Shown: positions 1 through 64,000 of the stretch, one piece after another | Position numbering within the stretch: position 1 is the stretch's first letter | Layout of the letters: every line of letters starts with the position of its first letter | NCBI GenBank assembly: GCA_041906885.1 | Contig: JAYRII010000014.1 | Span: forward strand, 10,059-74,058 | Reading direction: 5' to 3' | Length of the DNA: 64,000 bases | Source of the DNA: Candidatus Saccharimonadia bacterium | Lineage (GTDB): Bacteria > Patescibacteriota > Saccharimonadia > CAILAD01 > CAZGYV01 | The notes under the pieces: generated by a model | Told to the model about the DNA's origin: nothing | The model's input: only the letters and a program-made list of their open reading frames with translations | Databases searched by the model: none | Made by a program: the position numbers and the translations under genes

Positions 1-244
1 TGATAACACTACTCGCCATCGAGAAGGAACGATGCTTTCGTAAACATATACGTAGCCTCAAACAGCAACACATAAAAAGCCTGCCTTCCCTGACTGATAC
101 CACCCGTCCACCAGTTGGCAAGCTGGTATCTGTCAAAAACGTCAATTCAGACATCTAAACCCCCAATAAACACGCTCTGGTAGCCGGGTGTGTGCAATGC
201 ACAACCACACTGCTTCGCCGCCCGGCTACCACCCGTGCTCTATA

Positions 245-290
245 AAAACAAAAACCGACTTTTACACTCAAAGGTCGGTTTCTCTTTTTA
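245..290 (-). terminator. Rho-independent terminator-like hairpin downstream of trhO
   Basis: Seen: accgac(255-260)/gtcggt(274-279) stem followed by a T-rich run on the minus strand, immediately 3' of the trhO stop at 309. Confidence 0.45.
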
Positions 291-308
291 AGTAGCAGCT
301 GCCTTTAT

Positions 309-1194
309 TTACTTGGTCGAGACATTGCCGCTGACCAATTGACTCTCCGGACAGCACCCCTTATATCTCTTCACACAATCCTTACAGCATATAAATAGTC
401 TATGGCACTCCGGCCGTGCACAATCAATATAATCATCGCAAGCTTTGTTGCAGTGCTCGCAGACTGCTAAGATTTTACGCCCGCTCGGCGTATCGACATT
501 TGTCACCATCCGCTGATCAAAAACAAAATTTTTGCCTTCAAAATAACCGTCTGGGAATTGCTCTAAGTATTTTACGATACCGCCTTCTAGCTGATAGACA
601 TTGTCAAAGCCTGCTTCAACTAATAGCGCACTGGCTTTCTCACAGCGAATCCCCCCCGGTGCAATAAGTGATCACTTTGCGACCTTTGTACCGTGCTAGG
701 CTTTTAATTTTTAGAGGTAATTCTTTAAAAACTTTGGTATCGGGCTGAACGGCATTTTGGAAACGACCAATCTGATATTCGTAATTATTGCGCATATCAA
801 CTATCACGAAATCCTCGTCGTTTTCGTATAAGTCGTGCAACTCCTGCGGGCTGATATAAATTCCGCGATTATTCAGATCGATCGGACAGCCGAGCGTCAC
901 GATTTCGTCGCGTTTTTTGACAATCAGCTTTTTAAACGGTGGGGTTTTGGCACTCGACTGCTTAAAAACAATTCCACCAAACAGCGGGTGCTTATCCATA
1001 TATTGCTTGTAAGTTTCGACCGATTCGCGCGAGCCAGCCAGGGTGCCATTAATGCCCTCATGCCCGATCAAAATGCGCCCTGTGATGTTGAGACCAGCCA
1101 AGAGCACCTTATCAACTCTGACTTCATAATCAACATCCGACACTGCGATAAATTTATAATACAGCAGCACAATCTGTTCTTTGGCGGTTTTCAT
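309..1194 (-). pseudogene. trhO: tRNA uridine(34) hydroxylase TrhO / rhodanese-domain protein (YceA/UPF0176 family), interrupted by a 1-nt frameshift in a C7/G7 homopolymer at 651-657
   Basis: ORF 640..1194 ends TYCTGGDSL*. Removing one C of ccccccc (651-657) restores [30 protein letters not shown]..., which joins in frame with ORF 309..509 (Cys-rich C-terminal CxxC tail). The rhodanese active-site CTGGIRC motif is split exactly at the homopolymer. Confidence 0.7.
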
Positions 1195-1376
1195 ATCAAG
1201 TTATTTTACTAAAAACTATCACGCTACTCAAACAATCGTGAATAAAAACGGACTGTGCCCCGGTCGATCGGCCAACAGGCTAATCAATCGGGGCACTTTG
1301 ATCCTTTCCAATTTATTTTTATTTCCTTTTTGGTGTTAAGGATTATTAGGAAAAGATCAGTGAGTCAAAGCAGAGA

Positions 1377-1628
1377 TCAGGCTGCCGGGAAGAAGATCAA
1401 AACATAAGGCGAATCGATGCCTGCACGCTTGTAGACCTTGAAAAAGAGCCTATCGCCATCGCGACCTTCAGTGTGGCCACCGACGAAGCCCTCTTCGGCG
1501 ATGACCTTCAGCTTGACGTTAGTAGCGTCGGCAGGACTGTCAACCTCGATACGGCCCGCACAAAGTTCATTCGGGGCTACCCTTTCTGCATGCTCTTCGG
1601 TAACTCGTGAATGCATGACCACTAGCAT
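1377..1628 (-). CDS. hypothetical protein (83 aa)
   Basis: ORF only; no recognisable motif. Visibly GC-richer than its surroundings. Confidence 0.25.
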   Translation of the reverse strand: MLVVMHSRVTEEHAERVAPNELCAGRIEVDSPADATNVKLKVIAEEGFVGGHTEGRDGDRLFFKVYKRAGIDSPYVLIFFPAA

Positions 1629-1718
1629 CGAAGCACCTCCGTACTTCAGCTGCCTACAACTCCACTTTTTATGCTACGCCCAAAATTTATTATTGCAAGT
1701 ACTTAAGAGTATGTTTTT

Positions 1719-2564
1719 TTGTTAAAATTAAACTTAATGAAACGTCTAGCCAAAGAACAGCTTCTACCTATCTTGCTAACGACCATTGTTTGTGCGGCAT
1801 TGATCGGTCTTTTGTGGCTAGAAATAACTATCCTCAATCACTTAACCGGAGCGAATATCGGCTTGAATGTTTATCTTGCCGATGTCCTGGTCGGAATGAC
1901 AATCTACCTCAAAACTTCGATTGACTTTGCTATCTATATCGGCCGGCTAATGAGCAAAAACCATAGCCTATCCGGCCGCGTCGCGATCGAGCTCGGCACC
2001 GCCATCGGCAACGCTGCCGGCACCATGATCATTTTAGCGCTTTGGGTGTTTTTCAAAGATATTAAAATCCTGCTCATACTTATGATTATTATAGCTGCTT
2101 TGGTCTTACTCAGACTAGCTGAAGAAAGCCTGGAAGATCACGTCACAAACACCAAGAGCAATACTTTGACAACTCGACTGGGCAAAACTATTGAACGAAC
2201 CTTGAAGCCCATCAACCGTCTTACTGTCCAATTCTTAAAAATTATTATGCCACAAACCAAAAGCCAGCCGCGTGGTAAGATGGCCTTCTGGCCACTGCTT
2301 GTATTGGCAACCAGCGTGCCTTTTATCCTAGGCTTAGATGATTTCGCTGGCTACGTGCCGCTTTTTAATATTGTCCATATCTTTGGCTTTGCAATTGGTG
2401 TACTCACCGGCCATATGTTGCTAAATATATTCTTATACCTGTCGCCTTCTCACACAATCGCAATCGTCAAGAACCGTACATTTTCCTTACTCGGCAGCAT
2501 TGCTTTTATCGGGCTGGCGCTATGGGGTCTATTTGAAGCCGTCATGCTTTTATTTAGTCATTAA
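1719..2564 (+). CDS. polytopic membrane protein, hypothetical
   Basis: 281 aa with multiple long hydrophobic segments (LLPILLTTIVCAALIGLLWL, ILLILMIIIAALVLL, etc.). Confidence 0.5.
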   Translation: MLKLNLMKRLAKEQLLPILLTTIVCAALIGLLWLEITILNHLTGANIGLNVYLADVLVGMTIYLKTSIDFAIYIGRLMSKNHSLSGRVAIELGTAIGNAAGTMIILALWVFFKDIKILLILMIIIAALVLLRLAEESLEDHVTNTKSNTLTTRLGKTIERTLKPINRLTVQFLKIIMPQTKSQPRGKMAFWPLLVLATSVPFILGLDDFAGYVPLFNIVHIFGFAIGVLTGHMLLNIFLYLSPSHTIAIVKNRTFSLLGSIAFIGLALWGLFEAVMLLFSH

Positions 2565-2875
2565 GATTTTTTGCGGACAGATTTTTTTCTTGCCTTGACA
2601 GACTTACCGCGCCATTGTAATTTCGGCCGCTCGCCACGACTATAGCTGATCATGACCAAGATGAGTGTCATCACCAGTACAAAGGGCACAATCCCATATA
2701 GAGTGTCGCTGACCGAGCCCGAATGGCTGTCGACATTGACCACAAAAGCGATCACGATCGTCAGCCAAACTGCTAAAATCAACCAGCCTTGCCAAGTAGC
2801 TGGTGCCCAACCCCAGCCATAACGCTTACTTTTAAACCATATTTTGCGGCCGATCTCATGAGGCTTTGTCGCCAT
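2561..2875 (-). CDS. small membrane protein (RYGWGW motif, 2 TM), hypothetical
   Basis: 104 aa, two hydrophobic helices and a basic C-terminal tail. Confidence 0.4.
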   Translation of the reverse strand: MATKPHEIGRKIWFKSKRYGWGWAPATWQGWLILAVWLTIVIAFVVNVDSHSGSVSDTLYGIVPFVLVMTLILVMISYSRGERPKLQWRGKSVKARKKSVRKKS

Positions 2876-3009
2876 ATTTACACCCTCTAAGCTTATGCTT
2901 TAATTGTAGCGATTATCGACCAAATTATCTACATTATATTTACTTGTGCTTGTGTTTTTATTTATTTTATGTCATCATCACTAATCTGCCTCAACCCAAA
3001 GGAGCAAAA

Positions 3010-3216
3010 GTGGCAGTAATAGAAAAAGACTACCTTACGTCAGGCGAGGCAGCCAAGCTCTTGCGTTGTAGTCGCAGGACAGTCTGTAGGTTAGCAAAAA
3101 ATGGTCGTCTGCCCCACACCATGACACTCGGTGGACACTTCCGCTTCAGCAAAGCGGATATTTTGGAAGTATTGGAAAACCAAACCTCAGCCACCGAAGA
3201 GAACGAGAATTGGTAG
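3010..3216 (+). CDS. helix-turn-helix DNA-binding protein (excisionase/MerR-like HTH_17 type)
   Basis: AAGGAG RBS then GTG at 3010. Sequence YLTSGEAAKLLRCSRRTVCRLAKNGRLPHTMTLGGHFRFSKADI is typical of excisionase-family HTH domains. The ORF-track start at 2866 is probably too far upstream. Confidence 0.5.
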   Translation: MAVIEKDYLTSGEAAKLLRCSRRTVCRLAKNGRLPHTMTLGGHFRFSKADILEVLENQTSATEENENW

Positions 3217-3225
3217 AAACACAAA

Positions 3226-3798
3226 ATGCAGTATCCGATTCTCATCGTCACCGGTCAGTCCGGATCGGGCAAAAATACGATCATGGACAGACTACTCATA
3301 CGTCATACGACCAAATTGGGCGAGCCAGTCTCGGCTACCACCCGTCGGCCCCGGGCGAGTGAAGTGCAGGGAAAGGACTACTACTTTCTCTCTTCGGAAG
3401 CTTTCTGCCGTTGGCAGCGGATGGAACGATTCGTCGAAACGACTGAGTCGGGCGGCCGCCGCTACGGCATACCCGTAAGTGAGTTTGAGCGTATCGAGTC
3501 GGCGGGCAAGCAGGCCATTGTCTGCTGTGACACCGGGAGTATCGAGAAGTTTATCACGCTTGGTTTTAAAATCAAGGCCGTTTTCCTCGAGGTCCACATT
3601 CGACAGCTATCCGAGCGCATCTGCGGCCGTGATAGCCAGATTCCGGAGCTTGAGCTCAACCATCGACTAGTGCGAGCCGGTCAGGAAAAAGCTTGGGCAG
3701 AAGCTAGAAGAGACCAGCTACCGCTCAAGATCATCGACAACAGCCGCCATCTCAATAAGGCTGTTAGAAAAGTCGAGAAGTTTTTCGGACTAGCTTAG
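3226..3798 (+). CDS. gmk: guanylate kinase-like P-loop kinase
   Basis: Walker A GQSGSGKNT and the guanylate-kinase signature SATTRRPRASEVQGKDYYF. Confidence 0.7.
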   Translation: MQYPILIVTGQSGSGKNTIMDRLLIRHTTKLGEPVSATTRRPRASEVQGKDYYFLSSEAFCRWQRMERFVETTESGGRRYGIPVSEFERIESAGKQAIVCCDTGSIEKFITLGFKIKAVFLEVHIRQLSERICGRDSQIPELELNHRLVRAGQEKAWAEARRDQLPLKIIDNSRHLNKAVRKVEKFFGLA

Positions 3799-3880
3799 GT
3801 AAAAATCATCGAACTATCGCGAGGGCAAGCAGAGCTCCAGCCTACCGGCTAAGACTGGTGGGTTGGAGCTCCAACCATAT

Positions 3881-4846
3881 TTATGAGCGTTCAAGATACT
3901 TATTCACCAAGTCGCGCGCCTCATCATAGTCGCGTGTCTCCATCAAAGTAGCCCGTAATTTGGCAGCACCATCAAAGCCGTGAGCATAAATCTTAAAAAA
4001 TTTCTTGAGCGGCTCAAAGCGTTTGAGTCCGCTCCACTCACGCTCGTGCAGGTCCAAATGCTTCAAGAGTAGCCTCAGCCGATCACCTTGACTATGTTTG
4101 AATCCAGACTGATCGAAGACAAAAATGTCATAGAAGATACCGCGCCCAATCATAATGCCACTGGCACCAGAAGTGGCGGCCAACTGTTCACCTTGTGGGC
4201 GAGATAGAACGTCACCGTTGCCAATGATAATCGTGTCTGGCGCAATAGCATCACGCAATTTGACGACTTTTGCGATCTCATCCCAATGGGCCGGCACTTT
4301 ACTCATTTCTTTAGTCGTACGACCATGAATAATCAGCGCGTCCAAGCCAAGACGCAATAAAAACCCAGCCCACTCTTCAGTAATAATCCTATCAAAGCCA
4401 ACCCGAGTTTTGACACTGACTGGCAAATTGCCGGCCGCCTCCCTAGTAGCAGCAATTATCTCAGCCGCTTTCTCAGGCTGACGAATCAAAGCTGAGCAGC
4501 ATCCATTGCGCACGATATTTTTTTCCGGGCAACCCATATTGATATCGACACCACTGAAGCCTAACTCCCGCACCTTAGCAGTAAGCTGACTGTAGTAAGC
4601 TGGCTCGTGGCCCCAAATCTGGGCAATCAACGGCTGCTCCCCCTCGGTAAAACGCAGCTTGGGTTCGACCACTTCAAAGCCGCCGCGCACGAAAGCATCG
4701 GCACTGGTAAATTCAGTGAAATAGACGTCGGGACGTCCTGCCATATTGACGATCTGCCGAAAGACCGTATCGGTCACATCATCTAGTGGTGCTAGTGCAA
4801 AAAACGGCTTGTCCGCAGCTGATAATTTTTGCCATATGTTCTTCAT
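3881..4846 (-). CDS. tRNA-dihydrouridine synthase (Dus family)
   Basis: FFALAPLDDVTDTVFRQI, DINMGCPEKNIVRNGCCSALI, IHGRT: characteristic Dus/TIM-barrel FMN motifs. Confidence 0.8.
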   Translation of the reverse strand: MKNIWQKLSAADKPFFALAPLDDVTDTVFRQIVNMAGRPDVYFTEFTSADAFVRGGFEVVEPKLRFTEGEQPLIAQIWGHEPAYYSQLTAKVRELGFSGVDINMGCPEKNIVRNGCCSALIRQPEKAAEIIAATREAAGNLPVSVKTRVGFDRIITEEWAGFLLRLGLDALIIHGRTTKEMSKVPAHWDEIAKVVKLRDAIAPDTIIIGNGDVLSRPQGEQLAATSGASGIMIGRGIFYDIFVFDQSGFKHSQGDRLRLLLKHLDLHEREWSGLKRFEPLKKFFKIYAHGFDGAAKLRATLMETRDYDEARDLVNKYLERS

Positions 4847-4854
4847 AAGTCAGA

Positions 4855-4881
4855 AATTATAGCTTATTTTGAGCTATAATT
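4855..4881. promoter_or_regulatory. perfect 10-bp inverted repeat (AATTATAGCT-N7-AGCTATAATT) in the dus/LCP divergent intergenic region; candidate operator
   Basis: Seen directly; a -10-like TATAAT lies downstream at ~4952. Confidence 0.3.
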
Positions 4882-4977
4882 CTAGATTTCATAAGTCAGA
4901 CCCCCCAAGCAAAAATAGTCAGATCTGTAATGGCCTTGTTGGCTTGTTTTTGTCGTATAATGTAAGGCGGAAAGCAT

Positions 4978-6417
4978 ATGAAAGAAAAAGATTTAAAAGA
5001 AATCCCCGACCCAGATTTCGTCTATGATCCAATCAAGGATAAATCGCCAACAACCTCCGAAAATCCTGTGCCAAATAAGCCCCCAATTTTTACAGCACCG
5101 AGTGTTGTGCCAAAGGATAAGCCTGAAAAAAAGCGGCGTTGGCTTAAAATTACACTACTTACTGCAATAGCTATTATTGCTCTGTCTGCCTATCTGTTAA
5201 CACACGTTACTAAGATAAGCTCTAATCCTTTTGCTATTGGCAAGCTCAAAGGTGAGGCTGATGGGCGGATCAACATTATGCTACTTGGTATCGGCGATCC
5301 AGGCCACGATGGCGAGACTCTAGCTGACACCAATATGGTAGTCAGTATCAATACCAAGACAAATGAAGCCGCCATGATCAGTATACCGAGAGATACCAGA
5401 GTTAAAATACCTGGCTATGGTTACAATAAAATCAATCAAGCCCACGCTGATGGTTTTTCTAATAATAAAGATCAAGGCGGTATAGATCTAGCCAAACAAA
5501 CTATCGAAAGCACACTGGAAATACCGATTCACTATTATGTCAGGGCTAATTTTACTGGCTTAAAGCAGATGGTCGATGCAGTCGGTGGAATCGATATAAA
5601 TGTCACAGAAGCACTCTATGACCCGGAATTTCCTTGTGATAAAAACCAATACAAAAGTTGCGGCTTTAAAATAAAAGCTGGAACTCAGCACATGGATGGT
5701 GCGACAGCCCTTAAATATGCTCGTTGCCGCAAGGGCAACTGTGGCGATGATTTCGGAAGAGCCTTACGGCAACAAGAAGTCCTAACAGCAGTACGGTCCA
5801 AGGCTATCAGTGCTCAAACTTTAATCAATCCAGCTAAGCTCAACTCCCTGATGAACGCAGCCAGCAGCAATATCAAAACCGACCTGTCGGTCAACAACAT
5901 CAGTCGCCTAATTGATTTGAGCAAAAAAATCGACCAATCTAAGACCATCAATGTAGTTTTTTCTACCAAGCCAAACGGATTTCTGAAGCAATCAAATAGC
6001 AGCTCTGACTTGGTCCCGGTCGATGGAACATTCTCTGCTATCGCCGAATTTGTGAAAAATGTCTTTACCGTCGGGCCGATTTGGGCCGAAGAGCCGACTG
6101 TGGTAATCGAAAATGGTACTGCCGTAAGCGGTATAGGCAATAAGTTTAGCAAGCAGCTAATGGCCTCGAGTCCATATATTGTGATCGTCAACGTCACTAA
6201 CGCCCTCAAACGCGACTACACCGTTAGCAAGATCATTGATCACAGTGGTGGCAAGAAGCCGCGCACGGCAGCCTACCTAGAGGGTCTATTGCACATCAAG
6301 CCAGTCGCCCCCGAAACAACTGTAAATGTCCCGCCAGCTGACTTCGAGATCATCCTCGGCACTGACTACTCAAGTCAGCTCGCTTCACCCAGCCCCCACC
6401 AGACTAGAGACAATTAG
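4978..6417 (+). CDS. LCP family (LytR-CpsA-Psr) cell-envelope phosphotransferase with N-terminal TM anchor
   Basis: N-terminal TM segment, then NIMLLGIGDPGHDGETLADTNMVVSINT...ISIPRDTRVKIPGYGYNKINQAHA, the classic LCP core. Confidence 0.8.
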   Translation: MKEKDLKEIPDPDFVYDPIKDKSPTTSENPVPNKPPIFTAPSVVPKDKPEKKRRWLKITLLTAIAIIALSAYLLTHVTKISSNPFAIGKLKGEADGRINIMLLGIGDPGHDGETLADTNMVVSINTKTNEAAMISIPRDTRVKIPGYGYNKINQAHADGFSNNKDQGGIDLAKQTIESTLEIPIHYYVRANFTGLKQMVDAVGGIDINVTEALYDPEFPCDKNQYKSCGFKIKAGTQHMDGATALKYARCRKGNCGDDFGRALRQQEVLTAVRSKAISAQTLINPAKLNSLMNAASSNIKTDLSVNNISRLIDLSKKIDQSKTINVVFSTKPNGFLKQSNSSSDLVPVDGTFSAIAEFVKNVFTVGPIWAEEPTVVIENGTAVSGIGNKFSKQLMASSPYIVIVNVTNALKRDYTVSKIIDHSGGKKPRTAAYLEGLLHIKPVAPETTVNVPPADFEIILGTDYSSQLASPSPHQTRDN

Positions 6418-6418
6418 A

Positions 6419-6643
6419 CTACCTGATCCTACCCCAGCCGATCTGGCTCCAAATACGCTCGTGGATAAAATACAGAACGGTGTTAATGGCATTTGATATT
6501 AGCGAAAAACCAGCCGCAAAGTCAGCCCGTCCAGTCATCATGAAGGCTATTAAAAAAACCGATATAATTATCAGTACCCGATAAGTGATTGTTTTGATAA
6601 ATGAACGTTCGACTCTATCGTGACTATTATTGATTTTTTTCAT
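6419..6643 (-). CDS. small membrane protein (DUF2061-like)
   Basis: 74 aa with 2 TM segments; KTITYRVL motif. Confidence 0.4.
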   Translation of the reverse strand: MKKINNSHDRVERSFIKTITYRVLIIISVFLIAFMMTGRADFAAGFSLISNAINTVLYFIHERIWSQIGWGRIR

Positions 6644-6649
6644 TACTAT

Positions 6650-7363
6650 TTAAAGCTCACCCTTAAGATAAGCTTGGCGTTTTTTTTCGGGTAATTTTTC
6701 GATCGCATAGCGTAGAGTTGTGCGTGGCATAGCTTTATAGCGACCGTCGCTAAGTAAAAAATCTTCGAGTATTTGCTGATCACACCTTTTGCCGACCTCG
6801 CGCAGCATCCAGCCAACGGCCTTTTGAATCAAATCATGCTCATCATCCAACAGCAGTTCGGCCAATTTAAGTGTCCACTCCGGATTGCCCTGCCTAATAA
6901 AATAAAAGGTGGCAATCATGGCAATACGTCGCTCCCAAACACTCGAAGACCGAGCTAGTACGATTAAGACATCTTTATCCCTATCGCTTAAAAAATGGCC
7001 GACGACATGCGACGCCGATGAGTCAACGATATCCCAATTATTTATATAATCAGTCTGGGCTAAGTAAAAATTATAGATCTCTTCCTGGTGATATTCATCA
7101 GACCTATTGTACTGCTTGACTAATATGAAGACTGCCAAGAGTCGCTCTTCATGCGTCTTGCTTTTTAATAGCTTCTCAATATCTGCTAGGCTTAAACCAC
7201 GATGATTGTTGGCTATTTTGCGCAACTCTGGTACGGTTACGCCGATAAACTCATCGCCCTCACCGTACTCACCTGGTCCAGTCTTAAAAAACCAAGATGA
7301 TGCTTCGGCTCTTTTTGGATCAGCCTTTGCCTTTAATTCCCTCTTAAGAGCAGTGATCGACAT
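6650..7363 (-). CDS. DNA alkylation repair protein (AlkD/AlkC HEAT-like repeat family)
   Basis: LKAKADPKRAEASSWFFKTGPGEYGEGDEFIGVTVPELRKIA and later helical repeats are typical of the pfam DNA_alkylation family. Confidence 0.65.
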   Translation of the reverse strand: MSITALKRELKAKADPKRAEASSWFFKTGPGEYGEGDEFIGVTVPELRKIANNHRGLSLADIEKLLKSKTHEERLLAVFILVKQYNRSDEYHQEEIYNFYLAQTDYINNWDIVDSSASHVVGHFLSDRDKDVLIVLARSSSVWERRIAMIATFYFIRQGNPEWTLKLAELLLDDEHDLIQKAVGWMLREVGKRCDQQILEDFLLSDGRYKAMPRTTLRYAIEKLPEKKRQAYLKGEL

Positions 7364-7455
7364 ATAATGATTTTACCATAGGGTAAGCTGATATTCAGAC
7401 TACTTCAAGATTGACAATCAGTCAGCCCAAGAAGTGTCAATGATATAATTAAACA

Positions 7456-8274
7456 ATGAACCAGTTTGTATTGATGGTGAGACCAGCCATTGTAGCCTTC
7501 AAACGTCTACTAATCTTAGCAGCCAATATTATTTTTGTATTATTCTTATATTTTACTATCATTCCAATCACATATCGTGATATTAGCAAATTAGTCGGCA
7601 TTATACTCACCTATGGCGTGACAGCCTACTATGTGATCCCCAAGATCCACCGTCTATTACAATCACTCTACACCCCACCGTTTATCTTGGGGCGTACTCG
7701 AACGCGAGATGGTATCTTGGCCGATCCAATTAATATTGGTCTAGTTGGTACTAAAGAAGAAATTACAAACTGCATGGCAAAAGCCGGTTGGCACGAAGCC
7801 GATCCGAGAATACTAAAAAATAGTCTACGTTCTGCATTGTGCGTTCTATTCAAACGGTCTTATCCAAACGCACCGGTCAGCGATCTGTATCTGTATGGAC
7901 GTAAGCAAGATCTAGTTTTTCAGCAAGCTGTGGCGGGTTCTCCACGCAAAAGACATCATGTCAGATTTTGGAAAGTCGATAAAAGCCAAGCCTCAGGCAA
8001 AATACCAGCAAATCTCTGGCTGGGTGCGGCAACCTATGATAACGATATCAGTTTTAGTTTTTTTACCGGCCAGATCACCCATACAATTGCACCCGATACG
8101 GATGCGGAACGCGATTATATTATTAGTACCTTGCGCAAGTCTAGTCTGATCAAAAAGTTGCACGAGATTAAACAGTATGTACCGGCCTATGAGCATTGGA
8201 ATGGGGATGGCCGCAAATTTTTTACCAACGGCTCGCTCAAGATAGTTGAGCTTAAATTAAGAATGACACGCTAG
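7456..8274 (+). CDS. membrane-anchored protein with LssY C-terminal-like domain
   Basis: N-terminal TM helices, then DPINIGLVGTKEEI...AGWHEADP...RKRHHVRFWK...LWLGAATYDNDIS, the pattern of LssY_C-domain proteins. Confidence 0.45.
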   Translation: MNQFVLMVRPAIVAFKRLLILAANIIFVLFLYFTIIPITYRDISKLVGIILTYGVTAYYVIPKIHRLLQSLYTPPFILGRTRTRDGILADPINIGLVGTKEEITNCMAKAGWHEADPRILKNSLRSALCVLFKRSYPNAPVSDLYLYGRKQDLVFQQAVAGSPRKRHHVRFWKVDKSQASGKIPANLWLGAATYDNDISFSFFTGQITHTIAPDTDAERDYIISTLRKSSLIKKLHEIKQYVPAYEHWNGDGRKFFTNGSLKIVELKLRMTR

Positions 8275-8371
8275 TTTTCTAGAATAAGTTGGCCTAGCGA
8301 ATTATTAGCTCAGTGCTATAATTCAGTTGTATAGTTGTATAATTGAGGCTTAATAAGAGAAAGAAAGGCCT

Positions 8372-8740
8372 ATGAATCAAGACGCTAACAACAAATCATC
8401 GGCCATCGTCATTGGACTAATCATCATCGTGGTGGGGTTGCTTCTTCTAGTCAATCTACTTAGCAAAGGATCTACGGTTGATATTATTATGGTAAAATAT
8501 TGGCCAACCCTGATTCTGCTATTCGGTGCGATTATGGCGGCCTCCAGCCCCAAGACTGGCCTGGTCACAATGCTTTTTGGTGCCTTGCTGCTGATATATC
8601 AATTAGGTTTGTTTGGCACAGCTGGTGGCAGAACCGCCATTGTAGCACTCATCATGCTTTCCGGCCTAGTGCTAATTGTGTCAGCCATCGGCCCTAAGAA
8701 AAAGACCGGTAATAGCTTGCCGCCACCTCGTGAAAAGTAG
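8372..8740 (+). CDS. small polytopic membrane protein, hypothetical
   Basis: 122 aa, 3-4 hydrophobic helices. Confidence 0.4.
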   Translation: MNQDANNKSSAIVIGLIIIVVGLLLLVNLLSKGSTVDIIMVKYWPTLILLFGAIMAASSPKTGLVTMLFGALLLIYQLGLFGTAGGRTAIVALIMLSGLVLIVSAIGPKKKTGNSLPPPREK

Positions 8741-8767
8741 TTAAAATCTAATAATAAAGGAATTGAG

Positions 8768-9097
8768 TTGGAAAAACTAACGCCCGAACAACTAGCAGAG
8801 ATAAACGCCTACCGCAAAGTAGTAGTCGTTGGAGTTCTGTTTGTCATCTTAGGAATAGTCTTTTATCACTTAGTAGAAAAATTATCTTGGCTAAATAGTG
8901 CATATTTCACTGTCATCACACTCTCAACCGTTGGCTACGGCGACATTGTACCGCACACGCCAGCCGGAAAAGTCTTCACTATATTCTACGTTTTTGTCGG
9001 AATCACAATATTTGTTGCGATCGCTCGCATTATCGTCCAGTACGCAGCCTTGAGGCGTTATCGCCACGAACAAGAATCAAAACATCAAAATAAATAG
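8768..9097 (+). CDS. minimal two-TM potassium channel (KcsA-like pore)
   Basis: K+ selectivity filter TLSTVGYGDIVP between two TM helices. Confidence 0.75.
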   Translation: MEKLTPEQLAEINAYRKVVVVGVLFVILGIVFYHLVEKLSWLNSAYFTVITLSTVGYGDIVPHTPAGKVFTIFYVFVGITIFVAIARIIVQYAALRRYRHEQESKHQNK

Positions 9098-9101
9098 AAG
9101 T

Positions 9102-9464
9102 TTATTCTTTATGATTAAACTGGATACCGCCAGACACGCCAGCCACAACATTAAACAACCAGCCGTATATGACTCCGATTAGCCAGCCGACAGCAAAATA
9201 AATTATCGGCAAGAGAATAACTGTAAATAACCCAGCTGTTAGCCCGAAAAGCAGCCCCTTAATAACGCTGTCTGTCTGAGCACCAAATGCCAGACTACCT
9301 CCAAGTGCTGCAATCAGCGCAATTACTAAACCAACTAATGCCCAGGCTGTACCAACAAATACAGCCAAAGATGTTGGCTTCACACTTTTGATCGTTAAAC
9401 CTTCATGCGCCACAACAATCACCTCCTCTCCAATCAATTTGATTACTAAGATTCTAATACTCAT
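9102..9464 (-). CDS. membrane protein, hypothetical
   Basis: 120 aa with Gly/Ala-rich TM helices. Confidence 0.4.
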   Translation of the reverse strand: MSIRILVIKLIGEEVIVVAHEGLTIKSVKPTSLAVFVGTAWALVGLVIALIAALGGSLAFGAQTDSVIKGLLFGLTAGLFTVILLPIIYFAVGWLIGVIYGWLFNVVAGVSGGIQFNHKE

Positions 9465-9585
9465 ACCTATTTTTGACTGTGGTAAATATTACAAATACAA
9501 AATAGTGCGTTACGCAATATATATCTTATGCTTGACTTAATACCACCGTTGGCGTAATAGTAGGTTATTTACGAGAGAATACACG

Positions 9586-10785
9586 ATGGCAAAAAAATCT
9601 AATAATACGTTCCCGTCAAAATGGCGAGTATTTTTCACTTGGCTACTAGTAACAATTGGCTGCTTGGCAGTGGCCGCTTTTGTGGCCGTTCATTGGACCG
9701 AACAAGAAATCCTGACTACTGATAACTGGGTGGCAATAGTCGCACCGATTCCCAAGAACGACCAAGTCGCTCAAGCTATTAGCACCTACACCGTCACTCA
9801 GCTGTTTGACTCAATTGATATTCAGGCCAAAATCAAGGAAGCTCTACCTGAGCGAGCCGATTTCCTAGCCCCAGCCCTAGCCTCTACCATCACCTCACAA
9901 ACCCAAAATATTACCAAAAAGTTTATTCAGAGCGATCAATTTCAAAATATTTGGGCATCAGCCAATCGAATAACTCACACCAAGCTAATCGAAGCGGCTA
10001 GAAATACAGCGCCCGTCTCGACTCAACGCACCTTTCAGATCGGTAATACCAAATTTACGCTTGATTTGTCGAGCTTGAGATCATTTGTCAGCTCTCAATT
10101 GCGTTCATCGGATGCCTTTCCAGAGCTACAAACTTCTATCCAGCAACCAAGCCAGATTGTGGCCGACCTCAAGGTCTCTTTCCAACACTTTAAGCGCTTT
10201 GTTCAAACCACTGACACCCTCTACCAAGTCCTGCCATATTTCATTGTCACAAGTTTTCTACTAGCTCTTGCAATCGGCGTCAAGCGGCACCACGTCTTAT
10301 TGGGCATTAGTATCGGTGTTATGCTGATTACTACTTTGCAAATAATCGGCGTCAAGTTACTCCGTCCTGAGATCATCAACCAAGTCCAAAACAGCCTTTA
10401 CCGACCAGCCGCCGGCGTCGTGATCGATTCATTGGTCAATCCATTTAACAGCCTAGCTCGCAACTACTTCGTGACTGGCTTACTCTTGGGAATCATAACG
10501 ATCCTGTTTGGCCCTTACAAATGGTCGCTAGCTATGCGCCACAAGCTCAAGCTGACAGAGATAAAAAAAGCCTCAGTCTTCAACTATGTCCGACTGGCCA
10601 GAGTTTGGACCAGGCAACAAAAAAAATACATCTGGATCGGTGCGACTGTATTGACATTGATATACTTAGCTTTTGCCAATAATCTCGACTGGATTAGAAC
10701 TACTCAAATAATCATGGTTGTACTATCGATTAGTGCTCTGGTTGAGCTTTTTAGCTCTCGCCAAACAACTAAAGTTATTATTTAA
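9586..10785 (+). CDS. membrane protein, hypothetical (N-terminal anchor plus C-terminal TM bundle)
   Basis: 399 aa; hydrophobic segments at N-terminus and residues ~215-330. Confidence 0.45.
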   Translation: MAKKSNNTFPSKWRVFFTWLLVTIGCLAVAAFVAVHWTEQEILTTDNWVAIVAPIPKNDQVAQAISTYTVTQLFDSIDIQAKIKEALPERADFLAPALASTITSQTQNITKKFIQSDQFQNIWASANRITHTKLIEAARNTAPVSTQRTFQIGNTKFTLDLSSLRSFVSSQLRSSDAFPELQTSIQQPSQIVADLKVSFQHFKRFVQTTDTLYQVLPYFIVTSFLLALAIGVKRHHVLLGISIGVMLITTLQIIGVKLLRPEIINQVQNSLYRPAAGVVIDSLVNPFNSLARNYFVTGLLLGIITILFGPYKWSLAMRHKLKLTEIKKASVFNYVRLARVWTRQQKKYIWIGATVLTLIYLAFANNLDWIRTTQIIMVVLSISALVELFSSRQTTKVII

Positions 10786-10848
10786 GAAATTCATATATAT
10801 TTTAATTACTCCCCTATAGTTTTATGGCGGACAACAATTTTATGAAAA

Positions 10849-12456
10849 TTACCATTTAGTTTGAGTATTTAACGATTTTTGAATGGACTCATCGTGGGAG
10901 ATGGAGCTGGCGAGGTCAGTTTTCTGGTGTTCATACTTTATTAGCTGAATTAGAAATCCAGCTAATATACTAAAATTAATCGCCACAAAGACAGCACTAA
11001 TCAAAACTAGTTCGTGAACTGACATATAGGCGCTATTATTAAGTAGCAAGACCGCTCGGATCAAAGCCACAAAGAATATCAGCAACAGCCCATAGAGACT
11101 TAGCTTAACCCAAGACTTCTCGGCGCTAACAACGGACTTGCGCGATACCTCAAATTTTTTCTGAATCCTAATTACTCCCTTGAGGGCCACCAGATGAGTG
11201 AATATACTAGCCAACCCAAAGCACTCCGTGAAAAACAAATGGTATGAACCGCGAGCTGCAATCGCTGTCATGGCAATCGACATCAGCATAAAAGGTATAT
11301 AAACCAAACAAAATCCGACTATATCCATACGGACTGGGCTCTGCAATTGAATGATACAAAAAACCGGAATCAGTATGTAGAGTAGGCGCTGGACGCCTTG
11401 GAGATGAGCTAAAGTAGCACTGAGATAGTTGAGGCGCTGATTAAAAGAAAGGCCGCTAATAACAAGTGGCGAATCCTTTGAGCGCAATAACAAGCCCAGT
11501 GAGCCAGCCGCCCATCTTAAGCGTTGCTTATAAAACTCCTTGAAGCTGGCTGCCTCCAAGCCAAAGGCCAAGGGTTCGTCAACAAAAACAGATTTCCAGC
11601 CGGCGGCGTGTAATCGCAATGAGCTATGTATATCTTCGGTTGCTGTGCCTGTTGCAAAACCTCCAATCCCATCAATCGCCTGGCGTCTTAATAGTGCGCT
11701 CGTACCAACAAAAAAAGCCGAGTTGTAATAGTTTTTGGCCGGCTGAATACACTCATAAAACATGCCCTGCTCAGACCATTGCCTACCCCGACTGTGCTCA
11801 CGATAAAGAAAACTTTTACGATTGTAATAAGTTTGCGGTGTCTGCACAATTCCCACCTCGAGATCATCAAAATATCCAAGCGTACGGTCTAAAAAATTTG
11901 CCTGTGGAATATGATCGCAATCGAGTAGTAATAATATCTCAGCATCTGACAATTTGAGGCCTTGGTTCAAATTTCCGGCCTTAGCATGGCAGTTATTAAC
12001 ACTCGCATGATATATAGCCCCGAGCTGCTGGCAGAGCTGACGTACGGCCGGCCGATTGCCATCATCAAGCACGATCACCTGGCCAATTCCCCTAGATTTT
12101 TTGGCCCGCTGGATAGTGGGTCTAATGATATTAACCGGCTCATTATAGGTTGGTATTAGAGCATCAACGGTATACTTACGTCTGGCTTGGTGGTGTACTG
12201 GGTCATAAATATTTCTGACAATGTAGAGAAACAGGCCAGTCGTAACAAGTCCGTAGATATCGGCTAGAAGTAGTATTGGGCCATACCAAATTGACCAATT
12301 CACCGTACCATTGAGTCGCCAGATAAAATAACTTAATGCAATCACAACATAACCATAAAACGAGATTGCAATCAGCTTTGATTCCGGACGACGCCTAAAT
12401 CTCACTTGATAGCGTTGCTTGACCGTAGTATGACTGGGTTTATTTTTGATCAGCAA
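10849..12456 (-). CDS. family-2 glycosyltransferase, cellulose-synthase-like (BcsA/CESA-type processive GT2)
   Basis: DALIPTYNEP, LDDG, VLLLDCDH (DxD), QTPQTYYN and QRLRWAAGS (QxxRW) processive GT2 motifs, flanked by TM helices. Confidence 0.75.
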   Translation of the reverse strand: MLIKNKPSHTTVKQRYQVRFRRRPESKLIAISFYGYVVIALSYFIWRLNGTVNWSIWYGPILLLADIYGLVTTGLFLYIVRNIYDPVHHQARRKYTVDALIPTYNEPVNIIRPTIQRAKKSRGIGQVIVLDDGNRPAVRQLCQQLGAIYHASVNNCHAKAGNLNQGLKLSDAEILLLLDCDHIPQANFLDRTLGYFDDLEVGIVQTPQTYYNRKSFLYREHSRGRQWSEQGMFYECIQPAKNYYNSAFFVGTSALLRRQAIDGIGGFATGTATEDIHSSLRLHAAGWKSVFVDEPLAFGLEAASFKEFYKQRLRWAAGSLGLLLRSKDSPLVISGLSFNQRLNYLSATLAHLQGVQRLLYILIPVFCIIQLQSPVRMDIVGFCLVYIPFMLMSIAMTAIAARGSYHLFFTECFGLASIFTHLVALKGVIRIQKKFEVSRKSVVSAEKSWVKLSLYGLLLIFFVALIRAVLLLNNSAYMSVHELVLISAVFVAINFSILAGFLIQLIKYEHQKTDLASSISHDESIQKSLNTQTKW

Positions 12457-12516
12457 GCTAGCCCCCCTTTTTTTGACTATTTAATTTTACAGATCATCAA
12501 ACAAGTATCGGTGGTT

Positions 12517-12831
12517 TTATTTTTGTATTGATTGCTTGCAGCCCCATTCTCTCATGTCCTGGATGACTTGATTGAGTGATTGGCCACGGCGGGTCAAGGA
12601 ATAATCAACTCTTGGTGGAACCTGAGCATAGACCTTCTTCTTAACTATTCTGTCTTTTTCCAATTGATGCAAGCGCAGGGATAATGTCCGTGGACTAACA
12701 CCAAGATTATGTTGAATTTCATTAAACCTTTTAGTACCACTCATTAGTTCGAACAAGATCGCCACCGACCATTTATTGCCAATGATTTTGATGGTTTTAT
12801 CCAAACCGCAACTGAAGTAGTTCTCTTTCAT
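12517..12831 (-). CDS. HxlR-family winged-helix transcriptional regulator
   Basis: CGLDKTIKIIGNKWSVAILFEL...KRFNEIQHNLGVSPRTLSLRLHQLEKDRIV. Confidence 0.75.
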   Translation of the reverse strand: MKENYFSCGLDKTIKIIGNKWSVAILFELMSGTKRFNEIQHNLGVSPRTLSLRLHQLEKDRIVKKKVYAQVPPRVDYSLTRRGQSLNQVIQDMREWGCKQSIQK

Positions 12832-12951
12832 ATGTCAATTGTAACACAATGATACTTGCTATACTTAGTATAGCTTCAAATTAACATGTCAAAACTAAAA
12901 CACCGCTCCAGAAGTTTCTAGGCGGCGTTTTGTGATTTGACATCAAACTGG

Positions 12952-13494
12952 CTAAGCCTTGCTTTGCCCAAATGAACGAGCTATTGTAACTGCTCCTGAA
13001 ATCAGGGCGTATACACCAACGACCCATGCAAAAGCAATACCACTCGAAGTTGGGTAGCGTAATACTACAATACCCGCCAAAAGAGCAATGACGCCGGTTA
13101 CGATCAGAAGGGTTCGGCTCTTGGGGTCAACATCCTTATTGATGAAGGCTGATAATAGCTCAACCACACCTTGAACCAAGAATATGAATCCAATCACCAA
13201 GACGAAGGTAGCAACTGATACCAATGGCCGATTGAGCAGATAAATACCTGCCGCAATTTCAATTACACCCAAGATGATGTGCAGAAGCCAATGACTCCCT
13301 TTGCCATGCACGGCAATTCCATTAATGATCTCGACGACACCATCTACTAGCAAGAAAATGGCAAACACAAGTGCGAATATCACTAGTGTCAAGCCAGGCC
13401 ATACGACTGCAATGAGTCCGAGAAAGAACAATGCCAAGCCTTTTACAAGCATTAGCCACATCTCATTGTGTGGCTGTGAAGCTGCTGTTTCCAT
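12952..13494 (-). CDS. HdeD/DUF308-family membrane protein
   Basis: Repeated WxxLxxGIxxIxxGxxL-type helices (LLHIILGVIEIAAGIYLL). Confidence 0.6.
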   Translation of the reverse strand: METAASQPHNEMWLMLVKGLALFFLGLIAVVWPGLTLVIFALVFAIFLLVDGVVEIINGIAVHGKGSHWLLHIILGVIEIAAGIYLLNRPLVSVATFVLVIGFIFLVQGVVELLSAFINKDVDPKSRTLLIVTGVIALLAGIVVLRYPTSSGIAFAWVVGVYALISGAVTIARSFGQSKA

Positions 13495-13981
13495 AACTAC
13501 TCCTCTTTAAAAACTTATTTAATCTGATAATTTAATTATTACTACCTGGAGGTACCAATTGTCAAGCCAAGCGTGATGAATTAGCCTCAAATTATTTTTT
13601 GTGGAGTCTTAAAATCGCATCATAATAAACATTACCAACGAACGCGAAAAGCGTCAAAAGCTCAGCCCAAGCGAGTACCACAATGCTCGTTAGCGGTCAG
13701 TGCTGGGATATGAAAGATCTCAGCTTCTATCATTGCGGCCTGCGGACAAAGGCTGTTTGACTCTAGTCACAAATCTGATTCAGCCACAGGCTGGCCTAGT
13801 TTTAATCAATTCCTCCCAGACGGCACCAAACGAATACCAGATGATGATTACATCATACGTGTGATCGAGATGCTTCGTAACGATGTGATGCCCGCCCCGG
13901 ATGCGTCTTCGATGATGACACGACAGCACCAGCAAATGGTTTTGTATTAATTCAGACGCCATAAATCTTAAACCGTACTAA

Positions 13982-16513
13982 TTAGCGGTAAGAATCCTTC
14001 GGTGGCGGAATAGAGCCGGGTGATGGCGCAGGCGAACCGGCAGGTTGGTCCGGTTTATCGCTCAACACATTTGGAGGTGACGCCTCGGCCTGGCTAGGTG
14101 CATTGGCGGTTGACGTGTTTTCAAGATCCTTCACCCCAAGCGAGATTGTATTACCGGCCCCGACATCGCCGCGCAAGATCTTGGCCGCCACCACATTTTC
14201 AACCAAGTTTTGCATCGCTCGACGCATTGGCCGCGCGCCCAATCGGGGATCGTAGCCGCTATCGACAATGAAGGTCTTAGCTGCCTCATCAAGTGCTACT
14301 TTTATGCCTTGGCTCTCCATTGTTTTATTAAATTGGACTAGAAGCAAATCAACAATGCGCTTTAATTCATCGCGACTCAAGGGTCGGAATAATACGACCT
14401 CATCAAACCGGTTAATCAGCTCGGGACGGAAATAGTTTTTGTTGATTAAGTTGTCCTCGAATTCCTTTTCAAATTGCTCCAGGCTTTGTCCTGCCTCAAT
14501 CCGCTTACGAATATCATCCGCTCCGGCATTGGAAGTACAGATGATAATTGCTTCTTTGAAATTAACCTTTTTGCCATTACTGTCAGTCAATTGGCCTTCA
14601 TCGAGCATCTGTAAAAGTAAATTAAGCACGTCTGGATGAGCCTTCTCGATCTCATCGAGCAATATGACACTAAACGGCCTTTGGCTAACAAGGCGCATGA
14701 AAGTCGATCCGCCAGTCCCAGTATTAGCCGCCGCCAAAAGCCGCGGCACATCAGACTTATCCTGATATTCGGTCATGTCCAAGCGAATCATATTTGCCTC
14801 ACTGCTAAAGTAGATGGCCGCTAACGATTTGGCTAGCTCAGTTTTGCCGACACCGGTCGGACCGAGGAATAAAAAGCTGCCGACCGGCCGCCTGGCATCA
14901 CGCACACCAGCTCGTGATCGACGCAGAGCATTGGCCACCACGCTAACAGCTCGCGTTTGATTGATCATCCGTCCGTGAATCACTTCCTCGAGATTTAAGA
15001 GCTGCTGTTTCTCGGCCACATCAGCCTTTGCCACCTTGGTATTAGTAATCGCCTCCACCGCGCGAGCCACCGAATCTTCTGTCACCACGCTGCCAGCAGC
15101 ATAATTCAAGCTGTCTTCGAGCAAGTTCATCGCCTTAGCCGGAAAAGCCTTACCTTGCTGCAAGTAGCGCGCCGCTAAGCGGTATGTTTCGATTAGAGCT
15201 CGGTAAGTGATGAGCTTTTTGCTGTGCATCTCATAAGCAATCGCCATATCGCCGAGGATCGAAACTGTTGTCGCTTCATCCGGCTCCGTCACATTTACCA
15301 GGTTAAACAGCTGCGACAGTGAAGGGTAAACCGTACCGACCTTATGCCAATCAGCCGGTGTCATTGCCATCACGACCCGCACCTTGCCCTGCTGAATAAT
15401 TGGCAAGATAATTTGAGCGATGTTGACCGCACCTGGTTCATTGGAAAAGAAAATTTGGGCTTCATCAAGAAACAAAATAATATTTTGAGCATGTGCCAAA
15501 TCAGACATGACCCGAATCATAATCTGCTCGAGGTTGACGCCACGGTCAAGATTGGCCGTAATCGAGGTCACCGACAGAGACACAACTTGATCGTAAGCCA
15601 GTACGCCGGCAGTCTCGCCGCGAATTAAGCGATCGGCCAAAGCATAAACCAACTCCGTCTTGCCGACACCAGTTTCACCCACCAGAGCTACGCAATTGCG
15701 ATCGGGCCGCGCTAGATGAGCCTCCATTTGATCGAGCAAATTATGACGCGCCGCCGAGGAAAAATCCAAATTGCCGTTTTGAATCTCCAAGCTAATATTA
15801 TGGGCAAAATTATCTAGCACCGGCGTGAAGCCAGCCGCCCAATCGCGGCCAATGCCACCAAAAACCGACTTCGGCTTCGGTCGCAAATATCGGCGCACCA
15901 CATTTTCCTGCCAATGCAGACCGGCTAAGATATCCTTGGCATTTAAATTAATCGATTGCAAGTAATGCTCAACGCCCTGATTGGTGGTTAGCAGGGCCGC
16001 TGTGATCATACCGGCCGAGATGTAGTCCTCCTGGTAGGACTCACGCAAATACTCAGCCGCCTGCCAAATCTGCTCGCCATCTTGGGGTGCGGTTGAGAGC
16101 AGACCACCAATTGTCTTAGCATCAAGCAAGAAGCGATTGACAAAGAAGCTCTGCTGCCAGACTCCACCAATTGACTGCCAGATACTTTGCGGGCTAGCCG
16201 GAAACTTGAATCGGTAAACAATGTCCGCTGCAAGCATTTGATCAAGTCTGGTTTTATCACGATTCTTTTTAGCCGAGCTATCGAGATTTTTTAAGTCCCA
16301 CGAGAACCAAGTCGCGAGCATGACGCAAACAAGCATTGGCGAGAACAGCAGGTAACCAAGTCCAATGCCCGAAAAGACCAGGTAACACCCGGCCGCTAAC
16401 AACACGAGAATGGTCAGCTTTAAACCAATCATCATCGGCTTTTTAGTTACAGTACCAGCTAATTTAGCCTTTTGTACTCGAGCACTGCTAACGAATTTGT
16501 GCTGCTCGTTCAC
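13982..16513 (-). CDS. Clp/Hsp100-family double-ring AAA+ ATPase (ClpC/ClpB-like) with two N-terminal transmembrane helices and a Pro-rich C-terminal tail
   Basis: Two Walker A boxes (LVGETGVGKTELV; FLFLGPTGVGKTELAKSLA), Walker B ILFLDEAQ / ILLDEIEKAH, sensor GARPMRRAMQ. The N-terminus carries hydrophobic helices MMIGLKLTILVLLAAGCYLVF / LLFSPMLVCVMLATWF. The likely GTG start at 16513 overlaps the TGA of the upstream ORF (GTGA). Confidence 0.8.
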   Translation of the reverse strand: MNEQHKFVSSARVQKAKLAGTVTKKPMMIGLKLTILVLLAAGCYLVFSGIGLGYLLFSPMLVCVMLATWFSWDLKNLDSSAKKNRDKTRLDQMLAADIVYRFKFPASPQSIWQSIGGVWQQSFFVNRFLLDAKTIGGLLSTAPQDGEQIWQAAEYLRESYQEDYISAGMITAALLTTNQGVEHYLQSINLNAKDILAGLHWQENVVRRYLRPKPKSVFGGIGRDWAAGFTPVLDNFAHNISLEIQNGNLDFSSAARHNLLDQMEAHLARPDRNCVALVGETGVGKTELVYALADRLIRGETAGVLAYDQVVSLSVTSITANLDRGVNLEQIMIRVMSDLAHAQNIILFLDEAQIFFSNEPGAVNIAQIILPIIQQGKVRVVMAMTPADWHKVGTVYPSLSQLFNLVNVTEPDEATTVSILGDMAIAYEMHSKKLITYRALIETYRLAARYLQQGKAFPAKAMNLLEDSLNYAAGSVVTEDSVARAVEAITNTKVAKADVAEKQQLLNLEEVIHGRMINQTRAVSVVANALRRSRAGVRDARRPVGSFLFLGPTGVGKTELAKSLAAIYFSSEANMIRLDMTEYQDKSDVPRLLAAANTGTGGSTFMRLVSQRPFSVILLDEIEKAHPDVLNLLLQMLDEGQLTDSNGKKVNFKEAIIICTSNAGADDIRKRIEAGQSLEQFEKEFEDNLINKNYFRPELINRFDEVVLFRPLSRDELKRIVDLLLVQFNKTMESQGIKVALDEAAKTFIVDSGYDPRLGARPMRRAMQNLVENVVAAKILRGDVGAGNTISLGVKDLENTSTANAPSQAEASPPNVLSDKPDQPAGSPAPSPGSIPPPKDSYR

Positions 16514-16878
16514 GGCATCACCCCGCGAATAATAAAGCCGATGACTGCCAGCGGTACAAATGGCCATGCTACAACACAAACTAGTCCGACCACGGCTGTC
16601 AAAACAAAACCGATCGTAGCCGCGATTATAACCATCGTGCGGACGATGAAACCAATCAGGCGCGATAACAGATTATCACCCATGGCCCGCATCATCGGCC
16701 CAAAGCCTTTTCCTGGATAGGTAATTATGCGCCGCCAGGGAGCGAATAGGGTCTTGAGCAAAGTCGGCACCGAGAAGACATACCAAATGTTACGCAAGCG
16801 TGCCCCAAGCTTTTTGATGAGCAACGCCCAGCCTTCCGCATACCACCAGCGAAATAATTCAATAAATACCATAAGCAT
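16510..16878 (-). CDS. small membrane protein, translationally coupled to the Clp-like ATPase
   Basis: 122 aa, 2-3 TM helices. Its stop TGA overlaps the GTG start of the downstream Clp-like gene. Confidence 0.45.
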   Translation of the reverse strand: MLMVFIELFRWWYAEGWALLIKKLGARLRNIWYVFSVPTLLKTLFAPWRRIITYPGKGFGPMMRAMGDNLLSRLIGFIVRTMVIIAATIGFVLTAVVGLVCVVAWPFVPLAVIGFIIRGVMP

Positions 16879-17039
16879 ATTCTAAGCCAATGGGACGCTA
16901 CGAACAACAAGCTGCCCTTACCAGTACCGAATCTTATGCTTTTGCAGTCACGGGATCTCTTCCTTTCGCATCAACAACCTAAACCCGAGACAAGCTCGGA
17001 CTCACGATGCTGGCTCAAGAGGGCGGGATTGTCACTTCG

Positions 17040-17268
<229 letters not shown>

Positions 17269-17470
17269 GCGTCGTTTTAGGCTACAGATTTCGTTGAAAA
17301 ATAAAATCTTTCAACTTCATCTTTCACCATAAAGCCTCCTTTTCAAATCAACAAACAGTTTTCACTTGCTGTATATCAATACACTTTTTGGGGTTCGCAA
17401 GTTGATAAACTTCGGTTTGTTGATTTGATAAGAAAGATTTGTTTTATTCGTAAGAGGGTTCTTATTCGCA
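17269..17470 (-). repeat. tRNA-upstream conserved module (copy 5)
   Basis: Shares ...aaaccgaagtt(t/a)atcaacttgcgaa... and gttgatttgaaaaggagg with the upstream modules of the other four tRNAs. Confidence 0.5.
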
Positions 17471-17595
17471 CCCTAGATAATCATCTTAAGAACAAACCAT
17501 GTATAAAACAAGTGCTTAAAAAATATCCTGCTTCGTACCCGCCCCAAAATAAAGACGGGTACAAAGCAGATGGTCAGGAATCTTGTGGCTATTCC

Positions 17596-17955
17596 TTAGA
17601 GACTGATGGTGGGCGCCCATTTACGCTGGTTAGTGGTCAGGGTGCCGTCTGACGCGCCATCAAGACAGGTCACCTCCACACCGATGCGAGCTCCAGATGG
17701 ATCCCAGGAAGGCACAGCCACCCCCAGCAAACGATGCTGACGGGGCAAATGAGCATTGCGAAGTGGGTCGACCTCGATATGTCCCCCCAGATGAAGACTG
17801 ATCTGATACAGCCATATCTGAAGATGGCCATGCTCTGTGTGCACTTCAAATGCTTCAGCTTGCAGATATTGTTTGAGGGCTTGCCCCAGGAGTGAATCGC
17901 TTGTCCAGCATTTCATCCGACTTGGAAGCAGCTTGATTCCGCCCGAGTCTACCAT
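17596..17955 (-). CDS. hypothetical protein; possibly a truncated metallophosphoesterase remnant
   Basis: VHTEHGHLQIW / HLGGHIEVDP weakly resemble GHTH/GNHD phosphoesterase motifs, but the N-terminal DxH half is missing. GC-rich. Low confidence. Confidence 0.25.
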   Translation of the reverse strand: MVDSGGIKLLPSRMKCWTSDSLLGQALKQYLQAEAFEVHTEHGHLQIWLYQISLHLGGHIEVDPLRNAHLPRQHRLLGVAVPSWDPSGARIGVEVTCLDGASDGTLTTNQRKWAPTISL

Positions 17956-18057
17956 GTCGCTCCTAGTTCTCCGACATCATCTTCAACAATATAAGTTTAT
18001 AGCACATAATACCCGTCTTAGCAATAATAGACGTCGGTATTCAAAGCTTTTCCTTAC

Positions 18058-18294
18058 TTACTTGGATTTATTTAAGGCTATAAAAATAAAACTCACCGTG
18101 ATGACCATAAACGTTATACCAAACATCCAACCGATCGTAATCATCGCGTCGAGTGAGTCACCACAGAGTGACGAGCAGCCGGCCTGAGACTTGAGCAACA
18201 TAGTGCCACTAATTATAAATTCCACAATTACCGCTAAAACTGAGACAATTACCAGCCAGCCATACATTTGTTTTTTAGTCACTCCACCCTCCAA
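18058..18294 (-). CDS. small membrane protein (2 TM), hypothetical
   Basis: 78 aa, hydrophobic. Confidence 0.35.
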   Translation of the reverse strand: MEGGVTKKQMYGWLVIVSVLAVIVEFIISGTMLLKSQAGCSSLCGDSLDAMITIGWMFGITFMVITVSFIFIALNKSK

Positions 18295-18301
18295 ATAATT
18301 G

Positions 18302-19351
18302 TTAGCCTAGCTCACGTTTGAATTTTTCGACTAGCTCGACCGGCGTCGGGTCAATGCCATTTAAAATTCCCAAATAAGCCGAGACATAATCTCCAAGTAG
18401 TATCGTATAAAGCAGCTGCTCCAAATGAGTCCGGCCTTGAGCCTCAACACGAATCGGCGCAAAACCATAGCTTGATAAAACTTGGCCTGTAATCAGTTGG
18501 CGTTTTTTGACTCGCTCGTTGTCTAAGCCTGACTCCAGCTGAATGCAAGTAAGCTCTTTTTTTTCGGGTAAAAGCCAACCTTGCATTTCATTGTGATTGA
18601 GCTCCGAATATTGACTCCAAAAGGCTAGCTGCTTGGCATTTTCATTGATATCAATCTTCCACTTGTATCCCGCTGACCTAAGCTTGGGACCAGCATAAAT
18701 CAAAACTATTTTATCGCGTAGCTTGATGGCCAACTGTCGGGCCAAATTATCATGAGAGTCATCAAGTGATAGGGCTGCTTTTTGGGTGTTTAAGAAATTA
18801 GCCGCCTCAAGCAATTCACGCTCCAAGTCGACCCCCTCGCTCAAGCCCAAGTCCGCCACTAGGCAGGCCAAAGCTTTTAGGGCTGCAAAGACGCTCAAAC
18901 GCGGCTGGCTGACTTTTGGTAGCTTTAGTAATGTATATTTCTTATTAGTCGCAATTTCCAGTAATTTACCACCGGCCGTCAAAATCACTAGCTGGCAATT
19001 CATGCGCTCCGCTTCCTTCATGGCTGCTAAAGCCTCTTCCGTATTGCCGGAATAGCTCGAAATAATAGCCAGCGTTTGTTCATTAATATAGCCGGGCAAG
19101 TCATAATCACGAATAATTTCAAACGGCACTTTTAGCCGCTCGCAAAGCCAGTCGCGCAAAATCTCCGGTGCTAAAGCCGAGCCACCCATGCCCGCCAAGA
19201 CAATATTGCTGACCCTCGCACCCATTTCTTGAGTCAAAGCAAGACCCATTTCATCACCAAAGCTCAAGCTCAAATGATCTGGCTGCGCATCAATCGCATC
19301 GAAGATATGATGACGGTCAAGTTCATCTAGTTTTACAAATGGATCGGTCAT
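18302..19351 (-). CDS. bifunctional phosphoglucose/phosphomannose isomerase (SIS-domain PGI/PMI family)
   Basis: Two SIS-like segments (IVLAGMGGSALAPEI; LAIISSYSGNTEEAL; VILTAGGKL) and overall architecture of archaeal-type PGI/PMI. Confidence 0.7.
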   Translation of the reverse strand: MTDPFVKLDELDRHHIFDAIDAQPDHLSLSFGDEMGLALTQEMGARVSNIVLAGMGGSALAPEILRDWLCERLKVPFEIIRDYDLPGYINEQTLAIISSYSGNTEEALAAMKEAERMNCQLVILTAGGKLLEIATNKKYTLLKLPKVSQPRLSVFAALKALACLVADLGLSEGVDLERELLEAANFLNTQKAALSLDDSHDNLARQLAIKLRDKIVLIYAGPKLRSAGYKWKIDINENAKQLAFWSQYSELNHNEMQGWLLPEKKELTCIQLESGLDNERVKKRQLITGQVLSSYGFAPIRVEAQGRTHLEQLLYTILLGDYVSAYLGILNGIDPTPVELVEKFKRELG

Positions 19352-19488
19352 GAAATTATTATAACACCTTAAAAATTTAGTTTGCTTTTATTATAACAAA
19401 CCCCGCTCAAGGCTATTTACAGCACGCCACCTTTTTAGTTTAATAATATGCATGTTCTTCGACAAATGAGCGACCAAAAGGAAAACTG

Positions 19489-20220
19489 ATGAATGTTCGT
19501 GAGCGCATCTACAGCTTTTTTGCGATTCAAGCACACCGGTGGCAAGTCCGACACTATTTCCAGCCTGCTATCATCATGCTCTACCTCGTGGCAATCGTCT
19601 TCGCCGACGAACGCCAAAGAGTAGAGCTATGGCAGCAAGTCGGAGTCAATCTGACTAAACTGTCTGGCGGCTTACTCAAAACCTCTGCCAGCAAGTCGGC
19701 TGATTGGTGCTTCCGGACAGCCTTACGGCACGGTGACGCGCGTCAGAAGGGTGCCATCCACCGTGATCAAGCCGAGCTTTTGAGCAAGCTTGGCCGCTTC
19801 GAGGAAGCTCAGCAGCATATTCGCTTATCGGCCAAGCTACTCCTTAGAGCCCAAGACGAAGACGGCTTGCTTCTAACTAGGATTATTAGATCTATAGTCT
19901 ACTGCCGCTGGGCGATTAGCTTGCCATTTGGACAGGAGCGCAGCAATCTGTTGTGTAATGCTTACGACAGCCTGAACAAAGTCCTTCGCGAAAAGGACAT
20001 CTCAGCCCGCCAGAATTTGATAGCACAGCTCTGGTTGTCCGACATTTGCCTAGAACTTTATAGGGAAAAGCGTGAGATTGATTGGCTAATCGATGCCGAT
20101 CTTGCCAGCCACACAGCCCTAATGCTACTGGTACTAAGTGAATCTGGCTCGCAGGCTCACATCCACCGAGTTGAAGCCCAGATCAGAACCATCCTCGAAT
20201 GGAAAGAAGCACTAGCATGA
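19489..20220 (+). CDS. hypothetical helical protein
   Basis: 243 aa; no motif recognised. GC-richer. Confidence 0.4.
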   Translation: MNVRERIYSFFAIQAHRWQVRHYFQPAIIMLYLVAIVFADERQRVELWQQVGVNLTKLSGGLLKTSASKSADWCFRTALRHGDARQKGAIHRDQAELLSKLGRFEEAQQHIRLSAKLLLRAQDEDGLLLTRIIRSIVYCRWAISLPFGQERSNLLCNAYDSLNKVLREKDISARQNLIAQLWLSDICLELYREKREIDWLIDADLASHTALMLLVLSESGSQAHIHRVEAQIRTILEWKEALA

Positions 20221-20585
20221 ACGATGTTCCTGGCGAGATCATACCGATCAATCGCAAGGTCATAGAAAGACTAGCCGAAGCCAAAGAAGTACTAGAGAGG
20301 CTCAAAGAAGATAATCAGTACCTCAGTGGATGGAAGCTACCTGATAGGTGCGACACGGCCCCAATCATCATCCTATACTTTGACGATGTGAAGGGCTTGG
20401 GTAATTATCCGGCCACGATTGCCGGATACCAAGTCGGGGTCAAGTTCAAAAATGGCTCCAAAAGACAACCGTTAGAAGCTGCCAAAAGAAACAAGCTCAA
20501 ATACGACCTCGATCATCCGCTTTTTTTCGACCGTAATCAATCGGTCCAAAAGAACGAACCAAAACCACCTGGTGGTGCTGCCTAG
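20199..20585 (+). CDS. hypothetical protein; overlaps the upstream gene by 22 nt
   Basis: 128 aa; no motif recognised. Confidence 0.4.
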   Translation: MERSTSMNDVPGEIIPINRKVIERLAEAKEVLERLKEDNQYLSGWKLPDRCDTAPIIILYFDDVKGLGNYPATIAGYQVGVKFKNGSKRQPLEAAKRNKLKYDLDHPLFFDRNQSVQKNEPKPPGGAA

Positions 20586-20704
20586 AAGAGACTATGCGGG
20601 AACTTGGACAATTATTGATCTAAGTTCCCGCCCTCCCCTAGAGGATGAAAATATCTTCACCTGCGGGAGGGCTGATACTAAGTCCTAGCACATTTTAATT
20701 CAAT

Positions 20705-20737
20705 AAAAAAGACCGCCTTGCTTCGGAGGTCTTTTTT
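20705..20737. terminator. bidirectional rho-independent terminator between convergent genes
   Basis: aaaaaa-GACCGCCttgcttcGGAGGTC-tttttt: stem-loop flanked by an A-run and a T-run. Confidence 0.6.
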
Positions 20738-20948
20738 GTATAATCTGTATCATCTTTAAAGTTAAACGGTCATAATTTATTTGCATGCAGTTCGAGCAAA
20801 AACCGAAGCTTAAGTAAATTTAAGGTGTATTTGTAGGAGCCGGAGTGCGAGGCACAAAGGAGAAACGGAATGAGTCGTACTTATATGGTACGGCGAATGA
20901 GTATCGCAATTTGCAACGAAGTAATCCGCCGTACAAATACGCCGAAAA

Positions 20949-22622
<1,674 letters not shown>

Positions 22623-22770
22623 CTATAGTTATAATTATTGGTTTAGCTAGGTAGTCTTGGCGTGATGAAGTTCAAGGAAAAACCGAGAATCAGAGTGCAG
22701 TTCACTGCTTGGTGAATGAAATGAGAATCGCAGGTTTTGATGCCGAAATTCACTCGCCCATGACTACCGA

Positions 22771-23031
22771 CTATTCAATTATCGCCAGAACATCCTCTTC
22801 TTTAGCAATCAGGACTTCTTTGCCATCCACCTTGATTTCAGTTGGGCCATATTTGCCATATAAAACTTTGTCGCCCACTTTGACCTCTTTTACATCCTTG
22901 CCGACAGCCAAAATCTTACCCTCGCTTGGCTTCTCTTTAGCACTATCAGGTAGAATTATACCCGACGCACTAACCTCTTCGGCCGCAACCTGTTCAATTA
23001 CAAGACGGTCGGCCAATGGTTGCAAATTCAT
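22771..23031 (-). CDS. groS: co-chaperonin GroES (Cpn10)
   Basis: MNLQPLADRLVI...SGIILPDSAKEKPSEGKILAVG, immediately upstream of groEL. Confidence 0.9.
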   Translation of the reverse strand: MNLQPLADRLVIEQVAAEEVSASGIILPDSAKEKPSEGKILAVGKDVKEVKVGDKVLYGKYGPTEIKVDGKEVLIAKEEDVLAIIE

Positions 23032-23103
23032 GCTCTTTTGCCTCCTTAAAAATTTAGTTCGTTATACACATAAATTACCCAAAAACTCATACTGCTTAAG
23101 TTT

Positions 23104-23130
23104 TTGGCACTCTGCACTAGCGAGTGCTAA
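23104..23130. promoter_or_regulatory. CIRCE element (HrcA operator) upstream of groES
   Basis: TTGGCACTC-tgcactagc-GAGTGCTAA matches the consensus TTAGCACTC-N9-GAGTGCTAA at 8/9 + 9/9. Confidence 0.8.
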
Positions 23131-23245
23131 TATCAGCTTATAAAAGACAACCGCCCTTGTCAAGATAAACTCTAAGCGCCCCTTGAGATATCAAGATAAA
23201 AAAAGTCAAAGATATGACAGCCAGCATCTTACTAGATAACCTGAC

Positions 23246-24133
23246 TTATATACGAGTATTCCGAAGCTCGTCGTGTTTTTGCCTAATCTGGCAGTATTTA
23301 GTGGCAATTTCAGCGCTTCTATCCAGGTTGTGGAGATTTATTATATCCGGCCGCACTCGAATAAATGCCTGATCGGTATGCGTCTTGGGTTGGCGCGAGG
23401 TGTGTTTGAGATGTACCCGATAGCCCCGATCATCAAGCCGATCGAGCAGGCGCAGGCCATTGGCGTAGACATGAATATCTGTACTCGGCCAGACATAGCT
23501 CGGTAGAGCCTCGAAGGCGTAGCGGTCTTTCTTGAGCAAACCGTACCAGATAGAAGCACCATATACTGGCTTAGCCATGACCAACCAATAGAGTAAATGA
23601 GGATCGTTTTGCTTCATGATGTCTTTTTGACTGTTGACCCCTGCTGTAGTCAAGAACATGCCCAGCCTAAACTTGCCAGCTGTTTTTGTGGCGGTTTCCA
23701 GCTGCCCCAGCAGGCGCAAGCCATACATCAGACTACCTTTGGCAATATAAGCTCGGTTGGGCTTAGTGATAATCAGTAGGTCAATATTGTTCGCCGAGTG
23801 AATGTTGCCAAAGCTAACACTATTCACTACCACGACCGATTTGACATAAGGTAAGAGTCGAAAAAGATAACTCCAGCGCTTGGCTTTGGCTAGCAGCTTG
23901 GCCTGACGCTTAAGCTGTTCATCACGACTAAGATATTTAATACCCTTTAAGCCTAAGTAATCACCGATGATGTGTATCTTCCCCCTCTTGATGAGGTCTT
24001 TTATCTCGTCTCGGATGGCTAAATGGCTGGTCTTGACGGGTAATAACTGATTTATTTCAGCTTCAGCTAAGGGAAGGCGGAAAACCGCAAAGTAGGCCAA
24101 GAGATCTAAAACTGAACCAGCCAAGTCGGTCAT
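23246..24133 (-). CDS. hypothetical protein; possible minimal nucleotidyltransferase fold
   Basis: SFGNIHSANNIDLLII loosely resembles the hG[GS]x9-13Dh[DE]h polymerase-beta NTase motif. Weak. Confidence 0.35.
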   Translation of the reverse strand: MTDLAGSVLDLLAYFAVFRLPLAEAEINQLLPVKTSHLAIRDEIKDLIKRGKIHIIGDYLGLKGIKYLSRDEQLKRQAKLLAKAKRWSYLFRLLPYVKSVVVVNSVSFGNIHSANNIDLLIITKPNRAYIAKGSLMYGLRLLGQLETATKTAGKFRLGMFLTTAGVNSQKDIMKQNDPHLLYWLVMAKPVYGASIWYGLLKKDRYAFEALPSYVWPSTDIHVYANGLRLLDRLDDRGYRVHLKHTSRQPKTHTDQAFIRVRPDIINLHNLDRSAEIATKYCQIRQKHDELRNTRI

Positions 24134-24135
24134 GT

Positions 24136-25479
24136 CTAAGCCCTAATCAGCTCTAATAGTTCAGTCGTTTTTTCCTTGGTCAGCGCCTCATTCTTGCTTT
24201 CGACATTGAGACGTAGATACGGCTCGGTGTTGCTGGGGCGAAGATTAAACCACCAGCTTGCGTAGCGTACCGTCAAGCCATCGAGCTCATCCTGGTGGCT
24301 ATCTGAGTAGTGGTTTTTAATTTTTTGCAAAATCGCACTTTTGTCTGAAGATTCGATATTGATCTCATCTGAGCCTACGTAGCGCTTGAAAGGAGCCATC
24401 ACAGCAGACAATTTCTTACCAGAGGTGCTCAAGATCGCAATAGCCTTCAAGGCGGCAATCAGGCCGCTATCGGCACAGAAATTATCCTTAAAGTAAAAAT
24501 GTCCAGAGTGCTCAACTGCTAGTAGCGCGCTGGTTTCGTGCATTTTAGCCTTGATAAATGAGTGCCCAACCCGCGTCCGAATCGCCTTACCACCCAAGGT
24601 ATGAATGACATCTGGGACAACATCGGAAGTAATGGCATTGTATAGAATAGTGGCGCCGGGATTATCCTCCAAAACCACCCAAGCTAAGAGCGCGCCCAGC
24701 TGGCTAGCCGGAACCGGCTCACCCTTTTCGTCGACCAAGAAGGCCCGGTCACCGTCACCATCGAAGGCTACTCCCAGATCGAGCTTTTTATCATTCACGA
24801 GTCCGGTAAGATCCAGCAAGTTTTTGCTAATCATCGGATTGGCCGGATGATTCGGAAATGTGCCGTTTAGCTCAGTAAAGAGCGGCTCGATCTCAAGTGG
24901 AGTTTTGCTTTTGAGCTGCGGCAGGTCAATCGCCGCCATACCATTACCGAAGTCCATGCCAACTTTAAGTTTTCTAATATCTCCAGCCAGGCCAAGGGCA
25001 TGTTCAACCCACTCACTGGTGATGTCTTTTTTGATTATCCTGCCACCAGGCTGAGCCGACTGATAATTATCATCTTTGATCGACTGCTTAATCTGATCCA
25101 GACCGGTGTCTTGGCCGACTGGCAAAACACCCTTAGCCGTCAGCTTGATGCCATTGTAGCGGCCAGGGTTATGACTGGCTGTTATCATTGCGCCGCCGGC
25201 CAGATCATATTTGCCGACCGCGAAATAGACCATGTCGCTCGACACCAGGCCAATATCCAAGACGGGCCGACCCTGCTGGATGAGCCCAGCTTTAAGCGCC
25301 TCAGCCAGCTCAGCCGAATCTGGCCTCATGTCACGCCCGACCGCCACCTGGCCCTCTAGCAAGAAGTCAGCCAGAGCTCGCCCGACACCATGTGCCACCT
25401 CAGCTGTCAGCTCATCACCCGACACCCCACGGATGTCATAGGCTTTAAAGATACTCTCTGCAAATTTCATACTTTTCAT
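24136..25479 (-). CDS. phosphoglucomutase/phosphomannomutase (alpha-D-phosphohexomutase)
   Basis: Active-site loop TASHNPGRYNGIK, metal-binding DGDGDR, sugar-binding GHSF...E.SGH. Confidence 0.8.
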   Translation of the reverse strand: MKSMKFAESIFKAYDIRGVSGDELTAEVAHGVGRALADFLLEGQVAVGRDMRPDSAELAEALKAGLIQQGRPVLDIGLVSSDMVYFAVGKYDLAGGAMITASHNPGRYNGIKLTAKGVLPVGQDTGLDQIKQSIKDDNYQSAQPGGRIIKKDITSEWVEHALGLAGDIRKLKVGMDFGNGMAAIDLPQLKSKTPLEIEPLFTELNGTFPNHPANPMISKNLLDLTGLVNDKKLDLGVAFDGDGDRAFLVDEKGEPVPASQLGALLAWVVLEDNPGATILYNAITSDVVPDVIHTLGGKAIRTRVGHSFIKAKMHETSALLAVEHSGHFYFKDNFCADSGLIAALKAIAILSTSGKKLSAVMAPFKRYVGSDEINIESSDKSAILQKIKNHYSDSHQDELDGLTVRYASWWFNLRPSNTEPYLRLNVESKNEALTKEKTTELLELIRA

Positions 25480-25513
25480 TGTAGCAGACGCACTGGTGCC
25501 TCAAGCCAGCAGA

Positions 25514-25834
25514 CTAGCTAAACATCTCAACAAGAACTTGCCTGATACTTCTCTGCGTTGTCGCAGAGACCATCCCGAGACAGCGCGTCAGGCGAGACCC
25601 ATCAAGCGTTCGGATCTGGTCTAGTACCACTTGGCCAAGCTTGCCATCAAACTGACAATCAACTCTGGTGGGATACTTTCGGCGCTTAGTCGTCAGTGGC
25701 GTCACGATCACGGTTGTGACATGGCGGTTCATCTCATCCGGAGATATCACCACACACGGACGTGCCTTGTGCATCTCACTGCCCACCATCTCACCCAAGT
25801 CAACCAAATAAACCTCAAATTGCTTGATTACCAT
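25514..25834 (-). CDS. mazF: type II toxin MazF/PemK-family endoribonuclease
   Basis: VYLVDLGEMVGSEMHKARPCVVISPDEMNRHVTTVIVTPLT is the PemK/MazF fold signature. Confidence 0.7.
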   Translation of the reverse strand: MVIKQFEVYLVDLGEMVGSEMHKARPCVVISPDEMNRHVTTVIVTPLTTKRRKYPTRVDCQFDGKLGQVVLDQIRTLDGSRLTRCLGMVSATTQRSIRQVLVEMFS

Positions 25835-26082
25835 TGCCAGTCGGTTTCATCCCACTCTGTCGAGACATCATCCTGCAAGACTGGTCGATCATCATTCGCT
25901 CGAGCCATCCGGCTAAAAGCCTCGTCCCAGCCATTGCGCAGTAATTTAGGAGCCCCAATAATAATTTTGCCCTGACGCGCTTCGATCGTTACTTCACCAG
26001 TCAGTCCACTCTCTTCGAGCATGGCTTTCGGTATGCGAACGCCCATCGAGTTGCCATATTTGGTCAGTTTAGTAATCTTCAT
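25828..26082 (-). CDS. mazE: antitoxin MazE/AbrB (SpoVT-AbrB domain)
   Basis: KLTKYGNSMGVRIPKAMLEESGL swapped-hairpin motif; 7-nt overlap with mazF. Confidence 0.65.
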   Translation of the reverse strand: MKITKLTKYGNSMGVRIPKAMLEESGLTGEVTIEARQGKIIIGAPKLLRNGWDEAFSRMARANDDRPVLQDDVSTEWDETDWQW

Positions 26083-26143
26083 GACCTAATTATACCTTAG
26101 ATGTATATACATTGTTAACACATTTGCAAGTCAGCCGAGTATT

Positions 26144-27211
26144 TTACCAAAACAGATTCTTATTTACCCGTGCGTAAATACGGCTGTAAATACCCTCATA
26201 TTTGTCCCACTGCTTGGCGCGATAGCTCAAAGGCAAGTCATAGCAGCCGACAAACTCGGTCACTTCTTCCGAAAACATACGCTTGAAGCTGTACAGCCCA
26301 GCCTGATGGTGTTGCGGGTTATCGAGCTGGCTTTTGGGCGGCACCGCTACCATATCGTACTCAGTCGCACCACGGCTCTTGGCCCAGCGGATCGCCTCCC
26401 ACTGCAACAGGTACGGTGCCATCAGGTTACGCTTAATCGGAAAGCTACCGCCATCCTTGTAGTAGCCGCGGGTGCCAAAAACGGTCGCGTAGACGCCAGC
26501 CAACACCTCCCCCTCGTGGCGAGCGACGAAGAATTGGGCCATATTCGCCTGCCAAAGCTGCTGCCAATAGTCAGCAAAGTATTCGCGCTTACGCAAAAAA
26601 AATCCAGCCCGATCCTGGGTCGCCTCCATTAGCCGGTACATCAGATCAACACCACCCTCATCCATCGGCAATCGCTCGATCGTGACAGCCTTCTTCTCAG
26701 CTAGGCGAATATTGTAGCGCGTCTTCTGCTTGAAGCCGGCTAGCAGCTCCTCCTCGGGCGCACCAATATCGACAATTATGGTGGCCTTAAATTGCAAATC
26801 ACCCTTGGCCTTATGATAGCCGAATTTCTTAAGATCAATCTCCCCCTCCTCGACTTCCGGCTCAATCTTGAGAAGAACAGCCGTCTTGTCGTGGGTGGGC
26901 AAAAATTCTACGACCTCTTTAGTGAAGGTCTGCTGCATGGCCACCGACTTTTTGTCTGACTTAGCCTTAGCAAACAGGCCTGGGCCCTTCGGGCAATAAT
27001 AAATCGTGCCCAGCGCTGGTACCGCTTTGCCAATTAAGTGGACAGCAATCTTAGCACCATCGTGCTCAAAAATTAGTCGCAGTGGTCGCCAGCCCCATTG
27101 ACTCTTGAACTGTCCCCACTGGTGAGATTGATATATATGGCCACCATCGGGATTCGCCAGCACCAGGTCGTCCCACTCGCTAGTCTCCTCATTGCTGGCC
27201 AATCTTAACAT
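26144..27211 (-). CDS. FemAB-family peptidyl/aminoacyl transferase (peptidoglycan interpeptide bridge formation)
   Basis: Length and motifs (KTRYNIRLAEKKAVTIE; coiled-coil middle; C-terminal GNAT-like half) typical of FemX/FemAB. Confidence 0.65.
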   Translation of the reverse strand: MLRLASNEETSEWDDLVLANPDGGHIYQSHQWGQFKSQWGWRPLRLIFEHDGAKIAVHLIGKAVPALGTIYYCPKGPGLFAKAKSDKKSVAMQQTFTKEVVEFLPTHDKTAVLLKIEPEVEEGEIDLKKFGYHKAKGDLQFKATIIVDIGAPEEELLAGFKQKTRYNIRLAEKKAVTIERLPMDEGGVDLMYRLMEATQDRAGFFLRKREYFADYWQQLWQANMAQFFVARHEGEVLAGVYATVFGTRGYYKDGGSFPIKRNLMAPYLLQWEAIRWAKSRGATEYDMVAVPPKSQLDNPQHHQAGLYSFKRMFSEEVTEFVGCYDLPLSYRAKQWDKYEGIYSRIYARVNKNLFW

Positions 27212-27408
27212 CGACTGCTTCCTGATAAAATCGACGTTTGCACTTGAGCACAGTACAAGGTACGAGCAAGAATCAGATCGAGATGTATATTAAAGACATC
27301 GAGAGAGAATCGCAGCTGGCAACGCTGTAATATACCAAGAGCAAGCGCGACTGGTACAGTTCTGTCGGACAGCAGGTGCTTGCGATGCGAGTATCGATCG
27401 AGCATGCC

Positions 27409-28416
27409 CTAGTCCATCCGCCTAAGCTTACGGTAGGCACTGTAAGTTTTGTACTTGACTTTGTTTATCGGTATATCCCAAGTACCAATCAAGGTCACTC
27501 GCTTAGCCCCAAAAGCTAGCTTAAAAGTCGTGATACCGGCCCAGGCGTGGGATGCGTCGTCAGTTGGTGCAACCCCCCAGAAGTCAAATTTAGCTTTGCC
27601 TTCCATTTTAGCATCGATAATCGCCTTCCACACTAAAGATACGGAAGCTTTTACCTGACGGTTGAGCTCTTGATATGCACCAGCATGGGCATAATACCTA
27701 GTGCCATCAAAATCATAGAATATCGCTGCACTAACCAGAGCTCCTTCAACTCGAGCTATATAGAACTTCACGGCGTTAAATCGAGACATAACATCAAGCA
27801 TTCGAATATAATAGTCGTCTTCATAAAAGTTAACTCTAGCTCGCTCGGCTGTATCACGCAGCATCTTTAAAAATTCTCGTATAGCTTGGGGCGACATAGT
27901 TTGTTCGATAACAATACCGCGCCGTGTTGTGCCATTGATCAAGTTGCGATGCCCCGACGACAAACCACTTTTAAGCTCTTCCTCGGATTTAGTCAGATCA
28001 AGCAGCGCCGTACAAGCCGGCTCCACCTCGCTGATCAGGTGGCCACCGAATCTCTTGACCATCTCAGCGGTAACAGCTCCGATTGGCTCGAGCCGGACAA
28101 AGTCCATCCCTCGCTCTCTAGCGGCCATCAGAATGCTCTCAATAGCTTCTGGAGCGTTTTTCTGCACAACTGGACCATAAGGACTAAATAAATAACGAAT
28201 GCCCTTAGAACGCCTCTCAAAGGCTTGCCAAGCCCACCCATCACCACTTCTCCTGGTGTAGGGACGACCAACCGCCTGCTGAAACTCTGCCCACCCAGCC
28301 GATTGCAATACGCCACCGTCGAGCGCACTAATATGTTTATCCCAGTCCAGATCTGTGCTTGAGTTATTCATTTGCTCTAATTCTAGCAAGCATTCGCTAA
28401 TTGATACAGCCGTCAT
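27409..28416 (-). CDS. FemAB-family transferase, second paralog
   Basis: Same two-GNAT-lobe architecture (RRGIVIEQ; YYAHAGAYQE). Confidence 0.6.
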   Translation of the reverse strand: MTAVSISECLLELEQMNNSSTDLDWDKHISALDGGVLQSAGWAEFQQAVGRPYTRRSGDGWAWQAFERRSKGIRYLFSPYGPVVQKNAPEAIESILMAARERGMDFVRLEPIGAVTAEMVKRFGGHLISEVEPACTALLDLTKSEEELKSGLSSGHRNLINGTTRRGIVIEQTMSPQAIREFLKMLRDTAERARVNFYEDDYYIRMLDVMSRFNAVKFYIARVEGALVSAAIFYDFDGTRYYAHAGAYQELNRQVKASVSLVWKAIIDAKMEGKAKFDFWGVAPTDDASHAWAGITTFKLAFGAKRVTLIGTWDIPINKVKYKTYSAYRKLRRMD

Positions 28417-28468
28417 CTAATAAGTGCACGGTTTGCATTTTTGCTATTCCAAAGCTAGAGTAGGTGTC

Positions 28469-29803
28469 ATGAAAATTATTGCTATTGAATCGAGTTGTGA
28501 TGAAACGGCTGCGGCTGTGGTCGAAGATGGTCAGAGGATTTTAAGTAATGTAATTAGCTCGCAGGTTGATATTCACGCTCGATATGGTGGCGTCGTGCCC
28601 GAAGTGGCCGCCCGCAGCCACATCGAGGTGATTATTCCTGTCATCGAGCAGGCTTTGCGTGAATCAGACTGCAAATGGAACGATATCGACGTCATTGCTG
28701 TCACTCGCGGACCGGGACTAATTGGTTCGCTCCTGATCGGCAGCCTGACAGCTCGTGTCCTGACCGATACTCTCGGCAAGCCGCTCGTGGGTGTGAATCA
28801 TATCGTGGCTCACGCTTTTGCCAGCTTTTTGGAAACGTCAAGTAGCGATAAAAATAGCTCGCCTGAGGCAAAGCCGATTTTCGCGAAGTCGGATGCAATA
28901 CCAGGAAGCAACGAGGCTCGCAGCGAATCGTACCATGCCGTACGAGAAGCGAGAAGCGAGGCAGCTGACGCCGTAGTGCGCCGTCTGCTTGATGACCACA
29001 AGCCGACAGCAAACCAGCCAAGGATGGCTAGCTTGAGTTCAGATCAAGGAAGTAGTGAAGCGCGCCGCGAGGTGTACGAATCTGTACAGCGAGCCAGCAC
29101 TGGAGCGACTGACGCCGAGACGAACCAAGATAGCCGGCCGTCACAGCCAGAATTTCCGATGTTGGCACTTACAGTTTCCGGCGGCCACACCGCCTTGACG
29201 TTATACCAAGACGATTTGAGCTTCGAGGTGCTGGGCGAAACACTCGATGACGCGGCCGGCGAAGCCTTTGATAAAGTCTCCAAATTACTTGGCCTCCCCT
29301 ATCCGGGCGGTCCGGCTATCTCGAAAGCCGCCGAAAAGGGCGATCCGAAGGCCTATAAATTCCCCGTTGCCAAGCTTGGTCGCCAGTCGCTTGATTTTAG
29401 CTTTTCAGGCCTCAAAACGGCTGTACTGCGCCAGGTTCAACAGATTGCTGGCGTTAATCCGGGCGATATTAGCCACCAAAAAACCTACCAGCTTGATGAT
29501 AAAACCGTGGCTGATATTGCTGCCTCATTTGAGCACAACGTCGTTTCTACTCTAATTCAAAAAACCGAGCTGGCTCGGGAGAAATATCAACCGGCTAGTG
29601 TGGTGGTTGGTGGTGGGGTGGCCGCCAATAAACATTTGCGCACAAAAATGCTCGAGGCTGTGCCTGAAGCTATTTTCGTGCCACCGGTGCTTTGTACGGA
29701 CAATGCCGCTATGATCGGAGCGCTGGCCTACCAAATGTGGCGAAAAAAGCTGGTTACAAAACCAGAAGCATTGATCGCTGACTCCAGCCTGGAAGTTTTA
29801 TAA
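28469..29803 (+). CDS. tsaD: tRNA N6-adenosine threonylcarbamoyltransferase TsaD (Kae1/Gcp family) with a ~105-aa low-complexity insertion
   Basis: MKIIAIESSCDETAAAV...HARYGGVVPEVAARSHIE...GVNHIVAH [insert] PEFPMLALTVSGGHT...LGETLDDAAGEAFDKVSKLLGLPYPGG...CTDNAAMI. The insert replaces a ~10-aa loop in E. coli TsaD. Confidence 0.8.
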   Translation: MKIIAIESSCDETAAAVVEDGQRILSNVISSQVDIHARYGGVVPEVAARSHIEVIIPVIEQALRESDCKWNDIDVIAVTRGPGLIGSLLIGSLTARVLTDTLGKPLVGVNHIVAHAFASFLETSSSDKNSSPEAKPIFAKSDAIPGSNEARSESYHAVREARSEAADAVVRRLLDDHKPTANQPRMASLSSDQGSSEARREVYESVQRASTGATDAETNQDSRPSQPEFPMLALTVSGGHTALTLYQDDLSFEVLGETLDDAAGEAFDKVSKLLGLPYPGGPAISKAAEKGDPKAYKFPVAKLGRQSLDFSFSGLKTAVLRQVQQIAGVNPGDISHQKTYQLDDKTVADIAASFEHNVVSTLIQKTELAREKYQPASVVVGGGVAANKHLRTKMLEAVPEAIFVPPVLCTDNAAMIGALAYQMWRKKLVTKPEALIADSSLEVL

Positions 29804-29837
29804 ATTCTCATCTCTTACCTTATAAATGCAAGCCATA

Positions 29838-30338
29838 TTAGGCCTCTTCTGTCTCTTCTTTTCTGACGAGTCTTATCTCGAAACTAAATGCTCGGTCGCC
29901 CGATATGCCAGGCTGTTCTTGTCTATAAATATTATATTTGCGGTCAATTTCAACTCGAAAGCCCAGATTACTATCAAAAGCTAATGGAGATTTTTCTCTC
30001 GCTGCCTCATAGGCATTTCTGCCATCGACCATAAGCCTCCCGTTTTCAAAGCTGTACTCCCCATCTAATCCCCCAGCAGTAGCAGTGAGTCTATACTGGC
30101 GGCCTGGACCTGGAATTGGCTCTAAAATATTAGTTAGTAATTTCATTGACTCAGCCGGGAAAGTAATACCCAGCGTTTTAGTTGTAGCATTGATCATGTC
30201 GGCGGTATCTTCCACCTTGTCAAACGGTCGGAAATTGCGAGTTTTGCCATCGGCCGCCTTATAGTCCACCGCTATGCCTGCTAGTTTATTAATATCATCA
30301 CTGGACAGCGCCACCACCTCTTTGTCGTCACCATGCAT
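29838..30338 (-). CDS. hypothetical protein
   Basis: Likely start is the ATG at 30338 (MHGDDKEVV), overlapping the upstream gene stop (ATGcatggTGA). Confidence 0.4.
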   Translation of the reverse strand: MHGDDKEVVALSSDDINKLAGIAVDYKAADGKTRNFRPFDKVEDTADMINATTKTLGITFPAESMKLLTNILEPIPGPGRQYRLTATAGGLDGEYSFENGRLMVDGRNAYEAAREKSPLAFDSNLGFRVEIDRKYNIYRQEQPGISGDRAFSFEIRLVRKEETEEA

Positions 30339-30723
30339 AAAATCGACTAACCCGCAGCAAGACTTGCTTAATAGTCGATTCTTTGGCCTCGAAAAGGCTC
30401 TCCAGACCATTCTCGATAGCCTGCTCCCGGATATTTTTATCAGCTTCCAGATCGGCCAGAGCTTCTGCTATACCCGGTACGTCAGCCTTTCTGGCGTTCT
30501 CGATCAAAGCATCATAAAAGCCGAGAGCCTCAGACTTGGCCTGGGCCTTACGATCGGCCTTTCTGTCTGTGGCTGGCTGCTCTGACGTCTCAGTGGCAGC
30601 TTGATCCGCCTCAAGCGCACTTGAAGTATCTTGATCGCGCTCTAGGTCTGCATGATTATCTGAGGAGTCAAGAGGCGACGCGAACTCCTCAGGGCTTGGT
30701 TGTGAATGAATATTTTCTGGCAT
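30328..30723 (-). CDS. acidic, low-complexity hypothetical protein
   Basis: 131 aa, D/E/A-rich, predicted disordered. Confidence 0.35.
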   Translation of the reverse strand: MPENIHSQPSPEEFASPLDSSDNHADLERDQDTSSALEADQAATETSEQPATDRKADRKAQAKSEALGFYDALIENARKADVPGIAEALADLEADKNIREQAIENGLESLFEAKESTIKQVLLRVSRFYAW

Positions 30724-30886
30724 TTTGTATATCTCTTATGATTGCATTTTAAGTGTTTTTTTTTGCAAATCAATGCTTATTTTTAGTATAAATAGCAGCG
30801 ACCCGCCCTCGAGTGAGGACGGGCCTAGATGTGAAAGCAAAAAGTTTTTTATTTCTCTTTGCTTTTTGGTTTTTTGGCTGAGAGCT

Positions 30887-31231
30887 CTAGGGCGTCAGCC
30901 TTGAGATTTGGTATCGCTGAGCGCGATTGATTTCGCGCGTGATCTCGTCGATGCCGAAGGAGTATCTGTCCCCTTGGGCCAGAGCGACGAAATCGCCGCC
31001 GTACTGCTCGTCGAGACGCTGAAAGTACTCGAACGAGTGAGCCTTCAGCACCGGAAAAGTTCCGTGTAGTCTGTCCAGCATCCCTCTGGTGTTTTCAGCC
31101 ATCTCGCTTTCCGGCCGAGAGCTGATCAGCACTACGCTGGTCTTGTCACAGATCAGTGCTCGGAAACAGTCGATTGCCACCTTGATTGGCGGACTAGCTG
31201 GGTGATCCAGCCACTCGAGCGTCCCTACCAT
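30887..31231 (-). CDS. hypothetical protein
   Basis: 114 aa ORF; GC-rich; no motif. Confidence 0.3.
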   Translation of the reverse strand: MVGTLEWLDHPASPPIKVAIDCFRALICDKTSVVLISSRPESEMAENTRGMLDRLHGTFPVLKAHSFEYFQRLDEQYGGDFVALAQGDRYSFGIDEITREINRAQRYQISRLTP

Positions 31232-31377
31232 GCTATCCCCTTTGATTGCTTGGTTGCTGCACCGAGCATTCTACCACCGCCGCCTATAGAAGTAAATACC
31301 TCTTATCCTAGTAATTTAACTATATTTTTAGTACGCTTTTAGGTAGAAATTATAATTTTAGTTATGTAAGTTAATAA

Positions 31378-33759
31378 ATGGAAAAAACCTACAATCCCTC
31401 CAAGTACGAGGGCAAAATATCGAAGCTCTGGGAAGAAGCCAAAGCCTTCGCCCCAGCCGGTGATAAGGGCAAAAAGCCCTTTTCGATCATCATGCCGCCG
31501 CCCAATGCCAACGGCAGCCTGCACGCCGGACATTTGATGTATGTGATTGAAGATATCGCCACCCGCTATCACCGCATGCGCGGTGAACCGACTCTGTGGC
31601 TGCCTGGTACCGATCACGCCGGCATCGAGACACAAGTGGTATACGAGCGCGAGCTCGAGAAAAAGGGCCAAAGCCGTTTCGACCTGGGTCAGGAGAAATT
31701 TTACGATGCTGTGATGGATTTCACCCGCTCTCATCAGCATACCATGATTTCTCAGATGCAATCGATGGGCTTTTCGGCCGATTGGAGCAAACTCAAATTT
31801 ACCCTTGATGATGAGATTATCGAGATTGTTTACGATACTTTTGCTAAGCTGCACGCTGATGGTTACATCTATCGCGGCAATCGGACTGTCAATTGGTGCA
31901 CGCGTTGCTCAGCTGCTTTTGCCGACATTGAGCTTGATCATACTGAGCGCGAAGACGCCATGTACACGCTCGATTATGGCGTGATCCAGATTGCTACCAC
32001 CAGGCCGGAGACGATTTTTGCCGACACCGCCGTGGCTGTCAATCCAAAAGACACTCGCTACAAAAAACTGATCGGCCAAACTGCCACCATTCCTCTGATC
32101 GGTCGTGAGATCCCGATTATCGCCGATGACCACGTCGATCCGGACTCTGGCAGTGGAGCACTCAAGGTAACGCCTGGCCATGACTTTAATGATTATGAGA
32201 TCGGCCAACGCCACAATCTGCCTGAGATTAGCGTGATTGATCTATCTGGCAAGCTCATCAATGTGCCCGAGAAATATGCTGGCCTGAGCGTCAATGAAGC
32301 CCGCCGGCAAGTGACGCGCGACCTGGAAGCTACGGGCGTGCTGGTCAAAACCACTCCCCTGACTCATTCTGTTGCCATTCACGACCGCTGCAAATCCATC
32401 ATCGAGCCGCTCATCTCAGAGCAATGGTTTTTGCGCGTCAAAAAGCTCAATAAGCCGGTCGCGGAAGCCATCAGCTCAGGCAAAATCACCTTTTATCCAC
32501 CTCGATTCCGCAAGATCGCGCTTGACTGGTTGGCCCAAGAGCACGATTGGTGTATCAGCCGTCAGATCTGGTGGGGCATTCGCATCCCGGTCTACTACAA
32601 AACCAGCAACGATCCGGCAAAAGACGCCTACATCATTGCTAAGACCAAAGCTGAGGCTGAGAAATACTACGGTAAAGGTAATTACCGAGCCGAGACCGAC
32701 ACCTTCGACACCTGGTTTTCTAGCTCGCAGTGGCCTTTTGCGACCTTAATGACAACAGGAGATTTTGAGAGATTCTACCCCACCACCCTGATGGCGACAG
32801 CTCGTGACATTCTGCACAAATGGGTTACCCGAATGATCATGTTTGGCCTCTACAAGACAGGCCAAGTACCATTTGAAAATGTCTATCTTTGGGGTATGGT
32901 GACAGATGAGAAAAAGCAAAAACTGTCCAAATCCAAAGGCAACTATGATGACCCGATGAAAATAACAGCCGAATACGGCACTGATGCGTTGCGACTAGCT
33001 CTGTCGATTGGCATTACTCCTGGCAATGATGGCTCGATCTCTGAAGCTAAGATCAAAGGTTATCGCAATTTCGTCAATAAGCTCTGGAATATCGCCCGAT
33101 ATGCCCAAGCTCAATTTGAAACAACCACTGCACAGCCTAAAAATACTGACAAAAAGCTAGATTTTTCCACTAATTCTAACCCTGTCCCCCACTCCTCGGC
33201 AGACCACTGGATCCTGTCGCGCCTCGCAGACACAACCCAACACATTACTAAAAATCTTGATTCGCTTCGTTTCTCAGATGCAGGCGACAAGCTCTACCAC
33301 TTCATCTGGGATGATCTGGCCGATCGTTATATCGAAGCTTCTAAAACCCGTCCCAACTCCCCTCTTCTTGCCTACGTCCTAAGCACCTGCCTAAAACTGG
33401 CTCATCCCTTTGCTCCATTTGTGACTGAAGCAATTTGGCAGGAAATATCAAATTCTAAAAGCTTCCTTATATCCGAACAATGGCCGAACTTTATCGTACC
33501 ATTTGATAAGCCCTCCTGTAAAGCTTTTGAAATCGAGATAAAGGAGATTTTAGCGGCTAAGAGCCAAGCGGTTTCCGAGCACAAAAAAAATTCACTAATG
33601 CGTGATATCGAAGCCAAAAAGCGTCACATTGAGATTATCAATAAAAAGCTTGCCAACCAGGACTTTGTGAAAAATGCACCTAATATTGTTGTCGAAGCTG
33701 AAAAGGCTCGACTCGAAGAAGCCCGCGATAGCCTGTCCAGGCTAGAGCGCGAGCTTTAG
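31378..33759 (+). CDS. valS: valine--tRNA ligase (short form with C-terminal coiled coil)
   Basis: PPPNANGSLHAGH (HIGH), KMSKSKGN (KMSKS), CP1 editing-domain motifs, C-terminal coiled coil typical of ValRS. Confidence 0.85.
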   Translation: MEKTYNPSKYEGKISKLWEEAKAFAPAGDKGKKPFSIIMPPPNANGSLHAGHLMYVIEDIATRYHRMRGEPTLWLPGTDHAGIETQVVYERELEKKGQSRFDLGQEKFYDAVMDFTRSHQHTMISQMQSMGFSADWSKLKFTLDDEIIEIVYDTFAKLHADGYIYRGNRTVNWCTRCSAAFADIELDHTEREDAMYTLDYGVIQIATTRPETIFADTAVAVNPKDTRYKKLIGQTATIPLIGREIPIIADDHVDPDSGSGALKVTPGHDFNDYEIGQRHNLPEISVIDLSGKLINVPEKYAGLSVNEARRQVTRDLEATGVLVKTTPLTHSVAIHDRCKSIIEPLISEQWFLRVKKLNKPVAEAISSGKITFYPPRFRKIALDWLAQEHDWCISRQIWWGIRIPVYYKTSNDPAKDAYIIAKTKAEAEKYYGKGNYRAETDTFDTWFSSSQWPFATLMTTGDFERFYPTTLMATARDILHKWVTRMIMFGLYKTGQVPFENVYLWGMVTDEKKQKLSKSKGNYDDPMKITAEYGTDALRLALSIGITPGNDGSISEAKIKGYRNFVNKLWNIARYAQAQFETTTAQPKNTDKKLDFSTNSNPVPHSSADHWILSRLADTTQHITKNLDSLRFSDAGDKLYHFIWDDLADRYIEASKTRPNSPLLAYVLSTCLKLAHPFAPFVTEAIWQEISNSKSFLISEQWPNFIVPFDKPSCKAFEIEIKEILAAKSQAVSEHKKNSLMRDIEAKKRHIEIINKKLANQDFVKNAPNIVVEAEKARLEEARDSLSRLEREL

Positions 33760-33844
33760 AAGAGTGAGCAGCTAGATTATCATTGCGCTCTTGGAAGCAT
33801 TGAGCTAGCGACGGTGCTAAAATAGTAAGTAGAAGCTAATATTT

Positions 33845-34801
33845 ATGAAAAAAGGATCATCAAGAAGTTTTTTTGTATTAAGCGGGCTAGTTTTTTGCCT
33901 AGCAGCTCTTCTGATTGGAATATTCGGACCCAATCTAGTCTCAGCTCAGCAAAAGATTACTGATAATTTGATTGATAAGGCTCAAAAAGCCAAGCAATCG
34001 GGCGATGCTAAACTATTCGAGCTTTACCTATATGAAGCTGAAACGGCCAACCCATTCGACACAAAAGCCCGAACGCTACACGCCCAATACTATGTCGACG
34101 GAGGCGACTTTGGCCACGCCATTGCCATTTATCAGAGCGGGGGAGTCAGCCCTAATTACGCCTTTCTTGGCAATTTGGCCTTAAAAGCTCAAGATTACAA
34201 CCTAGCCACGCGTTTTTTTGATAATGCAAGCCGAGAAGGCTTAGTGGCCGAGGGCTTAGCTGGCAAAGCGATCAGCTATTTTAATCTTAGAAATGTCGAG
34301 CAAGGCTGCAATTTGGCCGACGATGCGTTTAAGCTTGATGTTAACAATAAAAGAGCTAATAGTGCCAAATCCGTCTGCACTGTGATGGCAAATGGGGGAG
34401 TGGGGGAAAGCACGCTCCCTCCCGGCTTAACCGACCCAAAACTAAGCTCCAAGCGGGAGAGAGCATATTTCCTAGCAGAAAGTGGTGTACCGGTGGTGGC
34501 TGAGTCCGAGCTCGAAAGTAGCTTAGAAAATACACCAGGCGATTGGCTTTTTCTTGCTAATTTTGCGGCCAGCCGAAAAGAGTACGACAAAGCATTAAGA
34601 CGTATTGAACAAGGCCTCAAAAAAGATCCGACTAATTGGGAGATTCTACAAGCTGCCGTAATATTTAACGAAAATTTAGCTTCCAAAAGCACTGGAAAAC
34701 AGCGTCAAAATTACATCGATTCGTCAATCCATTATAAGACAATTTTAGAGCAAATTCCGCGATATCGTGCACGTGGAAATAGCCTCAAAATTGGTCCGTG
34801 A
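33845..34801 (+). CDS. secreted helical-repeat (TPR-like) protein
   Basis: Signal peptide FFVLSGLVFCLAALLIGIFG, then Ala/Leu-rich repeats. Confidence 0.45.
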   Translation: MKKGSSRSFFVLSGLVFCLAALLIGIFGPNLVSAQQKITDNLIDKAQKAKQSGDAKLFELYLYEAETANPFDTKARTLHAQYYVDGGDFGHAIAIYQSGGVSPNYAFLGNLALKAQDYNLATRFFDNASREGLVAEGLAGKAISYFNLRNVEQGCNLADDAFKLDVNNKRANSAKSVCTVMANGGVGESTLPPGLTDPKLSSKRERAYFLAESGVPVVAESELESSLENTPGDWLFLANFAASRKEYDKALRRIEQGLKKDPTNWEILQAAVIFNENLASKSTGKQRQNYIDSSIHYKTILEQIPRYRARGNSLKIGP

Positions 34802-34965
34802 AATCGCAATTCGTGCCTAGAGCAAAAAGCACCGTTTTTTAGCCTTCTTTTATAAATTTTTGACACTTTTTTATAGCAAATAATTCGACCTTTTTTGCCA
34901 GATATCATGCTTGTCGGATTTAAGCTCAAACTGTATAATAACGACGTTCTTTGAGGACCAAAACT

Positions 34966-35275
34966 AGCTAGCGTGCGAAATTAAAAAACAAATTAAAAAT
35001 AATTTGTTTTTGCCAAATCATAGTGTTGGCGATGGCAAACTTTGATTTGAAGAGGAGAGTGTAGTAATTTTGCAAACTGAAGTTAATCTGCTTGCGAATA
35101 CATTTGCACAATGATTTATGAGCAAGAGATTACTGTTTGCTGGTTTGCTAGAATTGAATCACCAAATCAAAGTGTTAGCGATAGCGAGCTTTGATATGAA
35201 GAGGAGAAGCGAGACGAAAGTCGCAGTATGCCATCAAAGATGACATACGTAGACTATAGTGCTCGTCTTAGACGA
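34966..35275 (+). repeat. tRNA-upstream conserved module (copy 1, internally duplicated)
   Basis: gtgcgaaatta...; two sub-copies of ...caaagtgtt(g/a)gcgat(g/a)gc(a/g)a(a/g)ctttgat(t/a)tgaagaggag...; then ttgcaaactgaagttaatctgcttgcgaatacattt shared with 35990-36075. Confidence 0.5.
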
Positions 35276-35369
35276 GGAGAGGTACCCAAGAGGCTATAAG
35301 GGGCCGGTTTGCTAAACCGGTAGGTCGGCGAAAGTTGGCGCGAGGGTTCGAATCCCTCCCTCTCCGCCA
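35276..35369 (+). tRNA. tRNA-Ser (anticodon GCU)
   Basis: Acceptor GGAGAGG/CCTCTCC, anticodon stem CCGGU/ACCGG with loop UUGCUAA, long variable arm, GGTTCGAATCC T-loop, CCA encoded. Confidence 0.85.
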
Positions 35370-35700
35370 GGATAAGCTTTCGACATTTGTCGAAGGTTTA
35401 TCCTGCTGATATAGTAGGATTTGAACCCGAGCCTGCGAAGCAGGTGGGTTCGGCGGAATGAGATGACTCTCAGAAGCTAGCTTCGAGAATCATCGAATGG
35501 AGAAGGCGTTAGCCGCTATCCCTCCCTCTCCGCCAGGATGAGCTTTCGACTTTTGTCGAGAGTTCATCCTGCTGGTAGCAGGATTTGAACCCGTACCTGT
35601 GAAGCAGGTGGGTCCGGCGGAATGAGATGACTCTCAGAAGCTAGCTTCGAGAATCATCGAATGGAGAAGGCGTTAGTCGCTATCCCTCCCTCTCCGCCAG
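35370..35700 (+). repeat. two tandem ~165-bp repeat units, each ending in a copy of the tRNA-Ser 3' end (tccctccctctccgccag)
   Basis: Unit 1 is 35370-35536 and unit 2 is 35537-35700, ~93% identical. Each starts with a hairpin (gataagctttcgac...gtcgaagg) and ends with the 17-mer that also ends the tRNA. Confidence 0.7.
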
Positions 35701-35794
35701 ATATGTGGTCGTCACGATAGTGGCGGACACACTATTTGAGCAGGTAGCGATGAAAACCGATGGTTCGACAATTGAGTTTTGTGGTTAATAGAAT

Positions 35795-35869
35795 TGTCAT
35801 CCTGAGTGATAAAGAAGGATCTTCGGTTATCAGCTTGCTAGAGATTCTTCGCTGGCGCTCAGAATGACA
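35795..35869. repeat. MITE-like palindromic repeat, copy A (TGTCATCCTGAG...CTCAGAATGACA)
   Basis: ttgtcatcctgagtgataaagaaggatct...agattcttcgctggcgctcagaatgaca: terminal and subterminal inverted repeats. Confidence 0.6.
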
Positions 35870-35939
35870 AAATTCACCAATACTATCTCTCCTCCTTAAG
35901 CCAGGGCGGGCACATAAGAACTAAGGTCAAATCTAGCTC

Positions 35940-36173
35940 ACAGTGCGAAATTATTTATCTATGTTGAAAACAAAAATAATTCCGTGAATCGAGATTGATT
36001 TGAGAGGAAAGTTTAGCAATTTTACAAACCGAAGTTAATCTACTTGCGAATACATTTACGCGAAGATTTATGAGCATGAGATTACTGTTTGCGAAATTGA
36101 GAGGATTATCCGTGCATCGGTTGAAGTTGAAAAGCAAAGCTTTTTAACGAAAACTAAAGCACGAATAGGACGC
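35940..36173 (+). repeat. tRNA-upstream conserved module (copy 2)
   Basis: cagtgcgaaattatttat...aataattccgtgaatcgagattgatttgagaggaaagtttagc...caaaccgaagttaatctacttgcgaatacattt. Confidence 0.55.
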
Positions 36174-36365
<192 letters not shown>

Positions 36366-36446
36366 TGTCATCCTTAGTGACAACGAAGGATCTGGATATA
36401 ATATGAATGCAGATTCTTCTCCGCTAGCCGGCGGATCAGAATGACA
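36366..36446. repeat. MITE-like palindromic repeat, copy B
   Basis: ttgtcatccttagtgacaacgaaggatct...agattcttctccgctagccggcggatcagaatgaca. Confidence 0.6.
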
Positions 36447-36640
36447 GAGTTATATGATTAATCTCCACCCTCTCCGCTAGATGGAAGCGACTCACGACAG
36501 TGGGTCTTTTGCATCTGTGGGTGGGATGAGAATCCACGCAGTGGGGGCGTACTGTCATGGCGCGCAGAGCAAATTATTAGTTTACTTCGAGCATGAGTGG
36601 GCGAAGAAGGCGGAGCCGCTATCCCACGCTCTTGAGCCAT
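36447..36640 (+). repeat. downstream-module-like repeat carrying a partial tRNA-Ser 3' end (caccctctccgcTag) and a cgctatccc motif
   Basis: Parallel layout to 40795-40860 (ctctccgccggatggaagcgactcacgaaagtgggtc) and to the module at 36265. Confidence 0.5.
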
Positions 36641-37081
36641 GAAAAGAGCACTGATTGCATCGATGCAAACTAAACTACACCCACAACAAGCACCAATTAC
36701 AAATAATAATTAAAGCCACAAACCAAAAAAACATACTTCTGATATAAAAAATACGCAGCTAAAAAATACTGGCTAGCAGAGACATCTCTATAAAGCAATG
36801 CAAGATAATTATTCATCTAATTAAAGCCGGGGGCGCCATGATAGGGGAGGTTGAAGCTGAGGTTAATGCATATGCATTTGACGACAGAGTAAAGAAACAA
36901 GACGAATTATGTCTAGATTTTGCAAATTTTATACAAACCAAATCGAACATAAAGAATGTTAAGGCTTGGTTGATATTATCTGAGCTGGGACATAGCTGGG
37001 AAGATTAGCGGCTATCCCACCCTTTTGCGCAGATAATATTACTTTTTGCCCTAGCTCCCTTATGCCCGCTACAATAGCATT

Positions 37082-38974
37082 ATGCTTGGAATTATTTTTT
37101 GTGGCCTCAGCATAGTTACCGGCTACTCGATCCTTAGGCTAGTCGAGCTCCCTTTGACCAAGAGTGAACGAGTAGCAGTCAGTATCGCAATTGGTTTTGC
37201 GGCCGCCAGTTGGCTAGGGTTAATTTTAGCCATCGCCCTAGGCGCTCAGAACGGCCTGCTGGCCACCACAATAGTGCTTATGGTCACGAATACAACTATA
37301 CTGTACAAAACACGCCCTAGTGCTTCTAGGGAGCTCAGAGAGCCATCACCTGGTTCACCAGCTTTGCGGCTAGCTAGCTGGCTGCTAATCGGCCTCATCG
37401 CTGTCGTTCTGGTCAACTTTTGTCTCAGCCATTTCCTGCCCAGCTCAAATGGCAATCTGATGAGTGCCGGCTACACCTGGGCCGACTTAGCGCTTCACAC
37501 TACCCTGATCGCGTCCTTCGCCAAAAAACCGATAGTCGACCTGACCTTACCAATCTTTGCCGGCTCCAAACTAACTTACCCGTTTTTGGTGGATTTTTTC
37601 AGCAGCCAAATGCTCCGACTCGGTGCCGGCTGGCAATGGTCGCTCTTGCTGCCCAGCCTGGCCCTGATGTACGCCTTCGTGCGCCTCTTTATTGGCTTTA
37701 TTTATCGCCTAACCCGCAGCCTGCGAGCTGCTTGGATCAGCTTGGGGCTTGTTCTTCTTAGCGGTAGCGCTTGGGGAGCGGTATTATTTATCAAAGATCT
37801 AGCAGCTAGCGGCTTATCCGCGCACCAATTGCTGCTCCAGGACTATTCCAAACTCGATCAAAACAACTTGCAATACGCCAACTTCATCACCTCGCATCTT
37901 TTGCCACAAAGGGCTTATTTATTTGGTATCGTGGTTGCGCTAGTGATATTTATGTTACTCTGGGATCTCGCCAGCAAGCGTAGTGGGCAGGCCAAAAGTC
38001 GATCAAAAGTCATTCTGTGTGGCTTGCTTTTAGGCGCCTTGCCACTGATTCATACTCATTCATTTCTGGTCGTCACCGGTTTTACTGGAATCCTCTGGAT
38101 TGTCAGCAGTTTGCGTGGCAAAACAGCTAGTCAGGAGTTATTCTATGTCCTGCTGATCGGAGGCGTCCTGGCCGCACCACAGCTGGTTTGGCAATTTAGT
38201 AGCAGCTATCACGATGGCTTTGGCTACTGGCGGCTAGGCTGGCTAACACCGTCTAATATGAGCGTGTTGGTCTTTTGGCTGCGTCAACTAGGTGTAATGG
38301 CGCTGTTGTTTGTAATTGGCCCCTACCTACTTTACCGGCAAAAGGCTCACTATTTTATATCGGTGCTGTACTGGTTTGGGGTGATATTGTTTGTGATCGG
38401 CAATGTCTACATATTTCAGCCCAGCGCCTGGGATAATATGAAGTTTTTTACCTACGCCTACTGGATGATGCTCGTGCCGATTGCCGTCGCGCTGGCCTCA
38501 GTCTCGCGATCATGGTGGGGCAAGGTTATTTTACTCATCGTCCTGGTACTGACCTGCGGCACCGGCCTAATTGCATTGGTGCGGGAGGGTGAGGCGAACT
38601 ACACCTTCGCCACCAAGGGCGATCTTGCGGTGGCCGACACCGTCGAACGAACAGTTCCGCCCTCGTCCCTCGTCCTGGTCAATCCCACCCTACACCACAA
38701 TCCAATTACCAATTTATCCGGGCGCAACACCTTAGTCGGCTACAGTGGCTGGCTGTGGTCTTATGGTATCAATTACCTAGAAAGAGACCGAGATGCACGC
38801 CGGATGCTGTTGGGCGAAACCAATGCGGCGGAGCTGTTAAAAACTTACGAGATTGATTACGTCGCTTTTAGTGATGATGATATCGCTAGCGACTCAGCCA
38901 ATAGCTTCTACTACGACTCTAGATTTAAACAGGTCGTCAATCAAAATGGCTGGCATGTTTACATGATTAGGTGA
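37082..38974 (+). CDS. large polytopic membrane protein (>=12 TM plus C-terminal soluble domain); possible GT-C-type glycosyltransferase
   Basis: 630 aa, many hydrophobic helices and a ~150-aa C-terminal hydrophilic domain. A TACAAT box sits 7 nt before the ATG, so the mRNA is possibly leaderless. Confidence 0.45.
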   Translation: MLGIIFCGLSIVTGYSILRLVELPLTKSERVAVSIAIGFAAASWLGLILAIALGAQNGLLATTIVLMVTNTTILYKTRPSASRELREPSPGSPALRLASWLLIGLIAVVLVNFCLSHFLPSSNGNLMSAGYTWADLALHTTLIASFAKKPIVDLTLPIFAGSKLTYPFLVDFFSSQMLRLGAGWQWSLLLPSLALMYAFVRLFIGFIYRLTRSLRAAWISLGLVLLSGSAWGAVLFIKDLAASGLSAHQLLLQDYSKLDQNNLQYANFITSHLLPQRAYLFGIVVALVIFMLLWDLASKRSGQAKSRSKVILCGLLLGALPLIHTHSFLVVTGFTGILWIVSSLRGKTASQELFYVLLIGGVLAAPQLVWQFSSSYHDGFGYWRLGWLTPSNMSVLVFWLRQLGVMALLFVIGPYLLYRQKAHYFISVLYWFGVILFVIGNVYIFQPSAWDNMKFFTYAYWMMLVPIAVALASVSRSWWGKVILLIVLVLTCGTGLIALVREGEANYTFATKGDLAVADTVERTVPPSSLVLVNPTLHHNPITNLSGRNTLVGYSGWLWSYGINYLERDRDARRMLLGETNAAELLKTYEIDYVAFSDDDIASDSANSFYYDSRFKQVVNQNGWHVYMIR

Positions 38975-39018
38975 GCCGGTAGCCGCATTAACGGATTTCG
39001 TTTGCCTGGACTTAGAAT

Positions 39019-39813
39019 TTGTATGATAATAAGAGCGAAGGAAGCTTAAGAAAGATGAATGATAATCAAATCCAGCCCGGCCAATCTTTCACGCCGGGAC
39101 AACAAAGCCAATCCGAGACGGCACCACTTCAACAGCCCATAGCTAATCCAGCACCAGTGCCTACACAGCCCAGTCAGATCCCGATCCAAGGCCCGCCGTT
39201 AAGTACCCACCAAATTAATCAGCCCACGACCCCTCCAATCGTCTCGACCCAGCCTGGCCATATTGTCCAGGCCGCCGAGCACACCACCCTGGTGCATGAA
39301 AAAGAAGAGGGCATAAAAAAGGGCGATAAAGAAGCTGCCGAGGTACTTGAGCCAGAAGAGACTCTGGTGAGCTGGAATGCGCCCGAATTTACCTATATCA
39401 GCAAACCGGCCGGATGGTATGGAATACTAGCCTTAGTCTGCATTATGCTGACTGGCGGATTTTTATTTTTCAAGCAGTGGATGGCAGCTGTTTTAGTGCT
39501 TGTCATGGGGGCATCGCTCGGGGTGGTCGCTGGCAGAAGGCCACGTGTGCTCAACTACTCAATTACTAATTATGGTATCTACATCGGACAGAAAGCCTAC
39601 CCGTTTGATAGCTTTAAAGCCCACTACGAAGGTAATGACTACGGTCAGAAAGTATTAGAGCTGGTTCCAACTAAACGCTTTGCGCCAATGATCTCGATGC
39701 CGGTCATACCAGCCAATCATGATGATGTCTTTGCCATGATAGAAGAAGTCATCCCCAAAACAGAGCCTACTAACAGTCTTGTAGACAAAATTTTTACCTA
39801 TTTAAGATTTTAG
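39019..39813 (+). CDS. Pro/Gln-rich N-terminus, one TM helix and a C-terminal domain; hypothetical
   Basis: True start may be the ATG at 39055 (MNDNQIQPG). Confidence 0.4.
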   Translation: MYDNKSEGSLRKMNDNQIQPGQSFTPGQQSQSETAPLQQPIANPAPVPTQPSQIPIQGPPLSTHQINQPTTPPIVSTQPGHIVQAAEHTTLVHEKEEGIKKGDKEAAEVLEPEETLVSWNAPEFTYISKPAGWYGILALVCIMLTGGFLFFKQWMAAVLVLVMGASLGVVAGRRPRVLNYSITNYGIYIGQKAYPFDSFKAHYEGNDYGQKVLELVPTKRFAPMISMPVIPANHDDVFAMIEEVIPKTEPTNSLVDKIFTYLRF

Positions 39814-39914
39814 GGCACGCCGGATGGCCTTTGACCTGAAGCCAAGAAGTTAGTATAATATGCTTTGCTCTTTAAAAGGTGGCCTTAGAGCAACCTGAAT
39901 TTTAGCACCAAATA

Positions 39915-40058
39915 CAACCCGCAGTGCGAAATTATTTGACCTCAGAATGAATAAATAATAATTTCGTGAATCGAGTTGTATTTGAAGAGGAGAAGTTTAG
40001 CGAAATCTTAAGTTCAATACAGCAGTAATTGAACGTAAGTTATAGCTATTTTCGACGA
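39915..40058 (+). repeat. tRNA-upstream conserved module (copy 3)
   Basis: gcagtgcgaaattatttgac...aataatttcgtgaatcgagttgtatttgaagaggagaagtttagc. Confidence 0.55.
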
Positions 40059-40135
40059 GTGCCCGTAGCTCAGCTGGATAGAGCGTCAGCTTGCGGTGCT
40101 GGAAGTCGGGGGTTCGAATCCCTCCGGGCACGCCA
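40059..40135 (+). tRNA. tRNA-Arg (anticodon GCG as read from loop UUGCGGU)
   Basis: Acceptor GTGCCCG/CGGGCAC, Arg-type D-arm GCTCAGCTGGATAGAGC, anticodon stem UCAGC/GCUGG, T-loop GGTTCGAATCC, CCA encoded. The anticodon is unusual (ACG or CCG expected). Confidence 0.7.
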
Positions 40136-40305
40136 TTTTATCTGATCTACCTGTAGGTAATGCAGATAAAAGTTGATTCCTCGAGGGATGAGAACCCGAA
40201 GGGTTCGGTGGAACAAAGCGCGCAGAGCAAGAATGAAGTTTGCTTCAGTTCTTGTCGAGCACTTCGTGAAGGTCGCGCTAGCGACAATCCCTCCGGGCAC
40301 GCCAT
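40136..40305 (+). repeat. tRNA-downstream module (copy 3), ending in a 19-bp direct repeat of the tRNA-Arg 3' end (aatccctccgggcacgcca at 40286-40304)
   Basis: Contains gagaacccgaagggttcggtggaacaaagcgcgcagagcaa...cgagcacttcgtgaagg, homologous to the 17-kb and 36-kb modules. Confidence 0.6.
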
Positions 40306-40335
40306 TGAACTAATCTTTAGTTATAAATAACAAAT

Positions 40336-40479
40336 CTAGCTCGCAATGCGAATTATTTATCAATTTCCATTGGTAAAAAATAATTTTGTGAATTGAGCTA
40401 GACTTGAAAAGAAGGCTTTGTGAGTAAGCCGAAGTAAAAACTACTTGGTTTTTACGTAAGCTGGAGCATAAAACGACAC
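40336..40479 (+). repeat. tRNA-upstream conserved module (copy 4)
   Basis: cgcaatgcgaattatttatc...aataattttgtgaattgagctagacttgaaaagaagg. Confidence 0.5.
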
Positions 40480-40569
<90 letters not shown>

Positions 40570-40689
40570 ATTTTCACTTTTTGTGAAATCGTAAGGAATT
40601 GCCCCGCCGAGTCCAAATTAGTTTTCAGGATTTTCGTCAAAAAATGTTCGAACTTCGTCCAAAAAACCACATAATGAGTCAGTGCAAAT

Positions 40690-40860
40690 GCACTGACTCA
40701 TTATGTGATGTGGTGGATTTGAACCCGTATCCGCCGGTAGGCGGATGGATTCGGTGAAGCGAGTAATAGCGAACGGAGAAGTCGGAGCCGCTATCCCTCC
40801 CTCTCCGCCGGATGGAAGCGACTCACGAAAGTGGGTCGTTTGTGTCTGTAAATATAGCTG
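40690..40860 (+). repeat. downstream-module-like repeat with GGATTTGAACCCG hairpin element, cgctatccc motif and a tRNA-Ser 3'-end copy (tccctccctctccgccgg)
   Basis: Parallels 35430-35536 (ggatttgaacccg..cctg.gaagcagg..ggcgg...gccgctatccctccctctccgcc). Confidence 0.5.
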
Positions 40861-40869
40861 TACTATGGT

Positions 40870-41223
40870 ATGCCTTTTATATATAATCAGATCATGAAGA
40901 TCCATAAGCTTGTTTGGTATATATTAGTGACCCTTGTCGGCACTGTGATTATCTTTTTAGTTCTTCCAGGTAGCAAAATGGTGGAGCAACAAATTGGTAC
41001 GTGTGAAGCCAATGAGCTTTGCGTGGGAGACATCTATTGGGACTATGAGCAAATATGGCTTGGGTCATACCACCAGATAGCTAGCGGGGACTGGGTCAGC
41101 TTTGAAAATGAGTTTTGGCCTAAACTATATAAATCTCTATTTCTTTCAACCTTGATGGCTGGCTCATTTGGACTCGGGCAATTGATCGTACAAAAAGCCT
41201 CTAATTCCAAAGCCCAAAAATGA
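40870..41223 (+). CDS. small membrane protein, hypothetical
   Basis: 117 aa with an N-terminal TM helix. Confidence 0.35.
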   Translation: MPFIYNQIMKIHKLVWYILVTLVGTVIIFLVLPGSKMVEQQIGTCEANELCVGDIYWDYEQIWLGSYHQIASGDWVSFENEFWPKLYKSLFLSTLMAGSFGLGQLIVQKASNSKAQK

Positions 41224-41426
41224 ACCCATTTCTCATCATTGCGCCGATCATCACGGCTGCTTGTTTGGTGACCATGCTGTTGTTTTTGATCATCAAACTG
41301 ATCGACACCCTGCTCGACCTGCGCGCTCCATGCATCGGAATCCGCCTGGTTGTCATACCTGAGATAGCAAAGATACTTCAAGTATCGGAGGAAAACCAGG
41401 TGTATGATCTGGGAAGTAGTGACTAG
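41220..41426 (+). CDS. small membrane protein, hypothetical (overlaps the upstream gene by ATGA)
   Basis: 68 aa, one TM helix. Confidence 0.3.
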   Translation: MNPFLIIAPIITAACLVTMLLFLIIKLIDTLLDLRAPCIGIRLVVIPEIAKILQVSEENQVYDLGSSD

Positions 41427-41432
41427 CAAGTC

Positions 41433-41660
41433 TTGATTGGGCTGGGCAAAAGCATTGCCCATGACCTAATCGATATTGGCATTACAGAAGTCGCAGACCT
41501 GAAAGGCAAAGATCCGGAAGATTTGTTTGCGAGGTCAAACAGTCAGGTTGGCTCGATTCAAGACCGCTGCCTACTCTATGTCTTCCGTTGTGCTATCTAC
41601 TATGCCGAAGGTGGCAGGGAGCCAAATAAGCTCAAGTGGTGGAATTGGCAGGATGGATAA
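41433..41660 (+). CDS. helix-hairpin-helix DNA-binding domain protein
   Basis: GKSIAHDLIDIGITEVADLKGKDPEDLF resembles HhH motifs. Confidence 0.4.
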   Translation: MIGLGKSIAHDLIDIGITEVADLKGKDPEDLFARSNSQVGSIQDRCLLYVFRCAIYYAEGGREPNKLKWWNWQDG

Positions 41661-41737
41661 TGGTGCATCGACGGCACAAAAACGTACAGACAGCAGGGGT
41701 TGTTGCTATATATCATGAATTAATTAATGATATGTGG

Positions 41738-42220
41738 TCAAAAAGTAAGGCTGGAGAAGCCATGCCCATAGTTTATCAACGCCAAAACCATTACTACTAA
41801 AGTAAAAAAAATTATATAAATTATACCGAATATAGACCACTTATTTTGCACATCTTTGAATTGCGCTATGCTTGTCCATTTTCTTGATCTCCACGCCCAT
41901 TCATTGCCCTTCAGACCAAAGTATACCGTACATATTATGTAGAGCACGTCAGAAACCCAATAGGAGAATGGCCATATTATCAGGATTAGGAGCTGTATCA
42001 ATGCACCGAGCCAAACCTTATTGCCTAAGCACCAAACCGGGCCGGCCAGAGCAGCCCCTGCGTTAAACCCCTTTAGCTCTGTGGGAAAAATACTCTCTTT
42101 TCCGCGCCCCGAGCTTGATGCAGTGATTGCATTCGCCAGCTCATCAACACTAGCTTGGCCAGAGCCATACTGGAGCTGAGGGCTTTCAGGACTATCAACG
42201 ACTGGCTGAAATTTCTCCAT
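41738..42220 (-). CDS. membrane protein (DUF2628-like), hypothetical
   Basis: 160 aa; C-terminal 3 TM helices. Confidence 0.4.
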   Translation of the reverse strand: MEKFQPVVDSPESPQLQYGSGQASVDELANAITASSSGRGKESIFPTELKGFNAGAALAGPVWCLGNKVWLGALIQLLILIIWPFSYWVSDVLYIICTVYFGLKGNEWAWRSRKWTSIAQFKDVQNKWSIFGIIYIIFFTLVVMVLALINYGHGFSSLTF

Positions 42221-42257
42221 ACTGTCAATAGTATCATATTAGAGGACTGCTTGACTT

Positions 42258-42917
42258 CTATTTCTTAGCCGCCACGGCACCCCAGACACTCCTAGCACCC
42301 GCACTTTTCAACACCCTGGCGCACTCCGACATTGTCGCACCGGTAGTAAGCACATCGTCAATCACCAGCAGCCGCTTGCTCTCAATGGGCACCGGCAAAA
42401 CCACAAAATTATTTCGGATCATCTCAAAACGCTCCCGCCGCGTAAGCTTAGTCTGAGGGCTATGCTTGGTCCTCAGTAGGGTTTCGCCATAATCAAGCCC
42501 AGTCAATTTGGCTATTTCCCGCGCCAAAAGCTGAGCTTGATTGTAGCCACGTTGGCGCAAAGAAGCTCCGTCACTCGGCACATAGGTGACCATGTCGAAC
42601 TTACTCGTATCAACATTCTCTGCCATTGCACCGGCTAAAAACCGAGCTGCACTCCTGTCAGACTGATATTTGAGCCTGTAAACCAGCTCTTTGGCGGCTT
42701 CTTCAAAACGAAAAGCCACCAACACTCCAGATAGATCTGTTTTGCGACGACAGTTTGGGCAAGTTTTGCTGCCATGGCTGATTTTATTACAGCTATAGCA
42801 GGTTGGCGTGCGCCCTATCAGGTGAGAAGTCGAGCAGTCAGGGCATATTAATTTATCCCTCTGGCCACAAACAACGCAACTTGGTGGCACAATTACATCT
42901 ATCAATTTAGACAACAT
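42258..42917 (-). CDS. comF: ComF-family protein (zinc-ribbon plus phosphoribosyltransferase domain)
   Basis: N-terminal CxxC...CxxC zinc ribbon; PRTase motif LLVIDDVLTTGATMSECARVLKSAGA. Confidence 0.7.
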   Translation of the reverse strand: MLSKLIDVIVPPSCVVCGQRDKLICPDCSTSHLIGRTPTCYSCNKISHGSKTCPNCRRKTDLSGVLVAFRFEEAAKELVYRLKYQSDRSAARFLAGAMAENVDTSKFDMVTYVPSDGASLRQRGYNQAQLLAREIAKLTGLDYGETLLRTKHSPQTKLTRRERFEMIRNNFVVLPVPIESKRLLVIDDVLTTGATMSECARVLKSAGARSVWGAVAAKK

Positions 42918-42921
42918 ATCC

Positions 42922-42950
42922 TTGCAACTATTTATAAGCGTGGCTATAAT
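42922..42950 (+). promoter_or_regulatory. sigma-70-like promoter for hsp20 (TTGCAA-N17-TATAAT)
   Basis: -35 at 42922-42927, 17-nt spacer, -10 at 42945-42950; AAGGAG RBS at 42968. Confidence 0.55.
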
Positions 42951-42989
42951 AGTGAGAAATAGCGTCTAATACAAGCATAAGGAGTAAGT

Positions 42990-43424
42990 ATGGCTCGCAA
43001 GAACAACGAAGCTGAAAATGAAATCTTAGAAGAAGAGTTTCTTGATGAGGGAAATGGTGGTGGCGAAGGCGACTGGATGGGCGAAGAGGAGTTCGAAGGC
43101 CAGCTGGCAGTTGACGTTTATCAAACCAAAGACTCGGTCGTGATCAAAGCTCCGATTGCCGGTGTACGCCCTGAAGACATCGACGTTGCTATATCCGAAG
43201 ACGTGGTGACGATTCGTGGTGATCGCAAAGACGAGCGAGCGGTCGAGAAGGAGCATTACTACGTCCAAGAGTGCTTCTGGGGCTCATTCTCACGCTCTGT
43301 CATCTTGCCAACTTCAACTGTGGCCGAAAAAGCTCAAGCCACCCTCAAAGATGGAGTTTTGACACTCGAGATCCCTAAGGTTATTCAAGACAAAGTCAAG
43401 AAAATCCAGGTTAAGCCAGCATAG
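42990..43424 (+). CDS. Hsp20/alpha-crystallin small heat-shock protein
   Basis: Alpha-crystallin domain pattern: LAVDVYQTKDSVVIKAPIAGVRPEDIDV...GVLTLEIPK. Confidence 0.8.
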   Translation: MARKNNEAENEILEEEFLDEGNGGGEGDWMGEEEFEGQLAVDVYQTKDSVVIKAPIAGVRPEDIDVAISEDVVTIRGDRKDERAVEKEHYYVQECFWGSFSRSVILPTSTVAEKAQATLKDGVLTLEIPKVIQDKVKKIQVKPA

Positions 43425-43470
43425 GTCCTTCTACTTTTTACGAGTCCCATCATCCTAGATTCTCCTGCCA

Positions 43471-43566
43471 TGTCATCCTGAACTAGTTTCAGGATCTCTA
43501 TCGTTCCCGTTCCCTCGTCATCCTGAGTGTAATCGAAGGATCTCATCCAGTGGGCTCAGGATGACA
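43471..43566. repeat. MITE-like palindromic repeat, copy C (compound, perfect 11-bp termini GTCATCCTGAG / CTCAGGATGAC)
   Basis: catgtcatcctgaactagtttcaggatctc...cgtcatcctgagtgtaatcgaaggatctcatccagtgggctcaggatgacat. Confidence 0.6.
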
Positions 43567-43575
43567 TAAGCCCTA

Positions 43576-44883
43576 CTACTTTGAGCGTGATATCTCTTGG
43601 CTGACACGATTGTTCGCCGAGCGAACTACTGTCGCCGCATCGAGCCCGCCCAATAGTGCCGCGTGCATATCATAAAAAATTGCGTCAATATTGTGACTAT
43701 TGCCACGATACCAGTTAGTCGAACTTGGTACTTGCCTGGCGAATGGCCCCAGCAAACTGTCACCTTCCTGAGCCTTAGCTAAATCCAATCTACTAGACGG
43801 GCGCTGCGACGAAATCGAGAATTTATTAAGCTCGTCTTTCGAGGAAGCAAAGCGTAAGAAATCCCAAGCCACTTCGCTATTGGTGCTGCTACTACTCACC
43901 ATCTCCGCCCAATACTCGCCCAGGTTGACGGGGCTTTTGCTATTCACCTGAGGCAGGGGAGCGGTTTTAAACTGTAGTTTTGGATTTAATGCCGTAATAC
44001 TAGCCGCTCTATAGGGGTAGTTTATTATCATGGCGGTTTTTTCTTTGGTAAATGCATCAATGCTCTCGCCCAAGCCATCACTCCAGCTATAATTAGACTT
44101 GGTCGAAGTCGCAAAGCTAGAGAAGAATTGAGCCGCCTTAATCCCACCGTAATACCCCTCACCATCTGGTTGGTCAAAGGTAGCTTTAGTTGGCGGCTGA
44201 TCTGTCATCTTGGCCCCGTTTTGCATCATCAAAATCGACTCGATATCCGTCGCTTGGCTGATATTAGGTGAGCCGAGCGCGATGCCAGATTGAGTGATTG
44301 AAGCACCATTTTTTTGGGTTAACTTGTTTGTAGCTGCAATGACGTCTGGCCAGCTCTTGGGAGGATCGATTTTAGCACTCTTAAGAAGTCTTTCGTTATA
44401 AAATACCCCGAGCGTCGAGATACCGTAAGTCAGGGCGTAAGGAACTTTCGAGTTGGTCAGCTCACGAACTGCCTGCGAAGCAAATGTTTTTTCATAATCT
44501 TTTTGGGTAAATACCGTCTCCGGAGCCGCTGCGGCAAACTGTTTGTAGTGTTCGAGCTGGTCATTGCCGACTGTGAACAGGTCGGGTAGCTGCTTGGCAG
44601 CGGCCGCAGCTGACAGCTTAGTATAATATTCGCTGTAAGGGATGACGGTCAGCTTAACCTCGACATTTGGATGAACCTTGCGAAAGTCATCAATGATAGG
44701 GCTAAGAGTGTCCGGCGCATCAATCGTCCGCCAATAGGTAAGTGTCATCGGCGTAGTCGGATATTTGACCTTACTGCTGTTTAGATTCAAATAAATATCC
44801 GACTTGTTGCCAAGCCGATAAGAGAAATAGCCGAGCGCAATCACAGCTACAAGTGTAAAGATCACCAGTCCCTTGTTCTTCAT
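43576..44883 (-). CDS. extracellular solute-binding protein (ABC-type, family 1, sugar-like); no adjacent permease or ATPase
   Basis: N-terminal anchor/signal, ~430 aa with the periplasmic-binding-protein pattern (TLTYWRTIDAPDTLSPIIDDFRKVHPNVEV...). Confidence 0.65.
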   Translation of the reverse strand: MKNKGLVIFTLVAVIALGYFSYRLGNKSDIYLNLNSSKVKYPTTPMTLTYWRTIDAPDTLSPIIDDFRKVHPNVEVKLTVIPYSEYYTKLSAAAAAKQLPDLFTVGNDQLEHYKQFAAAAPETVFTQKDYEKTFASQAVRELTNSKVPYALTYGISTLGVFYNERLLKSAKIDPPKSWPDVIAATNKLTQKNGASITQSGIALGSPNISQATDIESILMMQNGAKMTDQPPTKATFDQPDGEGYYGGIKAAQFFSSFATSTKSNYSWSDGLGESIDAFTKEKTAMIINYPYRAASITALNPKLQFKTAPLPQVNSKSPVNLGEYWAEMVSSSSTNSEVAWDFLRFASSKDELNKFSISSQRPSSRLDLAKAQEGDSLLGPFARQVPSSTNWYRGNSHNIDAIFYDMHAALLGGLDAATVVRSANNRVSQEISRSK

Positions 44884-44926
44884 TCTTTTATTTTATCATG
44901 AGCACTTAGTGCAAAGCGAAGCGGCC

Positions 44927-45064
44927 TGTCATCCTAAGCCCGTCAGTCGTCATCCTGAGGCTTGCCGAAGGATCTTCATTCTCGTCACACTGAACTCATT
45001 TTAAGGGTCTTGCGCACGACCAAAACACAGATTCTTCTCCGACAGCTGCCGGATCAGAATGACA
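44927..45064. repeat. MITE-like palindromic repeat, copy D
   Basis: ctgtcatcctaagcc..cgtcatcctgaggcttgccgaaggatct...cagattcttctccgacagctgccggatcagaatgaca. Confidence 0.6.
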
Positions 45065-45102
45065 ATACATCAGCTGGGCGAGCATCCTTCTTGACCGATA
45101 CT

Positions 45103-45381
45103 TTAGAAGCGGCTGATGACAAAATTAATAATCGAGTACGACATGATGGCAACAATAATACCGACTACAGCGTAGAGGACTGTGTCCTTAGCAGCACTGA
45201 CTGACTTTTCGTTGCCGCCAGAGAAGACGTAGCGGAAGCCGCCGATGATTAGCATGATGACAGCCGAGATACCGATCGCTAGCAAGAGAGTATTTGTGAC
45301 GATCTTAATCTGGGCCGGCAGACTGCCATTCAGGCCAGCTCCTTGACCTACCCAGTTTACCCCTGTTTCAATACTATTCAT
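45103..45381 (-). CDS. VirB2/TrbC-like pilin paralog 1 (appears to lack a signal peptide)
   Basis: LPAQIKIVTNTLLLAIGISAVIMLIIGGFRYVFSGGNEKSVSAAKDTVLYAVVGIIVAIMSYSIINFVISRF: two hydrophobic helices separated by a short loop, conserved C-terminus shared with paralogs 2-4. Confidence 0.55.
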   Translation of the reverse strand: MNSIETGVNWVGQGAGLNGSLPAQIKIVTNTLLLAIGISAVIMLIIGGFRYVFSGGNEKSVSAAKDTVLYAVVGIIVAIMSYSIINFVISRF

Positions 45382-45438
45382 GCCAATATTCTAACATGTC
45401 TAGAGATGTTAGCCGTTAAATACCTAACTAATTAAATC

Positions 45439-45804
45439 TTAGAAACGACCAATGACAAAGTGAACAATGGCATAAGACAATATGGCCACCACCAAACCGA
45501 TGACGGCATAGAGAATGGTGTCTCGAGCTGCACTAATGTTCTTTTCGTTACCTTGAGAGAGGGCAAAGCGAAAGCCGGCAATAATAATTGCAATAATAGC
45601 CACTACGCCGATCATGATCAAGATAGTATTTACGATGTTGGTAATAGACGGCCCGAGCTCAGTCGGAGTGCCAGCTGACTTGGCACAATTCGCGCCACCA
45701 GATGCACCATCAGAAACACTATCGCAAGCCGCTAAAGCTCGCTGGCTTAAGCCAAAAAGGGCAGCACCGGCAAAGGCAGCCAGAGTATTGAGGTGCTTTT
45801 TCAT
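45439..45804 (-). CDS. VirB2/TrbC-like pilin paralog 2
   Basis: Signal peptide MKKHLNTLAAFAGAALFGLSQRALA, variable Cys-containing segment, then the conserved pilin core ...IAGFRFALSQGNEKNISAARDTILYAVIGLVVAILSYAIVHFVIGRF. Confidence 0.6.
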   Translation of the reverse strand: MKKHLNTLAAFAGAALFGLSQRALAACDSVSDGASGGANCAKSAGTPTELGPSITNIVNTILIMIGVVAIIAIIIAGFRFALSQGNEKNISAARDTILYAVIGLVVAILSYAIVHFVIGRF

Positions 45805-45825
45805 GAAAGCCTTAACTTCCTTAGC

Positions 45826-46182
45826 CTAGAATCGGCCGATTACAAAGTTGACAATAGCATAAGACATGATTGCCACCACGATACCGATGACGGCGTAGAG
45901 AATGGTGTCCTTAGCTCCACTAATGGCTTTTTCATTACCTTGCGAGAAGACATAGCGGAAGCCACCGACAATCAGCATTAGTACCGCAGCCACACCAATG
46001 ACTAGTAAAAGAGTGTTGGTTATAGCCGTAATCTGAGATGGCAGGTCGCCATTTAGTCCGGCACTCTGGCCGGCATAGCCGGCACCTTGCTCTATTTCAC
46101 TGTTGGCGGCCAAAGCTCGCCCAGCTAACATCGGCAGCGTCACACCCGCCGACAAGCTTACTTTTTTTATTAATGAAACCAT
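45826..46182 (-). CDS. VirB2/TrbC-like pilin paralog 3
   Basis: Signal peptide plus core LPSQITAITNTLLLVIGVAAVLMLIVGGFRYVFSQGNEKAISGAKDTILYAVIGIVVAIMSYAIVNFVIGRF. Confidence 0.6.
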   Translation of the reverse strand: MVSLIKKVSLSAGVTLPMLAGRALAANSEIEQGAGYAGQSAGLNGDLPSQITAITNTLLLVIGVAAVLMLIVGGFRYVFSQGNEKAISGAKDTILYAVIGIVVAIMSYAIVNFVIGRF

Positions 46183-46296
46183 TTCTTTGTCTCCTTCTTG
46201 TAGGATTTTTTAGATTAATAATAAAAACTTGGCTTTATTGTAAACGAAATTCTCAACCATGACAATTACTATTTTGCTTATGTTCTGGTTTGGACA

Positions 46297-46468
46297 TTGT
46301 ACATCCTGAGTTCTCTCGTGTCATCTTGAGCCCACCTATTGTCATCCTGAGCGCAGCCGAAAGATCTCAGACGAAGAATGACTGTAGATTCTTCCTCTCC
46401 AGTCAAGATTCAAAATTACAACCCACTCCGTCGTCCTGATCCGACAGCCGACGGACGATTCAGAATCT
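46297..46468. repeat. MITE-like palindromic repeat, copy E (tandem degenerate copies between pilin genes)
   Basis: tgtacatcctgag..gtcatcttgagc..ttgtcatcctgagcgcagccgaaagatctcagacgaagaatgactgtagattcttcc...cgtcgtcctgatccgacagccgacggacgattcagaatctg. Confidence 0.55.
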
Positions 46469-46492
46469 GTTCCTGCCCGCCAGCACCAAACT

Positions 46493-46795
46493 CTACTTGA
46501 TGTGTGTCAGCACGAAGTTGACAATGGCATAGGCTAGGATCGCCACCACTAGGCCGATGACAGCATACATGATGGTGTCTTTGGCGGTCTTGGTCCTGCC
46601 CGGATCGCCAGCTGAGGTGATATACTGCAGACCGCCGACGATCAATGCAATGACCGAGGCAACACCAACTATCCAGAAAAGAATGTTGGTGATCGAGTTG
46701 ATGATCGAGCCGACAGTGGAGGGTGTGCCGCTTAGCGCCGGTACGCCAATATCACCTTCACTGACGGCTAGAAATATTTTTGTAACTATATACAT
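46493..46795 (-). CDS. VirB2/TrbC-like pilin paralog 4 (divergent)
   Basis: ITNILFWIVGVASVIALIVGGLQYITSAGDPGRTKTAKDTIMYAVIGLVVAILAYAIVNFVL. Confidence 0.55.
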   Translation of the reverse strand: MYIVTKIFLAVSEGDIGVPALSGTPSTVGSIINSITNILFWIVGVASVIALIVGGLQYITSAGDPGRTKTAKDTIMYAVIGLVVAILAYAIVNFVLTHIK

Positions 46796-46802
46796 AATAG
46801 CC

Positions 46803-47708
46803 TTATTTTAAATTACCAATGATAAATTTGACAATTGCAATGGCCGATATGGAAATAATCAGCCCTAGTACGGCGTAGCTGATTGTGGCTTTAGCCTTCT
46901 GCAAATTAGTCTGATTGCCGCCCGAGGCGACGTAGCGCAACGCACCGACGATGATAAATACGACCGAGAGTGCGCCTCCAAGATATAAAACAAAGTTAGT
47001 TATGTTGAGGATTAAGCCTTGTATGCTATTTAATGTTTTTCCTGAATCAGGTACTGTAGCCCCAAAGAATTCATCCGGCTTGCCTCCTATACTAATCAAC
47101 ACCAACAATGCCCGCATACTTATCAAGACTACCAAGCTCATGACGGCATTAGTGATCCTGCCCTTGGCTGCCTTGACCGCATCCGGACTGCCCGCCGAGG
47201 TCACCATTTGCACTCCTCCAACTATTATCATCAGCACAATCACTGCGCCCGCCAAACCAACAATCCAGTTGGAAATGCCGACCACATAGCCCATCACTAC
47301 GTTGCTCTGGCTAGGGTCACAGAGCTTTTCAAAGCCATACCCACCTACACCGATCGATTTTTGACTATTATCACTAGGGTCTCGTTCGCCTGGGTCTACT
47401 CCTCCTTGACTAAAACTACCGCAGGTTATATTGTCTCTAGTACCAGCGCCCCCCTCTGTACCACCTTGCCCATTAGTGGAGGTGGGAACTACCCCATTTT
47501 CAAGAAGAGCTTTTTTTCTATCTTTAATGCAGTCATCTCTGTTTACACCCGAGGGAAATCCGTTACAAGCAGCCTCTGCTTGACTCTGGGCCTCTTGGTC
47601 AGATATTGCCAAGGCTCGCTGGGGTGTATAGATTGCTCCCATAACACCGAAGACAAGCACTATCCAAGCAAACACCACCAGGCCAACAATAAGGAGTAAT
47701 TTCTTCAT
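46803..47708 (-). CDS. secreted protein with Cys-containing ectodomain fused to two tandem VirB2-like pilin modules
   Basis: Signal/anchor MKKLLLIVGLVVFAWIVLVFG, four Cys, then module 1 (ISNWIVGLAGAVIVLMIIVGGVQMVTSAGSPDAVKAAKGRITNAVMSLVVLIS) and module 2 (ITNFVLYLGGALSVVFIIVGALRYVASGGNQTNLQKAKATISYAVLGLIISISAIAIVKFIIG). Confidence 0.5.
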   Translation of the reverse strand: MKKLLLIVGLVVFAWIVLVFGVMGAIYTPQRALAISDQEAQSQAEAACNGFPSGVNRDDCIKDRKKALLENGVVPTSTNGQGGTEGGAGTRDNITCGSFSQGGVDPGERDPSDNSQKSIGVGGYGFEKLCDPSQSNVVMGYVVGISNWIVGLAGAVIVLMIIVGGVQMVTSAGSPDAVKAAKGRITNAVMSLVVLISMRALLVLISIGGKPDEFFGATVPDSGKTLNSIQGLILNITNFVLYLGGALSVVFIIVGALRYVASGGNQTNLQKAKATISYAVLGLIISISAIAIVKFIIGNLK

Positions 47709-47891
47709 AATTTCATGATTAATTATCCGTCAGGTCATAGTAAAAGTAAAGCTTACGTTTTATGTGATTATAATGGTTAAATGAATAAAAAATTACACAA
47801 CACGCACTGCAATGAAGTTATTTCAAACAGTCCTTTCGCTATAAATAATCTTGCAATCTATTGCTATACATAAGCAAGTTTGGTGCTATAA

Positions 47892-50399
47892 TTGAGTAAA
47901 ATGCTACTCAAAATCCTGAAACAAAAATTTTTAATTTCATTTCTCGTGCTATTAAGCCTCGTAGCCTGTAGTTTTATTTTTGCCCCAAAAGCTCTGGCTG
48001 CCAATCGACCAAGTGCATATAAGGCAGATGAACATGTTCGCTGTGCATGGATCAATGCTTGGTTTATACAATGTAGTGGCATTAATTACTTGTATGATGT
48101 TCAGGCTTCGAAAGAGTCAAATACAGATACATTTAGGCCTCAATCCGGTGATATAGCACGACATGGTTACGTACACATTACTCAATATCATGCAGAAGGC
48201 AAAGACGATTTTGTCATCAATACCGACAGGACAAGCCTTGTAGCACCCGGTAACCTCGATCCTAAAAATTTTGATTTCACAGGTAGCGATAAACGCAATA
48301 CTAACAACAAGGGTAATATTGACAGCGCGCAAGGTCCAATCTCATCAGAGGCTAAGAGCGGCAAAGATGAGGAAAGAAACAAGCTGTGTAGCATAATAAA
48401 CACAGCTGAAGGCTGTCTAAATGCATGGGATGGTCAACCCAACAATGGGTTAGATGGCTTTGTTTCTCTTTATGGACAAAGTCAATCCGCACTGGATGCA
48501 GAAAGAGACTGTGGGGATAATTCATCTCTTAATTTCATCACCTGCCCGATATTCAATATGGTCAATAAAACGATTGGCAAATTAATCGGTAGTGATGGTA
48601 GTGGCAAAGGCTTGCTAATAGATATGTTTTACGTCAGACCGCTTTCGTTTCAAAGAACAACAGACGCTAATGGTCAAGACTCCAACCCACTCTACTCTGT
48701 TTGGGATAATGTAAAGAATATAGCCCTGAGCGTATACGTCTTTATTTTCTTGATTGTTATATTTTCTAACTCTATGTCGCTTGGCATTGATGCCTACACC
48801 ATAAAGAAGACCTTACCTAGGCTTTTTGCAGCCGCGATTTTTACCCAATTCTCATTTTTATTTCTAAATATCGCTATAGATATGAGTAATGTTATTGGCA
48901 TTGGCTTGCCTAGTTTTGTGTTGGCTCAAGGCCCTAAAACATTCACCCTCAATATCTCTGGTATATGGGGAGGGGCAGCGAGTGTTGTATCGTTTTTACT
49001 AATTCTGATCCTTGCCATAATGGCTCTCTTTAGCCTGATAGTAGCTCTAATTACGATTGTCGCCAGACAGCTAATAGTTTTTGCGCTTGTTATTACGGCA
49101 CCGATTGCAATTGCCTGCTGGGTACTTCCAAATACTCAAAAGATTTTTAAAAAATGGTGGAATAATCTGTGGAGAATCTTAGCAATGTTCCCAATCGCGA
49201 CCGGCTTGATTGCGGTTGCTATTTTGTTCTCCCGAGTTACAGGCCACCAAACAGATGTCAATGGAAATCACATAAGCTCTTTGGCGCAGCTCGCTGGTGC
49301 TATGGCTCCCCTTATCGCCCTAGCTATCCTACCTAAAACTTTCAAATGGGGAGGAGATTTTGTCGCCGCAGCTACTGGTGCTGCAGCCGGCTGGGTTGCT
49401 CGTGGACAATCTGCCTCGTTTAAGAAGGGTAAGGACGTGGGCAAGGCTGGATTGGGTGGTGCTAGAGATAGAGTTGCCTTAAATGCTGGCAATAGCAGAT
49501 TCCTTCATGGTATATCGGGAGGAGGATGGAGGAATAGCTCTCGTAAGAATATGATCAGAAGAGGCCAAAACAAGGGACGTATACTTGGTGAGTACGAAAA
49601 AGCTGCCCAGTATGCTGAAAAAGACCAACTTCGTCAATTAGCTGGCAGTAAAAATAAAGGCATGCAGATGGCTGCGATTGGGCGCATGGCCAAGAAATCA
49701 GACTTAGAAGGACTTACCAGCGTTTTAGCGAGCGGCCAGGTTACTCGAGGGACATATAAGGCAGCAGTCGAACAATACCATGGTGATTTCGACAAGATGC
49801 CTCAGATGCGCTCAGTGGCTTTTGCAGATGAAAAAAGCAGCTCAAGTAGAGCAATCATGACTTCAGTACCCGATGGAAAAGGTGGCACTACTCAAAGACC
49901 AGCCATACAGACGAGCTTCTACGCTGGTATGTCTGGTGAGTCTCTTGCGGGTGCATCGACTGACTCTAAAAAACATATTATGGGTGCTGGGGAAGTATCA
50001 GGTTCAGCAGTAAATCAAATCTTGAGTACACCTGCCCTGGAAGCCAAGTTTAGCTCCGAAGATATAGCAACCTTAAGAGGTCTTGCTGGTGCGACTGGTA
50101 CGACACCATCTGGAACCGCCGGAGGGATGCCAGCACCAGCACCTGGCAGCAGTACACCACCAATCGTGGTTGCACCCACTCCAGCATCAGCTCCCCATGC
50201 ATCAACTTCAAGTACTGGCAGCTCTGAGGTTGTTGCCGAACTAAAACGAATTGGTAGTAAATTAGACGATATTGGCAGCACTCCGCCACCTACTCCTCCT
50301 TCATCACCAGAGCCTCACCGCCATGACCCTTCAAGCGGCACTGACTCCTCTCACCTACCTGGCTCAGATAGCCCGCCACCACCATGGCTCAGAGAATAG
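47892..50399 (+). CDS. VirB6/TrbL-like polytopic T4SS channel protein with large Cys-containing N-terminal ectodomain and Pro/Ser-rich C-terminal tail
   Basis: Signal peptide, ~250-aa ectodomain with multiple Cys, then 5-6 TM helices (ALSVYVFIFLIVIFS; LFAAAIFTQFSFLFLNIAI; SVVSFLLILILAIMALFSLIVALITIV; LIVFALVITAPIAIACWVL; ILAMFPIATGLIAVAILF). Position next to VirB3/VirB4 homologues. Confidence 0.5.
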   Translation: MSKMLLKILKQKFLISFLVLLSLVACSFIFAPKALAANRPSAYKADEHVRCAWINAWFIQCSGINYLYDVQASKESNTDTFRPQSGDIARHGYVHITQYHAEGKDDFVINTDRTSLVAPGNLDPKNFDFTGSDKRNTNNKGNIDSAQGPISSEAKSGKDEERNKLCSIINTAEGCLNAWDGQPNNGLDGFVSLYGQSQSALDAERDCGDNSSLNFITCPIFNMVNKTIGKLIGSDGSGKGLLIDMFYVRPLSFQRTTDANGQDSNPLYSVWDNVKNIALSVYVFIFLIVIFSNSMSLGIDAYTIKKTLPRLFAAAIFTQFSFLFLNIAIDMSNVIGIGLPSFVLAQGPKTFTLNISGIWGGAASVVSFLLILILAIMALFSLIVALITIVARQLIVFALVITAPIAIACWVLPNTQKIFKKWWNNLWRILAMFPIATGLIAVAILFSRVTGHQTDVNGNHISSLAQLAGAMAPLIALAILPKTFKWGGDFVAAATGAAAGWVARGQSASFKKGKDVGKAGLGGARDRVALNAGNSRFLHGISGGGWRNSSRKNMIRRGQNKGRILGEYEKAAQYAEKDQLRQLAGSKNKGMQMAAIGRMAKKSDLEGLTSVLASGQVTRGTYKAAVEQYHGDFDKMPQMRSVAFADEKSSSSRAIMTSVPDGKGGTTQRPAIQTSFYAGMSGESLAGASTDSKKHIMGAGEVSGSAVNQILSTPALEAKFSSEDIATLRGLAGATGTTPSGTAGGMPAPAPGSSTPPIVVAPTPASAPHASTSSTGSSEVVAELKRIGSKLDDIGSTPPPTPPSSPEPHRHDPSSGTDSSHLPGSDSPPPPWLRE

Positions 50400-50417
50400 T
50401 GCACGCGAGAATATCAT

Positions 50418-51281
50418 ATGGGTCAATATAAAGTTCCACAAAATGTAGAGACAGAAGACAAAATCCTTGGTCCGTTTTCGATCAAGCAATTTGTCTATCT
50501 TGTGATCGCCCTGATGTGGGGCTTCCTCATGTGGCGCATCTTTGGCTTTTTCTTGCCGATCGCCATTCTGCTAATTCTGCCCGTCAGCGGCATCTTTATC
50601 GCTCTGGCAGTCGGCAAGCGCGAGGAGCAGAGCTTCGAAAATTACTTTATCGCTTTTGTCCGGTTTATGGTCTTGCCGCGCAAACGAATTTGGCAAAAAG
50701 ACGACACCAAGGATATTGTCAAAATTATCCCCAAGGCTCCACCCAAGCCCGAGGAGGCCAAGCCGCCCAATCCCGAAGAAGTCCGCGGGCAATTGCACAA
50801 GCTAGCTACGATCATTGATTCGCGCGGCCGTTTGCAAAAAAACGAAATGGTCCAAGTCCAAGATGTCGGCTACCAAAACGCTGAGCTGGCCAGCCGGGTG
50901 ATTGATCCTATGGCCGAGTCGCACGAAGTGATTAACCCGCAAGCTATCGCCATGAAAGACGATATGCTCGATACCCAAAACAGTGACAAAGCTGCTGCCG
51001 TCGGGCAGATGCTTGAAAATGTCGAGCACGACGTCCGCGCTCAAGCCGTCGAAAATATGAAAAAAGCCCAGTCTGCGCCGGCCAAGCCAAGCCATCATCA
51101 GGCAACACCACAAGAGCACCAGGCGGCCAAAAGTAAAGCACAAGCAGGATCGCCAAATCCGCAGGCTGCTGGTATAATTGAGTTAGCGATGCGCAAAGAG
51201 CCAGTTACGGTTGCCCAAATCGCAAATCGCGTCTCAAATGAAGTTACACTTTCGCCGGGCAAAACCGTCAAGTTGCGCTAG
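50418..51281 (+). CDS. PrgI/VirB3-like small membrane protein with extended C-terminal domain
   Basis: N-terminal KILGPFSIKQFVYLVIALMWGFLMWRIFGFFLPIAILLILPVSGIFIALAVGK (two TM hairpin) as in PrgI/VirB3, located immediately before the VirB4 homologue. Confidence 0.45.
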   Translation: MGQYKVPQNVETEDKILGPFSIKQFVYLVIALMWGFLMWRIFGFFLPIAILLILPVSGIFIALAVGKREEQSFENYFIAFVRFMVLPRKRIWQKDDTKDIVKIIPKAPPKPEEAKPPNPEEVRGQLHKLATIIDSRGRLQKNEMVQVQDVGYQNAELASRVIDPMAESHEVINPQAIAMKDDMLDTQNSDKAAAVGQMLENVEHDVRAQAVENMKKAQSAPAKPSHHQATPQEHQAAKSKAQAGSPNPQAAGIIELAMRKEPVTVAQIANRVSNEVTLSPGKTVKLR

Positions 51282-51342
51282 TCCCTCGAAGTGGAGTAAG
51301 ATTAAACATTAGCATTAATAATGCCTGCTGAGTAATTTTCCT

Positions 51343-52356
51343 ATGCCTCCAAATCAAACAAACAATCCTTATCCAGCCGCACCACCAGCCCAAGGACCGC
51401 CACCAGGCGTACCAATGGGCCCGCCGCCACCGTATGGCCCAGTGCAATACCAGCCGCAGCAACCGCCAATGATGCCTCAGCAGCCAGTCCCGCCCGGCAA
51501 GGGCAAGGCGTCAGACAAAAAGGGCAAGAAGGGCGACAAAAACGAGCGCATCAGTACGCAAAAATATTTGATGTTCTCTGAGATCAAAGATGGCATTGTG
51601 GTGATGCGAGATGGCTCTCTGCGCATGATCATCCTAGGATCGGCCCTGAATTTTGACCTCAAAAGTCAGCAGGAACAAGACGCTATCGAGTTTTCATATC
51701 AGGGCTTCTTAAATGGTTTGCATTTCCCAATCCAGATCATTATCAGGTCGCGCAAGATAGACCTAGGCAGCTACATTGATAAGCTCGACAACATTAGGTC
51801 TAACCAACAAAACCCACTACTAGCGGGGCTGATGGAAGAATACACCGAAAACATCAAAGCCCTGCTTGATGAGATTAATATTATGGATAAAGAATTTTAC
51901 GTTGTCGTGCCCTACTATGTCGAAGCGGTCTCGAAGGACAATGTGACATCAAAAGTCGGCTCTATCTTTAAGCCGGCTGATGCTAATGTGGCTACTCAGA
52001 CCAATGAACAATTCGAAAAACGCAAACGCGACATATTGCAACGCACCAACAGCGTCGCTCAGGGGCTAGCTCAGTTGGGTATTCGAGCAGCCGTACTCAA
52101 GACACAAGAGCTAATCGAGCTATTTTATAATTCCTACAATATCGATGTCTCACAGAGCCAACGACTAATAAAAGTTGAGGATATGACAACTCCAGTAGTC
52201 GAGCGTGGCGGCCCGCCGGCCATGCAACATCAACCGCAGTCGCAACCAGCTCAGCCTGATGATCTCTTTGCCGCCGCTCATCGCCGCGAGCAATTGCAAT
52301 CGGACACTAGCTCGCAGGATGGCTACCCCGGTCAAACCGATGGAGGAGCCAGCTAG
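51343..52356 (+). CDS. VirB4-family ATPase, N-terminal part (Pro-rich leader plus VirB4 N-domain), ends at an in-frame TAG
   Basis: KYLMFSEIKDGIVVMRDGSLRMIILGSALNFDLKSQQEQDAIEFSYQGFLNGLHFPIQIII matches the conserved N-domain of TrbE/VirB4/PrgJ. The ORF stops at TAG 52354-52356, followed directly in the same frame by ATG. Confidence 0.55.
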   Translation: MPPNQTNNPYPAAPPAQGPPPGVPMGPPPPYGPVQYQPQQPPMMPQQPVPPGKGKASDKKGKKGDKNERISTQKYLMFSEIKDGIVVMRDGSLRMIILGSALNFDLKSQQEQDAIEFSYQGFLNGLHFPIQIIIRSRKIDLGSYIDKLDNIRSNQQNPLLAGLMEEYTENIKALLDEINIMDKEFYVVVPYYVEAVSKDNVTSKVGSIFKPADANVATQTNEQFEKRKRDILQRTNSVAQGLAQLGIRAAVLKTQELIELFYNSYNIDVSQSQRLIKVEDMTTPVVERGGPPAMQHQPQSQPAQPDDLFAAAHRREQLQSDTSSQDGYPGQTDGGAS

Positions 52357-54261
52357 ATGGCGAGACAAAAGCAACCCCAAATCGACCCGGCCATTCAAGC
52401 CCAGATTGACCGAGCAGCCGCCGAGCAAGCTGATGCCGAGCGTATTTACCGGGAAGGTATTGTCACCTTACGCGATGCTATTGCGCCTTCGTCGATTCAA
52501 ATCGAAAGCAATTACCTGCGTATCGGTAGCCGCTTAGCTCAAACTTTATTTGTCTTTGGCTATCCACGCACTTTATTTACTGGGTGGCTGTCGCCCATCA
52601 TCAATCTCGATGAGGTGATCGACATCAGCATCAATATCGTGCCGGTCGAGAGCAAGGTGGTGATGGATAATTTGAAGAAGAAAGTCGGTCAGCTCGAAGC
52701 CAGCTACAGCATCAACCAAGAAAAAGGCCGTGTTCGTGATCCTGGCCTCGAGGCCGCTATATCAGACGTTGAGGAGCTGCGTGATAAGCTCCAGGTCGGC
52801 AGTGAGCGTTTCTTCCGTTTTGGCCTCTATCTGACTCTTTACGGCAAAGACCAAAATGAACTCGAGCTGGTTCGTAAAAAAATTGAAGGAATTTTTGGTA
52901 ATAGCCTAATCTATACCAAGCTGGCAACGATTCAAATGGAGCAAGGCTTTAACTCCACTCTGCCACTTGGAACTGACATGCTCAATATCTATCGCAACAT
53001 GGATACCGGTGCGATTTCGACCAGCTTCCCATTCACCACAGCTGAGCTCTCCCAAGAAGAGGGGATTATGTACGGCATTAATCGCCACAACAACGGCTTG
53101 GTGCTCTATGATCGCTTTAGCCTCGAGAACGCTAATATGGTTGTATTTGCCAAGTCCGGAGCCGGTAAAAGCTTTGCTGTTAAGCTCGAGTGTCTGCGCT
53201 ATCTGATGCTCGATACAGAAGTGATCATTATTGATCCCGAAAATGAATATAAGACTCTGTGCGATGCTGTCGGTGGGTCATTCTTGCACCTTTCGCTCAA
53301 TAGTGCCACCCGCATCAATCCATTTGATCTGCCCAAAGCTGTCGATAAAGAAGAGGCCGACAATGCCTTAAATGCCAACATTATCATGTTGCACGGCCTG
53401 ATCAGACTGATGACGGGCGAGATGACGCCGGCCGAAGAGGCCGACTTGGATGTCGCCCTGATTCAAGCCTACGCCGACAAGGGTATCACTGGCGACCCGC
53501 TGACCCATAAGTCCGAGCCACCACTGATGAGCGATCTCTACAACACACTTATAAACATGGGCGGTAATGGGCCAGGCATGGCGGCACGATTGCGGCGCTA
53601 TACTGAGGGTACTTTTTCGGGTATATTCTCTGAGCAATCCAATATCCAGCTTGATAATAAATTCGTCGTTTTCAACATTCGTGATCTGGAAGATGAATTA
53701 CGACCAATTGGCATGTATATCGTGCTCAACTACATTTGGAATCGCGTCAAAATGGATAAGCGCCGTCGAATCTTAGCCGTCGACGAGGCCTGGCAGCTGA
53801 TGCGCTACCAAGACTCGGCGCAATTCCTTTTCTCAATCGCCAAACGCGCCCGTAAGTACTACCTTGGTCTGACCACCATCTCGCAAGACGTGGAGGACTT
53901 TTTGAGTACTAGGCTGGGACGGGCTATCGTAACCAACTCAAGCTTACAGCTGCTCCTCAAGCAGTCGCCGGCTGCCGTCGATGTCGTGGCTGACACCTTT
54001 AGGCTGACGGCCGAGGAGCGCAATCGACTGACCCAATTCCCGGTTGGCGAAGGGCTGTTTTTTGCCGGTTTGTCGCACGTCATACTGCACATATTAGCTT
54101 TTCCTGGCGAGGAGCAGCTGATCACCACAAATCCTCGAGATTTATTAGATCGCCCTACAGAAACCGATGTAGCGACCGAAGAGACGGAGGAGACAGCTGA
54201 GAACGGGCAGGGTGAGGCTATCATATCTGCCAATCCACCACCGTTTGAAAATCCACTCTAA
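52357..54261 (+). CDS. VirB4-family ATPase, C-terminal part (middle domain plus Walker A/B ATPase)
   Basis: GYPRTLFTGWLSPII...; Walker A VVFAKSGAGKSFAV; Walker B RILAVDEAWQLM; the 52357 ATG is in frame with the upstream ORF. Confidence 0.7.
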   Translation: MARQKQPQIDPAIQAQIDRAAAEQADAERIYREGIVTLRDAIAPSSIQIESNYLRIGSRLAQTLFVFGYPRTLFTGWLSPIINLDEVIDISINIVPVESKVVMDNLKKKVGQLEASYSINQEKGRVRDPGLEAAISDVEELRDKLQVGSERFFRFGLYLTLYGKDQNELELVRKKIEGIFGNSLIYTKLATIQMEQGFNSTLPLGTDMLNIYRNMDTGAISTSFPFTTAELSQEEGIMYGINRHNNGLVLYDRFSLENANMVVFAKSGAGKSFAVKLECLRYLMLDTEVIIIDPENEYKTLCDAVGGSFLHLSLNSATRINPFDLPKAVDKEEADNALNANIIMLHGLIRLMTGEMTPAEEADLDVALIQAYADKGITGDPLTHKSEPPLMSDLYNTLINMGGNGPGMAARLRRYTEGTFSGIFSEQSNIQLDNKFVVFNIRDLEDELRPIGMYIVLNYIWNRVKMDKRRRILAVDEAWQLMRYQDSAQFLFSIAKRARKYYLGLTTISQDVEDFLSTRLGRAIVTNSSLQLLLKQSPAAVDVVADTFRLTAEERNRLTQFPVGEGLFFAGLSHVILHILAFPGEEQLITTNPRDLLDRPTETDVATEETEETAENGQGEAIISANPPPFENPL

Positions 54262-54336
54262 TTTCAGGCCAAAACAAAACGCTAAAACCAAAATAAATCA
54301 CCACTACTATTAATAAAGTCGAGTGAAATTTATTTA

Positions 54337-57300
54337 ATGCCTCCTTCTGATGAAATGGAACAATATGACAACCCGATAGGTGACGCTGACGCCGGCTATG
54401 ACGCCGGACTGTCCGGTGATACCGGCTCAGAAAACGATGCGCCTGAAGTAAGTCCGTCGCGGAGCTCAAGCGGTCCCAAGCATGCAAAAAGCAAACAAGA
54501 CAATAAAGGCCTCAATAAAACCCAAAAAAGGCTCTCCGGTATCGAGAATAAGTTGGGGCAAAAAGGAGGCCTTGCAGGTAACCTCGGTAAGGCCGCCGGG
54601 GACCTCAATAAGTTTATTGACGGAAACAAGCCAAAACACCTCAAACAAGATGGCAGTAAAGCAGCTAGAAAAACGACCGAGAAAGCAGTCGATAAAGCAG
54701 CCGGGCAAGCCGCTAAAGCAGCGGTTGCTTCGTCTGGAATAGGAGCCCCTGTTGCCCAAGCAGTAGGCAAGGTCGTCGAAAAAGTCGGCGTCAAACGAAT
54801 TCTAATTATTATCGGGGTTCTTCTCTTGTGGCCTATTCTTTCGGTTATGCTAACCGTCATGATGTTGTATCAATTTATCAAAAACCCGATTAAGGCCATT
54901 TGGGACGGCAACCCAGTTGTATCAGCAGTTAAGTCCCTTGTACTCGAAGATCATGGTGAATCTAAAAAATTTGCCTACGAAATTGACCTCAAAGACTTTA
55001 AAGATTTTCCAGCCACCGGTGCTGTTGCCGCCCCGGCCGCTGATGCTCCAAAGGAAGGAACGCTGGAGTGGAAATATAGCCAGATTGATTGGGAAAAGGC
55101 CAAATACCAAACAATCGACCAGCCAAGCAACTGCAGAGTCGACACTAAACAGGTTGTTAATCCAATCACCGGCAAGCAGCGAGCCGTCATCGACAAGGTC
55201 TATATGGCCAACAACGCCGATAACTCCATGAGTGAAAACTCAAAAGCGATGTGCTTATCTAAGGTCTATCCAATCTTTAATACTATGATGCGCAGCAAAT
55301 TCTTGCGACAGGGAATCAATAAGGAAATTGGCCTGCGCTACAACTATGCCGAGCAGGATGAAAATGGTAATGCGCCGGATATATACGCCAGCCCATCGCC
55401 TTCAGCTAGCCCAGCTTCCGCACCGACAACTCAATCCAAGTGGGGCGTCGGCCTAGCCTACCTCAAGCAAATGTTCGTCGATGATTTTATTCGTGGCCTA
55501 AAACAAAACATTACTGCCGTCGCTGTTCCAGCCACCAGTCCAGCAGCAACGACCGACCCCTACGAACAGCTCAAAGAAAAATTACGCAACAAAACCCTTG
55601 ACCGTATCTGGATGCGTGACACTGGTCAAGCCAATCAGCCGTCCGGTGATGTCTCACTTGATGGTGTTAGTGTGCCCCCTGGATTAGCTAATTTTCCTGA
55701 AGGTGCCGCCTTATTTAAAAAAATATTTGCCTGGGTAAGTGCTAAAACCGGTGTGCCAACTGCCATGCTAGCCTCACAAGCCTACCAGGAGTCATCAAAC
55801 TATTGGGTAGGGCAATATCAAGACGATAATTATGTCTTACAGCACTCTTATATGATCCCAGGCGCTGGTAAACAACCCATGGATAAGGCAAAGGGTGATA
55901 CTGGCTGTACAGCAGGCTGCCAAGGGCCGATGCAGCTTGATAAATATCCTGGTGGAGGAAATTATAACGCCAAGCTGCTGGCCGCCTTCAAACAGACCTT
56001 TGGGGTAGACTATCCGGAGCATGGCGAGATGATGTTTGACACGGCAGTCGGTTATGCCGCCACCATGGCTCAATCAAGAGCTAAAACCCTGAACGATCCA
56101 GCAGCCACCAATGCCTACTACCAGGATAAGGGTCATCGACTTGATTACCTCAAATGGTATGGTACTAACGCAGGCGGTGACAAGCATTATGATGAATTTA
56201 ATAGTGGATCAACCAGCATGAAAGACACAATTCAAAATAATAGAACTGTTGCAGCCAACTTTGCCGTTCGTACGCCGTCTACACTACCACCATCGGCTAT
56301 TCTAGCTTTAGCAACACGGATTCCTGGGGCAACCCCACCTGGAGCTGGTGCTGCTCAAGAAGTTATCGATAGGACTACCTATGCAGGTCTAAAGACTGGC
56401 TACGATTTCGCTAAGGCAGTATATGCTAAGCTTGACTTTAATTGGTGTCAGGGGGTAGCTACCAACACCTGCTCAAAAGGCATGATGAACTACTACTTTG
56501 CCAGCAAAGCTGTGATTGACCGTTACGAGTCAAAATACGCCGATAAATTTCCTGGAGGTTCTTCCACAAAGGCACAATATTACAATGCTATGAGCGCTTG
56601 GCAAAAAACCTCTTCAGTCGAACCGGGTGGTAGTTTTACTGCTTGTGGCGATAATTGCACTACACTGCCAGTGCGAAAAGCAGTCGTTGATGCGGCGGGT
56701 GCATATGCTGAAGAGCTACTCAGAATGGAAGCCGCACGACTCGGTATTTCTAGTGGGGGTGGCGGTGGAGGAGGAGGTGACAGCGGAGCATCAACTCCGA
56801 CAACTCCCGAGAAGCCCAAAGACCCGCTCACGAAGATGGTCGCCCTACCCAAGACTTGCGATAAAGACTTTGCAAATAAGAACGCCGGCCTCAAGTCGTC
56901 AGCCCCGATAGACTACTCGGTCGTCAAAGTTGTAAATGACTTGCTCTGTGGCGACGACCCACAAAATATCAAGCTCGATGATGATATAGCCAGACAGATA
57001 AGGAAAGTGGGCGAGAATGGCAGCTCAAAAGACATGGCCGATGTGATCTGTCGATACTCGCTATACTTGGTCGAATCAGCCAAAGCAACGCCGCTAGACC
57101 GCCTAAAACTAACTCAAAAAACCCGTATCGCCTCAATGGCCAATGCTGGTTTCTCGCATGTCACCTACGCCGACACCCAGGTATCGCGACCACTACTACT
57201 GGATGAGATGAGAGCTGACTTTTATAAAATGAGCAATTTCGCTGGGGCCGTTACCTATCATCATACAGCCTACGGCACCGAAAATGGCACCGCCCCGCAG

Positions 57301-59094
57301 GCCGAAACCCTCTCCGGTAGCTCTCTGGGTATGGATATGCTTGGCGTGCACCCTGAGTACCCAATCCAAAAAGCAGTCCGGCAGCTAGCCGGCAACTGTA
57401 GTGATTACCTGGGCAACAACAGTGTGGTCGATAAAAATGGCAAGGCAACCGACCCCAAGAAAGACGAGTCTTCAACCAAGATCGGTCAGGTTGGTGCGTT
57501 CTACCCTCAGCTCCGCGATCAGATGCAAGCCCTGCCTTATTATAATTCGAAGGAATTTCGCGATGAAAAAACTGCCTTTGTTAATGGCACTGCCGCTGAG
57601 AATGGCACTGCCAAAATAGGCGATGCAATCAGTAGTGCAACCAAGAGCGCAGTTGATCAAAGCGGGGTAGGCCTCGATGATGTGCTGCTTGGATTCGCCA
57701 AAGCTGGCACTAATGTGAGTGACGCCGGCACCGAAGATGGGCCGCAAAACTTCAATCGTATGCATGACGGAGTGCAAGCCTATATGTACGCCTATAACCT
57801 GGCCATGGGTGGCAACCTAATCTCTCAAGATCGCGCTGTAGCCGAAGACATCAAGATCGAGGAAGGTGTGCGTGATCAAGAAAAGCGTCGCGGCCTGGCC
57901 TACCGCTTGTTTAATACCGAAAATCCGCGCTCGCTCGTCAGCCACCTTGGTGCAGCTTCGATTGCTAGTCCGCTGCAGGCTGCTAAGAACGTTGCTTCTG
58001 TCTTTGGTGATTTATTTAGCCCGCTGCAGAATATCGGCTCAGCTAGTGGCTCTCTGAGTTATTTCCTTACCGGTAACAACAATAGCGCCATGGCCGACAA
58101 CAGCTTTAGCTACAACTATCTGAAACTTGAGCCATCGACGATACCAGATTCAATCATATCCTCAAGCCCGATTGAGAATGGTAAATATATCGAACACCTC
58201 AAAGAAAGTACCGACGGTGATAAGCATGTCAAAATTAATGTTTTCTATGTTCCATACGGCGCAGAAAAGGCCGTTGATCCGAATAAGGGTGATCATACGA
58301 TCAAAGAATGGTTTGGTGTTTGGGATAAATGCTTTACAACTTTCATTCCTGGTGAACTGGCCCTAGACGACGATACCGTCCGCGAATGCCAGCCCATCTT
58401 TGGGGTTAATGCTGATCTTGATACTTCCGAGGGAGGCAAATTAGCCCTAGCCTACAAAACATATCACTACAATAGCCTAGTGGCCGACGCCATGCTCTAC
58501 CTGTCTGACCCCAGCAAGGTCGATGAAAGTCTATTTGCCAGCAGCGACCAGGCCACTGGCCCCGGTGCAGGCAGTGCTAATCCTGGAGGCATCGTCGGCG
58601 ATGTTTATGAAACTTCAGTTGATATCGCTTGTGCTGCAGGTACAAAAGATGTTGGCATTGCCGATGGTTACCACGGCGGTGTGCTTATAAAAATTCGCTT
58701 GTGTGCTATACCGAACTTCCCAAGCGGTAGTAGTGAGAGTCAACCAGGAGACAAATATTATGTAGAAGGGGCCGATGGTAATGCCCTAGTCAATTCACGT
58801 GTTTCGGGGGCGATGCTATCTTTGGTTAATGATGCTGCAAGCTCTGGTAATCCACTCTCAGCAGATAGCTCATTCCGCACTATGGAACACCAGAAGTCCC
58901 TTTATAGTGCGCCTCACTCAGCCCCCGTAGCCACGCCGGGTAACTCCAATCATCAGATGGGTCTGGCCATAGATTTCGCTAATTGCAAAACTCACAGCAC
59001 AGCATGCTTTAAATGGCTGGACGCAAATGCGGCCAAATATGGTTACCAGAATTTCCCCGTTGAGCCTTGGCATTGGTCGCCAAATGGACATTAG
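54337..59094 (+). CDS. giant (1585 aa) T4SS-associated cell-wall hydrolase (PrgK/VirB1-like): cytoplasmic disordered N-terminus, one TM, SLT lytic-transglycosylase domain and C-terminal M15 (VanY-like) peptidase domain
   Basis: TM ILIIIGVLLLWPILSVMLTVMMLY; SLT signature AYQESSNYW...GCQGPMQL; C-terminal SFRTMEHQKSLYS...SNHQMGLAIDF...EPWHWSPNGH (M15 HxxxxxxD and EPWH zinc motifs); Gly10 linker. Confidence 0.6.
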   Translation: MPPSDEMEQYDNPIGDADAGYDAGLSGDTGSENDAPEVSPSRSSSGPKHAKSKQDNKGLNKTQKRLSGIENKLGQKGGLAGNLGKAAGDLNKFIDGNKPKHLKQDGSKAARKTTEKAVDKAAGQAAKAAVASSGIGAPVAQAVGKVVEKVGVKRILIIIGVLLLWPILSVMLTVMMLYQFIKNPIKAIWDGNPVVSAVKSLVLEDHGESKKFAYEIDLKDFKDFPATGAVAAPAADAPKEGTLEWKYSQIDWEKAKYQTIDQPSNCRVDTKQVVNPITGKQRAVIDKVYMANNADNSMSENSKAMCLSKVYPIFNTMMRSKFLRQGINKEIGLRYNYAEQDENGNAPDIYASPSPSASPASAPTTQSKWGVGLAYLKQMFVDDFIRGLKQNITAVAVPATSPAATTDPYEQLKEKLRNKTLDRIWMRDTGQANQPSGDVSLDGVSVPPGLANFPEGAALFKKIFAWVSAKTGVPTAMLASQAYQESSNYWVGQYQDDNYVLQHSYMIPGAGKQPMDKAKGDTGCTAGCQGPMQLDKYPGGGNYNAKLLAAFKQTFGVDYPEHGEMMFDTAVGYAATMAQSRAKTLNDPAATNAYYQDKGHRLDYLKWYGTNAGGDKHYDEFNSGSTSMKDTIQNNRTVAANFAVRTPSTLPPSAILALATRIPGATPPGAGAAQEVIDRTTYAGLKTGYDFAKAVYAKLDFNWCQGVATNTCSKGMMNYYFASKAVIDRYESKYADKFPGGSSTKAQYYNAMSAWQKTSSVEPGGSFTACGDNCTTLPVRKAVVDAAGAYAEELLRMEAARLGISSGGGGGGGGDSGASTPTTPEKPKDPLTKMVALPKTCDKDFANKNAGLKSSAPIDYSVVKVVNDLLCGDDPQNIKLDDDIARQIRKVGENGSSKDMADVICRYSLYLVESAKATPLDRLKLTQKTRIASMANAGFSHVTYADTQVSRPLLLDEMRADFYKMSNFAGAVTYHHTAYGTENGTAPQAETLSGSSLGMDMLGVHPEYPIQKAVRQLAGNCSDYLGNNSVVDKNGKATDPKKDESSTKIGQVGAFYPQLRDQMQALPYYNSKEFRDEKTAFVNGTAAENGTAKIGDAISSATKSAVDQSGVGLDDVLLGFAKAGTNVSDAGTEDGPQNFNRMHDGVQAYMYAYNLAMGGNLISQDRAVAEDIKIEEGVRDQEKRRGLAYRLFNTENPRSLVSHLGAASIASPLQAAKNVASVFGDLFSPLQNIGSASGSLSYFLTGNNNSAMADNSFSYNYLKLEPSTIPDSIISSSPIENGKYIEHLKESTDGDKHVKINVFYVPYGAEKAVDPNKGDHTIKEWFGVWDKCFTTFIPGELALDDDTVRECQPIFGVNADLDTSEGGKLALAYKTYHYNSLVADAMLYLSDPSKVDESLFASSDQATGPGAGSANPGGIVGDVYETSVDIACAAGTKDVGIADGYHGGVLIKIRLCAIPNFPSGSSESQPGDKYYVEGADGNALVNSRVSGAMLSLVNDAASSGNPLSADSSFRTMEHQKSLYSAPHSAPVATPGNSNHQMGLAIDFANCKTHSTACFKWLDANAAKYGYQNFPVEPWHWSPNGH

Positions 59095-60394
59095 TATGAT
59101 CAAGAATATTTCACTTATAAAACATTATCCCAGAAGCGCAAAGACTGCCGGGCGAATACTTGCAATAACTCTGCTAATTTTAAATGCCTTGGGCATACCT
59201 AACGCTTCAGTGGCTGTGGCAGCCGATGCCCAAAAGAAATCCGAGTATAGGCCCGGGGTATCTGAACAGCGACGGGAGATCGAATTTCATTGGGCATACG
59301 ACAAAACAGCAGCCTGTGTGGCTAATGCCGCCAGTAGTCAAGCTAATTCTGGTCTTAGTGGTAATGGGTCCCTTCCTGATAGCGTGCCGGGGCCATACCA
59401 TGACATTTTCATTGCCGCTGCTGCCAAACACAATGCCCCTCCTGCTATCGTAGCTGCAATCTTTTTTGCCGGAGAGCACGGCCATAGTTGGCCAGACCCT
59501 CCACCACCTTACGGAGGCGGTAAGTCGTGGGAGACTTCTTACGCTAATGCTCAGGGCCCATTTCAATTTCTACCAGGTACATGGGGTGAATACGGTGATG
59601 ATGGAAACGGTGATGGCAAAAAGGACATTCAAGACCTGACAGATGCTGCCTTTGGGGCCGCTAATTACTTAGCAGCCAACGGAGCTGTTATTGGAGCCCC
59701 AGACGGGCCCCGTGGCACACCATCGATTGAAAATGCAATTTGGCTTTACAACCACAGCCAAAAGTATCTTGATACTGTTATGCAAGCTTATCACGAGTTT
59801 TCGGGTGCTGGAACCGGCATAAGTACCGTCGGGTCTGCCGTTTCACAAGCTGCCCAACAAGTGGGTGTGTGTTCAAGTGGCTCAGCAGATGGTGATGCGC
59901 AATTTATAGACTACACAGGCAAACTAACCGACCCATCAATCAATTCAACTTTACAGCCAACTGCCATTATCCTGCACTGGTGGGGTTTTAAGGGTGGCAT
60001 TGATAGCTTAGTCAGCGGGCTAAACTCTAGGGGGCTTTCCGTACAAATAGGTGCCACACTAGATGGTAAGTTATATCAGCTAACTCCCCAACTCAACAGC
60101 TATGCTCAACACGCTAAGTGTGTCAATAAATATGCTATTGGTATTGAAATAGAGGGCGAGGGGCCGGCCGATCTTGCTGGCTCACAACCCCAGTTTAACT
60201 CCGTGGTTAGCGCGGTTAAAACCCTAATGCAAAAATTTTCAATACCTGTTGATGGCGTTATACAAAATCCTTCCTCTAGTGGCGTAGTGGGAGTCCATTC
60301 TCACAAAGAAGTTGATGCGCTTTGTCCAACAGGTTCGGGCAAGGATGATGTTGATGATACCTACCTGCAAAGAGTAAAAGATGCTGTAAAATAG
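59084..60394 (+). CDS. secreted cell-wall hydrolase: SLT-like lytic transglycosylase plus amidase_2 (N-acetylmuramoyl-L-alanine amidase/PGRP-like) domain
   Basis: Signal peptide; GPFQFLPGTWGEYG (SLT G-x-M/F-Q motif); C-terminal IILHWWGF...HSHKEVDALCPTG amidase_2-like. The start overlaps the preceding gene stop by 11 nt. Confidence 0.55.
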   Translation: MDISMIKNISLIKHYPRSAKTAGRILAITLLILNALGIPNASVAVAADAQKKSEYRPGVSEQRREIEFHWAYDKTAACVANAASSQANSGLSGNGSLPDSVPGPYHDIFIAAAAKHNAPPAIVAAIFFAGEHGHSWPDPPPPYGGGKSWETSYANAQGPFQFLPGTWGEYGDDGNGDGKKDIQDLTDAAFGAANYLAANGAVIGAPDGPRGTPSIENAIWLYNHSQKYLDTVMQAYHEFSGAGTGISTVGSAVSQAAQQVGVCSSGSADGDAQFIDYTGKLTDPSINSTLQPTAIILHWWGFKGGIDSLVSGLNSRGLSVQIGATLDGKLYQLTPQLNSYAQHAKCVNKYAIGIEIEGEGPADLAGSQPQFNSVVSAVKTLMQKFSIPVDGVIQNPSSSGVVGVHSHKEVDALCPTGSGKDDVDDTYLQRVKDAVK

Positions 60395-60405
60395 ATTCAA
60401 TAACA

Positions 60406-61809
60406 ATGCAACCAGATATATATAACCAGCCAAATAAAGTAATTAATAAAAAAGTACTCTTAATAGTATTTGCTATATTCTTAGTAATTTGTATAATATT
60501 GGCCTTGTTTTTGTTATCCAAACACAGCAATGAAAAAGTTAACCCCACCCCAATTAATTATCAGGATAATTTTTTTACTGGAATCAGTTCGGTGTCGCCA
60601 GACATTAATAATCCAGAAGTTATTCATCTCTTTAACGGCCGCAATTTCATTAAATATAATTTAAAGACCAAACAATCCAGCCGCCGAATCAAAGACGTTA
60701 ATCTTCCCAACAGTGTTTCTGAAATGAAATGGTCTAAAGACAAGAACTATGTAAGCTTTAAGGCTAGTGGTTTTACTACCAATGATGAGCTCGGAAAATA
60801 TTTAAATAACATGGGCTTATCTCTAAATAACCATTATTTTTGGGTAATGAATACAAACACCGGTGAATTTAACTTGATTTCAGGTTCTTACACACTTGAA
60901 GAGGACTCTCTAAAAGAAACCCTATTCACGACGTGGGGAGTAGACCCAAATAAAATAATATTTGTTACTAAAGTAGGGGATACGAGCGAGATATACCTAT
61001 ATGATGTTATCAAAAAAGAAACTAAATTATTGTTTAAGAATAGTAATTTAGTCCTCTATCTATCTCAACTCAATCCTAACAAATATATTATTCTTGAAAG
61101 TAAACAAGATGGCTCTATCTTGGAAGTTAACGATATAGATAGTACTGGAAAAAGTAAATTAATTACTAAAGTCAACTCGAATATAATAAACACTTCGCCA
61201 GACGGAAAATATTTTTACATTTTTGAACCAAGCAATGCATCTAAAATAAGTGATGGCGAGAATACCGAACCAATTAGCGGCAAATTAAATATTTACAATT
61301 CAGACAACAATAAGATTGTTAAAGATATTAATAATTTAAAAACTTCAGACTTTTTTAGTTGGTCTGGGAATAGCAAGTCAATCTATACTTTTACCAACAG
61401 CTCTAAGTTAAGCATCGTTAATGTTGATAACAGCAGTTCTACAATATTTAAGCCGCTTGATAAGATCAATCTTCGCAATAGTGGAGCTTATCAGTTTATT
61501 GCATCGGGAATCGAGGGCTTGGTATTTATTGTTAATAAAGATGGGGTTAATACCATTCAAACACCAGACATACAAAGGCCATACACAGTGAATCTTAACA
61601 CCATTCAAACACCCGATAACTTCACTGATTTCAATGTGTCTTACGATGATAAATATAAACTAACGACTGTCAGCTTATACAAGCAGCCTTACGATTTATT
61701 TCGACAAAAAGCTATTGAATATGTAGGTAACAAGGGTGTTAATCCAGATCTCATTCCAATAAACTTTATTAACTTCAATCCGGCAAACAACAATTATCAC
61801 GGTCGCTAG
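60406..61809 (+). CDS. AT-rich, Asn/Lys-rich membrane-anchored protein with PD40/TolB-like beta-propeller-type repeats; hypothetical
   Basis: N-terminal TM; repeats of the SPDGKYFYIF / SWSGNSKSIYTF type; markedly lower GC than neighbours. Confidence 0.4.
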   Translation: MQPDIYNQPNKVINKKVLLIVFAIFLVICIILALFLLSKHSNEKVNPTPINYQDNFFTGISSVSPDINNPEVIHLFNGRNFIKYNLKTKQSSRRIKDVNLPNSVSEMKWSKDKNYVSFKASGFTTNDELGKYLNNMGLSLNNHYFWVMNTNTGEFNLISGSYTLEEDSLKETLFTTWGVDPNKIIFVTKVGDTSEIYLYDVIKKETKLLFKNSNLVLYLSQLNPNKYIILESKQDGSILEVNDIDSTGKSKLITKVNSNIINTSPDGKYFYIFEPSNASKISDGENTEPISGKLNIYNSDNNKIVKDINNLKTSDFFSWSGNSKSIYTFTNSSKLSIVNVDNSSSTIFKPLDKINLRNSGAYQFIASGIEGLVFIVNKDGVNTIQTPDIQRPYTVNLNTIQTPDNFTDFNVSYDDKYKLTTVSLYKQPYDLFRQKAIEYVGNKGVNPDLIPINFINFNPANNNYHGR

Positions 61810-61822
61810 TTTATCCGAATAA

Positions 61823-62098
61823 CTATCTAATTGTCACCACAATACGGCTCACTTTGTGTGGCGCAATTTTCCCATTTATTAACACCATCAGACTCCGTGC
61901 TCGGTAACGCAGCTCTGAGGCGCTTGAACTATCCTCCGTGGCTATTTTGAGGACGTTATTTTTATAGCTCAACACCCTAACCTCTACATGGACCTTGTCG
62001 ACAATTATTAACTTTGCCTCGGTCATAACATCTAGTTTTGAAACACCGAGTGTTTCGGCTTTTTCTTCTAGGATTTTTTTAATATTCTCAAGCGACAT
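61823..62098 (-). CDS. DUF721-like small protein (recF-downstream ORF)
   Basis: 91 aa, overlaps the recF start by 11 nt; conserved position in the dnaN-recF-(DUF721)-gyrB cluster. Confidence 0.45.
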   Translation of the reverse strand: MSLENIKKILEEKAETLGVSKLDVMTEAKLIIVDKVHVEVRVLSYKNNVLKIATEDSSSASELRYRARSLMVLINGKIAPHKVSRIVVTIR

Positions 62099-63161
62099 AG
62101 CCAGATCCGGTTAAATCAATTAGCTGATAATCATACTTTAGGGAGGGATCAATGTCGGTCGTGGTGATAATTGTCTGTTGAGCCGCAACATTACCAACTA
62201 AATATTTGCGCCTGTCAGCGTCTAACTCACTAAAAACATCGTCTAGTAATAGCAACGGTCGTTTTTTTAAGTTTCGTTCGATATAGTCCATCTCAGACAG
62301 CTTAAGCGCTAACATAATCGTCCTCAACTCACCCCTTGACGCAACTTTGTCCAAACTGTGGTCTTTGAAATAAGCCACAAAATCATCACGGTGGGGCCCG
62401 AGCGTGGTAAAGCCTGCCTGAATATCTTTTTTGTAATTATCTTTTATTATCTTAAGATATTGATCTCGATTAGTCGTGACACTTGGTAGATATTTAAGCT
62501 CTATCTTATCATCTCTGCCGGAGATCTTATGATAATAACTCGACAATAGCGGGCCGATACATTTTAGCAAGTCCTTTCTCATTTCAATAATTATCCCCAT
62601 CGGGTTGACTAGCTGTAAATCCCAAACAAATAATTGATCATCAAGCCCTCTTAACCTAGAACTAACCTTTGCCTGGTGAATCAGACTATTTCTCTGCTTA
62701 ATAATTTTACGGTAAGTGCTCAACGCCTGCCTGTAGTCGATACTAATTTGTGACAATATAACATCCAAGTATTTCCTTCTCGCATCCGGTGGTCCAATTA
62801 GTAGATTCATATCATTCGGCTCAAAAATAGTTATTGGGTTTAGGCCAGACAGAGAGTTGAGCGGCTTTTTAGAGCCACCAATAATAGCACTTTTTTTATG
62901 GTTGACGCCTCCATCCTCGAACCGAATCTCTTGGCTGTTTCCATCAAAATCAGCCACCACACGATAAAAAGTCTCGCCATAATGAATCAGATCAAAATCC
63001 TTAGCCCGGAATGAGTGAGATGTGGCAGCAACATAAATCGATTCGATTAGATTTGTCTTACCAACTGCATTCGGCCCTAATATAACCACCAGCGGCTGTT
63101 CGATTAAAAGCTCAATCGTACGGTACGAACGAAAATTAGTTAGATTGAGCTGCCTAATCAT
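62088..63161 (-). CDS. recF: DNA replication and repair protein RecF
   Basis: LNLTNFRSYRT...ILGPNAVGKTNLIESI (Walker A), LLLLDDVFSELD (Walker B/D-loop). Confidence 0.85.
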   Translation of the reverse strand: MIRQLNLTNFRSYRTIELLIEQPLVVILGPNAVGKTNLIESIYVAATSHSFRAKDFDLIHYGETFYRVVADFDGNSQEIRFEDGGVNHKKSAIIGGSKKPLNSLSGLNPITIFEPNDMNLLIGPPDARRKYLDVILSQISIDYRQALSTYRKIIKQRNSLIHQAKVSSRLRGLDDQLFVWDLQLVNPMGIIIEMRKDLLKCIGPLLSSYYHKISGRDDKIELKYLPSVTTNRDQYLKIIKDNYKKDIQAGFTTLGPHRDDFVAYFKDHSLDKVASRGELRTIMLALKLSEMDYIERNLKKRPLLLLDDVFSELDADRRKYLVGNVAAQQTIITTTDIDPSLKYDYQLIDLTGSGYVA

Positions 63162-63191
63162 ACTAATTAATTATACCTATAAATATAATTA

Positions 63192-64000
63192 TTAACTCCT
63201 TAGCGGCATGATTATGTGGATATAGTTGGCCTTGTTATTTTTCTCAACAGGGCGAATAACACACGGGTCAAGCTTATCATTCACACCAATCTCGATCATA
63301 TCAACTTTTAGAACCGACAAAACATCAATTAGATAACGAGCATTAATTGATATCTCAGCAGGCTCACCGGTCAGCTTGACATCCATACTTGATTTATTTT
63401 CACCCACCGAAGATGCACTACTGGCAATTGAGATGCTATTATCTTTAAATTCCAACTTAATCGTATTGGCGTTCTCACGAGCAAAAATACTAGCCACCTT
63501 AACAATATTTAGTAGCTCAGCTCGATCTGCTACCACTTTAGTCTTAGTATTGGTTGGAATTATTTGCTTGTAATCAGGGAATTTACCGTCCACCAACCTA
63601 GAAACCATACTAATATCATTAATTTCAAAAATTGCCTCGGTTTTGCTAAATTTAATCTCAATATCATCCTCCGACTCGGTTGCTATACGAATTAGCTCAC
63701 TCACAGTTCGGGCTGGCACAATCATCGTGGCGTCTTTAACGTCTTTTAGGTCAGTTACAACTTCAGCTAGACGATAGCTATCAGTTGCAACGAGCGTAAG
63801 CTGATTGTCCTTGATAATAAATATCACACCAGCTAGTACTGGCCTTGACTCATCTGGCGAAGAAGCAAATACAACCTTCGTCAACCCATCTACTAAAATA
63901 TTTGATTTTAGACGTATAGATGATTCGGCTTTAACTTGAGGAATAGTAGGGAATTCGTCAACTGAAATACCATTGATCTGCGAATTAAAGTGAGTAGATT
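63192..64000 (-). CDS. dnaN: DNA polymerase III beta sliding clamp (DnaN), 5'-partial (continues beyond the window end)
   Basis: LTLVATDSYRLAE, PVLAGVIF motifs. The reading frame remains open upstream to position 64000; the ORF-track start is an internal TTG. Confidence 0.85.
   Translation of the reverse strand, partial: STHFNSQINGISVDEFPTIPQVKAESSIRLKSNILVDGLTKVVFASSPDESRPVLAGVIFIIKDNQLTLVATDSYRLAEVVTDLKDVKDATMIVPARTVSELIRIATESEDDIEIKFSKTEAIFEINDISMVSRLVDGKFPDYKQIIPTNTKTKVVADRAELLNIVKVASIFARENANTIKLEFKDNSISIASSASSVGENKSSMDVKLTGEPAEISINARYLIDVLSVLKVDMIEIGVNDKLDPCVIRPVEKNNKANYIHIIMPLRS

What the first reader, a model, noticed from the sequence alone, without database searches (positions are those of the whole stretch)
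45103..60394. Gram-positive-type type IV secretion-like locus with a tandem array of divergent VirB2 pilin paralogs
The locus contains 6 VirB2/TrbC-like pilin modules. Four are single genes and two are fused behind a Cys-rich ectodomain. The other parts are a VirB6/TrbL-like protein, a PrgI/VirB3-like protein, a VirB4 ATPase and two large peptidoglycan hydrolases. No VirD4 coupling protein, relaxase or VirB11 is present in the window. This is consistent with a host- or cell-contact apparatus rather than a conjugative transfer system. The pilin paralogs are conserved in their two TM helices and C-terminus but highly variable in the exposed N-proximal segment. That pattern suggests diversification of a surface filament for partner recognition or antigenic variation. 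The locus is punctuated by MITE-like repeats.
Basis: partly seen in the sequence, partly recalled or inferred. Interest (0 to 1): 0.7.

Follow-up and report, generated by a model that had tools for sequence, protein, structure and literature searches.

The report
Saccharibacterial chromosomal T4SS with pilin array
This is the origin-proximal type IV secretion locus, with an array of VirB2-like pilins, that all Saccharibacteria carry; it is already published as essential for their life on host bacteria, so this copy is real and biologically important but not new.

Summary
Five minus-strand genes (45103-47708) carry exactly six PF18895 T4SS_pilin modules, one gene holding two. No VirD4, VirB11 or relaxase was found in the 64 kb.

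The window is a Saccharibacteria chromosome. The order comF-hsp20-(SBP)-pilins-VirB6-PrgI-TrsD-VirB4-hydrolases-dciA-recF-dnaN recurs in related MAGs. It mirrors SEML1_0006-0019 of Southlakia epibionticum, essential by Tn-seq (Wang 2023). VirB2 arrays of 2-11 genes, missing relaxases and dnaN proximity are published (Quinonero-Coronel 2025). It is therefore a new member of a known kind.

- The pilin paralogs form position-conserved orthogroups, which argues against antigenic variation.
- "Cys-rich" means 4 Cys, of which 2 are conserved.
- The "MITE-like" repeats are a roughly 30-nt REP-like core at the left edge, absent from sister genomes.

Small additions:
- The two VirB6-proximal modules are fused or split in different lineages.
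- One pilin is conserved without a leader.
- PF18895 pilins also sit beside the closest non-CPR VirB4s found in the plasmid collection (Embleya, Pontibacillus, Priestia). This contradicts review statements that such pilins are unique to Patescibacteria among monoderms.

The parts
45103..45381 (-). pil1, a 92-aa VirB2-like pilin module without a signal peptide. It is a recent paralogue of pil3.
   Evidence: PF18895 scores 31.5 bits. Only 3 codons lie between the start codon and the upstream stop. The leaderless 92-aa form is conserved in L001 and L002. It is 70% identical to pil3.
45439..45804 (-). pil2, a 121-aa pilin with a signal peptide (...RALA/A) and a conserved Cys pair in the N-proximal segment.
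   Evidence: PF18895 scores 34.6 bits. NCBIfam NF045849 scores 40.0 bits, exactly at its cut-off.
45826..46182 (-). pil3, a 118-aa pilin with a signal peptide.
   Evidence: PF18895 scores 37.3 bits. Orthologues in L001 and L002 are 76-79% identical.
46183..46492 (.). Intergenic gap that splits the array into pil56-pil4 and pil3-pil2-pil1. It holds one REP-like repeat (46320-46366) and minus-strand promoter-like sites.
   Evidence: The promoter-like sites are consensus matches only.
46493..46795 (-). pil4, a 100-aa pilin without a canonical signal peptide.
   Evidence: PF18895 scores 55.3 bits. NF045849 scores 48.5 bits against a cut-off of 40. Its orthogroup is conserved across genomes.
46803..47708 (-). 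pil5/6, a 301-aa fused double pilin. It has an N-terminal signal or anchor sequence and a variable extension of about 100 aa with 4 Cys (2 conserved). The two VirB2-like modules are at aa 134-206 and aa 213-301.
   Evidence: PF18895 scores 72.3 bits over two stretches. The same two modules are separate adjacent genes in L003, L004 and L009 and are fused in L001, L002, L006, L007, L010, L012 and L019. The AF2 model has low confidence but shows two helix hairpins.
47709..47891 (.). Divergent intergenic region between the pilin operon and the machinery operon, with promoter-like sites on both strands.
   Evidence: consensus matches only.
47892..50399 (+). Extended VirB6/TrbL-like polytopic membrane protein of 835 aa. 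Gene callers start at the ATG at 47901, giving 832 aa. It has an N-terminal ectodomain with two invariant Cys, about 6 TM helices and a disordered Pro/Gly-rich C-terminus.
   Evidence: Precomputed PF19590 TrbL_3. Nine of 20 orthologues give sub-threshold PF04610 TrbL hits. AF2 pLDDT is 75.8. The top Foldseek hits are R388 TrwJ/TrwI (VirB5/VirB6) stalk-complex chains.
50418..51281 (+). PrgI/VirB3-like protein of 287 aa with a long C-terminal extension.
   Evidence: PF12666 scores 52 bits at residues 5-91.
51343..52356 (+). TrsD-like / VirB4 N-terminal-domain-like protein of 337 aa.
   Evidence: It matches NCBIfam VirB4_plasma model positions 90-233 at 1e-5 and TrsD at 0.0018. Thirteen of 17 orthologues hit TrsD, best 1.5e-8. 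It carries a precomputed PF26593 TraC-like hit. It lies immediately upstream of, and abutting, virB4.
52357..54261 (+). VirB4-family ATPase of 634 aa with Walker A (AKSGAGKS) and Walker B (VDEAW) intact. It lacks the N-terminal ~170 residues of full-length CD1110-type VirB4.
   Evidence: (aligned to model positions 174-732 of 752).
54337..59094 (+). Membrane-anchored 1585-aa protein with a C-terminal VanY/M15 DD-peptidase domain. The SNHQMGLAID and EPWHW motifs are present. A central SLT-like motif region is not significant.
   Evidence: PF02557 scores 50.1 bits. PDB DD-carboxypeptidases match. There is a weak TraH_2 hit at 0.005. It is the positional counterpart of SEML1_0007.
59027..60394 (+). 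Secreted lytic transglycosylase plus N-acetylmuramoyl-L-alanine amidase. The real start is probably 59039 (gene callers, 451 aa) or 59096.
   Evidence: SLT_2 scores 38.9 bits and Amidase_2 38.7 bits. PDB Slt/MltB structures match.
60406..61809 (+). Conserved neighbour of 467 aa with an N-terminal TM segment and low GC. Its function is unknown and it may be an accessory to the system.
   Evidence: Homologues sit at the same position in L001 and L002 at 28-33% identity. It has no Pfam, NCBIfam or PDB hit.
61823..63884 (-). Right-hand context of dciA, recF and dnaN, which marks the locus as origin-proximal. The dnaN frame runs on to the end of the window; the coordinate given is the end of the listed ORF.
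   Evidence: DciA PF05258 at 6e-7.
42258..44883 (.). Left-hand context of comF (-), hsp20 (+) and a solute-binding protein gene (-). The SBP gene is flanked by REP-like repeats.

Best explanation
This locus is the core chromosomal, origin-proximal 'Patescibacteria-type' type IV secretion system of a Saccharibacterium. It corresponds gene for gene to SEML1_0006-0019 of Southlakia epibionticum.

Shown:
- A split VirB4 motor, made of a TrsD-like N-domain protein plus the ATPase.
- A PrgI/VirB3 partner.
- An extended VirB6/TrbL-like polytopic protein.
- Two multi-domain peptidoglycan hydrolases (M15 DD-peptidase; lytic transglycosylase plus amidase).
- Six VirB2-like two-helix modules in five genes.
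- No coupling protein, VirB11 or relaxase nearby.

Inferred mechanism:
- VirB4/TrsD docks through PrgI onto a VirB6 platform in the single membrane.
- The hydrolases open the cell wall of the cell itself and/or of the host bacterium.
- The motor extracts the VirB2-like subunits from the membrane and assembles them into a hetero-oligomeric, wall-spanning tube or short pilus. The VirB6-proximal pair (modules 5a and 5b, fused here) acts as a fixed building block. The distal paralogues contribute surface-exposed N-termini.
- The structure serves the epibiotic contact with the host bacterium, for protein export or uptake of host material, and not for plasmid or ICE transfer.
For: Identity and synteny:
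- The closest VirB4 relatives retrieved in the genome collection are all Saccharibacteria/Patescibacteria or unclassified MAGs, at 53-92% identity.
- The order comF-hsp20-SBP-pilins-VirB6-PrgI-TrsD-VirB4-hydrolases-recF-dnaN is conserved in L001-L004, L006, L012 and L018-L020.
- The S. epibionticum gene table has the same order, sizes and annotations in mirror image.

Components.

Non-conjugative nature:
- No relaxase or T4CP Pfam hit among the larger ORFs scanned, and only three P-loop ORFs in the window.
- The literature reports the same absence across Patescibacteria, and essentiality of the cluster and its pilins in S. epibionticum.

Heteromeric-subunit inference:
- Five to eight modules per locus form positional orthogroups.
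- Modules 5a and 5b are alternately fused and split.
- The module cores are 70-88% conserved among orthologues.
Against: - No filament or channel made by this system has ever been visualised, so 'pilus' is inference.
- Tn-seq essentiality of small genes in one operon can reflect polar effects, so non-redundancy of each pilin is not proven.
- The direction and nature of the cargo are unknown.
- Whether a VirD4 or relaxase lies elsewhere in this genome could not be checked. S. epibionticum has a distant, non-essential T4CP homologue.
- The VirB6 assignment rests on a precomputed Pfam hit, sub-threshold TrbL hits and a Foldseek match with E about 0.01. My own Pfam scan of the window protein found nothing at E up to 0.1.
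- No VirB8-like gene is seen in this locus.
Confidence: 0.8

Rival explanations
1. The pilin array is a set of interchangeable variants, used one at a time or mixed. On this view it is diversified for antigenic variation or to recognise different host strains, as proposed for the VirB2 paralogues of Bartonella and Anaplasma and by the first reader.
For: - Between paralogues the N-proximal exposed segment is only 21% identical, against 42-50% for the helices and loop.
- There are lineage-specific expansions at the distal end of the array: the pil1/pil3 duplication here and four clustered paralogues in L019.
- Array size varies from 5 to 8 modules.
- Quinonero-Coronel 2025 raise host-strain adaptation as a possibility.
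Against: - The paralogues form position-conserved orthogroups across genomes.
- N-proximal segments are 56-68% identical among orthologues from three species. That is not faster than comF, recF or the SBP (60-64%) or VirB6 (46-54%).
- No silent cassettes, inversion sites or recombination repeats were found.
- The pilin genes score as essential in S. epibionticum.
- Two modules are covalently fused, which fixes their stoichiometry.
Confidence: 0.15
2. The system is an uptake machine. It would be a domesticated T4SS that imports host DNA, RNA or other macromolecules, analogous to the archaeal Ced/Ted systems or Helicobacter pylori ComB.
For: - The composition is the same minimal set as Ced/Ted: VirB2-like pilin, VirB6-like channel and VirB4-like ATPase, with no relaxase. 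Ced pilins are leaderless, as pil1 is here.
- VirB4 gives a weak CedB hit at 1.2e-9.
- comF is adjacent.
- Reviews propose nucleotide or nutrient acquisition.
- Saccharibacteria lack de novo nucleotide synthesis (literature).
Against: - Nothing in the sequence indicates direction of transport.
- In S. epibionticum the competence machinery is dispensable, and no link between comEC and the T4SS was found.
- The large hydrolases fit export or penetration equally well.
Confidence: 0.3
3. The VirB2-like proteins do not form an extended pilus. They would instead be membrane- or wall-embedded parts of the translocon, VirB3- or VirB6-accessory-like.
For: - The pilins match NCBIfam NF045849, a family from ICEs of wall-less Mycoplasma. 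In that system the small two-TM proteins have been read as VirB3-like.
- Homologues occur singly or in pairs next to VirB6 in Embleya, Pontibacillus and Priestia loci.
- pil1 and pil4 lack cleavable leaders.
- No pilus has been seen.
Against: - PF18895 and sub-threshold PF04956 TrbC/VirB2 hits share the same helix-loop-helix topology.
- A separate PrgI/VirB3 is already present.
- Leaderless VirB2-like pilins do form pili in the Ced system.
Confidence: 0.25
4. The locus is an integrative conjugative element, or a remnant of one, whose relaxase, coupling protein and oriT lie just outside the region.
For: - VirB4 belongs to the conjugative CD1110/MPF-FATA family.
- The closest non-CPR relative found, on an Embleya plasmid, sits beside a T4CP and a relaxase-like gene.
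Against: - The same housekeeping flanks (comF, hsp20, dciA, recF, dnaN) recur in genomes whose VirB4 is 53-92% identical.
- No integrase, relaxase or second P-loop ATPase was found in the 45 kb upstream or in the remaining downstream sequence.
- GC content matches the rest of the window.
Confidence: 0.03
5. The small proteins are Sec-exported toxin or effector subunits secreted by the T4SS, like the pertussis toxin and Ptl arrangement. This was the reading of McLean 2020.
For: - The array of small proteins, some with signal peptides, sits next to the T4SS genes.
- McLean 2020 proposed this for TM7x.
Against: - All six modules are two-TM helical hairpins that pass a pilin HMM.
- Two of them have no signal peptide.
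- Similarity to Ptx S1 was only 11% in the original proposal.
Confidence: 0.03

Closest known systems
T4SS of Southlakia epibionticum ML1, SEML1_0006-0019 (Wang et al. 2023, Cell; PMC10633639), and the corresponding TM7x locus (McLean 2020)
   Same: The gene order is the same in mirror image. It runs dnaN-recF-...-lysozyme/peptidase proteins-giant protein with C-terminal DD-peptidase-VirB4-TrsD-like-PrgI-TrbL/VirB6-six PF18895 pilin modules-hsp20-comF. No relaxase or T4CP lies in the cluster.
   Different: - Here there are five pilin genes with one fused double, where ML1 has six single genes.
- Here there is one VirB6-like gene, where ML1 has two (0011, 0013) separated by a non-essential NTF2/VirB8-like gene (0012).
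- An SBP gene is inserted between hsp20 and the array.
- The second hydrolase is SLT_2 plus Amidase_2, where ML1 has two lysozyme-like domains plus a Cys protease.
- The 467-aa neighbour replaces the two small exported proteins 0004 and 0005.
- Essentiality is not tested for this organism.
Patescibacteria T4SS clade and VirB2 arrays (Quinonero-Coronel et al. 2025, Microb Genom; PMC12102498)
   Same: - VirB4 nested in MPF-FATA.
- TrsD, PrgI, VirB6 and VirB2-like genes near virB4.
- Arrays of 2-11 divergent pilins, abundant in Saccharimonadia.
- No relaxase, and proximity to dnaN/dnaA.
   Different: - That paper reports a maximum identity of 54% within arrays. Here pil1 and pil3 are 70% identical.
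- It does not describe fused pilins or positional orthogroups.
- It suggests the pilins may have been co-opted from diderm systems. The relatives found here in Bacillota and Actinomycetota make an origin within monoderm T4SSs plausible.
MPF-FATA conjugative T4SS of monoderms (pCF10 Prg, pIP501 Tra, CD1110-type, pGO1 Trs)
   Same: The components are shared: VirB4 of the CD1110 family, PrgI/VirB3, TrsD, a VirB6-like protein and a large multi-domain cell-wall hydrolase. Outer-membrane core proteins are lacking.
   Different: - There is no T4CP, relaxase, oriT or adhesin.
- The context is chromosomal housekeeping genes.
- A multi-gene VirB2-like array is present.
- VirB4 is split from its N-domain.
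Pilin-bearing T4SS loci on Embleya and Streptomyces plasmids and on Pontibacillus and Priestia megaplasmids, and the Mycoplasma ICE Mbov_0395 family
   Same: - These are the closest non-CPR VirB4s found in the plasmid collection, at 36-39% identity.
- The order is the same: pilin(s)-VirB6-like-PrgI-(TrsD)-VirB4-hydrolase.
- PF18895 passes its cut-off at 72.4, 47.4 and 26.9 bits.
   Different: - They carry one or two pilin genes, where the Saccharibacteria carry five to eight modules.
- The Embleya locus keeps a T4CP and a relaxase-like gene, so it is conjugative in type.
- The Bacillaceae loci sit beside flagellar genes on megaplasmids.
Archaeal Ced/Ted DNA-import systems (Beltran et al. 2023; PMC9905601)
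   Same: These are domesticated chromosomal T4SS derivatives in single-membrane cells. They have a VirB2-like pilin, a VirB6-like channel and a VirB4-like ATPase, with no relaxase. Ced pilins are unprocessed, as pil1 appears to be.
   Different: - There is no sequence-level relationship beyond a weak CedB hit.
- Ced/Ted have a single major pilin.
- They have no peptidoglycan hydrolases.
- DNA import is demonstrated there and is not demonstrated here.
VirB2 paralogue arrays of Bartonella and Anaplasma T4SS
   Same: Tandem, divergent VirB2-like genes sit beside a T4SS used for a host-associated lifestyle.
   Different: Those are diderm MPF-T systems in which variation is linked to immune evasion. 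Here the paralogues are conserved orthogroups, and two of them are fused.

Membership tests
Patescibacteria-type chromosomal T4SS (Wang 2023; Quinonero-Coronel 2025) | VirB4 ATPase of the MPF-FATA lineage whose nearest relatives are patescibacterial | tested here: met
   NCBIfam conju_CD1110 scores 367 against a cut-off of 325. All 23 related genome loci are Saccharibacteria/Patescibacteria or unclassified MAGs at 53-92% identity. The best non-CPR hits in the plasmid collection are at most 39% identical. No formal phylogeny was made.
Patescibacteria-type chromosomal T4SS (Wang 2023; Quinonero-Coronel 2025) | TrsD-like gene and PrgI/VirB3 gene immediately upstream of virB4 | tested here: met
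   PrgI scores 52 bits. For ORF337, 13 of 17 orthologues hit TrsD and 12 of 17 hit the VirB4 N-terminus. It also carries a precomputed TraC-like hit.
Patescibacteria-type chromosomal T4SS (Wang 2023; Quinonero-Coronel 2025) | VirB6/TrbL-like polytopic membrane protein in the cluster | tested here: met
   There is a precomputed PF19590 TrbL_3 hit. The top Foldseek hits are R388 TrwJ/TrwI (VirB5/VirB6) stalk chains. About 6 TM helices are predicted. My own hmmscan of the window protein was negative, so the support is moderate.
Patescibacteria-type chromosomal T4SS (Wang 2023; Quinonero-Coronel 2025) | Array of divergent PF18895 VirB2-like pilin genes adjacent to the machinery genes | tested here: met
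   Six modules all score above the gathering threshold. Pairwise identity is 24-70%.
Patescibacteria-type chromosomal T4SS (Wang 2023; Quinonero-Coronel 2025) | Cell-wall hydrolases immediately downstream of virB4 | tested here: met
   VanY, SLT_2 and Amidase_2 all pass their cut-offs.
Patescibacteria-type chromosomal T4SS (Wang 2023; Quinonero-Coronel 2025) | No relaxase or coupling protein in the cluster, and a conserved chromosomal position near dnaN/dnaA | tested here: met
   This holds only within the 64-kb window; the rest of the genome was not examined.
Patescibacteria-type chromosomal T4SS (Wang 2023; Quinonero-Coronel 2025) | Required for epibiotic growth on the host bacterium | not testable with these tools
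   This is known only for S. epibionticum ML1 by Tn-seq.
Conjugative element (ICE or plasmid) with MPF-FATA T4SS | Relaxase, type IV coupling protein and oriT associated with the T4SS genes | tested here: not met
   No such Pfam hits were found among the larger ORFs scanned. The only P-loop ORFs are a ClpB-like protein, VirB4 and RecF. oriT was not searched for specifically.
Conjugative element (ICE or plasmid) with MPF-FATA T4SS | Integrase and att boundaries, with variable presence among related genomes | tested here: not met
   The same housekeeping flanks are seen in many species. No flanking direct repeats bound the locus. No integrase was found among the scanned ORFs.
VirB2/TrbC conjugative pilin (PF04956) | Matches the TrbC/VirB2 profile at the curated threshold | tested here: not met
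   The four single pilins score 16.4-24.0 bits against a cut-off of 27.9, and the fused pilin gave no TrbC hit. They instead pass the separate PF18895 T4SS_pilin model.
VirB2/TrbC conjugative pilin (PF04956) | Cleavable leader followed by two hydrophobic helices joined by a short polar loop | tested here: inconclusive
   The two-helix core is present in all six modules. A leader is evident in pil2, pil3 and pil5/6. It is absent in pil1 and atypical in pil4.
VirB2/TrbC conjugative pilin (PF04956) | Polymerises into an extracellular lipid-bound filament | not testable with these tools
   No structure or imaging exists for any patescibacterial T4SS.
MITE | Terminal inverted repeats, target-site duplication and copies similar over their full length | tested here: not met
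   Only a roughly 30-nt core is shared, and the flanks do not align. The repeats behave as short REP-like intergenic motifs.

The most novel reading that the evidence does not exclude
VirB2-like PF18895 pilins may not be a patescibacterial oddity. They could be a native part of an unrecognised subclass of monoderm T4SS with the order pilin-VirB6-PrgI-TrsD-VirB4-hydrolase. That subclass would also include Actinomycetota plasmids, Bacillaceae megaplasmids and Mycoplasma ICEs.

On this reading Saccharibacteria expanded the single pilin into a fixed set of specialised subunits. These include a covalently fused 5a-5b dimer and a leaderless subunit. Together they would assemble an obligately hetero-oligomeric T4SS filament or conduit, unlike the essentially homopolymeric conjugative pili known so far.
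Probability: 0.35. Interest if true: 0.6.

Novelty: new member of a known kind. Interest (0 to 1): 0.27.

Why it matters
The system class matters. It is the first T4SS reported as essential for its bearer's growth, it is conserved throughout Saccharibacteria, and its cargo and direction of transport are unknown. This window adds no new kind of system, because it is one more orthologue.

It does add three modest, testable points:
- The pilin paralogues are stable positional orthogroups. Two of them are repeatedly fused and one is leaderless. This favours a heteromeric structure over antigenic variation.
- This clade manages with one VirB6-like gene and no separate VirB8-like gene.
- PF18895 pilins accompany the nearest VirB4 relatives found on Bacillota and Actinomycetota plasmids. 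This questions the current review statement that VirB2-like subunits are absent from Gram-positive T4SSs apart from Patescibacteria. It also questions the idea that they were co-opted from diderm systems.

Tried and rejected
- **PDB sequence searches with profiles.** The TrsD-like family (A1) and the VirB6-like family (A2) found nothing meaningful. Homology had to come from NCBIfam, Pfam and fold comparison.
- **Local Pfam scan.** It gave no hit for the 835-aa and 337-aa proteins. The collection's precomputed table lists TrbL_3 and TraC-like for the identical proteins. I report both and treat the assignment as moderate.
- **AlphaFold model of the fused pilin.** With only 8 homologues it reached pLDDT 58. 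I used it only for secondary structure, ran no fold search on it, and the fold of the N-terminal extension stays unknown.
- **Segment-wise Pfam scan of the 1585-aa protein.** It gave nothing beyond VanY except a weak TraH_2 hit at 0.005. The central SLT-like motif (QES...GPMQL) is my reading only.
- **The 467-aa neighbour.** It has no Pfam, NCBIfam or PDB relative.
- **tblastn of pil4 against plasmids.** It found nothing. The Embleya pilin found only 3 records, so BLAST is too insensitive for this family.
- **ICE hypothesis.** Rejected on synteny and the lack of mobility genes.
- **Pertussis-toxin-like effector array.** Rejected on pilin HMM hits and topology.
- **MITE label.** Rejected because only a 30-nt core is shared.
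- **Not attempted.** I made no dN/dS estimates, because synonymous sites are likely saturated at 60-80% protein identity.

Full report
**What is in the sequence**

The region 45103-47708 holds five minus-strand ORFs of 92, 121, 118, 100 and 301 aa.
- All five pass the gathering score of Pfam PF18895 T4SS_pilin, at 31.5, 34.6, 37.3, 55.3 and 72.3 bits against 26.6. The 301-aa protein matches twice.
- PF04956 TrbC/VirB2 is hit below threshold by the four single pilins, at 16-24 bits against 27.9.
- A six-frame scan of the whole window, using an HMM built from the modules, finds exactly six modules. All lie in this array and there are no remnants elsewhere.
- The six modules align over a helix-loop-helix core, at 24-70% pairwise identity.

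The divergent plus-strand operon encodes six proteins.
- An 835-aa polytopic membrane protein (47892-50399).
- A PrgI/VirB3-like protein (PF12666, 52 bits).
- A 634-aa VirB4. It passes P-loop_TraG at 97 bits and NCBIfam conju_CD1110 at 367 against 325. It matches PDB 4ag5 at 3.5e-51.
- A 1585-aa protein that ends in a VanY/M15 DD-peptidase domain.
- A protein of about 450 aa with SLT_2 and Amidase_2 domains.

The 337-aa protein is TrsD-like, that is, a free-standing VirB4 N-terminal domain.
- It matches model positions 90-233 of an 894-residue VirB4 model at 1e-5.
- Thirteen of 17 orthologues hit NCBIfam TrsD, best 1.5e-8.
- The identical protein carries a precomputed TraC-like Pfam hit.
- Consistently, the VirB4 aligns only to positions 174-732 of the 752-position CD1110 model. 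The motor is therefore split into two genes.

The 835-aa protein gave no hit in my own Pfam scan. Four lines still point to VirB6.
- The identical protein and most homologues carry precomputed PF19590 TrbL_3.
- Nine of 20 orthologues give sub-threshold TrbL hits.
- About six TM helices are predicted.
- An AlphaFold model of residues 1-580 (pLDDT 75.8) has the R388 TrwJ/TrwI (VirB5/VirB6) stalk-complex chains as its four best PDB matches. Probability is 0.99-1.0, E is about 0.01 and TM-scores are modest.

I regard the VirB6 assignment as moderately well supported.

**Absence of conjugation genes**

Pfam scans of the larger ORFs elsewhere in the window return housekeeping functions or nothing. 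The functions include Dus, LytR, a GT2 glycosyltransferase, a ClpB-like ATPase, PGI, PGM, two FemAB proteins, TsaD, ValRS and DNA alkylation repair. The only ORFs of at least 150 aa with a Walker A motif are the ClpB-like protein, VirB4 and RecF. Within 64 kb I therefore found no VirD4, VirB11 or relaxase. The rest of the genome could not be examined.

**Where it comes from and how conserved it is**

The VirB4 retrieves 23 loci from the genome collection. All are Saccharibacteria/Patescibacteria or unclassified MAGs, at 92% down to 53% identity. The identical protein occurs on many metagenome contigs.

Mapping all window proteins onto these loci shows a conserved order: comF - hsp20 - SBP - pilin array (minus strand) - VirB6-like - PrgI - TrsD-like - VirB4 - giant hydrolase(s) - ... 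- recF - dnaN. The small ORF between the 467-aa gene and recF is DciA. This is a core, origin-proximal chromosomal locus and not an island.

**Comparison with the literature**

The supplementary gene table of Wang et al. 2023 lists the following for Southlakia epibionticum ML1:
- dnaA, dnaN and recF;
- 0004 and 0005;
- 0006 (two lysozyme-like domains plus a Cys protease);
- 0007 (1113 aa, C-terminal DD-peptidase fold);
- 0008 (VirB4);
- 0009;
- 0010 (PrgI);
- 0011;
- 0012 (NTF2-like, non-essential);
- 0013 (TrbL/VirB6);
- 0014-0019 (six PF18895 pilins);
- 0020 (Hsp20) and 0021 (ComF).

That is the same locus in mirror image. The published work already covers the main points.
- The paper reports the cluster and its pilins as essential for epibiotic growth. 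It notes the lack of coupling protein and relaxase.
- Quinonero-Coronel et al. 2025 describe the patescibacterial VirB4 clade within MPF-FATA and the association with TrsD, PrgI and VirB6.
- They count 441 VirB2 arrays of 2-11 genes in 383 assemblies, especially in Saccharimonadia, and note the lack of relaxases and the proximity to dnaA/dnaN.
- A 2025 review and a PNAS perspective repeat this and state that the function is unknown.
- McLean 2020 had already seen the array in TM7x.

The finding is therefore real but already explained in kind.

**What can be added or corrected**

*(a) Nature of the pilin diversity.*
- Between paralogues, the N-proximal mature segment is 21% identical. TM1 is 42%, the loop 43% and TM2 plus the C-terminus 50%.
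- A tree of modules from nine genomes groups them by position in the array and not by genome.
- Each window pilin has a positional orthologue in the two closest species.
- In those orthologues the N-proximal segment is 56-68% identical and the core 70-88%.
- That is no faster than comF, recF or the SBP (60-64%) or VirB6 (46-54%) in the same genome pairs.
- Only the distal end of the array shows lineage-specific duplication: pil1/pil3 at 70% here, and four clustered paralogues in L019.

This is specialisation of old paralogues. It is not a variation cassette.

*(b) The fused pilin.*
- Its two modules are the two VirB6-proximal orthogroups.
- They are fused in the window and in L001, L002, L006, L007, L010, L012 and L019.
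- They are separate adjacent genes in L003, L004 and L009.
- One database homologue appears to hold three modules.
- The N-terminal extension of about 100 aa is the most variable part, at 27% among orthologues.
- It has four Cys, of which two are conserved. "Cys-rich" is an overstatement.
- Its fold could not be predicted with confidence (pLDDT 58).

*(c) Leaders.* pil1 has no room for a leader, because a stop lies three codons upstream of its start. The same 92-aa form is kept in both sister species. pil4 also lacks a canonical signal peptide.

*(d) Gene content.* This clade has one VirB6-like gene and no separate VirB8-like gene. ML1 and loci L005, L006, L007 and L011 have two VirB6-like paralogues.

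*(e) Repeats.*
- GTCATCCTGAG-N6-CGAAGGATC occurs six times against none expected, and the 11-mer core occurs eleven times.
- The copies lie in four intergenic spots: 35.8-36.4 kb, both sides of the SBP gene, and the pil3/pil4 gap.
- They share only a roughly 30-nt core.
- They are absent from the syntenic loci of sister species.

They are a lineage-specific REP-like motif. They are not MITEs by the usual criteria and not part of the secretion system.

**Relatives outside Patescibacteria**

The pilins also match NCBIfam NF045849, the 'Mbov_0395 family pilin-like conjugal transfer protein' of Mycoplasma ICEs. pil4 scores 48.5 bits against a cut-off of 40.

In the plasmid collection the best VirB4 matches are Embleya (39%), Pontibacillus (37%), Streptomyces (37%) and Priestia (36%).
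- **Pontibacillus megaplasmid locus.** It reads two PF18895 pilins (47.4 and 26.9 bits) - 782-aa TrbL-like - PrgI-like - TrsD-like (33% identical to ORF337) - VirB4 - 1050-aa DD-metalloendopeptidase. No T4CP or relaxase is annotated nearby, and flagellar genes lie alongside.
- **Embleya plasmid locus.** An ORF missing from the distributed gene table scores 72.4 bits on PF18895. It sits directly upstream of a TrbL_4-like protein, PrgI, VirB4, a T4CP, a relaxase-like gene and an NlpC/P60 hydrolase.
- **Priestia.** It has a degenerate version with a split VirB4.
- **Second Embleya record and Streptomyces record.** Both show pilin matches about 3.5 kb upstream of their VirB4.

VirB2-like genes of this family therefore do occur in T4SS loci of Gram-positive bacteria. 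This runs against statements in recent reviews and papers. It weakens the suggestion that Patescibacteria co-opted the pilin from diderm systems. I did not build a phylogeny or survey genomes, so this remains a lead.

**Mechanism**

The gene set and its conservation are shown. The mechanism below is inferred from established T4SS architecture (R388, pCF10) and from the literature.
- VirB4 with its TrsD-like N-domain is tethered by PrgI/VirB3 to a VirB6 platform.
- The M15 peptidase, the lytic transglycosylase and the amidase breach peptidoglycan.
- The motor extracts the VirB2-like hairpins from the membrane into a wall-spanning tube or short pilus built from several non-equivalent subunits.
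- The apparatus serves the contact with the host bacterium.

Whether it exports effectors or imports host material is open. An import role would resemble the archaeal Ced/Ted systems, which have the same minimal composition and unprocessed pilins.

Caveats:
- No filament has been seen.
- Tn-seq essentiality of small co-transcribed genes may be polar.
- A distant T4CP cannot be excluded.

**Verdict**

The system is a new member of a well-described kind. Interest is low for novelty, although the class itself remains mechanistically unsolved.

Noticed in passing
L027:7474-17027 (Pontibacillus NZ_CP062975), L028:7577-18420 (Embleya NZ_CP108778), L029:6859-11085 (Priestia NZ_CP045273): T4SS loci on Gram-positive plasmids and megaplasmids carry PF18895 pilin genes directly upstream of VirB6-like, PrgI, (TrsD-like) and VirB4 genes. 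These are the closest non-CPR relatives of the window's VirB4 found in the plasmid collection. The Embleya pilin ORF is missing from the distributed gene table, and that locus also has a T4CP and a relaxase-like gene. This contradicts review statements that VirB2-like subunits are absent from Gram-positive T4SSs apart from Patescibacteria.
   Followed up: partly
window 35796-35868, 36367-36392, 43472-43565, 44928-44974, 46320-46366: A short REP-like intergenic repeat has the core GTCATCCTGAG-N6-CGAAGGATC, with 6 full copies against 0 expected. It clusters near the tRNA-Ser genes, on both sides of the SBP gene and in the pil3/pil4 gap. It is absent from the syntenic loci of sister species. One related copy occurs in L018.
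   Followed up: partly
window 60001-64000: GC drops to 36-39%, against 42-51% in the rest of the window. The stretch covers the 467-aa unknown gene, dciA, recF and dnaN. The cause is unknown.
   Followed up: no
window 60406-61809: A 467-aa protein has an N-terminal TM segment and no detectable family. It is conserved at this position in the two closest genomes at 28-33% identity. It occupies the place of the small exported proteins SEML1_0004 and 0005, which score as essential in S. epibionticum, so it may be an accessory component.
   Followed up: partly
window 43576-44883: A solute-binding protein gene (SBP_bac_1) sits between hsp20 and the pilin array in this clade. In S. epibionticum ML1, hsp20 directly abuts the pilins. 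In the window the SBP gene is bracketed by the REP-like repeats.
   Followed up: no
window 47892-50399 and 51343-52356: The session's own Pfam scan found no family for these two proteins. The protein collection's precomputed table lists PF19590 TrbL_3 and PF26593 TraC-like for the identical sequences. This is a tool or library discrepancy to keep in mind for other TM-rich or newly modelled families.
   Followed up: partly
P0060 (database homologue of the fused pilin); L020:386-1884: One homologue of 327 aa appears to contain three pilin modules in a single polypeptide. L020 encodes two adjacent double-module pilins. Higher-order fusions therefore exist.
   Followed up: no
window 40658-40717: A near-perfect palindrome has 29-nt arms, 86% complementarity and a 2-nt loop. 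It lies about 90 nt downstream of the tRNA-Ser(cga) gene, in an ORF-poor stretch.
   Followed up: no
window 34800-37080: A stretch of about 2.3 kb has no ORF of 90 aa or more. It contains two tRNA-Ser genes (35276, 36174) and three copies of the REP-like repeat.
   Followed up: no
L005, L006, L007, L011: These related Saccharibacteria carry two VirB6-like paralogues upstream of PrgI, as S. epibionticum does. The window and its closest relatives have only one.
   Followed up: partly

Follow-up and report, generated by a model that had tools for sequence, protein, structure and literature searches.

The genes studied here lie in a 64-kb stretch of DNA from a Saccharibacterium (64,000 nucleotides, referred to in full as the window) and form part of a T4SS cluster with the following features.

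45826-46182, 46493-46795 and 46803-47708, minus strand: three VirB2-like T4SS pilin genes (Pfam PF18895, E 3e-9, 6.8e-15 and 3.5e-20)
47892-50399, plus strand: VirB6/TrbL-like membrane protein of 835 aa, encoded first in the operon (PF19590 TrbL_3, precomputed on the genes of loci L074 and L001)
50418-51281, plus strand: PrgI-family (VirB3-like) protein, 287 aa (Pfam PF12666 PrgI, E 1e-13)
51343-52356, plus strand: ORF1, TrsD-like/'TraC-like' protein, 337 aa (homologues, NCBIfam profiles, hhalign, AF2 with Foldseek)
52342-52348, plus strand: Shine-Dalgarno-like GGAGGAG within the end of ORF1, 8-10 nt 5' of the ORF2 ATG (direct reading)
52354-52359, plus strand: junction, the TAG stop of ORF1 followed immediately by the ATG of ORF2 (sequence and independent assemblies)
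52357-54261, plus strand: ORF2, VirB4-like ATPase, 634 aa (conju_CD1110, PDB 4ag5, Walker motifs)
54337-59094, plus strand: large 1585-aa protein carrying a VanY-type peptidase domain at its C-terminus (Pfam VanY, E 3e-13, residues 1484-1581)
59027-60394, plus strand: VirB1-like cell-wall hydrolase, 455 aa (Pfam SLT_2, E 7.5e-10; Amidase_2, E 1.5e-9)
62088-63884, minus strand: recF and dnaN (Pfam SMC_N/RecF and DNA_pol3_beta domains)

The pilin genes are transcribed divergently from the T4SS operon. A Pfam scan of the VirB6/TrbL-like protein itself returned no match, and its assignment comes from the L074 and L001 genes, which are identical or orthologous to it. A PrgI-family gene is likewise found upstream in orthologous loci, and the large VanY-type protein is conserved 3' of virB4 in close relatives (L001, L003). 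Because recF and dnaN adjoin the cluster, we place it on the chromosome near the replication origin, in agreement with the location near dnaN described for Patescibacteria (PMC12102498). We read the system as a chromosomal, monoderm-type (MPF_FATA-like) T4SS.

The initial annotation of this DNA had singled out two ORFs in one frame, separated by a sole TAG, as a VirB4 ATPase interrupted by a stop codon. The sequence, the ORF listing and the translation all confirm the arrangement: ORF1 terminates with TAG at 52354-52356, ORF2 opens in the same frame with ATG at 52357-52359, the letters read ...GGAGGAGCCAGC TAG ATG GCG AGA..., and translation of 51343-54261 as one frame encounters a single internal stop. 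A scan for promoters and terminators found no plus-strand terminator between the two ORFs and was otherwise uninformative. An error of sequencing or assembly in one record could in general produce such a TAG, with nothing beyond that in its favor. We regard its probability as practically negligible, since six contigs, each assembled independently from a separate sequencing run and matching the window at 100% identity across 3-4 kb, carry the identical TAG-ATG junction.

ORF1 consists of a folded core (approximately residues 70-275) flanked on both sides by Pro/Gln-rich disordered tails. A total of 1037 homologues were found, and the best 120 of these are all 246-392 aa long. PF26593 ('TraC-like') is precomputed on 116 of these best 120 and on P0001, a protein 100% identical to ORF1 (E <= 1e-5); our Pfam scan of ORF1 gave no match, and the PF26593 model was possibly missing from the Pfam set scanned. 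For profile comparisons, we used a shallow ORF1-family alignment (A1), a diverse ORF1-family profile (A2) and a family sample of 130 diverse members. The NCBIfam TrsD profile (NF041427) was matched by 129 of the 130 members at E<0.01, and the VirB4 profiles VirB4_plasma, conju_CD1110 and TIGR00929 by 125, 100 and 43 of the 130, respectively, with the family matches falling at N-terminal positions of the VirB4 profiles. ORF1 itself aligns with positions 90-233 of VirB4_plasma (E 1e-5). Against NF041427 it scores 18.1 bits (E 0.0018), short of the curated cut-off of 200 bits, and even the best E-value among the 130 members (8.5e-13) corresponds to a score far under that cut-off; ORF1 is therefore a remote TrsD homologue that lies outside the NCBIfam subfamily as curated. 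Direct comparison with TrsD of Staphylococcus hominis plasmid pSh8213-1 supported the relationship, both by hhalign with A2 (Prob 93.1%, E 3.2e-7, 176 columns, TrsD residues 30-216 of 227) and by hmmsearch with the A2 profile (E 1.9e-7). The link required A2; with A1, hhalign against the single TrsD sequence stayed below significance (Prob 2.5%).

Structure prediction points in the same direction. Modeling of ORF1 from 17 close orthologues gave no usable result (pLDDT 47), and the AF2 model built with the 130 diverse representatives reached a pLDDT of 79.6 overall and >90 in the core. In a Foldseek search of the PDB with this model, chains of TrwK/VirB4 occupied ranks 1-14 (E 8.9e-5 to 6.5e-3, prob 1.00, ~190 columns); E was already 0.05 for the match after these, leaving TrwK/VirB4 of R388 as the sole significant fold match. 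Among PDB entries, VirB4 was recovered for ORF1 by fold comparison only, as searches of PDB sequences by phmmer or by hmmsearch with A1 returned nothing meaningful. The placement of ORF1 at the VirB4 N-terminus rests on the sequence profiles, the Foldseek output being without matched TrwK residues. Taken together, ORF1 corresponds to the opening ~170-190 residues of VirB4 in its full-length form, encoded as a protein of its own.

ORF2 is a shortened VirB4. It matches conju_CD1110 (NF045971) with 367.4 bits (E 1.5e-109), above the curated cut-off of 325 bits, and covers positions 174-732 of the 752 in that profile, so that the N-terminal ~170 positions are missing. In its translation, Walker A (KSGAGKS) and Walker B (LAVDEAW) are intact. 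The VirB4 C-terminal domain of PDB 4ag5 matches ORF2 residues 231-590 (E 3.5e-51), approximately the extent of the ATPase domain proper, and residues 106-203 give weak Pfam matches to TraC_F_IV and CagE_TrbE_VirB. ORF2 hence comprises the second half of the VirB4 N-terminal domain together with the ATPase domain. The assignment of ORF1 to the N-domain and of ORF2 to the ATPase domain in the initial annotation holds in part: profiles and fold bear out the homology of ORF1 to the N-terminal part of VirB4, but ORF2 also carries the second half of the N-domain, and the break lies inside that domain, not between it and the ATPase domain.

On full-length VirB4 profiles, the ORF1 family and ORF2 occupy positions 1-158 and 174-732 of conju_CD1110, 6-188 and 255-729 of TIGR00929, and 95-284 and 280-876 of VirB4_plasma. 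By profile alignment, the two sets of coordinates are complementary, and together they run colinear over the full profile. A natural single-ORF TrsD-VirB4 fusion of 898 aa, P0228, was found in uncultured material (L069-L071). Its residues 13-240 are 35% identical to ORF1 and its residues 322-890 are 52% identical to ORF2, in colinear order; the two parts are joined by a Pro/Ala-rich linker of ~80 residues, and a PrgI-like gene lies upstream. The protein occurs on 5 contigs, and the three places examined represent three sequencing runs. Fusions of this type are rare, P0228 being the one case among the best 150 cluster representatives, yet the existence of P0228 indicates that a single-chain version is viable.

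Comparison of orthologous loci, one of several checks put forward in the initial annotation, settled how this junction should be read. We surveyed 57 species-level related loci, each carrying both an ORF1-type gene and virB4. The counterparts of ORF1 and ORF2 are separate ORFs with the same boundary in 57/57, and in 53 of them the two genes are in different frames (offset 2 in 42, 1 in 11 and 0 in 4). The intergenic distance is -1 (TAATG) in 38 loci, 0 in 3, +1 in 8 and another value in 8, and the ORF1-type gene stops at TAA in 50, TAG in 6 and TGA in 1. In 45/57 loci, a GGAG-type motif is found <=18 nt from the ORF2 start; the GGAGG ribosome-binding site and an ORF2 product beginning "MA..." are both conserved. 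Orthologues from Saccharibacteria genomes are 53-81% identical, and in the closest relatives (81% and 72-79% identity), TAATG stands where the window has TAG-ATG. With all 57 loci split at the same boundary and 53 out of frame, the ancestor already possessed two genes. Of the four options initially considered, a genuine two-polypeptide VirB4 is the one that these data uphold.

The survey also bears on the proposal that a recent nonsense mutation, as in early pseudogenization, broke a once-continuous VirB4 gene of ~970 aa in the window strain. The shared frame with a single stop codon in between would fit such an event, as would the continuous homologue P0228. The uniform split across the 57 loci contradicts it, however, as does the TAATG at the same position in the closest relatives; moreover, an ATG with a Shine-Dalgarno motif stands exactly at the conserved ORF2 start, and neither the core of ORF1 nor the ATPase motifs of ORF2 show damage, both being conserved. 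We consider this scenario extremely unlikely.

The in-frame TAG had been presented as the notable feature of the locus. Adjacent genes that are densely packed are expected to share a frame in 1 of 3 cases. Given this expectation and the 4/57 orthologous loci in frame, frame sharing between ORF1 and ORF2 does not exceed chance. The VirB6-like and PrgI-like genes of the same operon are likewise in frame across a TAG. Thus, the common frame is a coincidence without functional meaning.

Readthrough or recoding of the TAG (by a suppressor tRNA, pyrrolysine or a code in which TAG is sense), giving a functional or additional VirB4 of ~971 aa, would draw on the continuous frame with its open extension of 634 codons past the stop, on the viable single chain of P0228, and on three other loci in which a stop directly precedes an in-frame start (TAA-ATG in L030 and L043, TAG-TTG in L038). 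Nevertheless, TAG is the commonest stop in the window (17/37 long ORFs), and the other TAG-ended window genes meet their next stop 0-67 codons past the TAG, with one chance exception. None of the 5 tRNAs of the 64-kb window has a CUA anticodon; across this 64 kb of genome, neither TAG depletion nor a suppressor tRNA was seen. In addition, ORF2 is served by its own conserved Shine-Dalgarno motif and start codon. Orthologues end mostly in TAA and lie out of frame, which argues that a fused product is not required for function. From the sequence, readthrough is unnecessary and we judge it highly unlikely, although the window strain may show it at a low level.

A further alternative is that ORF1 encodes an independent accessory protein whose likeness to the VirB4 N-terminus is merely ancestral and implies no functional tie. 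TrsD-like paralogues do exist apart from virB4 (L060, L062 and L064), and L065 shows a divergent orientation; since some paralogues are not next to virB4, roles independent of VirB4 may exist in the family as well. Against this stand the tight adjacency or overlap with virB4 in 57 loci from three phyla, the absence from ORF2 of exactly what ORF1 supplies, and the colinearity of the natural fusion. An independent role strikes us as very unlikely. The trsD-VirB4 order extends to a Staphylococcus pGO1-type plasmid, to Sulfobacillus and other Bacillota, and to an Embleya (Actinomycetota) replicon.

The arrangement corresponds to published systems. In Microb Genom, Quiñonero-Coronel et al. (2025; PMC12102498) reported 2,272 TrsD homologues in Patescibacteria, of which 1,664 adjoin VirB4, and described TrsD as remotely homologous to the VirB4 N-terminus; the TrsD homologue adjacent to virB4 in the cultivated Saccharibacterium Ca. 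Southlakia epibionticum ML1 is, according to the same paper, listed as essential in a Tn-seq study. The remote homology is cited here through PMC12102498, the term TrsD being absent from the searched main text of Guglielmini 2014 (PMC4027160). The window cluster shares with the Patescibacteria T4SS of PMC12102498 the VirB2-like pilins, the VirB6-like, PrgI/VirB3-like and TrsD-like proteins, VirB4 and cell-wall hydrolases, as well as the order of the TrsD-like and VirB4 genes and the chromosomal site near dnaN. Nothing of substance sets the two apart: the genes of the window strain happen to be in frame (TAG-ATG, not TAATG), and the Pro-rich N-terminal tail of ORF1 is longer than in many orthologues.

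The TrsD/TraD and TrsE/TraE (VirB4) pairs of pGO1/pSK41 and pIP501 similarly place a small cytoplasmic protein directly upstream of a shortened VirB4. On pSh8213-1, trsD (2198-2881, 227 aa) is followed after a 20-nt gap by VirB4 (2902-4914, 670 aa). Homology between pGO1-type TrsD and the ORF1 family is at profile level, over nearly the whole TrsD length and with ~18% identity, and TrsD is without the long disordered tails of ORF1. A relaxase accompanies the conjugative system of these plasmids but is missing from most Patescibacteria clusters (PMC12102498). Compared with single-chain VirB4 proteins (R388 TrwK, PDB 7o41/8rtb; the CD1110 family; a Mycoplasma ICE), ORF1 and ORF2 cover the full profile. 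The ORF1 model shares part of the TrwK fold and the C-terminal domain of ORF2 matches both 4ag5 and TrwK, but the window protein is in two pieces, with a low-complexity tail in place of the connecting segment. P0228 is colinear with the window pair and likewise has a PrgI-like gene upstream; the difference is that P0228 is one ORF with a linker and the window has two ORFs.

VirB3-VirB4 fusions occur in some conjugative systems. They likewise show that domain boundaries around VirB4 are fluid, with fusion and fission among neighbors of the T4SS inner-membrane complex; they differ in running in the opposite direction and involving another partner, PrgI being a separate gene in the window. No VirB3-VirB4 fusion was found in Patescibacteria (PMC12102498).

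Based on these findings, we consider it very likely that ORF1 and ORF2 represent two genuine genes, each translated separately, encoding the TrsD-like protein and the short VirB4 of a Saccharibacterium T4SS. ORF2 begins where the homology of ORF1 to VirB4 stops and would be translated from its own ATG, with the GGAGGAG inside the end of ORF1 as its putative ribosome-binding site. As read from the sequence, this motif would support translational coupling or re-initiation of ORF2, and translation is probably coupled to the termination of ORF1. The shared frame in the window strain very probably arose when the usual TAATG overlap changed slightly to TAG-ATG. Homology and synteny, together with the rare fusion, suggest that the two products join non-covalently to form the equivalent of a VirB4 protomer. 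In VirB4, the N-terminal domains hold dimers together, are embedded in the membrane and make contact with VirB3 and VirB8 (PMC12857230). We propose that the TrsD-like piece would stand in for the N-terminal-domain segment by which R388 TrwK links its protomers, is anchored in the membrane and touches VirB3 and VirB8; the VirB3-like PrgI protein is encoded directly upstream of ORF1.

More speculatively, the detached N-terminal half of VirB4 could be exploited functionally, the free TrsD-like subunit being an adaptor that is separately dosed or exchangeable. Such a subunit would set the docking of the VirB4 hexamer on PrgI/VirB3 and the membrane, for example with the essential Saccharibacteria T4SS being switched between assembly of the pilus and the transfer or import of substrates. 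Paralogues unlinked to virB4 (L060, L062 and L064) would then be alternative adaptors, and the in-frame TAG-ATG might also permit a trace of fused protein in the window strain. We regard this extension as unlikely.

Thus, the "split VirB4" represents the usual two-gene arrangement of the Saccharibacteria T4SS, already known from published work. The junction is a routine operon junction, for which a flag as pseudogene, error or recoding is unwarranted, and annotation pipelines and scanners should expect the VirB4 of Patescibacteria and of pGO1-type systems as a TrsD-like protein plus a short VirB4. The complementary coordinates, the TrwK fold and the natural colinear fusion make the correspondence between TrsD and VirB4 sharper here than 'remote homology', and provide a testable hypothesis for TrsD function, namely that TrsD would be the missing half of the VirB4 N-terminal domain.

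The TrsD-like ("TraC-like") gene ORF1 and the VirB4-like ATPase gene ORF2 abut in the same reading frame, with the following features at their junction.

51343-52356, + strand: ORF1, TrsD-like gene, 337 aa
52342-52348, + strand: GGAGGAG, 8-10 nt 5' of the ORF2 ATG
52354-52356, + strand: TAG, stop codon of ORF1
52357-52359, + strand: ATG, start codon of ORF2
52357-54261, + strand: ORF2, VirB4-like ATPase gene, 634 aa

The initial annotation had described an in-frame TAG followed directly by ATG, and this is correct as written: the window sequence reads ...GAT GGA GGA GCC AGC TAG ATG GCG AGA CAA..., the ORF list agrees, and 51343-54261, translated in a single frame, comprises 973 codons, of which one is an internal stop. 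Judged by its sequence, GGAGGAG looks like a ribosome-binding site (RBS) for ORF2, and a terminator scan found no + strand terminator between the two ORFs. The shared frame is accidental, with a one-in-three chance at such a compact junction; the closest relatives have TAATG at this point. At the other end of ORF1, the gene callers of public assemblies place the start of the identical gene 24 codons downstream (protein P0001, 313 aa). We favor the start at 51343, since P0002 and P0005, the closest orthologues, also retain the MPPNQ... N-terminus. The N-terminal ~65 residues (51343-51520) form a Pro/Gln/Gly-rich low-complexity tail.

ORF2 is a VirB4-type ATPase. It matched the NCBIfam model conju_CD1110 with 367 bits (cut-off 325), limited to profile positions 174-732 of 752, and its residues 231-590 matched the crystal structure of the VirB4 C-terminal domain (4ag5, E 3.5e-51) as well as R388 TrwK. 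In the translation, both Walker motifs, A (KSGAGKS) and B (LAVDEAW), are intact. Weak TraC_F_IV and CagE_TrbE_VirB matches at residues 106-203 show that the N-terminal domain of VirB4 is also represented in ORF2, by its distal part.

The split is not peculiar to this window. Three orthologue contigs share a cluster of VirB6/TrbL-like, PrgI, TraC-like, VirB4 and large VanY or M23 proteins, with junctions TAATG, TAA-A-ATG and TAATG, each preceded by GGAG(G), and with ORF2 starting MAR... or MAF.... Moreover, 62 loci were recovered when each GTDB species was scanned in one genome, and 57 of them carry both genes adjacent on the same strand; ORF1 and ORF2 are separate ORFs in 57/57, a set that takes in Bacillota (Sulfobacillus) at 27-28% identity.

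ORF1/ORF2 junctions in the 57 loci with an adjacent same-strand pair
Gap -1 (TAATG overlap): 38/57
Gap 0 (stop abutting start): 3/57
Gap +1: 8/57
Other gaps: 8/57
Frame offset 2: 42/57
Frame offset 1: 11/57
Frame offset 0 (in frame): 4/57
ORF1 stop TAA: 50/57
ORF1 stop TAG: 6/57
ORF1 stop TGA: 1/57
GGAG-type motif 5' of the ORF2 start: 45/57

The initial annotation described a VirB4 ATPase split by a single TAG, and itself named orthologues encoding two separate proteins with this boundary as the finding that would count against this; it is what the loci contain. ORF1 and ORF2 are thus two genes with a conserved boundary, ORF2 having its own RBS and start codon.

Within the limits set by 64 kb, sequencing error and code reassignment are excluded. 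The exact TAG-ATG junction is present in six contigs, each assembled from a different sequencing run and 100% identical to the window over 3-4 kb. Reassignment of TAG in the genetic code conflicts with its use as the stop of 17 long ORFs out of 37 across the window (TAA 14, TGA 6), and no CUA anticodon occurs among the five tRNAs there (four Ser, one Arg). When other TAG stops are read through, the next stop follows within 0-67 codons, the VirB6-like/PrgI-like pair being the sole exception. Trace readthrough of the junction TAG may occur, but nothing requires it.

In that pair, the VirB6-like (47892-50399) and PrgI-like (50418-51281) genes also share one frame, with a TAG and 18 nt between them, and readthrough would add 293 codons, up to the PrgI stop. 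This second in-frame neighbour in the operon looks like chance, because the orthologous pair in locus L005 is out of frame. The four tRNA-Ser genes, among five tRNA genes in 17179-40569, have anticodons GGA, GCT, TGA and CGA; three of them are grouped with tRNA-Arg (GCG) between 35.2 and 40.6 kb.

ORF1 alone had no match in a local Pfam copy, and matched weakly the NCBIfam models for Mycoplasma ICE VirB4 (N-terminal positions 90-233 of 894, E 1e-5) and TrsD/TraD (E 0.0018). Among the 1037 homologues returned by a search with ORF1, every one of the 120 best is a free-standing protein (246-392 aa) encoded in Saccharibacteria or Patescibacteria, and 116 of these have the precomputed Pfam PF26593 "TraC-like" assignment. 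In an alignment of 130 diverse family representatives, 129 members matched TrsD (best E 8.5e-13), 125 VirB4_plasma, 100 conju_CD1110 and 43 TIGR00929 VirB4_CagE. Matches to the VirB4 models always fell on N-terminal profile positions, exactly those absent from ORF2, showing the two products to be complementary, in sequence homology, to one VirB4.

Profile positions matched by the ORF1 family and by ORF2
conju_CD1110 (752 positions): ORF1 family 1-158; ORF2 174-732
TIGR00929 VirB4_CagE (792 positions): ORF1 family 6-188; ORF2 255-729
VirB4_plasma (894 positions): ORF1 family 95-284; ORF2 280-876

In hhalign, the diverse alignment matched the protein annotated as TrsD on Staphylococcus hominis plasmid pSh8213-1 (Prob 93%, E 3e-7, 176 columns), where trsD (227 aa) lies 20 nt upstream of a 670-aa VirB4. 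An AlphaFold model of ORF1 from the same alignment (mean pLDDT 79.6) has a core at residues ~70-275 above 90 and two disordered tails. In a Foldseek search of the PDB, ranks 1-14 were R388 TrwK/VirB4 (E 8.9e-5 to 6.5e-3, probability 1.00, ~190 columns), the first match after this set being at E 0.05; the predicted ORF1 core is thereby shown to have the VirB4 fold.

The two parts also occur in one chain. An ORF1-orthologue profile matched 2982 of 1.84 billion cluster representatives at E <= 1e-3; among the best 150, 149 are 166-478 aa long, and P0228 (898 aa, uncultured lineage) is the only fused form, a colinear TrsD-like/VirB4 protein. Its residues 13-240 align with ORF1 71-301 (35% identity) and 322-890 with ORF2 30-597 (52%), connected by a ~80-residue Pro/Ala-rich linker. 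P0228 occurs on 5 contigs, the three places displayed (L069:4001-6697, L070, L071) coming from three sequencing runs, and a short PrgI-like gene (139 aa) upstream overlaps its start; it is therefore a real, rare single-chain form. Saccharibacteria/Patescibacteria genomes also contain divergent TrsD-like paralogues, with 34-42% identity to ORF1, that have no VirB4 gene downstream (L060:3992-4696, L062:3950-4654, L064:686-1321, L065:4106-4729); the VirB4 gene of L065 lies upstream on the opposite strand. Thus, a TrsD-like protein can be encoded apart from VirB4.

Based on these findings, we propose that the ORF1 product would dock non-covalently on the ORF2 product, rebuilding a complete VirB4 protomer. 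In R388, the membrane-embedded VirB4 N-terminal domains link both protomers of each dimer and also make contact with VirB3 and VirB8 (PMC12857230); the detached ORF1 piece is therefore a likely contact for the PrgI/VirB3-like protein encoded directly upstream. The overlapping or abutting stop and start, with a Shine-Dalgarno motif inside ORF1, suggest translational coupling, which would favor near-equimolar synthesis. The variable, disordered ORF1 C-terminal tail contains a conserved motif, (E)PDDLF(S/A)AA (52255-52270, residues ~305-311, columns ~330-340 of an alignment of close orthologues), in which P305 and D307 do not vary among 17 orthologues. This element, possibly a short linear motif for docking, is missing from the P0228 linker.

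The top ORF2 match in a plasmid collection (39% identity, E 8e-106) comes from the Streptomycetaceae species Embleya sp. NBC_00888 (Actinomycetota), where it falls in unannotated sequence (NZ_CP108785.1, 5526142-5535887) on a 5.7-Mb linear replicon. There, a TrsD-like ORF immediately precedes the VirB4 gene, in a different frame. Actinomycetes are hosts of Saccharibacteria. Downstream in our window, a 1585-aa ORF (54337-59094) has a VanY-type peptidase domain confined to its extreme C-terminus, with no family matches elsewhere, and overlaps by 68 nt the 5' end of the gene that follows (59027-60394; SLT + amidase_2, VirB1-like); a 467-aa ORF at 60406-61809 had no family match at all.

Quiñonero-Coronel et al. 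(2025, PMC12102498) retrieved TrsD more abundantly than any other type IV secretion component in Patescibacteria (2,272 homologues, 1,664 VirB4-associated); according to them, it is remotely homologous to the VirB4 N-terminus and occurs elsewhere only in MPF_FATA systems of the pGO1 subclass. As relayed there from Wang et al. (2023), Ca. Southlakia epibionticum ML1 has a VirB4-adjoining TrsD homologue listed as essential. Patescibacteria clusters are often near the replication origin (PMC12102498), and our window likewise ends with recF and dnaN. The gene arrangement has thus been described: this is an ordinary TrsD-like gene followed by virB4, in the same frame by happenstance in this strain. 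Our additions are modest, namely the exact profile-coordinate complementarity, the match of the TrsD-like core to the TrwK fold and a fusion that is natural but rare; jointly, these points support a view of TrsD as the first half of the VirB4 N-terminal domain, detached from the remainder.
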